From: a bacterium
GTDB lineage: Bacteria; Acidobacteriota; Blastocatellia; HR10
NCBI GenBank assembly: GCA_041640655.1
Contig: JBEPZV010000015.1
Location: 1 to 53,949, forward strand
DNA length: 53,949 nucleotides
Direction: 5' to 3'
Under the pieces are notes generated by a model, which saw only the letters and a program-made list of their open reading frames with translations, did not search any database and had not been told where the DNA came from. The position numbers and the translations under genes are program-made. Below are positions 1 through 53,949 of the stretch, piece by piece (within the stretch, counting starts at the first letter, position 1; each line of letters opens with the position of its first letter).

Positions 1-362
1 TCTTCGTCAACCTCGTGGACTTCGACACGCTCTACGGTCACCGCAACGATGTCGAAGGCTATGCGCGCGCTCTCGAAGCCTTCGATGCGCGCTTGCCGGA
101 GATCGAAGCGCGACTGCGCCCGGACGATCTGCTGCTTCTCACTGCCGATCACGGCTGCGATCCCACGACGCCTTCGACCGACCATTCCCGCGAGTACGTT
201 CCCATTCTCGCCTACGGCCGACGGGTGCGACGCGGAGTGAATCTGGGCATTCGCCGCTCGCTCGCCGACATCGGACAGACGATCGCGGAGAATTTCGGAC
301 TTCGCCTCACGGCAGGAGAGAGCTTCCTCAGCGAGATCAGGGCCGATCCGCCCGATTCTTGA
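1..362 (+). CDS. deoB: Phosphopentomutase, C-terminal part (5' end outside the window)
   Basis: [25 protein letters not shown] and TDHSREYVP motifs typical of phosphopentomutase; adjacent to hpt. Confidence 0.9.
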
Positions 363-407
363 CGTCTTCCCGCGACATCCCCAGCCCCCCATGAGCGCGC
401 GCCAGAG

Positions 408-986
408 CTATGGGGAGCGGGGATCCTCGACCGAGACATTCTTCAACACGGCGACGAACGGCAGGTTCCGATACCGCTGCGCGTAATCCAGGCCGAAACC
501 GACGACGAAGGCGTCCGGGATATCGAACCCCTTGTACGCGATGGGCACCTCCACAAGGCGCCGCGAGGGCTTATTGAGGAGCGTGACGATGCGGAGCGAC
601 TTGACGCCGCGCGAGAGGAAATTGTTCCTGAGATAATTGAGCGTCAGCCCCGTATCGAGAATGTCCTCGACCAGCAACACATCGCGCCCGGCCAGACTCT
701 CGTCCAGGTCCTTGACGATGCGCACCTCCCCCGACGTCTTGGTCGCATCCCCGTAGCTGGAGACGGCGATGAAATCGAGCGTGACGGGCAGATCAATATG
801 GCGAATGAGCTCGGCCAAGAAGACCACGGCTCCTTTGAGCACGCACACCAGATGAGGCGTCTTCCCGGCATAATCGCGCGTGATCTCCGCCCCCAACTCG
901 GCGATCCGACGCTTCAGCGTCGCTTCGTCAATAAGCACCTCGATATCCGGATTCTGGAACTCCGAAGCTCGCCCCAGCGATGACAT
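408..986 (-). CDS. hpt: Hypoxanthine phosphoribosyltransferase
   Basis: VLKGA, PRPP-binding LLVEDILDTGLT and FVVGFGLDYAQRYRNLP motifs; start at ATG 986 (or 992) after GGGGAG. The longer track ORF overlaps the tRNA. Confidence 0.93.
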   Translation of the reverse strand: MSSLGRASEFQNPDIEVLIDEATLKRRIAELGAEITRDYAGKTPHLVCVLKGAVVFLAELIRHIDLPVTLDFIAVSSYGDATKTSGEVRIVKDLDESLAGRDVLLVEDILDTGLTLNYLRNNFLSRGVKSLRIVTLLNKPSRRLVEVPIAYKGFDIPDAFVVGFGLDYAQRYRNLPFVAVLKNVSVEDPRSP

Positions 987-1121
987 CGTCATCTCCCCCG
1001 ACCAAATAGAGGCGAAATATAGAGGTCCTCCTCCTGAGGCGTCAATCCCGTCGCGCACCCCGATCACGCGCCCCTCACCCCGTACCGGGCGCGCCTTGAA
1101 GGACGCCACGAGTTCTCGGAC

Positions 1122-1151
1122 TTGAACGTTCGGGAAACGAGGCCGTATACT
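1122..1151 (+). promoter_or_regulatory. Sigma-70-type promoter for tRNA-Ser
   Basis: TTGAAC-18 bp-TATACT ending 8 bp before the tRNA. Confidence 0.55.
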
Positions 1152-1158
1152 TCCCCAC

Positions 1159-1246
1159 GGAGGGTTGGCCGAATAGGCAAGGCACCGGTCTTGAAAACCG
1201 GCGGGTCGCACGACCCTTGTGGGTTCGAATCCCACACCCTCCGCCA
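1159..1246 (+). tRNA. tRNA-Ser (anticodon TGA)
   Basis: GGAGGGT/ACCCTCC acceptor stem, CCGGT-CTTGAAA-ACCGG anticodon arm, long variable arm, GGTTCGAATCC T-arm, G discriminator and CCA. Confidence 0.95.
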
Positions 1247-1396
1247 CATCCACTCGATCTCACGTCACGCGCACATCTCGATTCTCCCCCCACAGGGGCA
1301 CCACAACGGGCGCTTCGGACACAGGCCTGCACACCGGATGCGCCTTCTCCGACCCCCGCCGCCTCCCCCCGTCGCCCGCGAACGAGGCGAATCGTC

Positions 1397-1921
1397 TCAC
1401 TCGACCACAAGATGCGTCGTGAGCGGAATGGGGGTCGTGAGACAATAGACACCGGGGCACCGCTCGCGCGCCAGCCGCTCGATCTCCTCCAACTTCTCGC
1501 GCGGGGCATCGGCCGAGACCATGACGGTGATCTCTACCCCTTCGACGATGGGATTCGAGGAGAGGCCGAGCGTCCGGCTGAGGTCCACGCGATTTTCCGC
1601 CGCGACGACGAGCTTCTTGAGGGCGACTCCCTCCATCGCCGCCAGCGTGGCGAACGTTCCGGCAAAACACGCGGCCAGACCGTAAAGGCAATATTGAATG
1701 GGATCGGGCTTTCTCCCCCCTCCCCCCATGAACGGCGCGCCATCCGATTCGACCACATCTGCGCCCGTCGAATACTCCAGACGCGCGCGAAACTGCGGCT
1801 GCCCCTCCTGGAGCACCCACTCCCCTTCGACGCGCTTTCTCTTCTTCGCCGCTTGAGGATCGCGCTGCACCTCGGCCGCGAAGGCCATGATGGCTTCCGT
1901 GTTGACGTTATTCACCCCCAT
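1397..1921 (-). CDS. OsmC/Ohr-family protein
   Basis: GGGGRKPDP..LYGLAACF and ARERCP two-Cys pattern; RBS GGAGG. Confidence 0.8.
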   Translation of the reverse strand: MGVNNVNTEAIMAFAAEVQRDPQAAKKRKRVEGEWVLQEGQPQFRARLEYSTGADVVESDGAPFMGGGGRKPDPIQYCLYGLAACFAGTFATLAAMEGVALKKLVVAAENRVDLSRTLGLSSNPIVEGVEITVMVSADAPREKLEEIERLARERCPGVYCLTTPIPLTTHLVVE

Positions 1922-1945
1922 CGCCCTCCCTCCACAACGAAGACC

Positions 1946-2608
1946 TCAGGTCTCGGCCTCCGAAGAGGCCGACAACGCTGAGAGCACTTCCTCCACGAAG
2001 GCCGACTCCGGACGCGCTCCCTCGATGAACGTCGTCTCGTTGACGACGGTGAGGGGAACGCCCATGACCTGATACCGCGTGATGAGATACGGGAATTCGG
2101 AGACCTCCACCATATCCGCGCGAATCCATTCGCTCTCGATCGCCATCCGATGCGCCAGCCGCACCGCGGCCGGACAGTACGGTCAGGTCGGCGTGACCAG
2201 AACCTGAATGTGCACCGGCTCCTTCACCCGACGCAGCTTCTCCCGCGTCTCAGGCGAGAGCCCGGAATCCCCTCGCGAGACGGCTATGATCGCATCCACC
2301 AAACTCGCGAATTCATAGCCGGACGGAATCCCATAGAAGCGAATCCCGTAGTCACGCTCTCCCATGACGACCGTCGCCGGGATCTTATCCACCCCGAAGG
2401 CTTCGACCTGTTCGCGATCGAGCTGGAAGTTATAGACGTCCAGGTGGATCTTCTCCGAAAGCTCGGCCGTCTCGCGCAAGAGCTGCCCCGTCTCTCGACA
2501 GGTCGGACACTCCAGTTCCTGAGTGAAAAAGACGAGCCGCACGGGATGGACCAACTCGGCCAATCGCCGTTGCAGCTCCTGACGCGTGCGTTCATCCAAG
2601 AAGGCCAT
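1946..2608 (-). CDS. Protein disulfide oxidoreductase (PDO/AhpF N-terminal-like, two thioredoxin folds); predicted selenoprotein with Sec at TGA 2183-2185
   Basis: Track ORFs 2183..2656 and 1946..2164 are in frame; read-through gives VLVTPT-U-PYCPAAVRLAH (UxxC in place of CPYC). N-terminal CPTC, GIPSGYEF and C-terminal GVP motifs; SECIS-like hairpin follows the UGA. Confidence 0.9.
2147..2182 (-). promoter_or_regulatory. Bacterial SECIS-like hairpin of the PDO mRNA
   Basis: After UGA: CCGUACUGU-CCGGCCGC-GGU-GCGGCUGG; 8-bp stem with a G-led loop 17 nt from the UGA. Confidence 0.7.
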
Positions 2609-2621
2609 AGCCCCCTCCTTA

Positions 2622-3740
2622 CTACACCCCCAATTCCAAGCGGGTTCGGATGACATGCATCAATTGTTCGCGCCCGATGAGACCGATGATCCGCCCATCG
2701 CGCACGACCGGCACTTGGTTGACGTTGTAGTCGTCCATCAGGGCGAGCACCTCCACAAGCTCCATCTCCGGCGGAACGGCATGCAGCTCGGATTCTGGAA
2801 TCGCGACGGCCTCCAGAGGCGTCATCGTCCACTCCGCGCGCGGCACTCGCCGAACCTGATGCAGCGTGATCAGGCCCAGGAGCCGATCCCCTTCCACCAC
2901 GAGCGCACAGCGCCGTCCCGTTCGCAAGAGGTGCTCCTCCACAAGCTCCGCCACACTCATCCCCCGCGGCAAGACCAGACAGTCCGTGGTCATCGCATCA
3001 ACGGCACGAATCCCTCTCAGCAAGCGCCGCACGTCCAATTGAGCCACAGCGGCTTGAGCCGCACTCAGCAAGAACCACCCGATGAATCCCATCCACAGCC
3101 CGCCCACGAAATCCTTCGAGAAGGCGATCCACACTCCGGCGACGATGAAGAGATACGCGATCCCCTGACCCGCCGCCGAAGCCAAGCGCGTCCCTCGATC
3201 GTAGCTCCCCGTCACCTTCCACAAGAGCGCCCGAAGCACGCGCCCCCCATCCAGCGGGAACCCTGGGATCAAGTTGAAGGCGGCCAGGATGAAATTGATC
3301 CGCCCCAACCATTGCCCCAACACCTGAAGCGGCTCACTGAGCGACTCCACACCGCGGGAGAAGCCGTAGAACGCACCGGCCAGAAGGAAACTCACCGCCG
3401 GTCCGGCCACCGCGATCTGAAATTCATCTCGGGGATGACTCGGCTCGCGCTCGATCTGCGCCACGCCCCCGAAGACGAAGAGCGTGATCGCCCGAACTCG
3501 TATCCCTTTTCGCAAGGCGACGACGCTATGCCCCAGCTCATGAAGCAAGACCGAGAGGAAGAGCAACAAGCTCGTCAGCACGCCGACGCTATACCGCACG
3601 CCCGCCGCCCAATCCGGATACTCCGCGGTGAACTGCGCCACCAGCGACAACGTCACGAGCACGAAGACGATGAACCACGAATAATGGAGCCCCACCGGAA
3701 TGCCGAGGATACGCCCAAGTCGTAGAGTATGTGCGAACAC
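2622..3740 (-). CDS. Site-2 protease (M50) with tandem CBS domains
   Basis: HELGH zinc motif, FNLIPGFPLDGGR, several TM segments, C-terminal CBS pair. Confidence 0.9.
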   Translation of the reverse strand: MFAHTLRLGRILGIPVGLHYSWFIVFVLVTLSLVAQFTAEYPDWAAGVRYSVGVLTSLLLFLSVLLHELGHSVVALRKGIRVRAITLFVFGGVAQIEREPSHPRDEFQIAVAGPAVSFLLAGAFYGFSRGVESLSEPLQVLGQWLGRINFILAAFNLIPGFPLDGGRVLRALLWKVTGSYDRGTRLASAAGQGIAYLFIVAGVWIAFSKDFVGGLWMGFIGWFLLSAAQAAVAQLDVRRLLRGIRAVDAMTTDCLVLPRGMSVAELVEEHLLRTGRRCALVVEGDRLLGLITLHQVRRVPRAEWTMTPLEAVAIPESELHAVPPEMELVEVLALMDDYNVNQVPVVRDGRIIGLIGREQLMHVIRTRLELGV

Positions 3741-3788
3741 AACGTCTTCCTCTCAAAACGGCGACTTCTGCCGAAGGCCCGGCTCCGC

Positions 3789-5096
3789 TCAGCCGGACGG
3801 TGGACTTTTCTCCCGCTCCTCGATGGGGACGTAGTCGCGGCGTGAGGGGCCGATGTAGATTTGGCGGGGTCGGGCGATCTTCTGCTCGGGGTCCTGCAGC
3901 ATCTCGAGCCAGTGGGCGATCCAGCCCGCCGTCCGAGGGATGGCAAACAGCACCGGGAACATCTCCACCGGAAAGCCCATGGCCTGATAGATGATCCCCG
4001 AATAGAAGTCCACATTCGGATAGAGCCGCCGCGAGACGAAATACTCATCCTCCAGCGCGATCCGCTCCAACTCCAAGGCCACCTCCAGCAGGGGATTGCG
4101 CCCGGTCACCGCAAAGACCTGCTCCGCCATCTGCTTGATGATCCGCGCCCGCGGATCGTAGCTCTTGTACACCCGATGCCCAAACCCCATCAGCCGCACC
4201 TCCCCAGCCTTCACCCGCTTCAGGTACGCCCACACCCGATCCACCGACCCAATCTCCGCCAACATCCGCACCACCTGCTCGTTCGCCCCCCCATGCAACG
4301 GCCCATACAAGGCCGCCGCCCCCGCCGCAATCGCCGAATACGGATCCACCTGCGAACTCCCCACACTCCGCACCGCATGCGTCGAACAATTCTGCTCATG
4401 ATCCGCATGCAAAATGAACAACACCTCCAACGCCCGCTCCAACACCGGATCCGGCCGATACCGCAGCTCCGTCACCCGAAACATCATGTTCAAAAAATTC
4501 CCCACATACGACAGCTCATTGTCCGGATACGCATAGGGCAACCCCCGCAAATGCCGATACGCAAAGGCCGCAATCGTCGGCACCTTCGCCAACAACCGCA
4601 CCACCTGCTTCCGCCTCACCTCCGGATCGTGAATCCGCTTCGCCTCCGGATAGAACGTCGACAACGCCGCCACCGTGCTGATGAAAATCCCCATCGGATG
4701 CGCATCATGATGAAACCCATCCATGAACTTCTTGATGCTCTCATGCAAAATCGTGTGATGCCGAATCTCCCACTCCCACCGCCGCAACTCCTCCCCCGTC
4801 GGCAACTCCCCATGAATCAACAAATACGCCACCTCCAGAAAACTCCCCCGCTCCGCCAACTGCTCCACCGGATACCCCCGATACAACAACACCCCACGCT
4901 CCCCATCAATGTACGTGATCCCACTCCGACACGCCGCCGTGTTCACAAACCCCGGATCGTACACCAGCAACCCCACATCCCCCTCCCCCACCTTCACCTC
5001 CCGAAACGCCACCGCCCGCACCGCCCCCTCCCGCACCTCCACCTCATAGCTCCGCCCCGTCCGATTGTCGATGATCGTCAACGTGTCTTTCGCCAT
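3789..5096 (-). CDS. gltA: Citrate synthase
   Basis: ITYIDG..G.L.YRGY, HADHEQNCST, GPLHGGANE, GFGHRVYK and YPNVDFYSG motifs; RBS AAGGAGG before ATG 5096. Confidence 0.95.
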   Translation of the reverse strand: MAKDTLTIIDNRTGRSYEVEVREGAVRAVAFREVKVGEGDVGLLVYDPGFVNTAACRSGITYIDGERGVLLYRGYPVEQLAERGSFLEVAYLLIHGELPTGEELRRWEWEIRHHTILHESIKKFMDGFHHDAHPMGIFISTVAALSTFYPEAKRIHDPEVRRKQVVRLLAKVPTIAAFAYRHLRGLPYAYPDNELSYVGNFLNMMFRVTELRYRPDPVLERALEVLFILHADHEQNCSTHAVRSVGSSQVDPYSAIAAGAAALYGPLHGGANEQVVRMLAEIGSVDRVWAYLKRVKAGEVRLMGFGHRVYKSYDPRARIIKQMAEQVFAVTGRNPLLEVALELERIALEDEYFVSRRLYPNVDFYSGIIYQAMGFPVEMFPVLFAIPRTAGWIAHWLEMLQDPEQKIARPRQIYIGPSRRDYVPIEEREKSPPSG

Positions 5097-5170
5097 AAAA
5101 ACCTCCTTCTCCGAAACGGCCCGCGCCGTCACGCGGACGTCCGGAAGCGCTGAAACTCCACAGAGGATGA

Positions 5171-5186
5171 AGCAACTCACGTTCCT
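5171..5186 (-). promoter_or_regulatory. Sigma-54 promoter for the gltA transcription unit
   Basis: Minus strand AGGAACG-TGAG-TTGCT; GG and GC exactly 10 bp apart. Confidence 0.6.
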
Positions 5187-5213
5187 TCGCCCAAGAGGTC
5201 GCGGCCGACCGAT

Positions 5214-5437
5214 TCAGCAAAATGCCCCGAGCTCTCAAGAGAAGATGGCGCTGCATCGTGGCGGATTGAGACGGCCCTCTCCGGCTGGGGCATTTGGCCG
5301 ACCGCAGGGGGGAAAATCCCAGACTCCGGGCCGGGTCTGAGCGGAGCTTCGCCTGAAGGATCATCTCCTCTCCCCATCTCCACATCCCCTCCAGGCTGGG
5401 ATGTGGTTTTTCCCGCAGAGATGGGGAGTTTCCCGCA
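5214..5437. promoter_or_regulatory. Cluster of putative enhancer (UAS) palindromes for a sigma-54 activator
   Basis: 16-mers TCAGCAAAATGCCCCG (5214), TGGGGCATTTGGCCGA (5286), AGGGGGGAAAATCCCA (5306), TGTGGTTTTTCCCGCA (5402), TGGGGAGTTTCCCGCA (5422); two pairs 20 bp apart. Confidence 0.55.
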
Positions 5438-5508
5438 AAAGGGGCAGATGCGCGGAAGAAGTCCCCCGCTAACTCCTTGCTCCCGAAGGCCGAGATCAAA
5501 GCCTCTTG

Positions 5509-5524
5509 TGGCACAAGTCTTGCT
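5509..5524 (+). promoter_or_regulatory. Sigma-54 promoter for the HydC/B/A-like operon
   Basis: TGGCAC-AAGTC-TTGCT, near-perfect -24/-12 consensus ending 33 bp before ATG 5557. Confidence 0.85.
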
Positions 5525-5556
5525 TCCCGCAATGGTGCGGAGCCAGGGAGTGAGCC

Positions 5557-6033
5557 ATGCAAGAGATCGAGGCTATCATCGAGCGCTATGGAGCTCAGCG
5601 GCGGCATGTGATCTCCATGTTGCAAGACATCCAAGCGCAGTTTCACTATTTGCCGAAGGACGCGCTCATGGAGGTCGCCGCTCACGTGCGCATCCCGTTG
5701 ATTGATCTCTACAGCATTGCGACGTTCTATAACTGCTTCTCGCTCCTCCCCAGAGGGGAACATGTCATCAAGGTCTGTCTGGGCACGGCGTGCCATCTGA
5801 AAGGCGGGACCCGATTGGTCGAGGCCCTGGAGCGCGAGTTGGGGGTGCGCGAGGGAGAGATGACGCCGGATGGCCGATTCTCCTTCGAGACGGTTCGGTG
5901 CGTGGGGGCCTGCGCGTTGGCGCCGCTCGTTCTCATTGACGAGCGGTACTATCCGAAGATGACGCAGCGGAAGATGACGCAGGTGCTCGCCCGATTACGG
6001 CGTCCTCGGTCCGCTGCGGAGGCCGGGCGATGA
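5557..6033 (+). CDS. NuoE/HydC-like [2Fe-2S] subunit
   Basis: ATFY, VCLGTACHLKG and CVGACALAP motifs. Confidence 0.9.
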   Translation: MQEIEAIIERYGAQRRHVISMLQDIQAQFHYLPKDALMEVAAHVRIPLIDLYSIATFYNCFSLLPRGEHVIKVCLGTACHLKGGTRLVEALERELGVREGEMTPDGRFSFETVRCVGACALAPLVLIDERYYPKMTQRKMTQVLARLRRPRSAAEAGR

Positions 6034-7877
6034 AGATTCGCACGCTCGAACAACTGCGGGCGTTAGAACACGAGCTGCGCGCGGCGCGCGACCGGAAACC
6101 GTGCGTGCGCGTATGCGGAGGGACAGGATGCCGCGCGCGCGGCAGCGAAGACGTCCTCGGGCGTTTCCGCGCGGTGTTGGAGAGTGAGGGCTTAGCCGAC
6201 GCTGTGGAAGTGAAGTTCACAGGATGCCACGGATTATGCGAGCGCGGCCCTCTTGTCTCGCTCGCCCCTCAGGGGGTCTTCTACCAGGGCGTCGAGGCTG
6301 AGGATGTGCCCGCCATCGTCACGCAGACGCTCGCGCGTGGCGCGGTGATCGAGCGCTTGCTCGCTCAAGATCCGATCACGGGGAAGCGCGTCCGACAGGA
6401 GCAGGAGCTCCCCTTCTATCGGCGACAGCAGCGAATCGTCTTGCGCTTCAACGGCGTGATTGACCCGACCGACATCCGGGAATACATCGCCCTCGGAGGG
6501 TATCGTGCGCTCGGCGACGTCTTGACCCACAAGACCCCGGAGGAAGTGATCGAGATCATCGAACGCTCGGGTCTTCGAGGACGAGGGGGAGCGGGCTTCC
6601 CGACGGGGAAGAAGTGGCGGCTGGCGCGCGCGGCTCCGGGCTCGATCAAGTACGTGATCTGTAATGGGGACGAGGGCGATCCCGGAGCCTTCATGGATCG
6701 CAGCCTGCTGGAGGGGAATCCGCACAGCGTCATCGAAGGGATGATCATCGGCGCGTATGCCGTCGGCGCCACGCGCGGGATCATCTACGTGCGCGAGGAA
6801 TATCCGCTGGCCGTCCGGACACTTCAGATCGCGCTCGCGCAAGCGCGCGAATACGGATTCCTCGGCGAGGCGATCTTCGATTCCGCGTTCTCCTTCGACC
6901 TCGAGATCGTGCGAGGCGCCGGCGCCTTCGTGGCCGGGGAGGAGACGGCTTTGATCGCGGCCGTGGAGGGGAGAGTGAGCGAGCCGCGCCAGCGTCCGCC
7001 TTATCCGGTTCAGCGCGGCGTGTGGGGCCATCCGACCGTCATCAACAACGTCGAGACATGGGCCAACGTCCCGATCATTCTGGAACGAGGACCGGAATGG
7101 TTCGCCCGCCTCGGGACGGCGACGAGCAAGGGGACGAAGATCTTCTCGCTCGTGGGCAAGGTCGCCAACACGGGGCTGGTCGAGATCCCGATGGGGATGA
7201 CGTTGCGAGAACTCGTCGAGGAAATCGGCGGCGGCGCGCTTCCGCAGCGAGAGATCAAGGCCGTGCAGATTGGCGGCCCCTCGGGGGGATGCCTCCCGAA
7301 GGCCCTCTTCGATCTGCCGATTGATTACGAGAGCTTGACCGAAGCGGGCGCGATGATGGGATCGGGCGGCCTGATCGTCATGGACGATCGAACGTGCATG
7401 GTGGATGTGGCGCGATACTTCATGGACTTTCTGCGCGACGAATCCTGCGGGAAATGCCTCCCCTGCCGCGAGGGGACGCAGCGGATGTACGAGCTGCTCA
7501 CGGCGATGTGCGAGGGGCGCGCGACGGATGCCGACCTCGATGTGCTCGAAGAGCTGGCGCAGGTCGTGAAGGAGACATCACTCTGCGGTCTCGGTCAGAC
7601 GGCGCCCAATCCCGTCCTGACGACGCTGCGCTACTTCCGCTCAGAATACGAGGCGCACATTCGGCAGAAGCGCTGTCCGGCGGGCGTATGCAAGGCGCTC
7701 ATCCGCTATGTGATCAATGCCGAGCGCTGCACGGGCTGCGTGGCGTGTGTGCAACCATGTCCGCAACACGCGATCAGCGGTCAACTCAAGCAGCCGCATG
7801 TCATTGATCAGGAGCGGTGCATCAAGTGCGGCATCTGTCACGAAGTCTGTCAATTCGGAGCCGTCGAGATCGTATGA
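6030..7877 (+). CDS. NuoF/HydB-like NADH-binding flavoprotein of the electron-bifurcating (Bfu) type
   Basis: N-terminal thioredoxin-like 2Fe-2S (CGGTGC...GCHGLC), LRGRGGAGFPTG, CNGDEGDPGAFMDR, ESCGKCLPCREG, H..KRCPAGVC and a C-terminal 2x[4Fe-4S] domain. Confidence 0.92.
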   Translation: MKIRTLEQLRALEHELRAARDRKPCVRVCGGTGCRARGSEDVLGRFRAVLESEGLADAVEVKFTGCHGLCERGPLVSLAPQGVFYQGVEAEDVPAIVTQTLARGAVIERLLAQDPITGKRVRQEQELPFYRRQQRIVLRFNGVIDPTDIREYIALGGYRALGDVLTHKTPEEVIEIIERSGLRGRGGAGFPTGKKWRLARAAPGSIKYVICNGDEGDPGAFMDRSLLEGNPHSVIEGMIIGAYAVGATRGIIYVREEYPLAVRTLQIALAQAREYGFLGEAIFDSAFSFDLEIVRGAGAFVAGEETALIAAVEGRVSEPRQRPPYPVQRGVWGHPTVINNVETWANVPIILERGPEWFARLGTATSKGTKIFSLVGKVANTGLVEIPMGMTLRELVEEIGGGALPQREIKAVQIGGPSGGCLPKALFDLPIDYESLTEAGAMMGSGGLIVMDDRTCMVDVARYFMDFLRDESCGKCLPCREGTQRMYELLTAMCEGRATDADLDVLEELAQVVKETSLCGLGQTAPNPVLTTLRYFRSEYEAHIRQKRCPAGVCKALIRYVINAERCTGCVACVQPCPQHAISGQLKQPHVIDQERCIKCGICHEVCQFGAVEIV

Positions 7878-8593
7878 CGAAGCTGCGCGTCAACGGCATC
7901 GAGGTGGAGATCGAGCAGGGCGCGAGCCTGCTGGAGGCCGCTCAGCACCTGGGGATCGAGATCCCCACCCTCTGCTTCCACCCGGGATTGAGCGCCTACG
8001 GCGCGTGTCGCCTTTGCGTGGTCGAACTCGACGATGGTCGGCTCGTCTCCGCGTGCACCTATCCGGCGCAGGAGGGGCTGCGGGTGCGCACGCACTCGCC
8101 GCGCGTCATGCGCGCGCGCCGGATGCTCATCGAGCTGCTCCTCTCCATCTGCCCCAGCTCGAAGCGCCTCCAGGACCTGGCCGCTGAGCATCAGGTCGAG
8201 CGCGTGCGCTTCGCGGTTCGCGATGAGCGGTGTATCCTCTGTGGCCTCTGCGTCCGCATGTGCGCCGAGCAGATGATGGCCCATGCGATCGGGTTCGTGA
8301 ATCGCGGATACCGGCGTCGGATCACGACGCCCTTCGACCTGCGCTCGGAGGTCTGTCGCCGCTGCGGGGGCTGCCTCTACATCTGCCCGGTGTGCGAAGT
8401 GCGCTGCCAGGGAGTGGAGGCGCCGAGCGCCGTCTGTGGCTCCTGTATGACTCCGGCTCCAACGTGTCCTCCCGTGTATGAGGATCTCGCGTGCTATATG
8501 GGGGCGGCGGGCGAATGTGGGACGTGCGTGAGGAGTCCCCGAACGCCCGATTCGCATTCGCCGACAGTCGCAGGAAGGAGGGTGAGGGTATGA
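7874..8593 (+). CDS. NuoG/HydA N-terminal-like Fe-S subunit lacking any H-cluster or molybdopterin domain
   Basis: IPTLC...GACRLC..SAC 2Fe-2S motif, CILCGLCVRMC and CRRCGGCLYIC, Cys-rich tail; ATGA overlaps on both sides. Confidence 0.85.
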   Translation: MTKLRVNGIEVEIEQGASLLEAAQHLGIEIPTLCFHPGLSAYGACRLCVVELDDGRLVSACTYPAQEGLRVRTHSPRVMRARRMLIELLLSICPSSKRLQDLAAEHQVERVRFAVRDERCILCGLCVRMCAEQMMAHAIGFVNRGYRRRITTPFDLRSEVCRRCGGCLYICPVCEVRCQGVEAPSAVCGSCMTPAPTCPPVYEDLACYMGAAGECGTCVRSPRTPDSHSPTVAGRRVRV

Positions 8594-10212
8594 GCTTCTC
8601 ACGATTGAATGCATCGGCCGCGACGCTCACGAAGAATCGGACGGAGGGAGCTATCGTCTCTCTGAGCGGGATGTGTGCGACGTGCCTGGACGGATGCATC
8701 GGGATGTGCGAGATCGGGAAATCGGCCTATCGCGGGGCCGAGGTCATCTACCCACAGCCGTTCGGGATCATCACGGCGGCATCGGAGAAGCGGTATCCGG
8801 TGGATCTGTCACACTTCACGATCCTGGGAACGGTCGTGGGCGCGTGGGGCGTGCCGCCAGACCCAGATGTCGCGATCTTCCCGGCGGTCTCGCTCGAACG
8901 GCGCATCGGTCGAGATAAAGGGATCAAGGTCAAGCTGCCGATCCTCATTCCCGGATTGGGCTCCACGGCCATCGCGAAGAACAACTGGGAGGGGCTGGCT
9001 ATTGGGGCGGCCATCGCGGGCATCCCCCTCACCATCGGAGAGAACGTCTGCGGGATGGACGAGGAGGCCGAATTCAAAAATGGGCGCGTCGTGCGCTCCC
9101 CGGAGATGATCCGTCGGGTGAAGCTCTACAAGGAATGGCAACAGGACGGATACGGGGCGATCATCGTGCAGGCGAACGTGGAGGACACGCGGCTAGGTGT
9201 TCATGAGTACGTCATCTCGGAACTGGGGGTGGAAGCCGTCGAGTTGAAGTGGGGCCAAGGGGCGAAGGACATCGGCGGGGAGGTGAAGATCAAGGACCTC
9301 GGGAAGGCGCAACTGCTGAAGCGTCGGGGCTACATCGTGCTGCCGGATCCGGAGGATCCCGAGGTCATCGAGGCCTTCCGGCGGGGCTCGTTCCACGAGT
9401 TCGAGCGCCACTCGCGCATCGGCATGGTGGATGAGGAGAGCTTCCTCCGGCGCGTCGAGGAGCTGCGGCGCGCCGGAGCGAAGTACGTCTTCCTGAAGAC
9501 GGGCGCCTATCGGCCCGCCGATTTGGCGCGCGCGCTGAAGTTCGCCTCGCTCGCAGGGATTGATCTGCTCACCGTGGACGCGGCCGGAGGTGGCACGGGC
9601 ATGAGCCCCTGGCGCATGATGAACGAGTGGGGGATTCCACCCGTCGAGCTGCATTCGTTGCTCTATCGGTATGCCGACCATCTGGCCCAGCGCGGCGAGT
9701 ACGTGCCCGACATCGCCATCGCCGGCGGTTTCGCCTTCGAGGATCAGATCTTCAAGGGCCTGGCCCTTGGCGCGCCCTACTTCAAACTCATCGGCATGGC
9801 GCGCGCGCCCCTGGCTGCCGCGATGGTGGGGAAAACCATCGGGCGCCGAATCGAGGAAGGAGACCTCCCCGTTTACATCGCCCGCTTTGGCGAGACGGTG
9901 GAAGAGATCTTCGTCACGGCGCCAGAACTCAAGCGCCGGTTCGGCGCGGACTTCAGGCGCATCCCTCCAGGAGCCATCGGTCTCTACACGTACCTGCAGC
10001 GTCTGGCTCAAGGCTTGAGACAGCTCATGTGTGGGAGCCGGAAATTCGCTCTGGAGTATATCAGCCGCGATGACATCGCGGCGCTCACCGAAGAGGCGGC
10101 GCGCATCAGCGGCATCCCACACGTCATGGAGGTGGATCGGGCCTTGGCCGAACGCATTCTGGACGGCGTCACGGCCCCTCAGCCGTTCGCCGAACGAGAA
10201 CTCACCCGCTAA
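8590..10212 (+). CDS. FMN-binding glutamate synthase family protein (stand-alone, no amidotransferase domain)
   Basis: ELKWGQGAKDIGGE, VDAAGGGTGMSP, AIAGG and FKGLALGAP motifs; N-terminal CxxCxxxCxxxC. Confidence 0.82.
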   Translation: MSFSRLNASAATLTKNRTEGAIVSLSGMCATCLDGCIGMCEIGKSAYRGAEVIYPQPFGIITAASEKRYPVDLSHFTILGTVVGAWGVPPDPDVAIFPAVSLERRIGRDKGIKVKLPILIPGLGSTAIAKNNWEGLAIGAAIAGIPLTIGENVCGMDEEAEFKNGRVVRSPEMIRRVKLYKEWQQDGYGAIIVQANVEDTRLGVHEYVISELGVEAVELKWGQGAKDIGGEVKIKDLGKAQLLKRRGYIVLPDPEDPEVIEAFRRGSFHEFERHSRIGMVDEESFLRRVEELRRAGAKYVFLKTGAYRPADLARALKFASLAGIDLLTVDAAGGGTGMSPWRMMNEWGIPPVELHSLLYRYADHLAQRGEYVPDIAIAGGFAFEDQIFKGLALGAPYFKLIGMARAPLAAAMVGKTIGRRIEEGDLPVYIARFGETVEEIFVTAPELKRRFGADFRRIPPGAIGLYTYLQRLAQGLRQLMCGSRKFALEYISRDDIAALTEEAARISGIPHVMEVDRALAERILDGVTAPQPFAERELTR

Positions 10213-10224
10213 GGAGCAGAAGAG

Positions 10225-12513
<2,289 letters not shown>

Positions 12514-12632
12514 CGCGCGCTCATTGCCCCACCGAGAGCCCCTGATTACAATTACGCGCTCTGATGAAGCGGGTGTGGGCGCGCCTGAAGTGCCTCGCGC
12601 GTCCACCGCCCCAATTCGCGGAGAGACGAACT

Positions 12633-13076
12633 ATGCGAACGATGCGCTCTTGGGCCGTGTTCGGTGGAGGGATGTTCCTCATCGCCCTGGTGACGTGGGC
12701 CATCTCCATTCGGGATGAGACCGCGACATCGCTTGCTCAGCGAACCCGGGGGACGCCGCCGGGACTTGCGCGCGTCAAGCTCAGCGGGAAATGGGGGTAC
12801 ATTGATCGCTCCGGACGGATCGTGATCAACCCGCAATTTGAGGAGGCGGGCGATTTCTCTGAAGGTCTGGCTCGCGTCAAAATGGGGGGGAAATGGGGAT
12901 ACATTGATCGGACCGGGCGCTTCCTCATCAACCCTCAGTTCGAGGAAGCCGGGGATTTCTCCCAGGGTCTGGCCCGGGTGAAGCTTGGCGGGAAATGGGG
13001 ATACGTGGATCGCAGGGGCGAGGTCGTCATCTCTCCCCAATTCAGCGAGGCGAGTGACTTCTCTCGTTCTCTGTGA
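12633..13076 (+). CDS. Membrane-anchored or secreted WG-repeat (KWG) protein
   Basis: N-terminal hydrophobic helix followed by three GLARVK.GKWGYIDR.G...INPQF..A.DFS repeats; RBS GGAG before ATG 12633. Confidence 0.8.
   Translation: MRTMRSWAVFGGGMFLIALVTWAISIRDETATSLAQRTRGTPPGLARVKLSGKWGYIDRSGRIVINPQFEEAGDFSEGLARVKMGGKWGYIDRTGRFLINPQFEEAGDFSQGLARVKLGGKWGYVDRRGEVVISPQFSEASDFSRSL
12762..13066 (+). repeat. Three tandem 102-bp coding repeats (WG repeats)
   Basis: AAATGGGG (KWG) recurs at 12789, 12891 and 12993. Confidence 0.85.
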
Positions 13077-13165
13077 AGAGCGACGCGCGAGAAGGCGAAA
13101 GCTCCTCCTCAAGCGACCGCCTTCATCCGGAACTGACCCTGACCTCTGTGGCAGAACCACGCGCC

Positions 13166-13219
13166 TGGGCGAAAAGGCGGCACGAGAGCGATTTCCCCCA
13201 CACTGGGGGATATCCCCCA
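13166..13219. promoter_or_regulatory. Three tandem putative UAS sites with 19-bp period
   Basis: TGGGCGAAAAGGCGGC (13166), AGAGCGATTTCCCCCA (13185) and the perfect palindrome TGGGGGATATCCCCCA (13204). Confidence 0.6.
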
Positions 13220-13307
13220 ACGCCCCGAGAGAGGAGCGCCCTCCCCTTTTGGCCTTTATCCCGCGATGCTCAATGAGTTAGCGAAGCATTGAGGGGAAAA
13301 GCGGCGA

Positions 13308-13323
13308 TGGTATAATCCTTGCA
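13308..13323 (+). promoter_or_regulatory. Sigma-54 promoter with no clear sense gene, facing the 3' end of the kinase gene
   Basis: TGGTATA-ATCC-TTGCA with correct GG-N10-GC spacing, about 90 bp after the UAS triplet. It also contains TATAAT, so a sigma-70 -10 element is an alternative reading. Confidence 0.55.
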
Positions 13324-13440
13324 GGAGAGGAGGATTTGATCAGGACACGAGCAGCCTCCGCACGATGTGGCGGTAGGAGAAGGGGGGCGATGGAGTGGCC
13401 AGAGATGTCGTCCGCAATGGGGGGTGGGCGAGGAGACACC

Positions 13441-15249
13441 TTATGCTTCCTGCCGATGCCAGGTGGGCAGCGAAGATGCGTCCACGGTCTGATCCGAATC
13501 CGGCGAAGAGTCGGAAGCGGAGAGCACGACCAGATGCGAGATGCGATGTACAGGCGGCGCCTGCAGAGGCAGCGTGACGGTGAAGGTGCTACCCTTTCCG
13601 ACCTCACTGGTGACGGTGATCGTGCCTCCGTATCCAGTGACGATCCGCTGGCATGTCGCCAGCCCCAGACCCGTTCCTCGTTTCTTCGTCGTGAAGAAGG
13701 GGCGAAAGATCTTATCCAAGTTCTCCGGAGGGATGCCCTCACCGTTGTCGGTGACCGAGAGTTTGATCGCCCGCTCCTGTGGATCGTAACTCGTTCGGAC
13801 GAGGATATGCCCGTCCTCGCGCACCGCCTGAATCGCATTGAGCAGAAGATTGAGGACGACCTTCTGCAACTCGTCCGGATCGGCGATGAGGGACGGCAGC
13901 TCGGGAGCCGGTTGGAACTCCAACGTGATATGATGATTATTCGCGAGCTGAACGCGGGTGGCCGAGACGACATGCTCGACCAGGCGATTCAGATCGGTCC
14001 GGACATGAGCGGGCGGGCGCGGGCGCGCGTAATCGAGCAGATCCGTGATGATGCGATTGATGCGTTGGACCTCTTCCAGGACGTGGCGCAGAACCGAGCG
14101 ATGCGGGTTCTCTTCAGGGAGGTCCTCGAGAATGATCTCCAACGCCCCTTTCATCCCGGCCAGCGGGTTCTTCACCTCATGCGCGAGACCGGCGGCCATT
14201 TCTCCGATCAAGGCGAGCTGTTCAGCCCGCGCCATGCGGCGTTCCAGAAGGACCTGCTCCGTGATGTCGGAGACGACGTGCACAGTCCCATAAACCCGTC
14301 CCTCTTCATCCAGGAGGGGGTCAACGGTAACGCGCAAGATTTGGCCGTTGGGGCGCTCGATGACTTCCGTGACCTGGCAGGGCACATCAGAGGTCGCCCG
14401 CAGATCGGCGCAGTTGGGCAAGGGGGTGTCTCGGCCCAGCATGACCATGCAACAGTGATTCTGCAGGAGCTGCTCGCGGGGCACCCCGAGCAAGCGGCCG
14501 AGCGCCTCATTGGCCTGAATCACGCGCAAGTCGCGCGTGTGAACGGAGATGCCGTCCCGAATGGCATTGAAGGTGCTCTCCCACAGCTTCCGCACGCGCA
14601 GATTCTCCTCGAAGAGGCGCGCATTCTCGATGGCGATGCCCAGTTGATGCCCGATGGCTTCCAGCAGATCCACATCGTCGGTGATCTCGCGATCGGGATC
14701 GTAGGTGGCCGTCACGAGCACACCGATCGTCCGCGCGTGGGCGATCAGGGGGACACAGGCCATGGCATGAAGGCCCAACTGGCGCACGATCGGGCGCGTG
14801 ATGCGCGGATCGGTGGCCGCATCCCGCAGCACCAGAGGTGCGCCGCTGGCGAAGACGCGCCCGGCCACCCCCTCACCGGGCTTGAGCCGATCCACGCCCT
14901 GGACGTACTCGGACGAGACCCCTTGAGCCGCACGCACGCGCAGTTCCCCCGCCTCTGCGTCGAAGAGCATGATCAACGCCATATCGGTCGAGAGCACCTC
15001 GGTGATCGTCCGCAACACTTCCTGCAGCAGCGGATCCAGCTCCCGCGCGCGACTGAGAGCGGCGGCCAGGGAGCTGAGGGCCGTCAACTTCCGCAACGTA
15101 CGCTGAACGTCCTCAGGACATCCCAGGCGATCGGAGGAACCTCGCACGGCTTCGCGTCGGTCCTCGACCGATGGAGGAGAAGTCCCACGAGGGGAGACGC
15201 CTTGCCGCCTTCTGGCCTTCTTCACCACCATAGCCCGCGAGGTCGTCAC
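13441..15249 (-). CDS. Cytoplasmic sensor histidine kinase (GAF-PAS-HisKA-HATPase_c); start uncertain
   Basis: AAGLAHEVKNPL H-box, NLLLNAIQA N-box, DNGEGI, FFTTK and GTGLGL motifs; N-terminal GAF and a PAS with CC...C residues; no TM segment seen. Confidence 0.9.
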   Translation of the reverse strand: MTTSRAMVVKKARRRQGVSPRGTSPPSVEDRREAVRGSSDRLGCPEDVQRTLRKLTALSSLAAALSRARELDPLLQEVLRTITEVLSTDMALIMLFDAEAGELRVRAAQGVSSEYVQGVDRLKPGEGVAGRVFASGAPLVLRDAATDPRITRPIVRQLGLHAMACVPLIAHARTIGVLVTATYDPDREITDDVDLLEAIGHQLGIAIENARLFEENLRVRKLWESTFNAIRDGISVHTRDLRVIQANEALGRLLGVPREQLLQNHCCMVMLGRDTPLPNCADLRATSDVPCQVTEVIERPNGQILRVTVDPLLDEEGRVYGTVHVVSDITEQVLLERRMARAEQLALIGEMAAGLAHEVKNPLAGMKGALEIILEDLPEENPHRSVLRHVLEEVQRINRIITDLLDYARPRPPAHVRTDLNRLVEHVVSATRVQLANNHHITLEFQPAPELPSLIADPDELQKVVLNLLLNAIQAVREDGHILVRTSYDPQERAIKLSVTDNGEGIPPENLDKIFRPFFTTKKRGTGLGLATCQRIVTGYGGTITVTSEVGKGSTFTVTLPLQAPPVHRISHLVVLSASDSSPDSDQTVDASSLPTWHRQEA

Positions 15250-15380
15250 AATAGTAGCGCGCCGAGAGAGACCGAGTCAAGATGCTCGGACAAGCGATGC
15301 TTCCGGGGGAAGCTGCGGGGAAATGACCGCGCAATCGTCCGGCTCCCGAGGGGCACGGACTTCTGCAGGAGGAGGAGATC

Positions 15381-16808
15381 ATGGCCAAGTCGAAGATTCT
15401 CATCGTAGATGACGAGGACCTGCTCCGATGGTCGCTTCGCACAAAGCTCGAGCAATGGGGGTATGAGACGCTCGAAGCTGAGACGGCGAAGCACGCCCTT
15501 CGGCTCTTCACCGAAGAGGCTCCGGATCTGGTCCTCCTGGACATCAAGCTCCCGGATGGCTCCGGCATTGATGTCCTGCAGCGGATAAAAGGACAGGATC
15601 CGAACACTCAGGTCATCATCATCACGGCCAACACGACGGTGGACAACGCTATCGCGGCCCTGCGGCTCGGAGCCTTCGACTTCATCTGCAAGCCGATCAA
15701 CTATGGCGAACTGGAGGCGGCCGTTCGAAACGCCCTGGAGACCAGTCGCCTGCGCGATACGCTGCGGCGCGTCCAAGCTTTCCCCAAGAAACGTTTCAGC
15801 TTCGACATGATCGTGGGCGAATCGCCCCAGATGAAGGAGCTGCTGGCCATCGTCAAGCGCGTGGCCGAGAGCGAGGCCTCCTGCGTCGTCCTGCAAGGGG
15901 AATCGGGCGTGGGCAAGGACCTGATCGCGAAGGCGATCCACTACCAGAGTCGCCGCGCCGATTTCCCCTTCGTGGCCGTCAACTGCGCCGCCATCCCGGA
16001 GACGCTCATGGAGACCGAACTTTTCGGCCATGAGAAGGGCGCCTTCACCGACGCGCGAGCGCAGAAGAAGGGCGTCTTCGAACTGGCCGACGGGGGGACG
16101 ATCTTGCTCGATGAGATCGGCGAGCTCCCGCTCGGACTGCAAGCGAAACTGCTGCGCGTGATCGAGGAGCAACAGTTCCGACGCGTCGGCGGTGTGCGCA
16201 ATATCAGCGTGGATGTGCGCGTCATCGCCAGCTCCAATCGGAACCTCGAAGAGGAGGTCAAAGAGGGGCGCTTCCGCGCCGACCTCTTCTATCGGCTGAG
16301 CGTCGTGCAGATCACCATCCCGCCCTTGCGCGAGCGAAAAGAAGACATCTTGCTCATCGCCGAGCACTTCATCAAGAGCTTCAATGTGAAGATGAAGAAG
16401 AACATCCTCGGCCTGGCTCCGGAGACCAAACGCCTTTTCCTCGAGTACCACTGGCCGGGCAACGTCCGCGAATTGAAGAATACGATCGAGCACGCCATGA
16501 TCTTCGAGGACTCGCCGTATCTCACGCCGAGGTATCTGCACGAGCGCATCCTTCGTCCCTCCGCCCAACCGCTCAGCCTCATGCGCCGGCCGGAGAATCC
16601 CTCGGCGCTTCTGGCCCAGCTCGTGGGCAAGCTCACGCTGGAAGAAGTCGAACGCGACATGATTCGACTGGCGCTGGAGGCGGCGAATTGGAATCGAACG
16701 CGCGCCGCGGACCTGCTCGGCATCTCGCGCGATGCCATCCGGTACAAGATCAAGAAGTACAAGCTCGCCCGACCTCCCCTCCTGCCCGGCGAGGTCCAGA
16801 CTGCTTGA
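15381..16808 (+). CDS. NtrC/AtoC-family sigma-54-dependent response regulator
   Basis: Receiver domain (IVDDE, LLDIKLPD), GESGVGKD, ELFGHEKGAFTDA, LLDEIGE, WPGNVREL and a C-terminal Fis-type HTH. Confidence 0.95.
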   Translation: MAKSKILIVDDEDLLRWSLRTKLEQWGYETLEAETAKHALRLFTEEAPDLVLLDIKLPDGSGIDVLQRIKGQDPNTQVIIITANTTVDNAIAALRLGAFDFICKPINYGELEAAVRNALETSRLRDTLRRVQAFPKKRFSFDMIVGESPQMKELLAIVKRVAESEASCVVLQGESGVGKDLIAKAIHYQSRRADFPFVAVNCAAIPETLMETELFGHEKGAFTDARAQKKGVFELADGGTILLDEIGELPLGLQAKLLRVIEEQQFRRVGGVRNISVDVRVIASSNRNLEEEVKEGRFRADLFYRLSVVQITIPPLRERKEDILLIAEHFIKSFNVKMKKNILGLAPETKRLFLEYHWPGNVRELKNTIEHAMIFEDSPYLTPRYLHERILRPSAQPLSLMRRPENPSALLAQLVGKLTLEEVERDMIRLALEAANWNRTRAADLLGISRDAIRYKIKKYKLARPPLLPGEVQTA

Positions 16809-16874
16809 ACATCGCTTCGCCGACCTCACAAGAGACGGTCCTCGCGCGGCGATTCCGCATCAACGGTCGCTTCC

Positions 16875-16903
16875 TTGACAAACGCCGAGATGCCCTTTAA
16901 TAT
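16875..16903 (+). promoter_or_regulatory. Sigma-70 promoter of the tRNA-Val/tRNA-Asp pair
   Basis: TTGACA-17 bp-TAATAT. Confidence 0.7.
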
Positions 16904-16920
16904 CTCCCCTCTGGATCAGC

Positions 16921-16995
16921 GGGCGGTTAGCTCAGTGGCAGAGCACCTGCCTTACAAGCAGGGGGTCACTGGTTCGAGTCCGGTACCGCCCACCA
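16921..16995 (+). tRNA. tRNA-Val (TAC)
   Basis: GGGCGGT/ACCGCCC acceptor, CCTGC-CTTACAA-GCAGG anticodon arm, GTTCGAG T-loop, ACCA end. Confidence 0.96.
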
Positions 16996-17055
16996 TGCGA
17001 GACCGGAGGAGAGGCAGACCCCCGGGTTCGCTGCTGATGATCTTTGAGAACGCGC

Positions 17056-17134
<79 letters not shown>

Positions 17135-17181
17135 TCCCGATTCCCCCCCACTCGATGCTCCGCCACTCTCGCCGAACGCAG

Positions 17182-17216
17182 TCTGCCCTTTCGCCCACAC
17201 TGGGTGTTTTGCCTCG
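17182..17216. promoter_or_regulatory. Two putative UAS sites 19 bp apart
   Basis: TCTGCCCTTTCGCCCA-cac-TGGGTGTTTTGCCTCG; the core TTTCgCCCACACTGGGtG nearly matches 13192-13209. Confidence 0.5.
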
Positions 17217-17331
17217 TCGCGCGCATCGCCGCGTTCCCCTTATCCGCCGAAGACTCTCGAACCGGTATCTCCTTCAAGGGCAACGACGAACCACGAGGAT
17301 GGAGCCTTCACCGAGTGCATGCGCGCTCCCG

Positions 17332-17347
17332 CGGCACGCGATTTGCA
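17332..17347 (+). promoter_or_regulatory. Sigma-54 promoter for the small ORF and resB-like gene
   Basis: CGGCACG-CGAT-TTGCA. Confidence 0.75.
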
Positions 17348-17385
17348 CAAACACCACGCGAGCACATCGGGCGCGGAGGAGAACG

Positions 17386-17640
17386 ATGGCGACGCGAACC
17401 GGCATCGGCGCTGCGATCGAGAGCCTTCGGACGTGGCTCGCGGAGATCGCCGAAGAGCAATTCCGGCGTCATCGCCGATGGCTGCGCGAATTGGCGCCCG
17501 AGCAGGAATGGGCGATTCGCACGCAGCTGCTCCCGTCGGTAGTGGACCAACTCGTGCTCGCATGTGTGCGAGAGGGACTCTGGCGCGAGATCTCCCGTGA
17601 CGCGAAGGCCCAGTCCCTCTTCAAGAAGGCGAGCCGATGA
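17386..17640 (+). CDS. Small helical protein (84 aa) resembling a glutamyl-tRNA reductase dimerisation domain
   Basis: RBS GGAGGAG; IESLRTWLAEIAEEQFRR...L..EQEWAI....SVVDQLV recalls the HemA C-terminal pattern (judged by eye). Confidence 0.55.
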   Translation: MATRTGIGAAIESLRTWLAEIAEEQFRRHRRWLRELAPEQEWAIRTQLLPSVVDQLVLACVREGLWREISRDAKAQSLFKKASR

Positions 17641-17689
17641 GCGGACGCTGCTGTGAGGCCTTCGACATCGTGGGATTGGAGCGCTCACG

Positions 17690-19249
17690 ATGAACGAACG
17701 GACGAAGGAGACCATCGAGCCGGAGCAAGTGCTCCCGTCGGAGGCTCAGGCGACAGAGCGCCCCGGCTCGATCCTCGGAGCCGTAGATCGAATCCTCCGA
17801 TGGTTGAGCTCGCTGCAGGTGGGGATCGCCCTCATGTTGATCCTCACCGCCGCAGCGATCGTGGGGACGCTCATCCCGCAGCACACCATGGAGGACTTCG
17901 AGCGCTTCTACGCGCAGCTGACTCCGGCCGAGCGCGCGCTCTATGGCCATCTGGGATTGTTCGACGTGTACCACTCGTGGTGGTTCACGACGGCGGTCAT
18001 GCTCTTGGCCTTGAACCTCGTGCTGTGCTCAATTGATCGTCTTCCCGCGACCCTTCAGTACGTCCGCCATCCCAAGGTCTCCGCCACGCCCGAGTTCGTG
18101 CGTGCTCAACCGTTCTATGCCGTGCTCCGCACGACTCGAAGCGCGGCGGAAGTCCTCGAGCATCTTCACCAGCTCTTCGCGCAGTATGGATGGCGACCCC
18201 GCCCGACCACCACTCCCTCTGTCGCGACCGTCTTCGGTGAACGTGGGGCATGGAGCCGATGGAATTTCTTCCTCGTGCACACTTCGATCCTCGTGATTCT
18301 GGGTGCGGCTTTCGTGAGCACGCGATGGGGGTACGAAGGAACGATGGTGCTCTCTCCAGGAGCACACGCCACGGCGCTGACGTTGCCGGGATCGCGGTGG
18401 CGCGGTCTCCCCGAACGTGCTCTCCCGCTCCCCTTCACCGTTCGATGCGAAGCCTTGCGCGTAGAATTGAAGAACCCGCGCGGCCCGCTCATCCCGCAGA
18501 ATGTGATCAACTGGTATACGGACATCGTCATCGAGGAGGGCGCGATCCGACAACGGGCGAGCATCGCCGTGAACAAACCTTTCGACTACCGCGGGTATCG
18601 CTTCTTCCAATCGGGGACGGGGCGTCCGGGCGATGCCAGCCGCATCACGCTCGCGATTCGCGCCGAGAACGGGCCGGAGCGCCTGATCTCCCTCGCGAAG
18701 AATCAGACGGTGAGAGTGCCGGGACTCGGCCAAATCCGCTTCGTTCGATTCACCGGCGATTTTCGAGCCGCGGGATCGCCCGGCTCCAGGTCCAATGGCT
18801 ATGAGAACCCAGCGGCCGAGCTGGAGATCATCACCGCATCGGGAGAGACGCATACCCTCTGGGTCTTCGCTGAGCGAGTCACCGAGCGGCTCCGGACGGG
18901 AGAGTCGCGTATCGCGTCGCCGGAGCCGGATATCTCAGGATACCGATTCGTCCTGAAGGATTTCGACAAGGTGAGCTTCGAGCACATCCTGCAGGTGCAG
19001 TATGATCCCGGAGTCACCGCCCTCTACGCGGGATTCATGCTACTGACGCTGTCGCTTCTGCTCGTCTTCTTCTCCTCCCATGAACGGGTTTGGGCCGTTC
19101 TGGAGCCGGAGGGCTCACGCCTCCTTGTTCACATGGGCGCGCATGCGAGCCGCAATGAGGATCGCTTGAGGGGGCGGTTTCAAGCGTTCGTGCGCGACGC
19201 ACAAGGAACGATCGCTGAGGGGACGCGCGATCCGTCGCCGACTCAATAG
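17690..19249 (+). CDS. resB: Cytochrome c biogenesis protein, ResB/Ccs1 family
   Basis: GTLIPQ, LGLFDVYHSWWF, NLVLCS, VHTSILVIL, VNKPFDYRGYRFFQS and QYDPG...FF.SHERVW motifs. Confidence 0.88.
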   Translation: MNERTKETIEPEQVLPSEAQATERPGSILGAVDRILRWLSSLQVGIALMLILTAAAIVGTLIPQHTMEDFERFYAQLTPAERALYGHLGLFDVYHSWWFTTAVMLLALNLVLCSIDRLPATLQYVRHPKVSATPEFVRAQPFYAVLRTTRSAAEVLEHLHQLFAQYGWRPRPTTTPSVATVFGERGAWSRWNFFLVHTSILVILGAAFVSTRWGYEGTMVLSPGAHATALTLPGSRWRGLPERALPLPFTVRCEALRVELKNPRGPLIPQNVINWYTDIVIEEGAIRQRASIAVNKPFDYRGYRFFQSGTGRPGDASRITLAIRAENGPERLISLAKNQTVRVPGLGQIRFVRFTGDFRAAGSPGSRSNGYENPAAELEIITASGETHTLWVFAERVTERLRTGESRIASPEPDISGYRFVLKDFDKVSFEHILQVQYDPGVTALYAGFMLLTLSLLLVFFSSHERVWAVLEPEGSRLLVHMGAHASRNEDRLRGRFQAFVRDAQGTIAEGTRDPSPTQ

Positions 19250-20475
19250 ACGAACTCTCGCACGTCGTAGATGCTGATCCTGGGTCGCTCGACGGAGGAA
19301 GCGAATCGAAGCCCCTCGCGGATGAGGTGGATCTGCCGCTTCAACTCATGTGGCGCGAGCGCTCGGATGCGAAAAGCGCGCGCTTTCTCCTCATAATCCG
19401 ATCCCGGATGGATGTAGAGCGGGGAGAGATAGATGATGTCCTCGCGTCCGAGCGGCATCTCGTTGAGCAAAGCGATCGTCTCTCGAACGTGAGAATCGAA
19501 GAACGCCTCTCCACCCAAGCCGATGAGGATGATGACGCCCACGGCGAGCCCCGCCGCTTTGATACGGGAGACGACCTCCAGCGCCTCGCGCGCCGTGCCG
19601 GGCTTATTCACGAATCGCAGGAGCTCGTCATGCCCGCTCTCGACGCCGAGATAAAGGCGCTTGACGCGTCGCTCGCGAAGCGCGGCGAAGTCCTCCGCTG
19701 TCCGCCGCATTCCGCTGTAGGCATCCAGGAAGGAATAGATGCCCTCGAACGCCCCCTCCACGCGCCGTTCGTCGAAGATGAAGGATTCGTGAATGATCTC
19801 CAGGATGCGCAAGAGCCATTCCTGAGGGATGATGAGCGCGTTCGCATCGGCCAGAAAGAGCGAACGCCGAAGCGTGATCGAGTCCCCCAAGAATTCTTTC
19901 ACGGCCGCGATGTGTCGGCGCACCTCCTCATCGGTCTTGATCCGAAACCGACGATCCCGATAGAAATCGCAGAACGTGCATTTGTTCCAATGGCACCCCT
20001 CGGTCACCTGAAGCACGAGGGCGAGATATTGATCGGGCGGCAGGATGCTGACGGGCTTATAGACGGAGCGGAAGCGCTCCTCGTCGCGCGCGTACGCCTG
20101 GACATCCCAGGCGAGGAGGCGCTCCAGCCACCGGTCGAGGTCCGATTCTGACACCCCACCGCCGAAGAATTGCACGCGCGCGCCCCCGCGTCGAAAGGCG
20201 GTGATGGTCGTCTGCACGTCCGACCAGAGTTGAGTCAGGAACGCGCGCTTCTCCTCCTCGGCGAGGACTCGAACCTGCTTCGGCGCCCAGGGCTCTCCCC
20301 GCTCATGCCATTTCTCGACGACTGTCCCGCTCAATCCGCGAACGAAGGTGCGACCCTCCCGATAGGCCGTGTACAGCCGTCCCGCGCGATCGAAGGAGAG
20401 GACGAAGCGATCATCCTCTATGATCGAGAGCGAATGTGGTTTGACGCTGATCACAAGATCACTCGCGTTGCGCAC
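19243..20475 (-). CDS. Radical SAM protein
   Basis: LQVTEGCHWNKCTFC (CX3CX2C), FLADANAL and YLGVESG motifs; GTG start after GGAGGT. Confidence 0.88.
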   Translation of the reverse strand: MRNASDLVISVKPHSLSIIEDDRFVLSFDRAGRLYTAYREGRTFVRGLSGTVVEKWHERGEPWAPKQVRVLAEEEKRAFLTQLWSDVQTTITAFRRGGARVQFFGGGVSESDLDRWLERLLAWDVQAYARDEERFRSVYKPVSILPPDQYLALVLQVTEGCHWNKCTFCDFYRDRRFRIKTDEEVRRHIAAVKEFLGDSITLRRSLFLADANALIIPQEWLLRILEIIHESFIFDERRVEGAFEGIYSFLDAYSGMRRTAEDFAALRERRVKRLYLGVESGHDELLRFVNKPGTAREALEVVSRIKAAGLAVGVIILIGLGGEAFFDSHVRETIALLNEMPLGREDIIYLSPLYIHPGSDYEEKARAFRIRALAPHELKRQIHLIREGLRFASSVERPRISIYDVREFVY

Positions 20476-20575
20476 CGCTCACCTCCATCGCGCTCATGAC
20501 ACCTGATGCCCGCTGCTTCCAATGGTATCAAGAAGTCGTTCGCTTGACCACGCATCCCCGTCGCCCCGGCGGACG

Positions 20576-20584
20576 TGATATAAT
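20576..20584 (+). promoter_or_regulatory. Extended -10 promoter element for the Crp/Fnr gene
   Basis: TG-A-TATAAT ending 10 bp before ATG 20594. Confidence 0.5.
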
Positions 20585-20593
20585 TCACCGGCC

Positions 20594-21301
20594 ATGCAGG
20601 GGGGGTTGGACATTCCGACTCGGATGGGCACGCTGCGCAAGGTCGCCTTCTTCTCGACGCTCAGCGAACCACTGTTGCGCGATCTGGCTGAGGCTTGCCG
20701 GCCGAAGCACTACCGGAAGGGCGAGATCCTCTTCCTGGAGGGGGAGCCGTGCCCGGGTCTCTTCATTGTGCATTCGGGCGCGGTGAAGATCTTCAAGACA
20801 TCACCCGGAGGGCGCGAGCAGATCCTGACGGTCGAATCCGCAGGGCGGCCGATCGCCGAACTCGCCGTCCTGGATGAAGGTCCATATCCGGCCTCAGCGA
20901 TGGCGGTGGAGGATACGACGATCCTGCTCATCCCCAAGGGCGATTTCCATCGGCTCTGTCGTCAGCACCCGGAGATCGCCTTCGGCATCATTCGTTCGCT
21001 CGCCGGACGATTCCGGCGGCTCGTCGGATTGATCGAAGCCCTCGCTTTCCTGGAGGTCGGCCAACGCCTGGCCCGATGGCTGCTGGAGAAGGCGCTGCGC
21101 GAGGGACGGCCGACGGCGCGCGGCCTTGAATTCTCGCTCGATCTGACGCATCAGGAGCTGGCCGCACAAATCGGGACGGTGCGCGAGTTGGTCTCCCGAA
21201 CGCTCAGTCGGTTTCAACAACAAGGACTCCTGGCGGTGGAGAACCGCACGATTGTCATCCTTGATCTCGAGCGCTTGAAGCAAGAGGCAGAGGGGGAATG
21301 A
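20594..21301 (+). CDS. Crp/Fnr-family transcriptional regulator (no Fnr-type Cys cluster)
   Basis: cNMP-binding domain (GEILFLEGE, GAVKI, YPASA) and HTH LTHQELAAQIGTVRELVSRTL. Confidence 0.92.
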   Translation: MQGGLDIPTRMGTLRKVAFFSTLSEPLLRDLAEACRPKHYRKGEILFLEGEPCPGLFIVHSGAVKIFKTSPGGREQILTVESAGRPIAELAVLDEGPYPASAMAVEDTTILLIPKGDFHRLCRQHPEIAFGIIRSLAGRFRRLVGLIEALAFLEVGQRLARWLLEKALREGRPTARGLEFSLDLTHQELAAQIGTVRELVSRTLSRFQQQGLLAVENRTIVILDLERLKQEAEGE

Positions 21302-21336
21302 GCGTCGCCTTCTGGATCGCAGCGAACGGGACTGCC

Positions 21337-21402
21337 TCGCGCGTTTCGCCCGCGGGAAGAAGGTGCGGGGGAAAAGCCCCACTGAGGTGTTGTTTTCGCG
21401 CA
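21337..21402. promoter_or_regulatory. Putative UAS sites
   Basis: TCGCGCGTTTCGCCCG (21337), CGGGGGAAAAGCCCCA (21366), GTGTTGTTTTCGCGCA (21387). Confidence 0.5.
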
Positions 21403-21499
21403 AGGTCTCCCCTCCAAGGGGAAGGGGAGCGGCACGCCGAGGCCCACTAAGTCATGCGAAATCAGGGCAGAAGGAGCGAGAAGACTCCTCGCCCCCTTC

Positions 21500-21515
21500 T
21501 GGAACGCTATTTGCA
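21500..21515 (+). promoter_or_regulatory. Sigma-54 promoter upstream of the ald-PFOR operon
   Basis: TGGAACG-CTAT-TTGCA. Confidence 0.75.
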
Positions 21516-21843
21516 TCCTCGAAGAAATGGACATCATCCTTGGGTCTTTGACACCGGCCGTCCTGGTGGCGCAGGCCGACCTCGCCTTGCATGCCTTCCA
21601 CAAAGACCTCACCACAAAATGGCTTGGCCACCAGGGGCCTTTTTTCTATGCATGCGCGGTCAACCGGGTTATGTCGTCCATCGGAGACAAAGCCGCTGTG
21701 AACCGCAGCCGGAGCCCGCGATCCTCTCGGGTGCTCCCCGTGGCTTCCCGCCCTCGCCCGTTCATCTGCGGTTCGCTTGAAAGGCCGCCCGAATCTCTTC
21801 GCAGTGTTCTCTGCTCAGAGATGTCCCCTGAAGGAGGTTTCGC

Positions 21844-22977
21844 ATGATCATAGGCATCCCCAAGGAACGATCCGCGCTCAAGGGGATCGAGGAGAAACGC
21901 GTCAGCCTCTCTCCTGCAGGCGTTCGCGAGGTGACCGCATGGGGAGCTGATGTCGTGGTGACCTCCGGCGCCGGTGCGGGTGCAGGCTTCACGGATGAGG
22001 AGTATCGAGCCGCTGGCGCGCGCATCGTCTACTCCAACGAAGAGGCGATTCGACGGGCTGACCTCGTCCTCAAGGTCCAACGCCCAATCCCCGAAGAGTG
22101 GGCTTTCTTTCAGGAACGCTCCGCCCTGATGGCGTTCCTGCATTTGGCCGTCGCTCCCAAGGAGTTTCTGCGCGCGTTGGTGGAGAAGCGCCTCACGGCG
22201 ATCGGGTTTGAGATCGTCCAGGAACCGGATGGGGCGCTGCCGATCCTGCGCTCCTCGAGCGAGATTGCCGGGAAGATGGCCGTGCAGATCGCCGGTCGCC
22301 TGCTGGAGAGCACCTCCGGAGGCCGTGGGATCTTGCTCGGTGGAATCCCCGGGATCCCTCCGGCGGACGTCGTGATCCTCGGCGGCGGGACGCTCGGCTA
22401 TTACGCCGCGCGCTCGTTTCTCGGCATCGGCGCCAGCGTCTACATCCTGGACAAGGACATGAAGCGCCTCATGGAGCTGGATCGGCTGTTTGAGGGGAGG
22501 GTGGTGACGGCGCTGGCCACGGCGAGCAATATCGAGAAGTTCGTCGCCTTCGCCGATGTCCTCATCGGGGCTGTGCTCGTGCCGGGACAGCGCGCGCCGA
22601 TTCTCGTCACCACGGAGATGGTGCAACGGATGCGCCCGGGGAGCCTGATCATGGACTTCTCCATTGACCAGGGGGGATGTGTGGAGACCTCGACGCTGAC
22701 GCCGAGCGAAGAGTTCCTCTTCACGAGCTATGGCGTGACGCACTTTTGCGCGCCGAATGTCCCGGCCATGGTGGCCCGCACGTCCACGCACGCGCTGACC
22801 AACGCCGCGCTCCCCTATCTGCGCGAGATCGTGCATCATGGGCTCTTGGGCGCGCTGAAGAGAGATGCCGCCTTGCGCCGCGGCCTCTACGCGTTCGACG
22901 GATTCCTCACGCAGGCGCTGCCCTCGCCCGATCTGCCGTGCGCCGATTTGGAGCGCCTGGTGCAGGAGGCCCCATGA
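21844..22977 (+). CDS. ald: Alanine dehydrogenase
   Basis: MIIGIPKE, EKRVSLSP, GRGILLGGIPG, GAVLVPG and SIDQGGCVETS motifs. Confidence 0.9.
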   Translation: MIIGIPKERSALKGIEEKRVSLSPAGVREVTAWGADVVVTSGAGAGAGFTDEEYRAAGARIVYSNEEAIRRADLVLKVQRPIPEEWAFFQERSALMAFLHLAVAPKEFLRALVEKRLTAIGFEIVQEPDGALPILRSSSEIAGKMAVQIAGRLLESTSGGRGILLGGIPGIPPADVVILGGGTLGYYAARSFLGIGASVYILDKDMKRLMELDRLFEGRVVTALATASNIEKFVAFADVLIGAVLVPGQRAPILVTTEMVQRMRPGSLIMDFSIDQGGCVETSTLTPSEEFLFTSYGVTHFCAPNVPAMVARTSTHALTNAALPYLREIVHHGLLGALKRDAALRRGLYAFDGFLTQALPSPDLPCADLERLVQEAP

Positions 22978-24370
22978 TGCATTGGATGGACGAGTATCGG
23001 AAGCGACGCGCGACGGCCGAGGAAGCCGTGAGGCTGGTGCGCTCCGGCTGCCGAATCTTCGTGAGCGGGAATGCCGCGACGCCCTTCGTCCTGTTGGAAG
23101 CGCTCGCGGCGCGCGCCGCGGAGCTGGAGCGCGTCGAGGTGACGCACGTCCTGCTGCTCGGCGAAGACCCACTCTCTCGACCCGAGACGCGCGACCACGT
23201 CCGCCACAATTCGCTCTTCGTCGGACCGGCGGACCGCGCGGCCGTCAACGAGGGACGCGCCGACTATGTCCCGATTCATCTGCATGAGATTCCTCGCCTG
23301 TTCAAGAGCGGACGCATGCCGGTGGATGTCGCGCTCATCCACACGACGCCGCCGGACGAGCACGGTTTCATGAGCCTCGGCGTGGAATGCCTGGCCACGA
23401 TGGCCGCCATCGCGAGCGCGCGCATCATCCTCGCGCAGGTCAACGATCAGATGCCCCGCACGCTGGGCGACTGCTTCGTGCACATCTCGCGCATCACCCG
23501 ATTGGTCGAAGTCTCCTGCCCATTGCCGGAGCTTCAGCGGTCGAGCTTCACCGAAGTGGAACGGCGAATCGGCGAATACATCGCCGAGCTGGTCGAAGAC
23601 GGGGCGACTCTTCAGCTCGGCATCGGGAGCATCCCGGACGCCGTACTCGCCGCCTTGAAGGACAAGCGCGATCTGGGCGTTCACACCGAGATGGTCTCCG
23701 ATGGGATCATGGAGGCGATCGAAGCGGGCATCATCACCGGCGCGCGAAAGACGATTCATCCGGGCAAGGTCGTCTGCACCTTCGCCTTCGGGAGCCGGCG
23801 TCTCTACGACTTCCTGGACAACAATCCGCTCTTCGAATTCCATCCGTGCGACTACACGAACGATCCGTTCATCATCGCGCGCAATGAGAAGATGGTCGCG
23901 ATCAACTCTGCCATTGAAGTGGATCTGACCGGGCAGGTCTGCTCCGATTCGATCGGGACGCAGATTTATTCCGGCTTCGGCGGGCAGCTCGATTTCATGC
24001 GCGGTGCTGCGCACGCGCCTGGCGGGAAACCGATCATCGCGATGCCCTCGACGGCCCGCGGGGGTGAAGTCTCGCGCATCGTCCCGATGCTCCGACCGGG
24101 AGCCGGGGTTGTGACCACGCGCGCGGACGTGCACTACGTGGTCACCGAGTATGGGATCGCGGACCTGCATGGGAAGAACCTGCGGGAACGCGCCGAGGCC
24201 CTCATTCGTATCGCCCATCCGAAGTTCCGCGAGGAGCTGGCCCGCGCCGCTCGCGAACGTCGGCTGCTGCCGACGCTCTTTCATCTCGGAGAACCCGCGC
24301 CGGCGCCCTCTTCTCCCCCGTCGGAGGGGGACGATCCGGCACCGCGAGGAACGGAAGGGGAGGAGCCCTT

Positions 24371-24392
<22 letters not shown>
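22974..24392 (+). CDS. Acetyl-CoA hydrolase/CoA-transferase (4-hydroxybutyrate CoA-transferase-like)
   Basis: TLQLGIGSIP, GVHTEM, INSAIEVDLTGQV, SGFGGQLDFMRGA and VVTEYG motifs; ATGA overlap with ald. Confidence 0.92.
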
Positions 24393-28004
<3,612 letters not shown>

Positions 28005-28012
<8 letters not shown>

Positions 28013-29012
28013 TCTCACGACGACTTATCTCGGCCTGACGCTTCGCAATCCGCTCGTCGTCTCCTCCTGCCCGCTCTGCGAGAGCGTGGACAACATTCGG
28101 CGCATGGAGGAAGCGGGAGCGGCTGCCGTCGTCCTCCACTCCCTCTTCGAGGAGCAACTCCACATCGAGAGCGAGCTTCTGGATCGCTATCTCTCGCACG
28201 GTGCGGAATGCTACGCCGAAGCGCTCAGCTACTTCCCGGATATGGCCTCGTACAAGCTGGGGCCGGAGGAGTATCTGGAGCACATTCGTCGCGCCAAGGC
28301 GGCCGTGAGCATCCCGATCATCGCGAGCCTCAATGGCGTCACGCCGAGCGGATGGATTCGGTACGCTCAAGCGATCGAACAAGCGGGAGCCGATGCCCTG
28401 GAGCTGAACATCTACTATATCCCGACCGATCCGAATCTCACCAGCACCGAGGTCGAGCGCCGATATGTCGAGTTGGTGCGCGCCGTGAAAGAGAGCGTCA
28501 CTCTCCCCGTCGCCGTCAAGCTCGGGCATTTCTTCACCGCTTTCGCGAATGTGGCCAGACAGTTGGACGACGCCGGAGCGGATGCGCTCGTGCTCTTCAA
28601 TCGTTTCTATCAACCCGACTTCGACGTGGAACGGTTGGAGGTTGTCCCGACGTTGACCCTCAGCCGCTCGTATGAGCTGCTGCTGCGCATTCACTGGGTC
28701 GCTCTCCTCTACGGGCGCATTCGCGCGGATCTGGCCGTCACCGGAGGCGTGCACACGGTCTACGATGTCGTGAAAGCCATCATGGCCGGAGCCAGCGTCG
28801 CGATGATGGCCTCGGCACTGCTGAAATACGGCATCGGCTACATGCGCACGGTCCTGGCCGACCTCGCCCAATGGATGGAGGAGCACGAGTACGAATCGCT
28901 CCGCCAGATGCGCGGGAGCTTGAGCCAGCAGCGGGTGGCCGAGCCCGCCGCCTTCGAGCGGGCGAACTACCTGCGCGTGCTCAGCTCCTACGCGTGGCGC
29001 TTGCCGGAATAG
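28005..29012 (+). CDS. Dihydroorotate dehydrogenase-like flavoprotein (PFOR-associated type)
   Basis: [40 protein letters not shown] and FERANY motifs. Confidence 0.85.
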
Positions 29013-29150
29013 GCGCATGCCGGCCTGAAACCTTCCGGGGCCGCGCGGGATCATATACGGTGCTGGGGCGGATCTGATTCGCGAGTGGGCCCCGCACGTG
29101 GGTCCCCCGCGTCAGACGCCCGAGAGCGGCGAGAAAGGAGGAGACGCGCG

Positions 29151-30527
29151 ATGCACTATCCATGGTGGTATGTCCCGTTCCTCACCTCCCCCATGCTCAT
29201 CGCCATCATCGCCGTCCTTCATGTCCTGGTCGCGCACTACGCGGTCGGCGGCGGCCTCTTTCTGGCTGTCGAGACGCAGTATGCCTACCGGCAGAACCAC
29301 CGGGAATACCTCGCCTATCTGAAGGAACACGCCTGGTTCTTCATCCTGATCACCGTGGTCTACGGAGCGATCACGGGCGTCGGCATCTGGTGGACGATCG
29401 GCGTCGCTTCGCCCCTGGCCACACAGACCCTCATCCACATCTTCGTCTTCGGATGGGCGATGGAATATGTCTTCTTCGTGCTGGAGATCGTGTCGGCGTT
29501 CATCTTCTACTATTTCTGGGGACGGCTCGATCCGAAGACCCATGTGCGCGTGGGCTGGATGTACGCGGGATCGGCGTGGATGAGCCTCGTGATCATCACC
29601 GGCATCACGGCCTTCATGTTGCATTCCGGGCGATGGCCGGACGAGCGCACCTTCTGGGCCGGCTTTTTGAATCCTCAATTCGTCCCGCAAGTGCTCGCGC
29701 GCACGGGTGGGGCCTTCCTGCTCGCTTCGCTTTATGTCTACCTGCACGCTGCGTTCAAGGCGAAGGATCCCGCCTTGCGCGATCTGATCGCGGCGCGATC
29801 GGCCCGACCGGCTCTCCTCGGATCCCTCTTGATCGTCCTGGGGGGGATCGGCTGGTTCCTCACGCTGCCCGAATCGGCCAAGGCCGCGCTGGTCGCCGCG
29901 AGCACGCTGAACATCCTCGTCGTGCTCCTGTTCGCCGTCACGATCGCCGTATTCTTCATGCTCTATCTCGGCCCCTATCGAAATCCGGGCTGGCTCTCGC
30001 CCGGATTCGCCCTCCTCTTCTTCACCTTCGGGCTCGTGGCGATCACCACGGGCGAGTACATCCGCGAGGCCGTTCGAAAGCCGTACATCATCTACAACGT
30101 GGTCCTGGGCAACCAGATCTACGCGGAGAAGGTGCCGGAGCTCCGTCGGATCGGCTATTTGGAAGGTGGAACCTGGACGAAAGCGTGGGTGAGCCACCAT
30201 TACCCTCAGGTCTTGAACGACGGCCGCATTGATCCGCCGCGGCTCCTGATGCTCCCTGAGGAAGATCAGGTGAAGCTCGGCGAGGTCCTCTTCCTCTATC
30301 ACTGCAACGATTGCCACGCGGGACGACGCGGGTTCTCAGCCGTCGGCCAACTGCTGCGCGGATGGACGCCCGACATGGTGCGCACGGTCGTGAAGCACCC
30401 GGAGAAAGCCCACTTCTTCATGCCGCCTTGGGCTGGCACGCCCGAGGAAGCGGAATTGCTCACGAAATATCTCCTTCGGATCGCGCACCCGCGACCCGGC
30501 GGCATGCGTTTCGGAGAAGAGCGATAG
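29151..30527 (+). CDS. Cytochrome bd subunit I (CydA)-like protein with fused C-terminal cytochrome c
   Basis: About 9 TM segments, LHVLVAHYAVGGG, WAMEYVFFVLE, EYIREAVRKPY (GRQPW-like), CNDCH heme c site and FMPPW. Confidence 0.75.
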   Translation: MHYPWWYVPFLTSPMLIAIIAVLHVLVAHYAVGGGLFLAVETQYAYRQNHREYLAYLKEHAWFFILITVVYGAITGVGIWWTIGVASPLATQTLIHIFVFGWAMEYVFFVLEIVSAFIFYYFWGRLDPKTHVRVGWMYAGSAWMSLVIITGITAFMLHSGRWPDERTFWAGFLNPQFVPQVLARTGGAFLLASLYVYLHAAFKAKDPALRDLIAARSARPALLGSLLIVLGGIGWFLTLPESAKAALVAASTLNILVVLLFAVTIAVFFMLYLGPYRNPGWLSPGFALLFFTFGLVAITTGEYIREAVRKPYIIYNVVLGNQIYAEKVPELRRIGYLEGGTWTKAWVSHHYPQVLNDGRIDPPRLLMLPEEDQVKLGEVLFLYHCNDCHAGRRGFSAVGQLLRGWTPDMVRTVVKHPEKAHFFMPPWAGTPEEAELLTKYLLRIAHPRPGGMRFGEER

Positions 30528-30534
30528 GAGGTGC

Positions 30535-31674
30535 ATGATGGACCCCACGACCCTGATTGGCCCCTCAAGCCCACTGGGATACCCCGCTCCGTATTGGTTC
30601 TTGGTCTTCTTCAAAGTCCTGGGCTTCACGCTTCACATGATCCCCATGCATCTGTGGTATACCGGCATCCTGCTGGCCATGCTCTTGCACTGGCGCGGGG
30701 GGGAAGAAACGCGGCGCCTCTCCCGACGCCTGATGCAGCCGATGCCGATCTTGATCGCCTTGGGGATCAATTTCGGCATCGTCCCCCTGCTCTTCACTCA
30801 AGTCGCCTACTACAAGGTCTTCTATCCGGCGACGATCCTCATGGCCTGGCCGTGGGTGAGCATCATCCTCCTGCTCACGCTCGCGTATTACGGCGTGTAC
30901 ATCTACGTCGCCGGACTCCGCTCGGAAGGAGCCGTACCGGCGCGGTGGCGGCAGGCCGTCGGATGGGTGACGGCCGCGCTCTTTCTCCTCATCGGCTTCT
31001 TCTTCTCAAACGCCTTCAGCTTGATGACGAACGTGCGCGCCTGGCCCGATCTCTGGCTTCGCGAGAGCGTGGCGGGGGCGCCGCTTGGGACCGCTCTGAA
31101 CACCGACGATCCGACGCTCTGGCCCCGATGGCTCATGATGTTCGCTTTGGCCCTGACCACGACGGCCGTCTTCATCCTCGTGGATGCGGAGTGGCTCGCT
31201 TCCCGAGAGAGCGCTGAATATCGCGCGACGGCTCGGCGCGTGGCCTTTACCGTTTCCACCCTCGGTGTCATCGGGTTCGCGCTCACCGGCTCCTGGTACG
31301 TTTTCGGAACATGGCCGGAAGAGGTGCGCGCGGAGATGATGCGTGGCCCCATGCGCGTGCTGACGGGCCTGACGGCACTCGGCCCCGGCCTTCCCTGGCT
31401 CCTGATCCTCTGGCAATGGCGGCGAGGAGGAACGCGGGCGCGCGCGGCGGCAACAGCCCTGGCTCAAGTTCTCGTCCTGGCCCTCAATGCCATCAGCCGT
31501 CAGATCGTCCAGAACGTAGAGCTCCGCGGCTTCCTCGATGTGACGGCCGAGCCAGTCCACATTCAGTGGAGCCCTCTCATCCTCTTCCTTCTGCTCTTCG
31601 TCGCCGGACTCGGCGTCGTCGCGTGGCTGCTCGGCCAGCTCCGAACGACACAGAGCGTGAACCCAAGCGGATGA
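30535..31674 (+). CDS. Polytopic membrane partner, CydA'-like
   Basis: About 9 TM segments, FTLHMIPMHLW and GINFGIVPLLFTQV; 7 bp after the preceding gene with RBS GGAGG. Confidence 0.6.
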   Translation: MMDPTTLIGPSSPLGYPAPYWFLVFFKVLGFTLHMIPMHLWYTGILLAMLLHWRGGEETRRLSRRLMQPMPILIALGINFGIVPLLFTQVAYYKVFYPATILMAWPWVSIILLLTLAYYGVYIYVAGLRSEGAVPARWRQAVGWVTAALFLLIGFFFSNAFSLMTNVRAWPDLWLRESVAGAPLGTALNTDDPTLWPRWLMMFALALTTTAVFILVDAEWLASRESAEYRATARRVAFTVSTLGVIGFALTGSWYVFGTWPEEVRAEMMRGPMRVLTGLTALGPGLPWLLILWQWRRGGTRARAAATALAQVLVLALNAISRQIVQNVELRGFLDVTAEPVHIQWSPLILFLLLFVAGLGVVAWLLGQLRTTQSVNPSG

Positions 31675-31737
31675 GCGCTACGCATCGAAAGCAGGGGGAT
31701 GGCTCTCCCCTCCTCGCGCACTATCCTATGACGGGGA

Positions 31738-31766
31738 TTGCCAAATGGACGGTTTTTTGCTAAAAA
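31738..31766 (+). promoter_or_regulatory. Sigma-70 promoter for tRNA-Glu(TTC)
   Basis: TTGCCA-17 bp-TAAAAA with a TG extension. Confidence 0.5.
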
Positions 31767-31776
31767 TACAACCTGC

Positions 31777-31855
31777 GTCGCCGTGGTGAAGCCCGGTCTA
31801 ACACACTGGTCTTTCAAGCCAGGATTCGCGGGTTCAAATCCCGCCGGCGACGCCA
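31777..31855 (+). tRNA. tRNA-Glu (TTC)
   Basis: GTCGCCG/CGGCGAC acceptor, CTGGT-CTTTCAA-GCCAG anticodon arm, GTTCAAAT T-loop, GCCA end. Confidence 0.93.
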
Positions 31856-32178
31856 AAGATTTTTTCCGGTGAAGAAATTGTGCCACATCGGCTTCTCTCT
31901 TCCCCCGCTACTCCCTCACGACGCGGGCCTCTCACACGCCGATGATGCGCCTCTGAAGCGCATGGGCGTCTTCTCCCTCCTGAGTCTCTTCCAAACGGAG
32001 GAGAACGATGCCGGCTCGACGGAAATACCTGCCGAAGAGATGGAATCCCCTCCCTCGATGCGCTTGGCACATTCCCCAGACGAACAGTTTCCGGCGAGGG
32101 AAACTCGGCTCCTGACAAGCTTCCCAGGGTTCGAGGCTAAAGCATAAGAGGCTCGTCTTCTGACGGGGGACTGCGCGC

Positions 32179-32255
32179 TGGTGCCGCTAGCGGGGCTTGA
32201 ACCCGCACTCTCAGGCTTGAGAGGCCTGCGTGTTAACCACTTACACCATAGCGGC
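32179..32255 (-). tRNA. tRNA-Glu (CTC)
   Basis: Minus strand GCCGCTA/TAGCGGC acceptor, CAGGC-CTCTCAA-GCCTG anticodon arm, ACCA end; upstream TTGACG-17 bp-TAAAAT. Confidence 0.93.
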
Positions 32256-32445
32256 ACCCATTTCGGATGGACATTTTAGCTGCTCTTTCCCCATTCGTCA
32301 ATTCCGCGCGCCTCAAGGATGCACCCTTGGCGAACGCCCAGCGGACACGGACGCTTGATCGTCCTCGCACTTCCTGCTAGGATGATGCCGCGTCGAACGG
32401 GGAGATCGGCTCGACTGAATCTCGCCGACTCGGCGCTCTCAAACT

Positions 32446-33597
32446 ATGGTTCGCGCGACGCACGCAGGGTCCCATCACATCGCGACCTCGCCACGGGTCG
32501 AACGCCTCGTCTCCCTCGATGTGTTTCGCGGCCTGACGATCGCGGGCATGATTCTGGTGAACAATCCGGGCAGTTGGAACTACGTCTACCCGCCACTGGC
32601 GCACGCCGAATGGCACGGATGGACGCCCACGGATCTGATCTTCCCCTTCTTCCTCTTCATCATGGGCGTGGCGATCCCGTTGGCTCTCGGGCGGCGTCTG
32701 GCGCGCGGCGAATCCCGACGCGCGATCTGGGGACATATCCTGCGCCGCGCGCTTATTCTTTTCGCCCTCGGCTTGTTTTTGAACGGTTTCCCTCAGTTCG
32801 ACCTCTCCCGGATCCGCATCCCCGGCGTTTTGCAGCGGATCGCCTTGTGCTATTTCTTCGCCGCCCTCATCGTCCTGAAGGCGAAGGCGAGGGGCCAAAT
32901 ACTGGTCGCCCTCGTTCTGCTCGCCGTGTATTGGCTGCTGATGAAGCTCGTGCCGGTTCCCGGCTACGGCGCTGGTGTGCTGGAGAAAGAGGGGAATCTG
33001 GCCGCCTATCTGGACAACATGCTGCTGCATGGCCACCTCTATCGGCCGACTTGGGATCCGGAGGGACTCCTGAGCACAATCCCCGCCATCAGCACGACGC
33101 TCTTTGGCGTCGTGACCGCCCACTGGCTCACGTCGTCCCGGATGGCGCGAGAGAAGGTGCTCGGTCTCATCGGCGCCGGGATCGTCGGTGTGGCCCTAGG
33201 GCACGTGATGAATCTGTGGTTCCCGATCAACAAGAATCTCTGGACCAGCTCCTATGCCGTCTTCACTGCCGGAATGGCATGGCTCTGTCTCGCTGCTTGC
33301 TTTTGGATGGTCGAAGTGAAAGGGATTCGCCGACCATTTGTCCCCTTTCTCATCTTTGGGACGAACGCCATCATCGTCTTCGTACTCTCGGGTCTCGTCG
33401 CCCGCATAATGAGTCTCGCGAAGATCACGCGACCGGATGGAGCGGCGATCAGCGTGAAGGCATACATCTACGAGACGCTCTTCGCCTCGTGGGCTGGTCC
33501 CTGGAGAGGATCGCTTCTCTTCGCCCTCGCGTATGTCGCGTTTTGGCTCGCGCCGATGGGTCTGCTCTACCGCAAGCGTATCTTCCTCCGGATCTGA
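32446..33597 (+). CDS. HGSNAT/NagX-like (DUF5009) membrane acyltransferase
   Basis: RLVSLDVFRGLT, MILVNNPG, HAEWHG.T.TDLIFPFFLF, DPEGLLST and PINKNLWTSSY motifs. Confidence 0.88.
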   Translation: MVRATHAGSHHIATSPRVERLVSLDVFRGLTIAGMILVNNPGSWNYVYPPLAHAEWHGWTPTDLIFPFFLFIMGVAIPLALGRRLARGESRRAIWGHILRRALILFALGLFLNGFPQFDLSRIRIPGVLQRIALCYFFAALIVLKAKARGQILVALVLLAVYWLLMKLVPVPGYGAGVLEKEGNLAAYLDNMLLHGHLYRPTWDPEGLLSTIPAISTTLFGVVTAHWLTSSRMAREKVLGLIGAGIVGVALGHVMNLWFPINKNLWTSSYAVFTAGMAWLCLAACFWMVEVKGIRRPFVPFLIFGTNAIIVFVLSGLVARIMSLAKITRPDGAAISVKAYIYETLFASWAGPWRGSLLFALAYVAFWLAPMGLLYRKRIFLRI

Positions 33598-33667
33598 CGC
33601 GTTCGGCCTCTTCAACACGCGCTGTAATGCGACCCGAAGGCCTGAGGGCTCGCGCGCGGAGGCCCCC

Positions 33668-34606
33668 TCATGGCTTCCGGAGCGCGGGGTCCACATACGT
33701 CCCGTAGCGCGTCGCTCTCCCCACCCGCCAGAAATAGTCGTACACCGTTTGTGAGACCTCCCGAAAAGCCGCCGGTGCGTCTTCCCCCATCCCGTAATTC
33801 TCCATCACGACGAGGACATAGGGCCGCTCGCGCAGCTCAACGATCGCCCACTCGGTTGACACCCCGGGAATGCTGCCGGGCTTTGAGGCGATCGGCACCC
33901 CCGAGGGCACGCCCGCGCTCACAGCCGTTCGCTTCGGCTTCTTCAAAATGGCCAGGATCTGGTCGCAGACCTCGCGATTGATGAACTCGCCGCGATAGAG
34001 GATCTCCATAAGACGCGCGGCTTCAGCCGGTGTCGAGAGATTCTCCTCCCCACGCGCCGAGGCCGCCGGATCAATCATCTTCCGCTGCAAGCGCGTCCGC
34101 GTCAGCCCCAATGCGGCCATCGTCCGGTTGACGTTCTCCATCCCGACCATCTCAATGAGCATGTTAGTCGCCGTGTTATCACTCAGCACGATCATCAGCA
34201 CGCACAGATCGTAGATGCTCAATTCGGATAACCCCTCGCCGAACTCCTTCAAGATCCCGCTCCCTCCGACGACGTGCGCCTTCTCAAGGCGCCGCCGATC
34301 CGTCAGCCGAAATCGCCCTTCATGGGCCTGCTTGTAGACCTCCATGAGGATGGGGATCTTGATGGCGCTCCCCTGTGGGAAGACGAGATCCTCATTGATG
34401 GCGAAGCGCTCACCACTCACCAGATCCACGGCGACGATCCCCATCACCCCTCGCGCGCTGGCCACGATCTCCCGCAGCCGCGCTTCAGTCTTCTCCCGCA
34501 GGAGCCGCACGTGCTCCTGCGGGATCGGAAACCCGACGAGGAGCATCCCCGCGGCGCACGCACCGTGTCGGATCGTCCTGTGAAATCGACCGCTCCAGGC
34601 GCGCAT
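33668..34606 (-). CDS. Serine hydrolase, class A beta-lactamase-like fold
   Basis: SAIK (SxxK), SDN and KPG (KTG-like) motifs; N-terminal signal-like segment; RBS GAGGAGG. Confidence 0.82.
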   Translation of the reverse strand: MRAWSGRFHRTIRHGACAAGMLLVGFPIPQEHVRLLREKTEARLREIVASARGVMGIVAVDLVSGERFAINEDLVFPQGSAIKIPILMEVYKQAHEGRFRLTDRRRLEKAHVVGGSGILKEFGEGLSELSIYDLCVLMIVLSDNTATNMLIEMVGMENVNRTMAALGLTRTRLQRKMIDPAASARGEENLSTPAEAARLMEILYRGEFINREVCDQILAILKKPKRTAVSAGVPSGVPIASKPGSIPGVSTEWAIVELRERPYVLVVMENYGMGEDAPAAFREVSQTVYDYFWRVGRATRYGTYVDPALRKP

Positions 34607-34853
34607 CGTTCGACTCACCTCCTCTTTGATGTTCTCCCCCACGCTTCTTCCAGAAGCCGTATTATAAGGCTTTCGGCCAAAGACGACCGATCCCCGAGAT
34701 CCGCCGAGCGAAGCGATACGCAGGCCTCTCGCCCAAATAGCGAGCGCGAGAGCGATCCTCCTCCCCCTTCGCGCGAGGCTCCAGAGCCCCACGGAGGCGG
34801 CGATCTCACGCCTTGTGCGGGCGACCGGCACGGAGGCGACGCGTTCGGGATGC

Positions 34854-34881
34854 TTGACAGATCGTCCCCCCTCGGTAGAAT
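34854..34881 (+). promoter_or_regulatory. Sigma-70 promoter of pyrG
   Basis: TTGACA-16 bp-TAGAAT. Confidence 0.7.
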
Positions 34882-34883
34882 GA

Positions 34884-36578
<1,695 letters not shown>

Positions 36579-36629
36579 CGCGGGAGAGCCTTCTTGACAT
36601 CGCGCCCTTCGCATAAAGCCCGAGTGAAC

Positions 36630-36833
36630 GAGCGCCCCCAAGTCACGGTCCGCAAGCCGCATGGGCCGCCCGCATGCGTGAGCTTGGAAATTGGTTGGGG
36701 CCTCTCATTCCTAGGGCTCGCTGCGCTCGCCCCCGGCTAATTTCGGTCGCCCCCTTCGGGGGCTCGCGCGTGGTATGCATGTAGTGCCATTCAGATTCGG
36801 CTCTCGAATCGAGAGCGTCCGCAAAGGTCGCTC
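36630..36833 (+). ncRNA. Candidate structured non-coding RNA (unassigned)
   Basis: Five hairpins inside a GAGCGCC/GGTCGCTC closing stem; G-U pairs favour the + strand. Confidence 0.3.
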
Positions 36834-36835
36834 CC

Positions 36836-36863
36836 TTGACTCGCCCGAGGCCCGACATAAAAT
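36836..36863 (+). promoter_or_regulatory. Sigma-70 promoter for the amidohydrolase-SDR pair
   Basis: TTGACT-16 bp-TAAAAT. Confidence 0.6.
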
Positions 36864-36912
36864 TTCTTCCCCCATGCTCTCGCATGAGCGAACAACCTGA
36901 GGAGGACGCCAC

Positions 36913-38265
36913 ATGAGGAGACCAACGTCAGGGTCATTGATGCTCATCCTCGCCTGTGCGACTGTCGGTTCTGTTGGATCCTCGAACGCGCGGAGCGCGA
37001 TCGCGGAACGTTCGCCGCGTCCCATCGCTCTGAAGGCTGGCCGATTGGTGGATGTGAGGAGCGGGCAGGTCATGGAGAACGTCGTGATCCTCGTGCGCGG
37101 CGAGCGGATCGAGGCCGTCGGGCGCGACGTCGCGATTCCGGCCGACGCCGAAGTGATTGACCTCAGCCGTCATACGGTGTTGCCCGGATTGATGGACATG
37201 CACACGCACCTGACGGGCGATCCGAGCTACGGCTACTCCGATCATCGGTTGCATGAATGGCCGGGATATGCGGCACTCATTGGAGCGAAGAACGCGCGGC
37301 GGACGCTTCTGGCCGGGTTCACCACGGTGCGCAATGTCGGTGCCGATGAATGGGCCGATGTCGCGTTGCGGGACGCCATTCGGAACGGACTCATTCCCGG
37401 TCCCCGCATGTACGTTTCGGCGCACGCCATCGGGATCACAGGCGGGCATTGCGACACGAACGGCTATCGCCCGGACGCGTGGCCTGAACCGAGCATCGAA
37501 CGCGGTATCGTCAACGGCGTGGATGAGGCGATCAAGGCCGTGCGGTATCAGATCAAGTACGGCGCCGATGTGATCAAGATTTGCGCCACCGGAGGAGTGC
37601 TCTCGGCCGGGGATGCTGTCGGCGCGCCCCAGCTCACGCTGGAGGAGATGCGCGCCATCGTGCAAGCGGCCACATGGGCTGAGCGTAAGGTGGCCGCGCA
37701 CGCGCACGGGACGGAGGGGATCAAACTGGCCGTCCGCGCGGGCGTGGCCTCGATCGAACACGGCTCCATGCTCGACGAAGAAGCCATTCGGTTGATGAAG
37801 GAGCACGGGACGTATCTCGTGCCGACGCTCATGGCGTTCGAGTCGGTCGTCGCTGGCGCCAAAAGCGGGAAGCTCGCGCCGTGGTCGGCGAAGAAGGCAC
37901 TGGAGATCGAACCACATGCGCGACGCTCAATTCAGATGGCCATTCGCGCAGGGGTGAACATCGCCTTCGGGACGGATGCCGGCGTCTTCCCGCACGGGGA
38001 GAACGCCGAGGAATTTCGGCTTCTGGTGCAGGCGGGCATGACGCCGCTTCAGGCCATTCAGAGCGCGACGCTGCAGGCGGCGCGGTTGCTCGGCGTGGAG
38101 AAGGATCTGGGAACGCTGGAGCCCGGCAAGCTCGCCGACATCATCGCCGTGCTGGGTGATCCGCTCTCGGACGTCGCGCGGCTCAAGCAGGTGGACTTCG
38201 TCATGAAAGGCGGCCGCGTCTACAAGCGCGATGGTGCGGAGGTGCCATTCGTCCCGATACGATGA
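36913..38265 (+). CDS. Secreted metal-dependent amidohydrolase (Xaa-Pro dipeptidase-like)
   Basis: PGLMDMHTH, GFTTVR, IKICATGG, AAHAHG, SIEHG and FGTDAG motifs; signal peptide. Confidence 0.9.
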   Translation: MRRPTSGSLMLILACATVGSVGSSNARSAIAERSPRPIALKAGRLVDVRSGQVMENVVILVRGERIEAVGRDVAIPADAEVIDLSRHTVLPGLMDMHTHLTGDPSYGYSDHRLHEWPGYAALIGAKNARRTLLAGFTTVRNVGADEWADVALRDAIRNGLIPGPRMYVSAHAIGITGGHCDTNGYRPDAWPEPSIERGIVNGVDEAIKAVRYQIKYGADVIKICATGGVLSAGDAVGAPQLTLEEMRAIVQAATWAERKVAAHAHGTEGIKLAVRAGVASIEHGSMLDEEAIRLMKEHGTYLVPTLMAFESVVAGAKSGKLAPWSAKKALEIEPHARRSIQMAIRAGVNIAFGTDAGVFPHGENAEEFRLLVQAGMTPLQAIQSATLQAARLLGVEKDLGTLEPGKLADIIAVLGDPLSDVARLKQVDFVMKGGRVYKRDGAEVPFVPIR

Positions 38266-38280
38266 GCGGGAGGACGCACG

Positions 38281-39045
38281 ATGAATCAGGAGATGTCAGG
38301 CAAACGCGTGCTCGTCACCGGCGCCTCCAGCGGCATTGGCCGCGCGACGGCCGAGCGCTTTCTGGAAGCGGGTGCTGAGGTCACGCTGGTCGGGCGTCGG
38401 GAGGTGGCGCTCGCCGAAGTGGCTGCTCCCTATCCAGGGCGCGCGCACGTTCTCGTCGCCGATTTGGCGGATGAGCGGCAATGCGAGCTGTGCATCGAGC
38501 GGGCTGTGGCGAAGATGGGCGGGCTGGATGTGCTCGTGAACGCCGCTGGGATCCTCAAAAGCGGAAGCCTGGAGACGACGTCGCTCCAGTTGTGGGATGA
38601 GATGATGAGGATCAACCTCCGCTCGATCTTCTACCTCATGCAGCTCGCTGTCCCGCACTTGGAGAAGACGCGCGGCGTGATTGTGAACGTCTCCAGCGTC
38701 ACCGGATTGCGCTCGTTTCCGGGCGTGCTCGCCTACTGCGTGAGCAAGGCGGCGCTCGATCAGCTCACGCGTTGCGCGGCATTGGAATTGGCGCCGAAGG
38801 GCATTCGGGTGAACGCCGTCAATCCGGGCGTCGTGCGGACGAATCTGCATCGGGCTGGGGGGATGAGCGAGCAGGAGTACGCGGCCTTCTTGCAACGCAG
38901 CACGACCACGCATCCGCTCGGGCGCGTGGGGGAGCCGCGCGAGGTCGCCGAACTCATCTACTTCCTGGCGAGCGATCGGGCGAGTTGGATCACGGGCGCG
39001 ACGGTGAGCATTGACGGCGGGCGCGCGCTCACGTGCGCTCGATAG
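38281..39045 (+). CDS. Short-chain dehydrogenase/reductase
   Basis: TGASSGIG, NAAG, YCVSK and VNPG motifs. Confidence 0.93.
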   Translation: MNQEMSGKRVLVTGASSGIGRATAERFLEAGAEVTLVGRREVALAEVAAPYPGRAHVLVADLADERQCELCIERAVAKMGGLDVLVNAAGILKSGSLETTSLQLWDEMMRINLRSIFYLMQLAVPHLEKTRGVIVNVSSVTGLRSFPGVLAYCVSKAALDQLTRCAALELAPKGIRVNAVNPGVVRTNLHRAGGMSEQEYAAFLQRSTTTHPLGRVGEPREVAELIYFLASDRASWITGATVSIDGGRALTCAR

Positions 39046-39403
39046 GGGGCGCCAGAGTAAGCCGCGGGACAGGAGCGCGCGCGGGGTCCTCGAAGAACCG
39101 TCGAAGTTGCTCGGCGAAATCGGCCACATCGAGTCCGTGGAACGGCGTGGGGACGTCGGCCAAGCGCGCCAGCGCGCGCTCGACCAATCGGCGCGCTCCG
39201 CGCAGATTCCCGCGCCGAAAGTGGTGGAGCGCGACGGCCGCTTGGATCAGGCCGTGGTAGAAGAGCCGCTCCGTTCCCGTCGCACGGCGCCAGAGGGGTT
39301 CGAGCACCTCATGCGCGGCGAAATAATCGCCCGCGTTGAAGAGAGCGACCGCCTGAAGATATTCGAGCGTCCCTTCGTCAGATCGCCTCTCTCCCGCATC
39401 CAT
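39029..39403 (-). CDS. DUF309-family protein
   Basis: LFNAGDYFAAHEVLE.LW and GLIQAAVALHH motifs. Confidence 0.85.
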   Translation of the reverse strand: MDAGERRSDEGTLEYLQAVALFNAGDYFAAHEVLEPLWRRATGTERLFYHGLIQAAVALHHFRRGNLRGARRLVERALARLADVPTPFHGLDVADFAEQLRRFFEDPARAPVPRLTLAPPIERT

Positions 39404-39406
39404 AGA

Positions 39407-41866
39407 TCATGCCCTCGCACTCATCACCCCGTCTTCTTCTTCGCGGCCGACGAGCGAGGCCGATGCGACGGCGTCCTCGGCGGCGAGTCGCATCAGGCGG
39501 ATGCCCTGCGTGCTGCGCCCGGTCTCCCGGATCTCGGAGACCTCCAGGCGCAGCACTTTCCCCTGCGTGGTGATGAGCATGACTTCGTCGTCCTCGCGCA
39601 CGGGCATGACGGCGACGACCTGACCGTTGCGCTCGGTCGTGCGGACGTTGATGACCCCTTTGCCACCGCGCGCCTGGACGCGGTAGGCCCGCAGCGACGT
39701 CTTCTTGCCAAACCCCTTCTCGGTGATCGTGAGCATCTGCTCATCGCCGCGCACGGCGGCGACGCTCACCACGTAATCCCCCTCGCGCAACTCGATCCCG
39801 CGTACCCCGCGCGCCTGTCGGCCCATCGGCCGCACGTCGCCTTCATCGAAGCAGATGGCCATCCCTTGACGCGTGGCGAGGAAGATCTTCCTCCGCCCAT
39901 CGGTCAACTCCACGGCGATCAATTCGTCGTCGTCATCCACGGTCATCGCGATGAGCCCGCTCGCCCGCAGGGTATCGAACTCCGAGAGGGCGGTCTTCTT
40001 GATCACTCCTTTGCGGGTGACCATGACGACGTATCGGTCGGGGACGAACTGTCGGACGGCGACGATACCGGCGACTTTCTCCTCACTGGTCATATGCACG
40101 AGGTTGGTGATGGCGCGGCCACGGCTCGCCGCTTGCGCTTCGGGGATCTCGTGGGCCTTGATGTTGTAGACCTTCCCGCGATCGGTGAAGACCATGACGG
40201 TGCTGTGCGTGGAGGCGACGAAGACCTTGGTCACGAAATCCTCGCCGCGCGTCATCATGCCCGACCGGCCGCGCGTGCCACGGCTCTGCTGTCGGAAGAC
40301 CATCAGGGGCGTCCGCTTGATGAACCCGCTGTGGCTCACCGTGATGACGACCTCCTCGTCGGGGATGAGATCCTCCAGTGTGAACTCCGCCTCCTCATCC
40401 ACGATTTGCGTCCGCCGCGCATCGCCGAACTCCTTCTGGATGGCGCGCAACTCGCGGATGATCACGTTGCTCAGCGCGCGCTCGCTGCTCAGGATCTCCT
40501 TCAGCTCGGCGATGCGCTTGATGATCTCCTCGTACTCCTCGACGAGCTTCTGCCGCTCCAGATTCGTCAAGCGCTCGAGCTTCATCTCGAGGATCGCGTG
40601 CGCCTGCGCCTCGGAGAAGCGGAACCGCCGCACGAGCGCCTCACGCGCCTCCCGTCCCGACTTCGAGCGACGGATCAGCGCGATGACGGCATCCAGGTGA
40701 TCGAGCGCGCGCTTAAGCCCCTCCAAGATGTGCGCCCGCTCCTCGGCGCGCCGCAGCTCATAGTGCGTGCGCCGACGCACGACCTCGCGTCGGAAGGCGA
40801 TGAACTCCTGCAGCGTCTCCAGGAGATTGAGGACCCTCGGCTGTCCGTTGACGATGGCCAGATTGATGACGCCGAAGGTCTCCTGCATAGGCGTGAGCTT
40901 GTAGAGCTTGTTCAGGATGACCTGCGGCACGGCCTCGCGCTTCAGCTCGATGACGATGCGCATCCCCTCGCGGTCTGATTCGTCGCGCAGATCGGCAATG
41001 CCCTCGATCTTCCGCTCGGCGACCAACTCGGCGATCTTCTCGATCAGCTTCGCCTTGCTCACCTGATACGGGATCTCGGTGACGACGATCGCCTCCCGCT
41101 GTGCGGACCCCCGCCCGATGCGATCAATGGCCGCGCGCGCGCGCATGATGATCGTCCCGCGCCCGGTCAGATACGCCTGCCGAATTCCCTCGCGCCCGTA
41201 GATGTAGCCCCCCGTCGGGAAATCCGGCCCCGGGATGAAGCGCATCAGGTCCTCGACGGTCGCCTCCGGATTCTGCAACAGGTGGATCGTCGCCTCGATC
41301 ACCTCGCTCAGATTGTGCGGGGGGATGTTCGTCGCCATCCCCACGGCGATGCCCGAGCTGCCGTTGACGAGCAATTGTGGGAACCGAACGGGGAGCAGCG
41401 TCGGCTCCTTCAGGGACTCATCGTAATTCGGCTGAAAGTCCACCGTCTCCTTGTCAATATCGGCCAGGACCTCCTCGGCGATCTTCGCGAGCCGGACCTC
41501 GGTATAGCGCATCGCCGCCGGCTCATCCCCATCAATGCTCCCGAAATTCCCCTGTCCCTCGATGAGGGGGTAGCGCATGGAGAACGGTTGCACCATGCGC
41601 ACGATCGTCTCATAGACGGCGGCGTCCCCGTGCGGATGATACTTCCCGATGACGTCGCCGACGACGCGCGCGCTCTTCTTGAACGGCTTGTTGTGGGTGT
41701 TCCCCAGCTCGTACATCGCCCAGAGGACGCGCCGATGCACGGGCTTGAAGCCATCGCGCACATCCGGCAGGGCGCGACCGATGATGACCGACATCGCGTA
41801 ATCGAGATAGCTGCGCTTCATCTCCTCGTCGAGATTGACTTGCAGCTTCTGTTGCGCTTCCATCAT
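39407..41866 (-). CDS. gyrA: DNA gyrase subunit A
   Basis: [32 protein letters not shown] catalytic Tyr and a beta-pinwheel CTD. Confidence 0.95.
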
Positions 41867-41948
41867 CGTCCTTCCCTCCTCGGAGAAGTCATCCTCAGCG
41901 GCGCGCGATGGCGCCGTCGCGACGGCCCCTTTGGACCAGACGCCTCAT

Positions 41949-43220
41949 TCAACCGAGCAGCGCCCCGTGGAGGGCGAGCGACGGTCCCTCTTCAGGTTCG
42001 GCGTGGCGCCGATCGTGAACCGAGAGGTACCACCACGTGGAGAGCATGGCACCAAAGAGCAACAGCAGAAGCAGGACGAGCAACGCTCGAGCGACAGTTC
42101 GCGAAGGGATTCCCGACGGCTCCTCCTCTGGCGGATCGTCGGCGAGGTCCGGCGCTTCAGAGGCTCCCTGCGAGCCACCTCGATCCTCCGCCCCCCTCTC
42201 CTGCGCATCCGGGTGAGCGTCCTCGCGCCGCGTCGTCTCCGGACCGCGCATTCCATTCGCGACGAGAGCGGGAACGAAGCGAACCAGCTCATCCCAAAGT
42301 TCCGGCTCCACGACCTCCGGAAGCCGATCGTCCCGCTCAATGTGCAGCACCGCGGGTTCCTCGTCCTCTCGCGCTTGCAGAAGAGCATCGCCTTCAAACC
42401 GCGCGAGCAGGACGGTGATATTGTCCTCACCGCCACGCTCCATGGCCAATTGCACGAGCGCATTCGTCGCCTCCGCCAGGTCCGACGCTGCGAGGACGAT
42501 CTCGCACATCTCCGATGCGGTGACCTTGTTGGAGAGGCCATCGCTGCAGAGCAACACGTGATCCTCTCGCCGCACCTGCACGCGGTCCATGACGATCACC
42601 GTGTGGGGGTGCGCGCCCAAGGCCTGAAGGATCACGTTCCGATAGGCGTGCCGCTCGGCCTGCTCCTCGGTGAGGAATCCCGCCTCGACCAGATGATGGA
42701 CGAGCGATTGATCCTTCGTGAGCTGGCGGATGCGCCCGGCGCGAATCACGTACGCCCGGCTATCCCCCACCTGCCCGAGATAGAGCCACCCCTGATGGTA
42801 CGCGGCCGCCGTGAACGTCGCCCCCATGCCCATGAGCTCCGGATGCTCTTGACTCTTCTCGTAAATGAGGCGATTCGCCTGCTCCATGGCCAGGCGCAAT
42901 CGTTCGGAGAACGGCAGGTGCGCATAGAGGGCTCGGGCATCGAACCGATGCAGCAGGCGCGCAACCGTCGTGACCGCCAAATGGCTCGCCACCTCGCCGG
43001 CCAAAGCGCCCCCCATGCCATCGGACACCGCGAGCACGATCCCAGAGGAGCCGATCTCCCAGCGCCCGACGCCATCGGGCACGCACGCGCCATCGGCCGC
43101 CGTCCAATATGCCCCTCGCTCCACATCGAGGATGAGGAAGTTGTCCTCGTTATTCGGTCGCACGAGCCCGACATCCGTCCGGGCATGCCAGGCGACGATC
43201 ACGCGGTGCTCGTCTGCCAT
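41949..43220 (-). CDS. PP2C/Stp1-family Ser/Thr phosphatase with a C-terminal TM helix
   Basis: RPNNED, VSDGMGG, GDSRAY, LCSDGL and GGEDNIT motifs; start may be 43229. Confidence 0.9.
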   Translation of the reverse strand: MADEHRVIVAWHARTDVGLVRPNNEDNFLILDVERGAYWTAADGACVPDGVGRWEIGSSGIVLAVSDGMGGALAGEVASHLAVTTVARLLHRFDARALYAHLPFSERLRLAMEQANRLIYEKSQEHPELMGMGATFTAAAYHQGWLYLGQVGDSRAYVIRAGRIRQLTKDQSLVHHLVEAGFLTEEQAERHAYRNVILQALGAHPHTVIVMDRVQVRREDHVLLCSDGLSNKVTASEMCEIVLAASDLAEATNALVQLAMERGGEDNITVLLARFEGDALLQAREDEEPAVLHIERDDRLPEVVEPELWDELVRFVPALVANGMRGPETTRREDAHPDAQERGAEDRGGSQGASEAPDLADDPPEEEPSGIPSRTVARALLVLLLLLLFGAMLSTWWYLSVHDRRHAEPEEGPSLALHGALLG

Positions 43221-43281
43221 ACGGGACATTATACGGCTCCCGACTTGGGATTTCGAGCCGCATCGTGACAGATGCGAGGGC

Positions 43282-44427
43282 TCACAGGCGCGCGAGCGCG
43301 CGATCGAGATCGGCGATGATGTCCTCGACATCCTCGCAGCCGACCGAGAGGCGAATCAAGCCGTCGGTGATGCCGAGTCGCTCGCGCTCCTCCCGCGGGA
43401 GACTCGCATGCGTCATCGTGGCCGGATGGGAGATCAGCGTCTCCACCCCTCCCAAACTCTCGGCCAGGGTGCAGAGGCGAACGCTCTCCAGCACGGCGCG
43501 CGCCCGCTCCAACGAGCCGACGTCGAAGGCGACCATGCCGCCGAAACCCGACATCTGGCGTCGGGCCAAGTCGTACTGCGGATGTGAAGGCAGGCCCGGA
43601 TAGTAGACGCGCTCGACCCGCGGATGCTCGGCGAGGAATCGCGCGACGGCACGCCCGTTCTCATCATGCTGCCGCATGCGCAAAGGCAACGTCTTGATCC
43701 CCCGCAACACGAGCCAGGCATCCAGCGGCGCGATGATCGCCCCGGCCGCGTTCTGCACAAACCGAATCCGCTCAGCGTCCTCGGCGTCTCGCACCACGAG
43801 CGCCCCACCGACGCTGTCGCTGTGGCCGTTCAGATATTTCGTCGTCGAGTGCACGACCACATCGGCCCCCAGCTCCAAAGGCCGTTGAAAGTACGGACTC
43901 ATGAACGTGTTGTCCACGACCACGCGGATGCCGCGCGGGCGCGCCAGCTCCGAGATGGCGCGAATGTCGGCCAGGATCATCAAGGGATTGGTCGGCGTCT
44001 CCAGGAAGATCATCCGCGTCTCCGGACGAATCGCGCGCTCCACGTGCGCGACCTCGCGCGTGTCCACGTAGCTGAAATCAAGACCGCACTGGCGCCACAC
44101 GCGCTCGAACAGCCGGAACGTCCCCCCGTAGACGTTCTCGGAGACGATCACATGATCGCCCGCGCGCAAGAGCGCTTGCACGAGCGCGTTAATGGCCGCC
44201 ATCCCCGACGCGAATGCGAACGCTGCCGTCCCCCCTTCTAACGCCGCCAAGCACCGTTCCAAGGCGAATCGCGTCGGATTCTGCGTGCGCGCGTACTCGA
44301 AGCCCTTATGCTTCCCCAACCCCTCCTGCGCATAGGTCGAGGTCTGATAGATGGGGACGCTCACGGCACCCGTCGCCGGATCCGGCTCGCTCCCGATGTG
44401 AATCGCCTTGGTCGAGAATCTCATCAC
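43282..44427 (-). CDS. Cystathionine gamma-synthase/gamma-lyase (PLP-dependent)
   Basis: IYQTSTY, YARTQNPT, DNTF, HSTTKYLNGHSD and AESLGGVE motifs. Confidence 0.93.
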   Translation of the reverse strand: MMRFSTKAIHIGSEPDPATGAVSVPIYQTSTYAQEGLGKHKGFEYARTQNPTRFALERCLAALEGGTAAFAFASGMAAINALVQALLRAGDHVIVSENVYGGTFRLFERVWRQCGLDFSYVDTREVAHVERAIRPETRMIFLETPTNPLMILADIRAISELARPRGIRVVVDNTFMSPYFQRPLELGADVVVHSTTKYLNGHSDSVGGALVVRDAEDAERIRFVQNAAGAIIAPLDAWLVLRGIKTLPLRMRQHDENGRAVARFLAEHPRVERVYYPGLPSHPQYDLARRQMSGFGGMVAFDVGSLERARAVLESVRLCTLAESLGGVETLISHPATMTHASLPREERERLGITDGLIRLSVGCEDVEDIIADLDRALARL

Positions 44428-45005
44428 TCCCTCTCCTTCTTCCCGCTCAAGATCGAGCAGGCCTGGCGCGCGCCCGATGGATCAATGGCCGACGCGCCCT
44501 GCTCGATGTGGCGGATGATCCCCTCCTTATCAATGACAAAGGTCGTGCGTCGCGCTACGCCACGTTCCTCGTCCAAGACGCCGTAGCGTCGGGAGACCGT
44601 CCGATGGAAGTCACTGAGCAGGGGATACGTGACGCCCAGGTCCTCGGCGAAGCGCTTGTTGGCGAAGGGGCTGTCCACGCTGATGCCCAGAATCTGCGTC
44701 TCCATCGCGTCGAATTTGGCCACATCATCCTGATAGGCCTTCAATTCGCGCGTTCAGCCCCCGGTGAAGGCGAGCACATAGAAGGCGAGCACGACGTTCT
44801 TCTTCCCCTTGAAATCGGAGAGCCGCACGGGGCGATTGTTCTGATCCGGCAACGTGAAATCAGGGGCCGGATCCCCCACCTTCAGAGAGGTCACAGGCGC
44901 GTTGCCCTCTTGAGAGCGGCCCGCGGGCGACCCCGCGCCCAGAAGAGTCAGGGCGAGCATCAGGCCCCCCCCGACTGCGATTCGAGAACACCGTCTTCCC
45001 GCCAT
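44424..45005 (-). CDS. Peroxiredoxin (AhpC/TSA, AhpE/BCP-like) with signal peptide; predicted selenoprotein with Sec at TGA 44754-44756
   Basis: Track ORFs 44754..45050 and 44424..44744 are in frame: [22 protein letters not shown], with U at the peroxidatic Cys position of TxxC; RBS GGAGGAGG; SECIS-like hairpin. Confidence 0.9.
44706..44753 (-). promoter_or_regulatory. SECIS-like hairpin of the peroxiredoxin mRNA
   Basis: After UGA: A-CGCG-CGAAUU-GAA-GGCC-U-AUCA-GGA-UGAU-GU-GGCC-A-AAUUCG-A-CGCG; G-led loop 23 nt from the UGA. Confidence 0.75.
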
Positions 45006-45074
45006 CGCTCCTCCTCCCAAGGAAGATGTGATCATCCCTCGCTCTTTCAAGAGCCCTCCAGCGTCCCGTCGTCC

Positions 45075-45656
45075 TCACGTCCCAGGCTTGCGCACCTCGC
45101 GCACGCGCTCGAGATACCTCCCCGTCTCCACCTCAATGCGCACGATCTCCCCCTCCTTGATGAACTGCGGGACGAGGACCTCCATGCCGTTCTCCAGGAT
45201 CACGGTCTTATAAGTGCTCGTCTCATGCTCGCGCAGTCCGGGCGGCGCCGAGACGACCCGCAGCTCCACGACCTCCGGAAAGACGACGTTCACCGGCACG
45301 CCCTCGTACATCTCGACCGGGATGCGCATGTTCGGCTGCAGGAATCGCTCGCGATGCCCGATCGCCTCGCGCGGGAGGCTGATCTGCTCGAACGTCTCCG
45401 GGTTCATGAAATAGAAATCCTCGCCGTCCGTGTAGAGGTACTCCATCTCCTGGCGCTCGAGGATCACGTCCTCAAGCTTATCGTTGGGATTGAAGCGCCA
45501 CTCCTTGATGTGCTGAGTCCGAAGGTTCCGAGCCTTGGCGAACACCATCCCGCCAAACTGCCCGCCGCCGGCATGGTATTCGGCCTCGATGACGCGGTAC
45601 AACTCGCCCTCGATTTTGATCACCATCCCGTCTCTGAGGTCGGCTGCCACGATCAT
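45075..45656 (-). CDS. Elongation factor P family protein (divergent paralogue)
   Basis: DLRDGMVI, MEYLY.DGEDFYFM..ETFEQ, LENG..V.VPQFI and VETGRYLER motifs; tip loop AGGGQFGG instead of PGKG. Confidence 0.85.
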   Translation of the reverse strand: MIVAADLRDGMVIKIEGELYRVIEAEYHAGGGQFGGMVFAKARNLRTQHIKEWRFNPNDKLEDVILERQEMEYLYTDGEDFYFMNPETFEQISLPREAIGHRERFLQPNMRIPVEMYEGVPVNVVFPEVVELRVVSAPPGLREHETSTYKTVILENGMEVLVPQFIKEGEIVRIEVETGRYLERVREVRKPGT

Positions 45657-45828
45657 ACCTCGTTCCTCCGATGTGGCTTCGCCTCGCCTTTAATGTACGC
45701 GCTCCCATCCGGGAGCGCAAGAGCGCTCCCTTTCCTGGCGCGAGGAGCGTCGCGTATACTTGAGGGGTGAAGCGGTGATCCTTCGCGAGGAAGAGAGCGC
45801 ATGGCAGGCCGAGGAGCGCACAGCGACG

Positions 45829-46953
45829 ATGGTCTCACTGGCGAAGAAGAATCTGTTTCACGATCGCGTTCGGTTCCTGGTCGCTCTGATCGGCATTCAG
45901 TTCGCCGTCGTGCTCATGACGCTGCAGATCGGCTTCCTCCTGAAGTTCATGACCAATGCTTCTGTCCTCATCGACCATATCGAGGCCGATCTCTGGATCA
46001 CGGCGAAGAACTTGAAGAATTTCGATTTCGGCCTCCCCTTCTCCGAGCAGAAGCTCTACGAGGCGCGACGCGCTCCCGGCGTCCTCTGGGCCGAGCGCTT
46101 CCTGATGGGCTTCAGCTACTGGAAGATGCCCGATGGCGGACAGGAGACCATCCAGGTGATCGGCTTCAATCCGGAGACGCGGATCGGCGCGCCGTGGGAC
46201 ATTGTCGAGGGCGACCTGACCGCGGTGAAGTACTTCAACCAGATCTTCATTGACGAAGCGGATCGAGCGCGCCTGGGTTTCCCCCGCGTGGGCGACGAGG
46301 TGGAGATCATCGGCCAGAGGGCGCGCATCGCCGGGATCACGCGCGGGGCGAAATCCTTCACGGGCAGCCCCTTCGTCTTCACTTCGTTCAAGAACGCGCT
46401 CAAGCTCTCGTTCATCCCACCGGGGCAGACCGTTTATATCCTGGTGAAGGTCGCTCCCGGTTATACCGCCGAGGAGGTGAAACAGCATCTGGCCGAGACG
46501 CTCACGGGCGTGGACGTCTACACCAAACGGGAATTCAGCTGGAAATCGCGACGCTATTGGCTGTTGGTGACGGGAGCGGGCATCGCCCTGCTCAGCACGG
46601 CGCTCCTCGGTCTGTTGATCGGGACGATCATCGTGGGGCAGACGATCTACGCATCCACGATTGATCATCTCCGGGAGTTCGGGACGCTCAAGGCCATCGG
46701 CGCCTCCAATGCCGATCTCTATCGGATCATCATCGCGCAGGCCCTCATCGTGGCCCTGATCGGATACGCGACGGGGATGCTCCTCTCTCGCGTCTTCTTG
46801 CACGTGGCGCGGCGGGCGGGGCTCGAAGCGTATCTGCCCCCGGAGGTGCTCCTGGCCATCTTCGGCCTCACGGTCCTCATGTGCGTGAGCGCTTCGATCA
46901 TCTCGATCTACAAGATCACGAAGCTCGATCCCGCGCTCGTGTTCCGGAGTTAA
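45829..46953 (+). CDS. ABC transporter permease (MacB/FtsX/DevC-like)
   Basis: N-terminal TM, periplasmic domain, REFGTLKAIGAS and LDPALVF motifs. Confidence 0.88.
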   Translation: MVSLAKKNLFHDRVRFLVALIGIQFAVVLMTLQIGFLLKFMTNASVLIDHIEADLWITAKNLKNFDFGLPFSEQKLYEARRAPGVLWAERFLMGFSYWKMPDGGQETIQVIGFNPETRIGAPWDIVEGDLTAVKYFNQIFIDEADRARLGFPRVGDEVEIIGQRARIAGITRGAKSFTGSPFVFTSFKNALKLSFIPPGQTVYILVKVAPGYTAEEVKQHLAETLTGVDVYTKREFSWKSRRYWLLVTGAGIALLSTALLGLLIGTIIVGQTIYASTIDHLREFGTLKAIGASNADLYRIIIAQALIVALIGYATGMLLSRVFLHVARRAGLEAYLPPEVLLAIFGLTVLMCVSASIISIYKITKLDPALVFRS

Positions 46954-46960
46954 AGCGCCT

Positions 46961-47689
46961 ATGAGCCGGACCGTCCTCGTCCTAGATCGCGTCAGCAAGG
47001 TGTACGGCGAGGGCGCCTCGACCGTCATCGCCGTACGCGACGTGAGCTTGGAACTGACAGAAGGACGCTTCGTCCTGCTGATGGGGCCCTCGGGCAGCGG
47101 CAAGACGACGCTCCTGCTGCTGATGGGCTGCTTGCTGAAACCCACGAGGGGGCGTCTCTTCCTCTTCGAGCACGAAGTCTCGGCCCTGGATGAGCGGACG
47201 CTGCCGCTGTTGCGACGGCGATACATCGGCTTCGTCTTCCAGACCTTCAACCTCTTCCCGGCATTGACGGCGCTGGAGAACGTGGAGCTGGCGCTGAACC
47301 TCAAGGGGATCAATGGCCGGAGGGCGCGGCGGCAGGCGGCCGAGCTGCTCGCGCGCGTGGGCTTGGGCGAGCGCTTGCATTTTCTGCCGCGAGACCTGAG
47401 TGGTGGCGAGAAGCAACGCGTCGCTCTGGCCCGAGCCCTCGCCGGCGACCCGCCGATTCTGCTCGCCGATGAGCCCACCGGAATGCTCGATTCGCGAACA
47501 GGCCGACAGATCGTCGAGCTGCTCGCCGAGCTCTCGCGCACCGAGAACCGACTCGTCTTCATGGTCACGCACGATCCGAGAGTGCGAGACCTCGCCGACG
47601 AAGTCCTCGTCATGGAGGACGGAAGCATCGTCGCGCGCGAGCACGCGACGGAGGAGACGGCCGCCGCGAGTCGCGGAGAACGAAGATGA
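46961..47689 (+). CDS. ABC transporter ATP-binding protein (LolD/DevA-like)
   Basis: GPSGSGKT, LSGGEKQR, LADEPTG and VTHD motifs. Confidence 0.95.
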   Translation: MSRTVLVLDRVSKVYGEGASTVIAVRDVSLELTEGRFVLLMGPSGSGKTTLLLLMGCLLKPTRGRLFLFEHEVSALDERTLPLLRRRYIGFVFQTFNLFPALTALENVELALNLKGINGRRARRQAAELLARVGLGERLHFLPRDLSGGEKQRVALARALAGDPPILLADEPTGMLDSRTGRQIVELLAELSRTENRLVFMVTHDPRVRDLADEVLVMEDGSIVAREHATEETAAASRGERR

Positions 47690-48918
47690 GAGCACTCACT
47701 CGCATGCGCCTCGGCGGCGCGCTCGCCGCACTAGCCGTGGTGGTCTCCCTGGGCATGTACATCATTCGGAATCACCGAGACGCGCCGCCGACGGTGCGCG
47801 TGCGGCGCGGGATGATCCATTGGCGCATCGCCGCCCATGGGCGCGTCGAAGGGACGTCGGAGGAGATCCTGCTGAGTTTCAAACTCCCGGGTCGCATCCG
47901 AGCTCTCTACGTCGAGGAAGGCGCTCGCGTTCGCGCGGGCCAAGTGCTCGCGGAGTTGGAGAACGCCGAGCAGCTCGCGCGCCTGGAGGCCGAGCGCGCG
48001 CTCCTCGCGAAGGCCGAAGCCCAGCTGGCGCTGCTCCGGGCCGGAGCTCGCGCCGAGGAGAGGGAGAGCGCGCGCGCCGCGGTCGAAGAAGCGCGCGCCG
48101 TGCTGGAGCACGCCGAAGCCGCCTATCAGCGCGCGAAGCGGTTGCAGGAGCGCGGCATCCTCTCTCGCGAGGAGCTGGATCTGGCGGAGCGCGAGTGGCG
48201 AACGGCTCACGCCCGCTGGGAAGCGGCTCGACAGCAGTACGCGCGCCTTCTGGCCGGAAGCCGCCCCGAGGAGATCGCCGCTGCCGAGGCCGAGGTGCGC
48301 CTGGCGCGTGCGCGTGTGCGCGAGGCCGAAGCTCACTACGAGAACACGCGCCTGCGCGCCCCCTGCGACGGAATCATCCTCCGACGCTTCATGCGCGCGG
48401 GTGAGATCGTGCGTCCGGAGACGCTCGGGCAACCCGTCCTCTCCATGGCCGACGACTCCCGACTCCGCGTCCGCGCCGAGGTTGATGAGACCGATGTGGC
48501 GAAGATCCGCCTCGGCGCTCCGGCCGTCATCACCGCCGACGCATATCGTGGAGAGACCTTCACGGGTCGCGTCATCAAGATCGGCGCCGCCGTCGGCCGC
48601 AAGACGATGATGAGCGATGATCCCGCTGAGAAACGCGATCGCGAAGTCCTGGAGACGTGGATCGAACTCGATCCGAGCGCACGCGGACGGCTCGTGATCG
48701 GCTTGCGCGTGGACGTGATCATCGAACTCGCCCGGCGGGAGAACGTGCTCATCATTCCCCGAAGCGCCGTCTTCGCGCGCCAAGGCCGGACGTTCGTCAA
48801 GGTGCGACAGGGCGATCGCTGGATCGAACGCCCGGTGCGCCTCGGCCAGCACGATGAGATGCATGTGGAGGTTCGCGAGGGCCTCGCCGAAGGCGACGTG
48901 ATCCTCAAGATGCCGTGA
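47686..48918 (+). CDS. Membrane fusion protein (HlyD/RND periplasmic adaptor)
   Basis: N-terminal anchor, GRI...V.EG..V..GQ lipoyl half-motifs, long coiled coil, APCDG. Confidence 0.9.
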   Translation: MRALTRMRLGGALAALAVVVSLGMYIIRNHRDAPPTVRVRRGMIHWRIAAHGRVEGTSEEILLSFKLPGRIRALYVEEGARVRAGQVLAELENAEQLARLEAERALLAKAEAQLALLRAGARAEERESARAAVEEARAVLEHAEAAYQRAKRLQERGILSREELDLAEREWRTAHARWEAARQQYARLLAGSRPEEIAAAEAEVRLARARVREAEAHYENTRLRAPCDGIILRRFMRAGEIVRPETLGQPVLSMADDSRLRVRAEVDETDVAKIRLGAPAVITADAYRGETFTGRVIKIGAAVGRKTMMSDDPAEKRDREVLETWIELDPSARGRLVIGLRVDVIIELARRENVLIIPRSAVFARQGRTFVKVRQGDRWIERPVRLGQHDEMHVEVREGLAEGDVILKMP

Positions 48919-49075
48919 GGCGGCACTGTCCGTGCCGATTCCCCGCAGGCCCGATCAACGTGACGGACGAGCGCTCGCATCGCCGATCTTCGGTGAGATG
49001 TCCCCGCGGACGAATTGTCTCGCTGCCTCCCCCCTGCTATGCTATAGGCCCAAGCTCACGCGGGGAGGCGCGACG

Positions 49076-49438
49076 ATGATGAAACACATGCTGATCTTGG
49101 TCCTCGGCATCAGCGCCGGTCTGCTGTCCGGGATGTTTGGCATCGGTGGAGGCATCCTCATTGTCCCCCTTCTGATCTATGGCCTGAAGCTCTCCCCCCA
49201 TGAGGCCGTGGGGACGAGCCTCGCCGCTCTGCTGTTGCCGGTCGGACTCCTAGGGGCTCTCCAATACTATCGCGATGGGCACATCCGCATCGGGTATGCC
49301 GCTCTTTTGGCCGCCGGTCTGTTTCTGGGGGCCTATTGGGGCGCGCGCATCTCGATCTCCCTTCGGGGCACGACCCTGGAACGATTGTTTGGCGGACTGC
49401 TCATCGCCGCTGGTCTGTGGATGGTCTTTCGCCGATAG
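49076..49438 (+). CDS. TauE/SafE (TSUP) family transporter, half-size
   Basis: GLLSGMFGIGGGILIVP and A.GTSLA motifs; 120 aa, about 4 TM segments. Confidence 0.85.
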   Translation: MMKHMLILVLGISAGLLSGMFGIGGGILIVPLLIYGLKLSPHEAVGTSLAALLLPVGLLGALQYYRDGHIRIGYAALLAAGLFLGAYWGARISISLRGTTLERLFGGLLIAAGLWMVFRR

Positions 49439-49521
49439 GGTGACCCCTGACGCACGAAGGCTCTCGGCAGGAACCTGTCGCCTCCTCGGTGAGGCGAAGG
49501 TTCCTTCTTCGACGCGCCTCT

Positions 49522-51276
49522 CTATTCGCGCCACTGTCGCATGCGGACGGTGCGCAGACGATTGAGCGCCGCTGCGATCTCATATCGGCGCGGACGGGCG
49601 AAATTCCCCGGATGCTCCTCGCCGCGTCGAAACGGATCCAGCACCTCCAATCCCTCGCGCTCAAAGAGCCGCTCCAATTCATCCAAGATCTCGCGCACCG
49701 TGCGGCGGCCGTCCATGAACCGCTCCGCCGCGCAATGCAGCGCATATCCGATGGCGCGCGTTTGGCTCACGTCCACGATTTGCTCCACGGCGCGAAGATC
49801 AATGGCCGTCTCCCCGAAGAGGATGAGGTCCACCGCCTTCGCCTCAATCTTCACCTCACGACGCCCGCGCGAGGGATCGAGACTCTCCGCGAGCGGAATG
49901 CGCTCGACCAGACGCTCCAGGGGCTGAGACACCTCGCGACGTCGCTCCGTGGGAAACGCGCGCGCGATGCGCCGGGCCTGCTCGGTCACATCCTCGGGCA
50001 CATACTCCCGCATCAGGATGACCGTATCCGCGACATCCAGATAATCGCCCGATCCTCCCATGACGAGGATCGTCGAGACGCCGAAGCGCTCGTACAACTC
50101 GCGCACGCGATCCACGAACGGCGTGATCGGCTCCAACGCCTTCGCGACCAACGCCTGCATCCGCGCATCCCGCACCATGAAGTTCGTCGCCGACGTGTCC
50201 TCATCAATGAGCAGCAAGCGCGATCCGGCCTCCAACGCCTCCAGGATATTGGCCGCCTGACTCGTGCTCCCGCTCGCGTTCTCCGTCGAGAACGCATCGG
50301 TGCGTTGCCCATAGGGCAGCTCGCCGATGAAGGGCGTCAGGTCCACGCGCTCGATGCGACGCCCGTCCTCGGCGCGAATCGTGACCGCGTCCGCGCGCGT
50401 GACGACGTATTCGCGCCCATCGCCCGGGATGTGCGGATACACCCCGCGCTCCAGCGCGCGCAGCAGCGTGGACTTCCCGTGATACCCCCCGCCGACGATC
50501 AACGTCACCCCTTCGGGAATGCCCATGCCCGTGAGCGCCTCCTGCACGCGCCCATCCCGAACAATGGGATTGGGTACGGTCAATGTCACCCGCAGGGATT
50601 CGGGCGAACGGAAGGGGATCGCCCCCTCCAGCGGCAGCTCGCTCACGCCGCTGCGCCGCGGCAAGATGGCTCCGTCCGCCACGAAAGCCACCAGCCGTCG
50701 CGCTTGAAGCTGCGCGCGAATGGCCTCCTGATTCTCCACGCACTCGACGAAGCGCCGACACTCCGACTCAGGCACCTCCGCCCAGATGAGACTCCGCCGC
50801 ACGATCTCCGGAACTTCACGACAGAGCATCTCCTCGGCCTGTCGCCCCAGCACCGTGCGTCCAGCGGCCGGCAACCCCAGTTGCAACCGGCACTCGATCC
50901 ACTCTGGCCGCACACGAACGGCTGTTCGTTCCAAGACCTCTTGCCCGCCAGCATCCACCCAGATCAATCCGCTCTTGCCCGATCCGCGATGCCCCCGACT
51001 CACCGCCTCAATGCTCTGACGCACGCGTCGCGCCAGGAAGTCCTCAAGCGCCAGGCGCCGAACAGGCGTTCGATAAAGGTCCGGGGGGAACCCCGCCCGC
51101 TGTCCATCCACGCGTACGCGCATCTTCGACGGAGGAGCAAAAGGATCGCCCTGAACATGATCCACATAGAGCACCCACCCGGGCCCCGCATACGCCCCCT
51201 CGATCTCCTCATACGCTTTGTACCCGCGCCCATCCAACCGATGAAGCAAGCGTCGGAGATCCTCCAGCGTTCGCAT
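49522..51276 (-). CDS. Predicted ABC-class ATPase (ABC_ATPase domain protein)
   Basis: HVQGDPFA, GGGYHGKSTLL, IRAEDGR, ASGSTSQA and LLIDEDTSATNF motifs. Confidence 0.88.
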   Translation of the reverse strand: MRTLEDLRRLLHRLDGRGYKAYEEIEGAYAGPGWVLYVDHVQGDPFAPPSKMRVRVDGQRAGFPPDLYRTPVRRLALEDFLARRVRQSIEAVSRGHRGSGKSGLIWVDAGGQEVLERTAVRVRPEWIECRLQLGLPAAGRTVLGRQAEEMLCREVPEIVRRSLIWAEVPESECRRFVECVENQEAIRAQLQARRLVAFVADGAILPRRSGVSELPLEGAIPFRSPESLRVTLTVPNPIVRDGRVQEALTGMGIPEGVTLIVGGGYHGKSTLLRALERGVYPHIPGDGREYVVTRADAVTIRAEDGRRIERVDLTPFIGELPYGQRTDAFSTENASGSTSQAANILEALEAGSRLLLIDEDTSATNFMVRDARMQALVAKALEPITPFVDRVRELYERFGVSTILVMGGSGDYLDVADTVILMREYVPEDVTEQARRIARAFPTERRREVSQPLERLVERIPLAESLDPSRGRREVKIEAKAVDLILFGETAIDLRAVEQIVDVSQTRAIGYALHCAAERFMDGRRTVREILDELERLFEREGLEVLDPFRRGEEHPGNFARPRRYEIAAALNRLRTVRMRQWRE

Positions 51277-51406
51277 CGCTCATCCTCATCTCCTGCATCC
51301 GAGAACACGAACATTCGAAATGATGATATTTTGGCCGCGAACGCGCACTTCGTCAACGCGCGAGGACGAGCCGCATCCCAGCCCTCGCAGCCGGGGATCG
51401 CCTCCC

Positions 51407-51436
51407 TTGACAAGTCGAGGGCGCGGCTTTTAATAT
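51407..51436 (+). promoter_or_regulatory. Sigma-70 promoter of the lipid/acyl-CoA operon
   Basis: TTGACA followed by TTTAAT/TAATAT 16-18 bp downstream. Confidence 0.6.
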
Positions 51437-51490
51437 GAAAGACGATTCAGACATCATGTCATGGCAAGAATTAATGCAGGAGAACTCTCA

Positions 51491-52297
51491 ATGCCTTCAG
51501 TCCAAATCGGCGGTCTGAATCTCTTCTACGTCGAGCGCGGACAAGGGGACGTTGTCATCTTCCTCCCAGGCCTCGGCGGCGACCATTATCTCTGGCATCG
51601 CCAGTTGCCCGCCTTCGCCTCGTATCTCCGGGCCATCGCGATCGATAACCGGGGCGCTGGCCAGTCGGATAAGCCGGATGTCCCTTACACGATCGAGCAG
51701 ATGGCCGACGATGTGGCCGGTTTGATGGACGCCCTGGGGATTGAGCGGGCTCACCTGGTGGGGGCCTCGATGGGCGGCTTCATCGCTCAGATGTTCGCCC
51801 TGCGCCATCCCCGGCGACTCGGCCGCCTCATCCTTTGCTGCACGTCCTTCGGTGGCCCGAACGTGATCCCTATACCTTCTGAAAGCTTGGCCGTCTTCAC
51901 CGATCGAACTGGGGATCCGGAGACCGATCTGCGGCGCCTGTGGGCGATCTCCGTGACGGAGCGGTTCCTCCGCGAACACCCCGAAGCCCTCGAGGAATAT
52001 GTGGCCTGGCGGGTTGCTCATCCGCAGCCGCTTTATGCCTACCAGCGCCAGCTGGCTGCTGCCATGGCCTTCAATCTGGAAAGCCGTGTCCATGAGATCC
52101 GAGCACCCGTTCTCATCGCCCACGGCATGGAAGATCGCGTGGTCCCGGTGGAGAACGCCCGGCGTCTGCACGCGCGCATCCCTCACAGCCGTCTGATCCT
52201 CTTCCCCGAGGCTGGCCATCTCTTCTTCATCGAGCGGGCGGAGGACTTCAACCGTGTGGCGATCGCCTTCCTGAAAGGAGAGGAGCCCTCTGAATGA
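51491..52297 (+). CDS. Alpha/beta hydrolase (PcaD-like)
   Basis: DNRGAG.S, GASMGG nucleophile elbow, HG.ED and AGH motifs; RBS GGAG before ATG 51491 (alternative start 51461). Confidence 0.9.
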   Translation: MPSVQIGGLNLFYVERGQGDVVIFLPGLGGDHYLWHRQLPAFASYLRAIAIDNRGAGQSDKPDVPYTIEQMADDVAGLMDALGIERAHLVGASMGGFIAQMFALRHPRRLGRLILCCTSFGGPNVIPIPSESLAVFTDRTGDPETDLRRLWAISVTERFLREHPEALEEYVAWRVAHPQPLYAYQRQLAAAMAFNLESRVHEIRAPVLIAHGMEDRVVPVENARRLHARIPHSRLILFPEAGHLFFIERAEDFNRVAIAFLKGEEPSE

Positions 52298-53811
52298 TCG
52301 CAACCGTTGACTGGCTGGCGAAACGGGCGCGGCTTTCCCCAAACCGCGTGGCGCTGATCGAAGCGGCCACCGGCCGGAAGATCTCTTACGCGGAATGGAA
52401 CGCGCGGGCGAATCGGGCGGCCCATGCGTTGCGGGCCCTGGGGCTGCAGAAAGGGGATCTCCTCGCCGTTCTCTCTACCAACCGGCTGGAGTATCTGGAT
52501 TTGCTTTTCGCCTGCAACAAGACCGGCGTGATCCTACAAGCCCTGAATGTGCGGCTGGCGGTCCCGGAGCTTCAGGCGATGGTGCAGGATATCCCTCCCC
52601 GTGCCCTGATCTACAGCGGGGATCTGGCGGAGAAGGCGGCGGCTCTGGCGGAAGCGGTCCCGATCATGATCGCACTGGACGAGCCGATCCGGGGCGCGCA
52701 TCGCCGGTGGGAGGAGCTGGTGGAGCGGGCCTCGGATCGGCCGCCGGGTTCAATCCCCCTGTCCCTGGAGGATCCTTGGGTGCTGTGCTACACCGGCGGG
52801 ACGACGGGCCTGCCGAAGGCGGCGATTCTGACTCACGGCACCATCACCTGGAACGCGGTCAACACGGTGATGAGCTGGGGACTTCGCCCCGATGACCTCG
52901 CCATTCTGAACGCGCCCCTCTTCCACACCGGCGGCCTCAATGTTTTCACCACCCCCCTGGTCCACATCGGCGGTGCCTCCGTCCTCTGCGCGGCCTTCGA
53001 TGCCGATCAGGTGTTCGATCTGCTGGAGCGGGAGCCGGTCACGCTCTTCTTCGGCGTGCCCACGATGTTCATCCGTCTGCAGCAGCACCCCCGGTGGGAG
53101 CGGGCAGACTTCTCCCGCTGTCGCATCGTGATCAGCGGCGGCGCCCCATGCCCGATGCCGGTCTTCGAGCGCTTCTTCGAGAAGGGGGTGCCCTTCAAGA
53201 CCGGTTACGGGTTGACAGAGGCTGGTCCCAACAACTTCTGGCTGCCGGATGAGAAGACCCGTCGCAAGCCGGGCTCAGTGGGAAGCCCGCTCTTCCATGT
53301 GGAAGCCCGGGTGGTTCGTGATGGCCGCGATGTCGGGCCTGGCGAGGTGGGGGAGCTGTGGATCCGCGGTCCCCATGTGATCCCGGGTTACTGGAACCGA
53401 CCCGATGAGACTGCCCGGACCATTGCGGAGGGCTGGCTGCGAACGGGGGATCTGGCCATGTTCGATGAGGAAGGGGATTTTTACATCGTCGGTCGGATAA
53501 AGGATGTGATCATCTCCGGCGGGGAGAACATCTATCCGGGTGAGGTCGAGAGCGTGATGCTGGGGCATCCGGATGTGGCGGAGGCCGCGCTGATCGGGGT
53601 GCCGGATCCGGAGTGGGGGGAGGTGGGGCGAGCTATCGTCGTGCGGCGGCCCGGGAGCGCCCTGACGGGCGAGGAGCTGCTGGTCTATCTGCGCTCTCGC
53701 CTCGCGAGCTACAAGGTGCCGAAGTCCATCGTCTTTGTCGAAGATCTGCCGAAAACTGGCGCCGGAAAAATTGATCGAGCGCTGCTGAGACGACGCTACG
53801 GGAGTCAATGA
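52294..53811 (+). CDS. Acyl-CoA synthetase (long-chain fatty acid-CoA ligase / MenE-like)
   Basis: YTGGTTGLPK, GYGLTEA, LRTGD, ISGGEN and PKTGAGKI motifs. Confidence 0.93.
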   Translation: MIATVDWLAKRARLSPNRVALIEAATGRKISYAEWNARANRAAHALRALGLQKGDLLAVLSTNRLEYLDLLFACNKTGVILQALNVRLAVPELQAMVQDIPPRALIYSGDLAEKAAALAEAVPIMIALDEPIRGAHRRWEELVERASDRPPGSIPLSLEDPWVLCYTGGTTGLPKAAILTHGTITWNAVNTVMSWGLRPDDLAILNAPLFHTGGLNVFTTPLVHIGGASVLCAAFDADQVFDLLEREPVTLFFGVPTMFIRLQQHPRWERADFSRCRIVISGGAPCPMPVFERFFEKGVPFKTGYGLTEAGPNNFWLPDEKTRRKPGSVGSPLFHVEARVVRDGRDVGPGEVGELWIRGPHVIPGYWNRPDETARTIAEGWLRTGDLAMFDEEGDFYIVGRIKDVIISGGENIYPGEVESVMLGHPDVAEAALIGVPDPEWGEVGRAIVVRRPGSALTGEELLVYLRSRLASYKVPKSIVFVEDLPKTGAGKIDRALLRRRYGSQ

Positions 53812-53860
53812 GAGAGGGCAAATGCCTCCTTCCGCAGACGCGCACTCGAGGAGAGAGACG

Positions 53861-53949
53861 ATGACGGTCATAGGTCTTACAGGACTTGGTCTTTATATCC
53901 CGGAACGCACGATGACGGCTGAGGAATTGGCCGCGGCCTCCGGGATCCC
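53861..53949 (+). CDS. 3-oxoacyl-ACP synthase III-like protein, N-terminus (truncated by the window)
   Basis: MTVIGLTGLGLYIPERTMTAEELAAASGI matches the FabH-like G.G.Y.PE N-terminus; RBS GGAG. Confidence 0.65.
   Translation, partial: MTVIGLTGLGLYIPERTMTAEELAAASGI

Follow-up and report, generated by a model that had tools for sequence, protein, structure and literature searches.

The question raised by this locus is whether the GG-N10-GC elements that lie around a divergent histidine kinase and NtrC-type activator are sigma-54 promoters and, if so, whether they form a regulon of that pair. The window analysed here is the whole stretch of 53,949 nucleotides of contig JBEPZV010000015.1 (assembly GCA_041640655.1), from an uncultured thermophilic hot-spring Blastocatellia (Acidobacteriota). 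A first-pass annotation had proposed a locally encoded regulon of five such promoters. The whole explanation that we favour, at a probability of roughly 0.55, is that these sites would be sigma-54 promoters with tandem dyad enhancers, belonging to one genome-wide regulon for which the local activator is the likeliest regulator.

All five promoter 16-mers were found in the window at the coordinates claimed for them (Table 1). They lie outside coding DNA when the gltA start is taken as the ATG at 5096, a start kept across alignment A2, and with this the five intergenic promoters are borne out. As for the targets, the genes proposed as a Bfu-GltS-maeB operon stand behind the perfect match at 5509, and resB follows the 17332 promoter, preceded by a short reading frame. 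The genome holds one rpoN match. On these sequence grounds we consider the five sites genuine sigma-54 (-24/-12) promoters.

Table 1. Promoters, enhancer dyads, regulatory genes and small RNA of the window (scores from the off-contig matrix)
Feature	Position	Strand	Remarks
sigma-54 promoter, gltA	5171-5186	-	AGGAACGTGAGTTGCT
Enhancer pair A	5286-5321		5286-5301 and 5306-5321; 12.9 and 9.9-12.1 bits
Enhancer pair B	5402-5437		5402-5417 and 5422-5437; 12.5 and 14.5 bits
sigma-54 promoter	5509-5524	+	TGGCACAAGTCTTGCT, 0 mismatches; NuoE-like/NuoF-like/Fe-S/GltS-like/MaeB operon, 5557-12513 (Pfam)
Enhancer pair	13185-13219		13185-13200, 12.2 bits; 13204-13219, perfect TGGGGGATATCCCCCA, 21.2 bits
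sigma-54 promoter	13308-13323	+	TGGTATAATCCTTGCA; convergent on kinase gene 3' end
GAF-PAS-HisKA-HATPase histidine kinase	13441-15249	-	Pfam; gene model
First-pass "similar site"	15316-15331		CGGGGAAATGACCGCG; 4.4 bits
NtrC-type enhancer-binding protein "EBP15"	15381-16808	+	REC, AAA+ sigma-54 interaction domain with GAFTDA, HTH_8
Enhancer pair	17182-17216		17182-17197, 5.4 bits; 17201-17216, 10.6 bits
sigma-54 promoter	17332-17347	+	CGGCACGCGATTTGCA; 84-aa ORF 17386-17640, then resB 17690-19249 (Pfam)
Enhancer pair	21366-21402		21366-21381, 15.3 bits; 21387-21402, 1.7 bits yet conserved
sigma-54 promoter	21500-21515	+	TGGAACGCTATTTGCA
Small RNA candidate, ~120 nt	21527-21645	+	conserved core, fold, terminator

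Upstream of the promoters, the 16-bp dyads described earlier are in place, with spacings of 20, 20, 19+19, 19 and 21 bp. Their consensus is TGGGG-N-WWWW-N-CCCCA, the centre-to-centre distance of 19-21 bp corresponds to about two helical turns, and the centres lie some 80-145 bp ahead of the -24 element: at ~108 and 128 bp for pair A (gltA promoter), at 100 and 80 bp for pair B (5509 promoter), at 96 and 116 bp for the 13308 promoter, 124 bp from the 17201 site to the 17332 promoter and 126 bp from the 21366 site to the 21500 promoter. By a weight matrix built from 12 sites, all on contigs other than that of the window, eight of the 12 dyads first reported score 9.9-21.2 bits, the one at 13204-13219 reaching the highest value among the sites tested. 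The other four score low (13166, 4.3; 15316, 4.4; 17182, 5.4; 21387, 1.7 bits), yet those at 17182 and 21387 are kept in relatives. The site at 15316, presented as a similar one between the kinase and activator genes, is weak, showed no conservation in alignment A5 and is probably outside the system.

The significance of these elements rests on context, loose patterns by themselves being within chance in the window: with up to two mismatches, TGGGG-N6-CCCCA gave 40 matches where 32.2 +/- 5.4 were expected (a count equalled or exceeded in 10 of 100 shuffles), and the sigma-54 pattern 20 against 17.1 +/- 4.2 (equalled or exceeded in 28 of 100). Genome-wide, 23 of 54 sigma-54 matches with no or one mismatch (7/9 perfect, 16/45 one-mismatch) are intergenic, in a class that makes up 10.6% of the genome and includes rRNA and tRNA genes because the gene calls were made in-house for this analysis (p 1.4e-9). 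With the off-contig matrix, 5/5 window promoters have a site scoring 9.5 bits or more centred 70-150 bp upstream (p 3e-9); the rate is 2.0% at random intergenic points, the comparison that the first-pass annotation had proposed, and 7 of 312 among coding-region look-alikes. Among the strong intergenic promoters, 11 of 23 have such a site 20-260 bp upstream (background 5.9%) and 9 of 23 at 70-150 bp (background 2.0%); of the 18 outside the training set, 6 and 4 respectively do so (p about 4e-4 in both cases).

These figures bear on a reading that we regard as highly improbable, namely that the dyads are G/C-rich palindromes arisen by chance or sites of a non-activator, for example the Crp/Fnr-family regulator encoded at 20594-21301. 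The 5-6-5 geometry of the dyad does resemble a CRP site, and 65 bp separate the end of the Crp-like gene from the 21366 dyad, an adjacency kept in G001, G003, G004 and G006; moreover, the window dyad count is within chance, and loosely defined pairs, at 103 per Mb in intergenic and 84 in coding DNA, were called no denser. Nevertheless, the independently trained matrix gives 5/5 against a 2% background, the dyads are conserved as islands, and no Crp-like gene is found beside the G007 copy of the small RNA or among the nine genes called in the G011 cluster. Sigma-54 promoters, as a family rule, require an enhancer, and no other conserved candidate was found upstream of those in the window. A chance origin of the dyads is largely refuted.

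Conservation in related genomes, another check suggested at the outset, points in the same direction: in the alignments of genus relatives, promoters and dyads are conserved islands amid diverged spacers. In G001, G003 and G004, whose activator is 92-93% identical to the local one, all five enhancers were found and promoter searches were positive in 14 of 15 cases; at the 3' end of the kinase gene, no promoter within two mismatches was among the matches listed for G003. Where the gltA promoter aligns, relatives have better matches, TGGAACGAGAGTTGCT and TGGAACAAGAATTGCT. In alignment A2, pairs A and B each form a conserved block, and TGTGGCAC...CTTGCTTC of the 5509 promoter is invariant in four genomes. 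The region equivalent to 17182/17201 carries TGGGTGTTTTGCCCCA / TGGGTGTTTTACCCCA in relatives (16.6-18.2 bits), and three relatives keep the 17332 promoter as CGGCAT(G/A)C(G/A)ATTTGCA. Both dyads at 21366 and 21387 are conserved blocks in alignment A4 and in G006, and the 21500 promoter reads TGG(A/C/T)ACG...TTGCAT in five genomes.

The regulon is not local, as had been supposed. Enhancer-promoter modules were found at about 16-18 sigma-54 promoters across the 3.1-Mb genome, about 1.5 of 18 being expected by chance; 13 of the 18 are on contigs other than that of the window, and the remaining five lie within 16.3 kb around the kinase-activator pair. Functions were assigned by Pfam to 25 window proteins and 33 elsewhere, and the genes behind the modules encode multihaem cytochromes, a Rieske/cytochrome b complex, 2-oxoacid:ferredoxin oxidoreductase, FeoB and a molybdoenzyme. 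This gene content agrees with the redox or low-oxygen theme proposed earlier, and the modules would constitute one genome-wide programme of respiration, iron-sulfur and central metabolism.

Which protein reads the enhancer? In this genus the likeliest activator would be EBP15, a complete REC-AAA+-HTH_8 protein under the control of the divergent cytoplasmic GAF-PAS kinase; we hold this at about even odds, and the assignment rests only on adjacency. The kinase gene probably starts at 15096 and has a sigma-70-like promoter, TTGACT-18-TACTAT, at 15280-15251. EBP15 carries GAFTDA in place of GAFTGA, a variant that PMC4641369 lists as tolerated. Its orthologs (78-99% identity) occur only in G001-G008, and the six that were read share the recognition helix SRDAIRYKIKKY without change. 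The genome encodes 11 strong and two weaker sigma-54 activator domain matches in genes of typical activator length, and intergenic enhancer sites lie within 3 kb of only two of these 13. No good enhancer site was found upstream of the EBP15 gene. As to the proposal that the local pair co-activates these promoters, the complete activator and the presence of rpoN speak for it, but in genus g5 (G010, G011), which has no EBP15 ortholog (best match 47-48% identical), these dyads stand at an unchanged distance from sigma-54 promoters at 3/4 loci in each genome.

A less likely reading is that promoters and enhancers are real and that TGGGG-N6-CCCCA is read by an activator common to every genus with modules, an ortholog of C10, C8, C90 or C2 of this genome (G000) or, less likely, EBP69, a second activator that adjoins modules in G000, G001, G003, G004, G007, G008 and G010. 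The local locus would then be a target or neighbour, and 13308 a cross-regulatory antisense input into the kinase. Besides the persistence of modules in G010 and G011, G010 has an ortholog with 70% identity or more for five of the 13 G000 activators, and the local enhancer lies downstream of the kinase and upstream of neither gene, which is unusual for autoregulation. In G000 (C56), G007 and G010, a dyad and TGGAAYGGRARTTGCA stand ahead of the EBP69 operon; G000, G001, G003, G004 and G008 have a module behind it. However, C10, C8, C90 and C2 all lack an enhancer site within 3 kb, and EBP69 adjoins a different conserved dyad of its own, GTTGA-N5-TCAAC with TGGCATGCCGSTTGCA, in G000, G010 and G040. 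Furthermore, G040 keeps EBP69 with an identical recognition helix but has TGGGG modules at 0/2 loci, the 2.5 kb ahead of its EBP69 operon containing nothing that reaches 6 bits, and the local pair stays together with the kinase-3'-end enhancer in seven genomes of three genera, through synteny changes.

In g5, the modules are grouped around a separate kinase-activator operon, whose recognition helix differs. An unlikely variant is that the local assignment is correct for this genome and two non-orthologous activators read one enhancer: EBP15 in g1-g3, "EBPg5" in g5 and both in G007. Their distribution is complementary (EBP15 in G001-G008, EBPg5 only in G010, G011 and G007), and each lies inside a module cluster beside a cytochrome c biogenesis gene, resB in the window and a Cytochrom_C_asm gene in G011. 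A precedent of two activators on one sigma-54-dependent promoter is reported for qrr1 of Vibrio fischeri (PMC10162802). Sequence comparison nevertheless shows recognition helices that differ at most positions, SRDAIRYKIKKY vs SERSLYRKIKEY.

Returning to EBP15 as the preferred activator, the steps proposed here are those of the textbook NtrC mechanism. Phosphorylated activator dimers would bind the adjacent dyads and assemble into an AAA+ ring, which would contact the closed sigma-54 holoenzyme complex by looping and open it through ATP hydrolysis. The outputs would comprise central carbon and redox functions (citrate synthase, the NuoEF-like/GltS-like/malic enzyme operon, 2-oxoacid:ferredoxin oxidoreductase), cytochrome c biogenesis through resB, multihaem cytochromes, the Rieske/cytochrome b complex, the molybdoenzyme, ferrous iron uptake and two RNAs, the terminated small RNA and a transcript from 13308. 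The regulon would best be interpreted as one that switches electron-transfer and iron-sulfur metabolism on a putative redox or oxygen-related signal. An oxygen-utilisation regulon under tandem-dyad NtrC-like control in Myxococcus, described in PMC11841059, offers a precedent for these tandem enhancers.

The 13308 promoter, for which no target had been given, is conserved in relatives; it faces the kinase 3' end, and no conserved ORF was found downstream. Its dyads at 13185-13219 are the most conserved block of alignment A1 (seven genomes, three genera). The high-scoring enhancer is kept in 6/6 relatives examined, persisting in G006, G007 and G008 despite different neighbouring genes, and the promoter was found in five of them; among the matches listed, GG-N10-GC is present in 6/7 genomes, G003 having TGGTATAATTCTTGCG aligned there in A1. 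In G008 the equivalent promoter precedes a 74-aa CKYCH protein. In the genus of the window, the promoter is predicted to yield a non-coding or antisense RNA. The element is also readable as sigma-70 (TTGAGG-16-TATAAT, 10/12, with TG ahead of the -10), and TGGTATAAT is a perfect extended -10, identical in G000, G001, G003 and G004, with TATACT in G007 and TATGAT in G008. We find it quite unlikely that this is a sigma-70 extended -10 promoter (TGnTATAAT) whose dyads are an ordinary activator or repressor site: GG-N10-GC with TTGC at -12 occurs at the aligned place in all seven genomes, including G006, whose hexamer reads CATGAG (TGGCATGAGACTTGCA), the -35 is unconserved, and the dyads are placed as in the other 17 modules.

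The 21500 promoter had been assigned to ald-CoA transferase-PFOR, which it would not reach directly: the ald start lies about 190 nt past a predicted terminated transcript. What it would drive is a previously undescribed, conserved small RNA candidate lying immediately behind it. A closing stem pairs 21556-21569 with 21627-21639 and is followed by a U6 terminator, the C-rich, invariant loop contains CCUUCC and CCUCACC, a 52-nt core is identical in six genomes, and indels disrupt the reading frame. No Rfam match was found for 21527-21645. A covariance model recovers the RNA in 7/7 genus genomes and, in G007, a diverged copy behind its own enhancer and promoter. PMC4641369 reports sigma-54-dependent ncRNAs adjoining their activator genes in Desulfovibrio, a precedent for the system of the window.

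The one RNA run found consists only of contigs of a relative, without transcript ends, in which 18 of 25 pieces are 90-95% alike and six are at 95-99%.

The five −24/−12 promoters and their upstream enhancers described in the first-pass annotation are confirmed, far beyond what chance would produce. The places given there for the promoter 16-mers and for all the dyads (16-bp sites of the form TGGGG-N-WWWW-N-CCCCA) are correct, with dyad spacings of 19-21 bp. Compared with TGGCAC-N5-TTGCW, the promoter at 5509 carries no mismatch, those at 17332 and 21500 carry one, and those at 13308 and 5171 (minus strand, gltA) carry two. The genome, an assembly of 3.13 Mb in 128 contigs (63.7% G+C, about 90% complete) of which the window is contig C15, encodes sigma-54 itself (rpoN, contig C56; PF04552, E 1.1e-55) as well as 11-13 sigma-54 activators. 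Its genes were called with a home-made codon-usage caller (2592 genes, covering 89.7% of bases).

Loose patterns are not above chance. In the window, 40 loose dyads were counted versus 32.2 +/- 5.4 expected, and 20 loose sigma-54 matches versus 17.1 +/- 4.2; genome-wide, loosely defined dyad pairs show no intergenic enrichment (103 per Mb in intergenic DNA versus 84 in coding DNA). When GG and GC are held fixed, the genome-wide sigma-54 matches that fall in intergenic DNA amount to 7/9 of the perfect and 16/45 of the one-mismatch ones, with 10.6% expected (p 1.4e-9). Furthermore, a sigma-54 match lies 30-200 bp beyond a dyad pair at 9 of 34 intergenic pair loci versus 10 of 236 coding ones, and most pairs at those nine loci have, by eye, A/T-rich centres. 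Because the loose-pattern counts were not above chance, we adopted a weight matrix built from 12 dyad sites at six of these nine loci, all on other contigs, the window sites being excluded. Scored in this way, the window dyads reach 12.9, 9.9, 12.5, 14.5, 12.2, 21.2, 10.6 and 15.3 bits, while four others are weak (13166, 15316, 17182 and 21387). The dyad is indeed far more frequent upstream of these promoters than in random intergenic DNA: one scoring 9.5 bits or more, with its centre 70-150 bp upstream, is present at all five (p 3e-9), versus 2.0% of random intergenic points and 7/312 coding promoter look-alikes, and it also occurs at 4 of 18 strong promoters unused in training (p 4e-4). A triple "dyad" on contig C3 (52965-53020), identical in six genomes and without a sigma-54 promoter, was rejected as an artefact that the intergenic mask let through, since it presumably lies inside the 16S rRNA gene.

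The arrangement is also conserved. All five enhancers recur in three syntenic genus relatives (G001, G003 and G004), which as kin genomes are not independent, the sample of the order comprising 12 genomes. A promoter within 2 mismatches accompanies them in 14 of the 15 cases, the exception being the kinase 3′ end of G003, where TGGTATAATTCTTGCG is aligned at the promoter place (alignment A1) despite the scan miss. Promoters are often closer matches in the relatives, as for gltA with TGGAACGAGAGTTGCT, and the resB enhancer reaches up to 16.6-18.2 bits there; dyads and −24/−12 elements stand out as conserved islands amid diverged intergenic sequence (alignments A1-A4). Two dyads with low scores, 17182 and 21387, are likewise kept in relatives, and for this reason they are probably real half-strength sites. 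The similar site at 15316, which had been placed between kinase and activator, did not survive the comparison: it is weak and unconserved, and the spacer keeps instead the sigma-70-like promoter of the kinase, a block kept across the genus, whose placement puts the kinase start downstream of the GTG at 15249. On sequence grounds, then, the finding is real and well conserved.

Genome-wide, 18 modules (enhancer dyad plus downstream sigma-54 promoter) were found, about 1.5 being expected by chance. As 13 of the 18 lie outside the window, the regulon is genome-wide rather than local. The proposed outputs gltA, the NuoEF-like/GltS/MaeB operon and resB hold, since promoters 5171, 5509 and 17332 have ordinary genes 33-64 nt downstream. 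The idea of a redox or low-oxygen programme is supported in spirit by the gene content of the modules (see the table), to which citrate synthase, the NuoEF-like operon and resB add. The dyad is absent from 12 other strong sigma-54 promoters of the genome; it thus marks only part of the sigma-54 set, which fits a single activator out of roughly twelve.

Features of the window and gene sets behind enhancer-promoter modules elsewhere in the genome
Feature	Position or contig	Strand	Basis or remark
Citrate synthase	3789-5096	minus	Pfam
NuoE-like, NuoF-like, 2Fe-2S/4Fe-4S protein, GltS-FMN-like protein, MaeB	5557-12513	plus	Pfam
WG-repeat protein	12564-13076	plus	Pfam
GAF-PAS-HisKA-HATPase kinase	13441-15249	minus	Pfam
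Sigma-70-like TTGACT-18-TACTAT	15280-15251	minus	precedes kinase gene
REC-AAA+-HTH_8 activator (EBP15)	15381-16808	plus	Pfam
Sigma-70-like TTGACA-17-TAATAT	16875-16903	plus	precedes tRNA-Val/tRNA-Asp
tRNA-Val and tRNA-Asp	16921-17134	plus	
84-aa ORF	17386-17640	plus	
ResB	17690-19249	plus	Pfam
Radical SAM gene, convergent	19243-20475	minus	Pfam
Crp/Fnr-family gene	20594-21301	plus	Pfam
Small RNA candidate, about 120 nt	21527-21645	plus	sigma-54 promoter 21500-21515; terminator of closing stem and U6
Alanine dehydrogenase, acetyl-CoA hydrolase/transferase, PFOR	21844-28012	plus	Pfam
Multihaem cytochromes c	C59, C69, C35		Pfam
Cytochrome c554/Rieske/cytochrome b/multihaem operon	C77		Pfam
Hemerythrin/ferredoxin/2-oxoacid:ferredoxin oxidoreductase/Leu-Val dehydrogenase operon, divergent from FeoB and DtxR-FeoA	C59		Pfam
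Molybdopterin oxidoreductase and its Fe-S subunit	C1		Pfam
Fe-S/NrfD pair	C56		Pfam
CarboxypepD_reg outer-membrane barrels	C2, C16		Pfam
Radical SAM enzyme	C6		Pfam

For the reader of the dyad, the least secure step of this account, a first candidate is EBP15, the activator encoded divergently from the kinase. It comprises a receiver domain (PF00072, residues 6-116), an AAA+ sigma-54 interaction domain (PF00158, E 2e-69, residues 144-311; Walker A GESGVGKD) and a Fis-type HTH (PF02954, residues 419-460). Its sigma-54-contacting loop reads GAFTDA instead of GAFTGA, invariantly in the six orthologs read, and in a study of the Desulfovibrio regulome this form is counted among the variants expected to keep activity (PMC4641369). 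The same GAFTDA is present in a second activator of the genome (contig C11, 10000-11319). Orthologs of EBP15 are 91-99% identical in six same-genus genomes, 82% in G007 (same family) and 80% in G008 (same order), beyond which identity falls to about 56%; the recognition helix is invariant among those read. Five of the 18 modules surround the local kinase-EBP15 pair, only 2 of 13 activator genes in the genome have intergenic dyads within 3 kb, and all six relatives examined retain the high-scoring enhancer by the kinase 3′ end, among them G006, G007 and G008, where the neighbours differ. Weighing this adjacency against the evidence that follows, we put the probability that EBP15 reads the dyad in this genus at about one half.

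The competing explanation is that TGGGG-N6-CCCCA is read by another activator. In two genomes of another genus of the order, g5 (G010 and G011), 3/4 loci each have the same dyads ahead of a sigma-54 promoter, at a distance of 113-146 bp and once of 187-188 bp; the best EBP15 match there has 47-48% identity, and its helix is found in none of the 24 activators of G010. In g5, the modules are grouped about a different HAMP-PAS kinase-activator operon, which adjoins a cytochrome c assembly gene; orthologs of its activator occur in G010, G011 and G007 only. This 10-kb cluster (L161, G011 contig C443, 6000-18500; L162, G010 contig C25, 22000-34000) holds four or so TGGGG-dyad/sigma-54 modules and, beside the kinase-activator operon, the cytochrome c assembly gene, a CBS gene and a GAF-PAS hybrid kinase.

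A third candidate, EBP69, is truncated at the start of contig C69 and full length in relatives. Its operon (Fe-S/NrfD/HAMP-kinase/activator/M54) stands behind a dyad and TGGAAYGGRARTTGCA in the present genome, G007 and G010, with further modules nearby, which would make it a plausible reader of the TGGGG word. Nevertheless, EBP69 is adjoined in three genera (the present genome, G010 and G040) by a different conserved dyad, GTTGA-N5-TCAAC with TGGCATGCCGSTTGCA, and G040 retains it with the same helix, yet no TGGGG module was found there. EBP69 was for these reasons down-weighted, being more likely to read the GTTGA word, which is probably its own site. The GTTGA dyad lies upstream of TGGCATGCCGSTTGCA at 10778-10950 of contig C56 (L010), where two identical copies are 89 bp apart, at 13742-13875 of L141 and at 11834-11962 of L142.

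Across the class, homologs of EBP15 at about 55% identity have other gene layouts and no consistent sites. A phylogenetic profile of the strict word, taken over 41 class genomes and 12 genomes of the order with the reversed word as control, gave 9-16 versus 0-4 in the genus, 7 versus 2 in G010 and 9 versus 1 in G011; the word is also enriched in unrelated class members (57 versus 3 in G018, for example) and not in G008 (2 versus 1), despite the clear modules there. The profile was thus set aside as too noisy for assigning an activator. Altogether, the single local activator of the first-pass annotation is narrower than the evidence allows.

The promoter at 21500 had been assigned to the ald-CoA transferase-PFOR genes. 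Direct control is not borne out: ald starts about 190 nt past a terminator, in poorly conserved DNA, and read-through would be needed. From about 12 nt past the GC of this promoter there extends a block with a 52-nt core identical in six genomes, over which the neighbouring Ald protein, at 85-91% identity, is less conserved. We consider this block to be a sigma-54-dependent small RNA candidate. A covariance model recovers it in 7/7 genus genomes and, as a diverged copy at another locus, in G007. That copy has a 12.9-bit dyad 125 nt ahead of TGGCATGGAGTTTGCA and a closing stem made up of other bases, and it retains the loop motifs CCUUGCAUG, CCUUCC and GACCUCACC. Compensatory pairs within the genus number 2 of 26, a modest support from few sequences; folding energies of the single sequence are unremarkable (z 0.37), and the structure is drawn from the comparison of genomes instead. 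An alternative reading of 21527-21847 as a 106-aa ORF was rejected, as it has no Pfam match and its frame is broken by 1-nt and 3-nt indels in G004 and G006. The C-rich loop suggests that the RNA might pair with Shine-Dalgarno sequences.

The promoter at 13308 faces the kinase stop codon, 118 nt away, and the element is kept beside the kinase in seven genomes. Between the two, the sequence is not conserved and no ORF is shared among the relatives; the product would most likely be a non-coding or antisense RNA. TGGTATAAT at this place is also a perfect extended −10 element, which would make it a sigma-70 promoter; however, GG-N10-GC with TTGC is found at the aligned place in 7/7 genomes, even in G006, in which the −10 reading breaks down. 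A 690-aa ORF at 13336-15408 was discarded as a shadow of the kinase gene, being antisense to a well-supported gene. In G008 (L050, 10521-10745), the enhancer-promoter at the kinase 3′ end precedes an ORF of 74 aa whose N-terminus resembles a signal peptide and which holds one CKYCH haem-binding motif; no Pfam match was obtained for it. An Rfam search over 5000-22000, with E up to 1, matched only two tRNAs, and nothing at 13324-13440 or 21527-21645.

Small RNAs that depend on sigma-54 and are encoded beside activator or kinase genes are known from the GlmY/GlrKR and Qrr/LuxO systems. The 13308 element resembles them in having a −24/−12 promoter, an enhancer and a predicted short non-coding transcript beside a kinase-activator locus, and a terminated small RNA candidate (21527) belongs to the same regulon. 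The same likeness extends to the sigma-54-dependent ncRNAs of Desulfovibrio vulgaris that adjoin DVU0653 and DVU0679 (PMC4641369). Unlike all of these, the RNAs described here have no sequence or Rfam relation to them (E up to 1), the 13308 transcript is unconserved in sequence and antisense into the kinase gene, and the conserved 21527 RNA is not beside the activator gene, lying 4.7 kb away here and, in G006 and G007, at other places. The RsaE/RoxS-type RNAs of Firmicutes, in turn, carry C-rich single-stranded motifs able to pair with Shine-Dalgarno sequences and have a redox-linked regulon. The 21527 candidate is likewise C-rich and would belong to a redox-linked regulon, but its promoter is of another type and no homology was found (Rfam, E up to 1).

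The overall architecture is textbook NtrC-class. As in NtrB/NtrC-type two-component enhancer-binding systems, for instance that of enteric glnAp2, a REC-AAA+-HTH_8 activator has an adjacent kinase gene, and tandem dyads about two helical turns apart lie 80-145 bp upstream of a GG-N10-GC promoter. Unlike in those systems, the dyad is TGGGG-N-WWWW-N-CCCCA and not an NtrC site, the kinase has GAF and PAS domains and is divergent rather than co-transcribed, and the targets serve respiration, Fe-S and central metabolism rather than nitrogen assimilation. The closest functional parallel that we found in print is NmpR of Myxococcus xanthus. This NtrC-like regulator belongs to a four-protein phosphorelay (NmpRSTU) with a haem-binding kinase and binds paired dyads (GCGCA-N5-TGCGC, preferred spacing 14-15 bp) upstream of sigma-54 promoters of an oxygen-utilisation regulon that includes a cbb3 oxidase, HemN with a hemerythrin, and a CBS protein (PMC11841059). 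Genes behind the modules found here similarly include a hemerythrin operon, radical SAM genes and cytochrome genes; NmpRSTU is a Proteobacterial system.

In the literature searched, no paper was found on sigma-54 regulation in Acidobacteria, and the papers listed on Blastocatellia, hot springs and multihaem proteins included no regulatory study; on that coverage, the enhancer word, its lineage, the set of genes and the small RNA all seem to be new. An uncultured hot-spring lineage thereby gains a testable regulon map, built on one defined enhancer word and some 18 promoters, in which one programme joins citrate synthase, ferredoxin-linked oxidoreductases, multihaem cytochromes, cytochrome c maturation and ferrous iron uptake, together with a new small RNA family that has a clear promoter, a terminator and an invariant core. 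In metagenome bins of related organisms, the enhancer word could help to mark respiratory genes under shared control. A much broader scheme, speculative and as a whole rather unlikely, would have the thermophilic Blastocatellia order place electron-transfer, iron and central-carbon metabolism under the single sigma-54 code TGGGG-N6-CCCCA, read by interchangeable, non-orthologous kinase-activator modules in different genera, with a post-transcriptional arm made of a new, nearly invariant C-rich small RNA masking ribosome-binding sites and of enhancer-driven antisense feedback on the kinase.

Six more strong intergenic sigma-54 promoters (0-1 mismatch; C1 185419, C1 218937, C5 88904, C27 17238, C53 132 and C68 3159) have no ORF within 400 nt by the home-made gene calls, and they are possibly additional small RNAs or gaps in the calls. 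A metatranscriptome run sharing 7% of sampled words provided 25 contig pieces on the window, 24 of which are less than 99% alike and come from a relative. These RNA contigs, which carry neither ends nor strands, cover parts of 10256-10839, 12885-13172, 17281-17579 and 21010-21172 as well as of the kinase and activator genes and the tRNA spacer, and none lies over 21352-21935. Finally, alignments A2-A4 show short conserved blocks between enhancer and promoter, at about 5465-5480 (CTCTAAC..CTTG), 17262-17280 (CGGTATCTCCTTTGAAAG) and 21450-21475 (AAGTC.TG...ATCA.GGC), which may be DNA-bending sites of the IHF type.

Follow-up and report, generated by a model that had tools for sequence, protein, structure and literature searches.

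A four-gene unit within a 53,949-base stretch of bacterial DNA (the window) joins a HydCBA-like core, formed by subunits C, B, and A, to an FMN TIM-barrel protein of the PF01645 family, designated G. The assignment of G to the HydCBA-like genes is well supported, because the genes show translational coupling, their order is conserved, and the BfuA subunit carries a family-specific conserved Cys-rich tail. By analogy with solved enzymes, the four products may form one soluble Type-2 Bfu iron-sulfur flavoenzyme, for which we propose, with moderate confidence, 2-oxoglutarate plus NH4+/glutamate as the third substrate pair. If this is true, the unit may connect ammonium, 2-oxoglutarate, and glutamate in a way not described before. 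An earlier note, made from this DNA alone, knew of no biochemical description of the combination; similarly, a literature search with incomplete coverage did not return a description of a HydCBA-like core with a glutamate-synthase-like FMN subunit. The features discussed below are listed in Table 1.

Table 1. Predicted features of the four-gene unit and its surroundings in the window
Feature	Position	Strand	Basis and remarks
Sigma-54 type promoter, TGGCAC-N5-TTGC	5509..5523	+	Predicted; 34 bases upstream of the C start codon
BfuC/HydC/NuoE-like [2Fe-2S] subunit (C)	5557..6033	+	158 aa; PF01257, 170 bits
BfuB/HydB-like FMN/NAD(H) subunit (B)	6030..7877	+	615 aa; Pfam and motifs
Short BfuA (A)	7874..8593	+	239 aa; [2Fe-2S] domain, two ferredoxin-type [4Fe-4S] motifs, eight-Cys tail
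FMN TIM-barrel protein of the PF01645 family (G)	8590..10212	+	540 aa; presumed catalytic subunit
NADP-type malic enzyme, MaeB form with PTA-like domain	10225..12513	+	Pfam
GAF-PAS histidine kinase	13441..15249	-	Pfam; candidate sensor for the adjoining sigma-54 activator
NtrC-family sigma-54-dependent response regulator	15381..16808	+	Candidate activator of the promoter at 5509

The four genes are joined by three ATGA junctions, in each of which the start codon overlaps the preceding stop codon. The PF01257 match of C spans residues 4-147, and motif reading placed cysteines at positions 74, 79, 115, and 119; the protein scored under every NuoE/HoxE equivalog cut-off. Subunit B comprises an N-terminal thioredoxin-like 2Fe-2S domain (a PF01257 stretch at residues 24-99), a NuoF core (PF01512, 164 bits; the SLBB domain PF10531, 33 bits; PF10589, 119 bits), an H..C..C linker, and a C-terminal 2x[4Fe-4S] ferredoxin-like domain (Fer4 dicluster; Fer4/Fer4_10/Fer4_9 at residues 560-612). 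The motifs HIRQKRCPAGVC at 543, CTGCVACVQPCP at 567, and CIKCGICHEVC at 597 were found, so that both CxxCxxCxxxC motifs are retained. In subunit A, PF13510 (66 bits), Fer4_7 (residues 119-173), and a Fer4 dicluster are followed by eight cysteines within residues 174-218; the Pfam scan detected no H-cluster domain, and no motif for a His-ligated cluster was present. The N-terminal C-x2-C-x3-C-x3-C motif of G corresponds to Cys 29, 32, 36, and 40, and its 540 residues, with a single Pfam family, contain no class II amidotransferase, central, or GXGXG domain. The window ORFs scanned by Pfam yielded no match to hydrogenase, formate dehydrogenase, or Nuo membrane families. The earlier note had described the same gene overlaps, domain and motif content, and lack of adjacent hydrogenase, formate dehydrogenase, and Nuo membrane genes, and all of these observations were reproduced.

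Membership of the core in the Bfu (BfuABC/HydABC-type) family was assessed with the domain criteria laid down in the accessible text of PMC9304861, whose InterPro definitions were applied through their Pfam counterparts. According to that text, BfuB contains NuoF FMN-binding, SLBB, NuoF 4Fe-4S, and 4Fe-4S ferredoxin-type domains (IPR011538, IPR019554, IPR019575, IPR017896), BfuC a NuoE-type thioredoxin-like [2Fe-2S] domain (IPR002023), and BfuA at least one 2Fe-2S and one 4Fe-4S ferredoxin-type domain; in Type 2, the A3 and A5 clusters are missing from BfuA, and the catalytic site is located on a further subunit. The Pfam domains of B, PF01257 in C, and PF13510 with Fer4_7 in A match these definitions, which places the predicted proteins in the Bfu family as delimited there. 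In addition, B scored 688-821 bits against eight full-length B subunits of solved Bfu-type enzymes (7t2r_B, 7q4v_B, 9mqx_B, 8a6t_B, 9n5u_B, 9bov_B, 7p5h_B, and 8oh5_B) vs 391 bits for the best complex-I NuoF. The closest solved relative of A was 9mqx_A (247 aa; 169 bits with the family profile), the BfuA of a Type-2 WOR-Bfu enzyme, which aligned over positions 2-204 of the 229-position profile. The H-x3-C-x2-C-x5-C motif was not found between residues 74 and 119 of A, where C93 is the sole cysteine. Twenty Cys positions of A, including the eight-Cys tail, were kept in 51-53 of 53 homologues; the tail aligned with 9mqx_A only in part.

The four-gene set was found again in hundreds of species. 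Among 80 related genome loci, which span bacteria and archaea and at least 17 named phyla, A was located directly upstream of G in 77, and B was present with the same gene order in 71, an arrangement far beyond chance. Of the nine loci that lack B, eight had at most 2,908 bases of sequence upstream of G, and the ninth (L077) was disrupted: its A is truncated and lies next to Mrr- and TraG-like genes. The identity of G across bacteria and archaea was 70-80%. Thus, the FMN protein co-occurs with HydCBA, and the proposal of the earlier note that it is the attached subunit gains genetic support from the synteny, the ATGA junctions, and the BfuA tail, while the reaction suggested there, a reductive amination with confurcation of NADH and ferredoxin or an amino-acid oxidation, is still conjectural.

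The relationship of G to glutamate synthase (GltS) bears directly on that reaction. PF01645 (53.1 bits; cut-off 20.4) was the sole Pfam family of G even at E <= 10, with partial coverage (model positions 63-156 and 185-303 of 369); no NCBIfam family was assigned. The predicted structure of G was a TIM barrel (pTM 0.81). The residues Q223-G-A-K226 and G150-E151 were invariant in 47/47 sequences, and R246 was nearly so. When G and GltS were matched by short motifs and Pfam coordinates, rather than by a structural alignment, the counterparts in chain 1llw_A were Q969-G-A-K972 and G902-E903. We take E903, Q969, K972, Q978, and R992 to be the 2-oxoglutarate/catalytic residues of Fd-GltS; in 1llw_A they sit on the motifs S-G-E-G-G-E, Q-G-A-K, G-G-Q, and L-R. 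By the same motif and Pfam coordinates, the candidate counterpart of Q978 in G is E231 or V232.

Nevertheless, G is only a remote relative of glutamate synthase. In the PDB, the G family profile matched none of the GltS chains at E <= 1, hhalign gave a probability of 33% across 101 columns with the GltB of the same genome, and the hmmsearch alignment was limited to the GGTG region. The GltS [3Fe-4S] cysteines are absent from G, whose only cysteines besides the N-terminal motif are 154 and 481; a C..C..C stretch is present in the aligned region of the own-genome GltB and of 1ea0. At the fold level, the VIA comparison of G with 6s6s_A (Z 18.2) had the longest alignment among the matches listed, 351 residues, and that with 1huv_A gave Z 22.9 with an rmsd of 3.1 over 296 aligned residues; Foldseek matched 6dvi_A with E 3.5e-10. 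In these searches, lactate monooxygenase, mandelate dehydrogenase, and type-2 IPP isomerase ranked as high as GltS or above it.

These results leave room for the same complex with another chemistry at G, in which the Bfu core would link a different couple to NAD(H) and ferredoxin. Candidates are another 2-oxo/imino acid, a 2-hydroxy acid (2-hydroxyglutarate, lactate), or an unrelated FMN reaction. We consider this somewhat unlikely. It is favoured by a fold equally near to GltS, 2-hydroxy-acid oxidases/dehydrogenases, and type-2 IPP isomerase, by the missing sequence-level match to solved GltS chains, and by the absence from G of the [3Fe-4S] site and of every further GltS domain. The varying operon neighbours point in the same direction: a succinyl-CoA synthetase in L012, a PPDK_N protein in L043, and the malic enzyme here. 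However, PF01070 (FMN_dh) and IMPDH gave no match in G even at E <= 10, the Q-G-A-K and G-E motifs are invariant, and the recurrent functional neighbours were glutamate dehydrogenase (near 14 of the 80 loci) and glutamine synthetase (near 8). Furthermore, the GltB FMN domain naturally pairs with GltD, and BfuB exceeded 900 aa, the size of a GltD fusion, in 39/80 loci. In the one long BfuB scanned by Pfam (L009), a GltD module (Fer4_20 and Pyr_redox_2) replaces the ferredoxin-like domain. The long and short forms were intermixed on the G tree, with 19 changes vs 22.0 +/- 2.2 in shuffles, at least 10 of them forced by supported branches.

The glutamate reading is also supported by its regulatory context, namely the sigma-54 activators near related loci together with the exact sigma-54 consensus here. 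A cluster of response-regulator-like ORFs, whose one scanned representative was a sigma-54 activator, occurred near 24/80 loci, mostly on the same strand and upstream of the operon. In the window, the sigma-54 consensus had one exact match and three further matches with one mismatch each. At this tolerance, four matches were reached in 27/100 shuffles; therefore, the count alone is not significant, and the predicted promoter was accepted because of its exact match and position. Among related loci, the consensus with up to one mismatch was found near C in just 4/48. The operon would be transcribed here from this promoter; the histidine kinase listed in Table 1 reached no equivalog cut-off. The malic enzyme gene has its own ribosome-binding site and begins 12 bases past G with no terminator-like site between them, which suggests that it is probably co-transcribed with the operon in this genome. 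Nevertheless, it does not belong to the conserved unit, since no malic enzyme match was found in any of the 80 related loci and the close relative L007 lacks a stretch equal to window positions 10216-12397.

The genome encodes a canonical GltB elsewhere (C16, a 1,558-aa frame), two glutamate dehydrogenases, and one glutamine synthetase; thus, the unit is not needed here for making glutamate. It also contains five 2-oxoacid:ferredoxin oxidoreductase homologues, one of them within the window, which implies that reduced ferredoxin is available. Four heme-copper oxidase homologues were found as well, an unusual finding in a genome with an oxygen-sensitive enzyme of the Bfu type. Carriers mostly lacked canonical GltB (PF04898), which was detected in 7/50 carrier genomes, some of which may be incomplete. 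In a 201-genome sample of the phylum, it was present in 2/19 carriers vs 64/182 non-carriers (the 64 including the unpublished genome G099); this depletion is weak, because only 35% of non-carriers have GltB and relatives are not independent.

Taken together, the PF01645 match, the Q-G-A-K and G-E motifs, the GltD-size BfuB, the glutamate dehydrogenase and glutamine synthetase neighbours, and the scarcity of canonical GltB among carriers favour glutamate as the product or substrate. This reading is weakened by the remoteness of G from GltS at the profile level, the equal or higher fold ranking of other FMN barrels, the missing [3Fe-4S] cysteines, and the canonical GltB of this genome, and the proposed oxygen-sensitive Bfu-type enzyme is weakened by the heme-copper oxidases.

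We infer a physical complex, its substrate, its direction, and bifurcation as follows. By analogy with solved Bfu enzymes, BfuB would hold FMN and bind NAD(H), and the bifurcation site would consist of the BfuC [2Fe-2S] cluster, FMN, and the NuoF-type [4Fe-4S] cluster. The ferredoxin branch would be the C-terminal 2x[4Fe-4S] domain of BfuB, whose equivalent clusters (B3/B4) hand electrons to bound ferredoxin (PMC12018979). BfuA, with two [4Fe-4S] clusters and the eight-Cys tail, may wire the core to G at its N-terminal Fe-S cluster and FMN. Most likely, 2-oxoglutarate and free NH3 would give 2-iminoglutarate, which G would reduce to L-glutamate, or G would catalyze the reverse; in either direction it would act as the synthase site of glutamate synthase minus the glutaminase domain. 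In the net reaction, turnover of 2-oxoglutarate + NH4+ <-> glutamate would be linked to both NAD(H) and ferredoxin, with NADH plus reduced ferredoxin yielding two glutamate, as is usual for Bfu, or two NADH yielding glutamate plus reduced ferredoxin.

The reduction of 2-oxoglutarate and NH4+ by NADH is already exergonic (E0' about -0.13 V vs -0.32 V), so coupling is not needed. The same complex could therefore act on the same substrate as an NADH- or ferredoxin-dependent ammonia-utilising glutamate synthase, with the extra clusters serving as wires. Such an enzyme, which we regard as unlikely, would agree with the HydABC-like enzymes without bifurcation reported in the accessible part of PMC13556243, with the fusion-size BfuB of many relatives and the replaced ferredoxin-like domain in L009, and with the intermixing of fused and unfused forms. 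However, B has the full set of domains that define a bifurcating BfuB, with the 2Fe-2S domain at the N-terminus and the 2x[4Fe-4S] domain at the C-terminus both retained, its scores to solved Bfu-type B subunits are about twice those to NuoF, and four subunits with about eight predicted clusters are costly compared with a single-subunit glutamate dehydrogenase. Finally, with an Fe-S motif of its own, G could take electrons from free ferredoxin, but two separate enzymes side by side, a BfuABC module with another partner and a stand-alone G, are highly improbable given the overlapping codons, the A-G adjacency across phyla, the mobile-element disruption of the sole B-less locus with enough flank, and the conserved tail of A, partly aligned with WOR-Bfu BfuA.

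Among known systems, the proposed coupled enzyme invites comparison with WorABCSL (Wor-Bfu, PDB 9mqx), which the accessible text of PMC12318220 describes as the Bfu-type tungsten aldehyde oxidoreductase from Acetomicrobium mobile. As far as that text goes, a BfuBC core and a BfuA of roughly 240 aa that lacks the His-ligated cluster are common to both, and in WorABCSL a separate catalytic subunit plugs onto BfuA, as is proposed here for G; 9mqx_A was the best solved match of A, and 9mqx_B scored 757 bits to B. The catalytic module of WorABCSL is a tungstopterin aldehyde oxidoreductase, whereas here it would be the FMN TIM barrel of PF01645. The NiFe-HydABCSL and FeFe-HydABC enzymes (7t2r, 7q4v, 8a6t, 7p5h) resemble the unit in the full-length match of B (699-821 bits, both terminal domains) and in the NuoE/HydC type of C, but the H-cluster domain and NiFe subunits are absent here. 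The GltB/Fd-GltS FMN domain (1ea0, 6s6s, 1ofd/1llw) shares with G the PF01645 FMN TIM barrel and the Q-G-A-K, G-E, GGTG, and (A/D)GG motifs, with 13-17% identity in structural alignments; unlike it, G lacks the C-x5-C-x4-C [3Fe-4S] site and has the N-terminal four-Cys motif, which is invariant in its family, instead.

The NfnABC/Stn (Nfn-Bfu) transhydrogenase (9n5u; PMC12018979, PMC7483475) likewise combines a Bfu core with a glutamate-synthase-derived module, and a GltD-type module is indicated by the fusion-size BfuB in 39/80 relatives (shown for L009). In Nfn, GltD is fused to BfuA and the third substrate is NADPH, whereas the window is without any GltD, and in the relatives GltD would replace the ferredoxin-like end of BfuB alongside the GltB-like FMN subunit. 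The archaeal hybrid hydrogenase complexes contain hydrogenase subunits, according to the accessible text of PMC11216029, unlike this operon, which has G and no hydrogenase. In that text, HydB with a glutamate synthase small-subunit-like domain was modelled as a low-potential acceptor site, and the same fusion logic (HydB::GltD) appears to recur in the relatives with long BfuB.

The four genes C, B, A and G form a real, conserved operon for an enzyme of the Bfu type (the HydABC-type flavoenzyme family) whose catalytic module is of a new kind. They encode a BfuC/HydC/NuoE-like subunit (C), a BfuB/HydB-like subunit (B), a short hydrogenase-less BfuA (A) and an FMN protein (G). All four are co-directional, and each start codon overlaps the preceding stop codon as ATGA. 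This arrangement had been claimed in an earlier note on the same DNA, and both the coordinates and the overlap sequences confirmed it; the Fe-S and Cys motifs named there were likewise all found in the translated proteins. The same note had stated that hydrogenase, formate dehydrogenase and Nuo membrane genes are not adjacent, and none of these families was detected among the window ORFs scanned with Pfam. The start of G was placed at the ATG at 8590 and not at the upstream GTG at 8491, because homologues can be aligned from its first residue onwards, with almost no variation over residues 7–40. The copy of G in the ESM Atlas begins at residue 39, read as Met (window 8590–8706 corresponds to residues 1–39). 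A start at that position drops three of the four invariant N-terminal Cys residues; therefore, database copies may be mis-started.

Features of the operon and of its surroundings in the window
Feature	Position	Strand	Description
Sigma-54 consensus	5509–5523		TGGCACAAGTCTTGC; only exact consensus in the window
C	5557–6033	+	158 aa; PF01257, 170 bits (Pfam)
B	6030–7877	+	615 aa; NuoF FMN domain, SLBB, NuoF 4Fe-4S domain (Pfam)
A	7874–8593	+	239 aa; 2Fe-2S domain and 4Fe-4S dicluster (Pfam)
G	8590–10212	+	540 aa; sole Pfam match PF01645, 53.1 bits (cut-off 20.4)
WG-repeat protein	12564–13076		170 aa; three WG-containing beta repeats (PF14903, 150 bits)
NtrC-family activator and GAF-PAS kinase	13.4–16.8 kb
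Three genes in succession	22677–29012		Acetyl-CoA hydrolase/transferase, 1,213-aa single-chain pyruvate:ferredoxin oxidoreductase, dihydroorotate-dehydrogenase-like protein; overlapping ends, 24371–28012 and 28005–29012
Cytochrome fusion protein	29085–30527		480 aa; N-terminal weak cytochrome bd subunit-I match (54 bits), C-terminal cbb3-type cytochrome c domain; unusual fusion

The assignment of B to the Bfu family, also proposed in the note, was borne out by comparison with solved structures. B matched eight full-length B subunits of Bfu-type enzymes over its full length with 688–821 bits, among them 7t2r_B (NiFe-HydABCSL), the FeFe HydB chains of 7q4v, 8a6t and 7p5h, 9mqx_B (WOR-Bfu) and 9n5u_B (NfnB), and the truncated HydB chain 7q4w_B with 672 bits, whereas the best complex-I NuoF reached 391 bits. 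In B, Pfam also detected a thioredoxin-like 2Fe-2S stretch at the N-terminus and a 4Fe-4S dicluster at the C-terminus. Among solved structures, A came closest to 9mqx_A, the BfuA of WOR-Bfu with 247 aa: the A sequence by itself gave 122 bits, and a profile of 46 sequences gave 169 bits over positions 2–204 of 229. Like that subunit, A has no His-ligated cluster motif, whereas its eight-Cys tail aligns there only partly. Twenty Cys residues were kept in 51–53 of the 53 A homologues, including this C-terminal tail from C174 to C218. The domains by which BfuB, BfuC and BfuA are recognized in the accessible text of PMC9304861 were all present as their Pfam counterparts, and a short BfuA with a separate catalytic subunit is termed "Type 2" in the same text.

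The linkage of G with the Bfu genes proved to be widely conserved. More than 8,000 G relatives were found in the protein collection at E ≤ 1e-5, scoring being restricted to the 8,000 candidates with the most shared words; the top 120 were 74–94% identical to G and bore the names of bacteria and archaea as sources. G is unusually conserved, with 70–80% identity across both domains. At least 577 stretches of the species-genome collection (185,579 species) encode a G relative, and the best 80 of them, from carriers with at least 17 phylum names, were used as the locus set. The synteny search proposed in the note showed A directly upstream of G in 77 of the 80 loci, the other three having no more than 287 bases upstream, and B in 71; in eight of the nine loci without B, the upstream sequence spans 2,908 bases or fewer. 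In the ninth (L077), a truncated A of 160 aa follows Mrr- and TraG-like genes, which suggests a locus disrupted by a mobile element. It is the sole full-flank locus without BfuB and BfuC, the BfuA remnant following Mrr-like and TraG/TrwB-like genes within its positions 2651–7971. Taken together, the comparative evidence strongly supports C, B, A and G as one enzyme, the binding itself being predicted. A complex prediction for A with G, both given as alignments, scored 0.01 (mark 0.32) and counts neither way. A distant branch of G-like proteins was also observed in two genomes of the phylum, G101 and G237 (loci L087, 7950–9608, minus strand, and L088, 135–1670, plus strand), with 46–47% identity and PF01645 matches of 42–46 bits. 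The fetched DNA around these two proteins had no Bfu genes and few other recognizable ones; one is divergent from a CCG-domain (HdrD/GlpC-like) protein and the other lies at a contig start.

The AlphaFold2 model of G (47-row alignment; pTM 0.81) showed a confident TIM barrel at approximately residues 100–500, and residues 1–90, which hold the four Cys, were modelled with low confidence. Foldseek and VIA-align placed the model among FMN-linked TIM barrels: type-2 IPP isomerase and mandelate dehydrogenase (Z 22.9), lactate oxidase (Z 22.1) and glutamate synthase 6s6s_A (Z 18.2), whose 351 aligned residues exceed those of every other row listed; 1ofd_A was matched in the fold search with E 3.5e-8 and 17% identity. 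The modelled fold thus does not by itself decide the family of G; the sequence profiles do, weakly, in favor of PF01645. This was the only Pfam family of G at E ≤ 10, and the ESM Atlas gave PF01645 clusters only. Searches of the PDB with phmmer and with the G family profile returned designed TIM barrels only and no GltS chain, and comparison with the FMN domain of the own-genome GltB gave 33% probability in hhalign and a 32-residue alignment in hmmsearch. A weak PF01645 match on contig C11 of the same genome was ruled out as a G paralogue and is an IMP dehydrogenase.

The invariant residues of G, including G150-E151-N152, Q223-G-A-K226, the GGGTG stretch 333–337 and G379-G380, are predicted by the model to lie at the C-terminal ends of the barrel strands. 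When the own-genome GltB was aligned to 1llw_A, E903 fell in S-G-E-G-G-E and Q969 and K972 in Q-G-A-K, with Q978 and R992 following; we take these five residues to be the 2-oxoglutarate-binding and catalytic set of Fd-GltS. The Q-G-A-K and G-E motifs are kept in G, and R246 is nearly invariant at the right spacing, the equivalence being based on motif and Pfam coordinates only. In contrast, the three Cys of the [3Fe-4S] cluster of GltS are all absent: G has Cys only at 29, 32, 36, 40, 154 and 481, the first four invariant. G therefore belongs to the PF01645 superfamily without being a canonical glutamate synthase, and it may work like the synthase site of that enzyme.

Two main forms of BfuB were observed in the locus set. 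BfuB of about 615 aa with a ferredoxin-like end, as in the window, occurred in 28 of the 80 loci, and BfuB of more than 900 aa in 39; the remaining proteins were one of 851 aa and three cut by contig ends. In the one long BfuB scanned (L009), a GltD module (Fer4_20 and Pyr_redox_2) follows directly after the NuoF 4Fe-4S domain, and HydB::GltD fusions are known from archaeal hybrid hydrogenases, according to the accessible part of PMC11216029. The electron branch that ends in ferredoxin here thus appears to end in NADP(H) in the long-BfuB relatives. On the G tree (FastTree, 75 proteins), the two forms were intermixed: 19 changes were counted (22.0 ± 2.2 when the labels were shuffled 200 times), at least 10 being forced by the supported branches alone; therefore, G works with either form.

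The sigma-54 consensus lies 34 bases upstream of the C start codon, and a GGGAG ribosome-binding site is located between the two. Among the 48 loci with a called C gene, a sigma-54 motif with at most one mismatch was found between −300 and +150 of the C start in four, against approximately one expected from the background of the same loci, which is a weak signal. In the flanks, where each ORF cluster was identified from one Pfam-scanned representative, a sigma-54-dependent response regulator cluster was present in 24 loci, mostly upstream and on the same strand, and a histidine kinase cluster (single-linkage and heterogeneous) also in 24; glutamate dehydrogenase and glutamine synthetase clusters occurred in 14 and 8 loci, respectively, and a small 116-aa protein without a Pfam family was found upstream of G in 11. 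The kinase and regulator of the window were not called NtrB/NtrC, as no NCBIfam equivalog cut-off was reached. Citrate synthase is encoded divergently upstream of the operon. A MaeB-type malic enzyme gene starts 12 bases past G with no terminator-like site between them and is probably co-transcribed with it. As a fifth conserved gene it was rejected, being absent from all 80 loci and missing in the nearest relative (L007, a Bacterium HR08 contig). There, window positions 10216–12397 are missing at 5255–5258, and the flanks align with 90–91% DNA identity, which looks like a deletion in the HR08 lineage rather than an insertion in the window. The missing 2.18 kb comprises most of the malic enzyme gene, the last ~116 bases being kept, and the WG-repeat protein just past this gene is conserved in HR08. 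The three genes in succession, 14 kb from the operon, possibly form a ferredoxin-linked unit.

In the solved Bfu enzymes, as far as the accessible part of PMC12018979 describes them, the NAD(H) site is the FMN of B, bifurcation takes place at this FMN with the adjacent [4Fe-4S] of B and the [2Fe-2S] of C, the ferredoxin-like end of B (B3/B4) exchanges low-potential electrons with ferredoxin, and the clusters of A link the bifurcation site to the third substrate. By analogy, electrons in the window enzyme would pass from the tail of A through the putative N-terminal cluster of G to its FMN and there reduce 2-iminoglutarate, which would arise from 2-oxoglutarate and NH3. Bifurcation by this enzyme is possible on the same analogy, and glutamate chemistry at G is plausible, about as likely as not. 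The couple 2-oxoglutarate + NH4+/glutamate has an E0' near −0.13 V. Physiological potentials are approximately −280 mV for NADH and −500 mV for ferredoxin (PMC9304861, accessible text). In the usual Bfu stoichiometry, NADH and reduced ferredoxin would together reduce two 2-oxoglutarate, which would be strongly exergonic. Alternatively, NADH would be bifurcated to glutamate formation and ferredoxin reduction, which would conserve energy. To our knowledge, this second stoichiometry is without precedent in the Bfu family. It would amount to an energy-conserving, ATP-independent ammonium assimilation, with one electron pair from NADH running downhill to 2-iminoglutarate and a second one driven uphill onto ferredoxin (2 NADH + Fd_ox + 2-oxoglutarate + NH4+ -> 2 NAD+ + Fd_red + glutamate), and we consider it unlikely; relatives with a GltD fusion would use NADP+ as the uphill acceptor. 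If true, hundreds of species, most of them uncultured, would have a stand-in for GS-GOGAT, and NADH would for the first time in a Bfu enzyme take the place of the third substrate as mid-potential donor. The reverse reaction, ferredoxin-assisted glutamate oxidation, is conceivable in amino-acid fermenters.

The host genome was assembled from a hot-spring metagenome (128 contigs; completeness 89.8%), and the listed sequencing runs in which the DNA occurs are hot-spring and sediment DNA runs, none of them an RNA run. It encodes a canonical GltB (1,558-aa open frame on contig C16), two glutamate dehydrogenases, one glutamine synthetase, one complex-I NuoF, four heme-copper oxidase homologues and five 2-oxoacid:ferredoxin oxidoreductase homologues, one of which is the 1,213-aa enzyme of the window. 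Since GltB, glutamate dehydrogenase, glutamine synthetase and the oxidases are all present, the operon supplements an assimilation set that is already complete in an aerobic-capable organism, and this aerobic capacity departs from the "anaerobe" picture of most carriers. The nearest named relatives of G are labelled Bacterium HR08 and Blastocatellia. After HR08, the nearest proteins on the G tree are archaeal (Methanophagales/Methanobacteriota, 77–79% identity), and no G was detected in the 15 genomes sampled from the same class; thus, the operon was probably acquired horizontally by an aerobic-capable lineage.

No canonical GltB was seen in most carriers examined. PF04898, the central domain of GltB, was detected in seven of 50 carrier genomes (four strong matches; three weak ones in 523–557-aa frames) and not in 43, some of which may be incomplete; with an identical search, 13 of the 14 control genomes were positive. 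In the 201-genome phylum sample, G was present in 19 genomes and PF04898 (E ≤ 1e-10) in 66, both occurring together only in the genome of the window and in G197. The resulting contrast, 2/19 carriers against 64/182 non-carriers (the 64 including the unpublished genome G099), is modest; relatives are not independent, and many non-carriers likewise have no GltB. Its direction fits the operon as a GOGAT substitute.

The note's statement that this combination has no published biochemical description held for the full-text collection searched, which leaves most subscription papers outside: no paper on a Bfu/HydABC/NuoEF module with a GltB-like subunit was found there. The word glutamate does not occur in the accessible text of PMC9304861, and one of its supplementary files contains neither glutamate, Glt nor IPR002932, while its larger tables could list the clade; the accessible parts of PMC6349859, PMC5736913, PMC6338057, PMC9012536, PMC7282089, PMC10945688 and PMC7325909 are not on this operon. 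If NADH and ferredoxin are tied to glutamate formation, reconstructions of nitrogen assimilation and redox metabolism will change in many uncultured lineages. The catalytic modules of Bfu enzymes are interchangeable and comprise hydrogenase, formate dehydrogenase, WOR and an NADPH module. None of the searchable papers lists an FMN module of the glutamate-synthase-like kind, and with such a link a high-potential organic substrate would join the Bfu repertoire.
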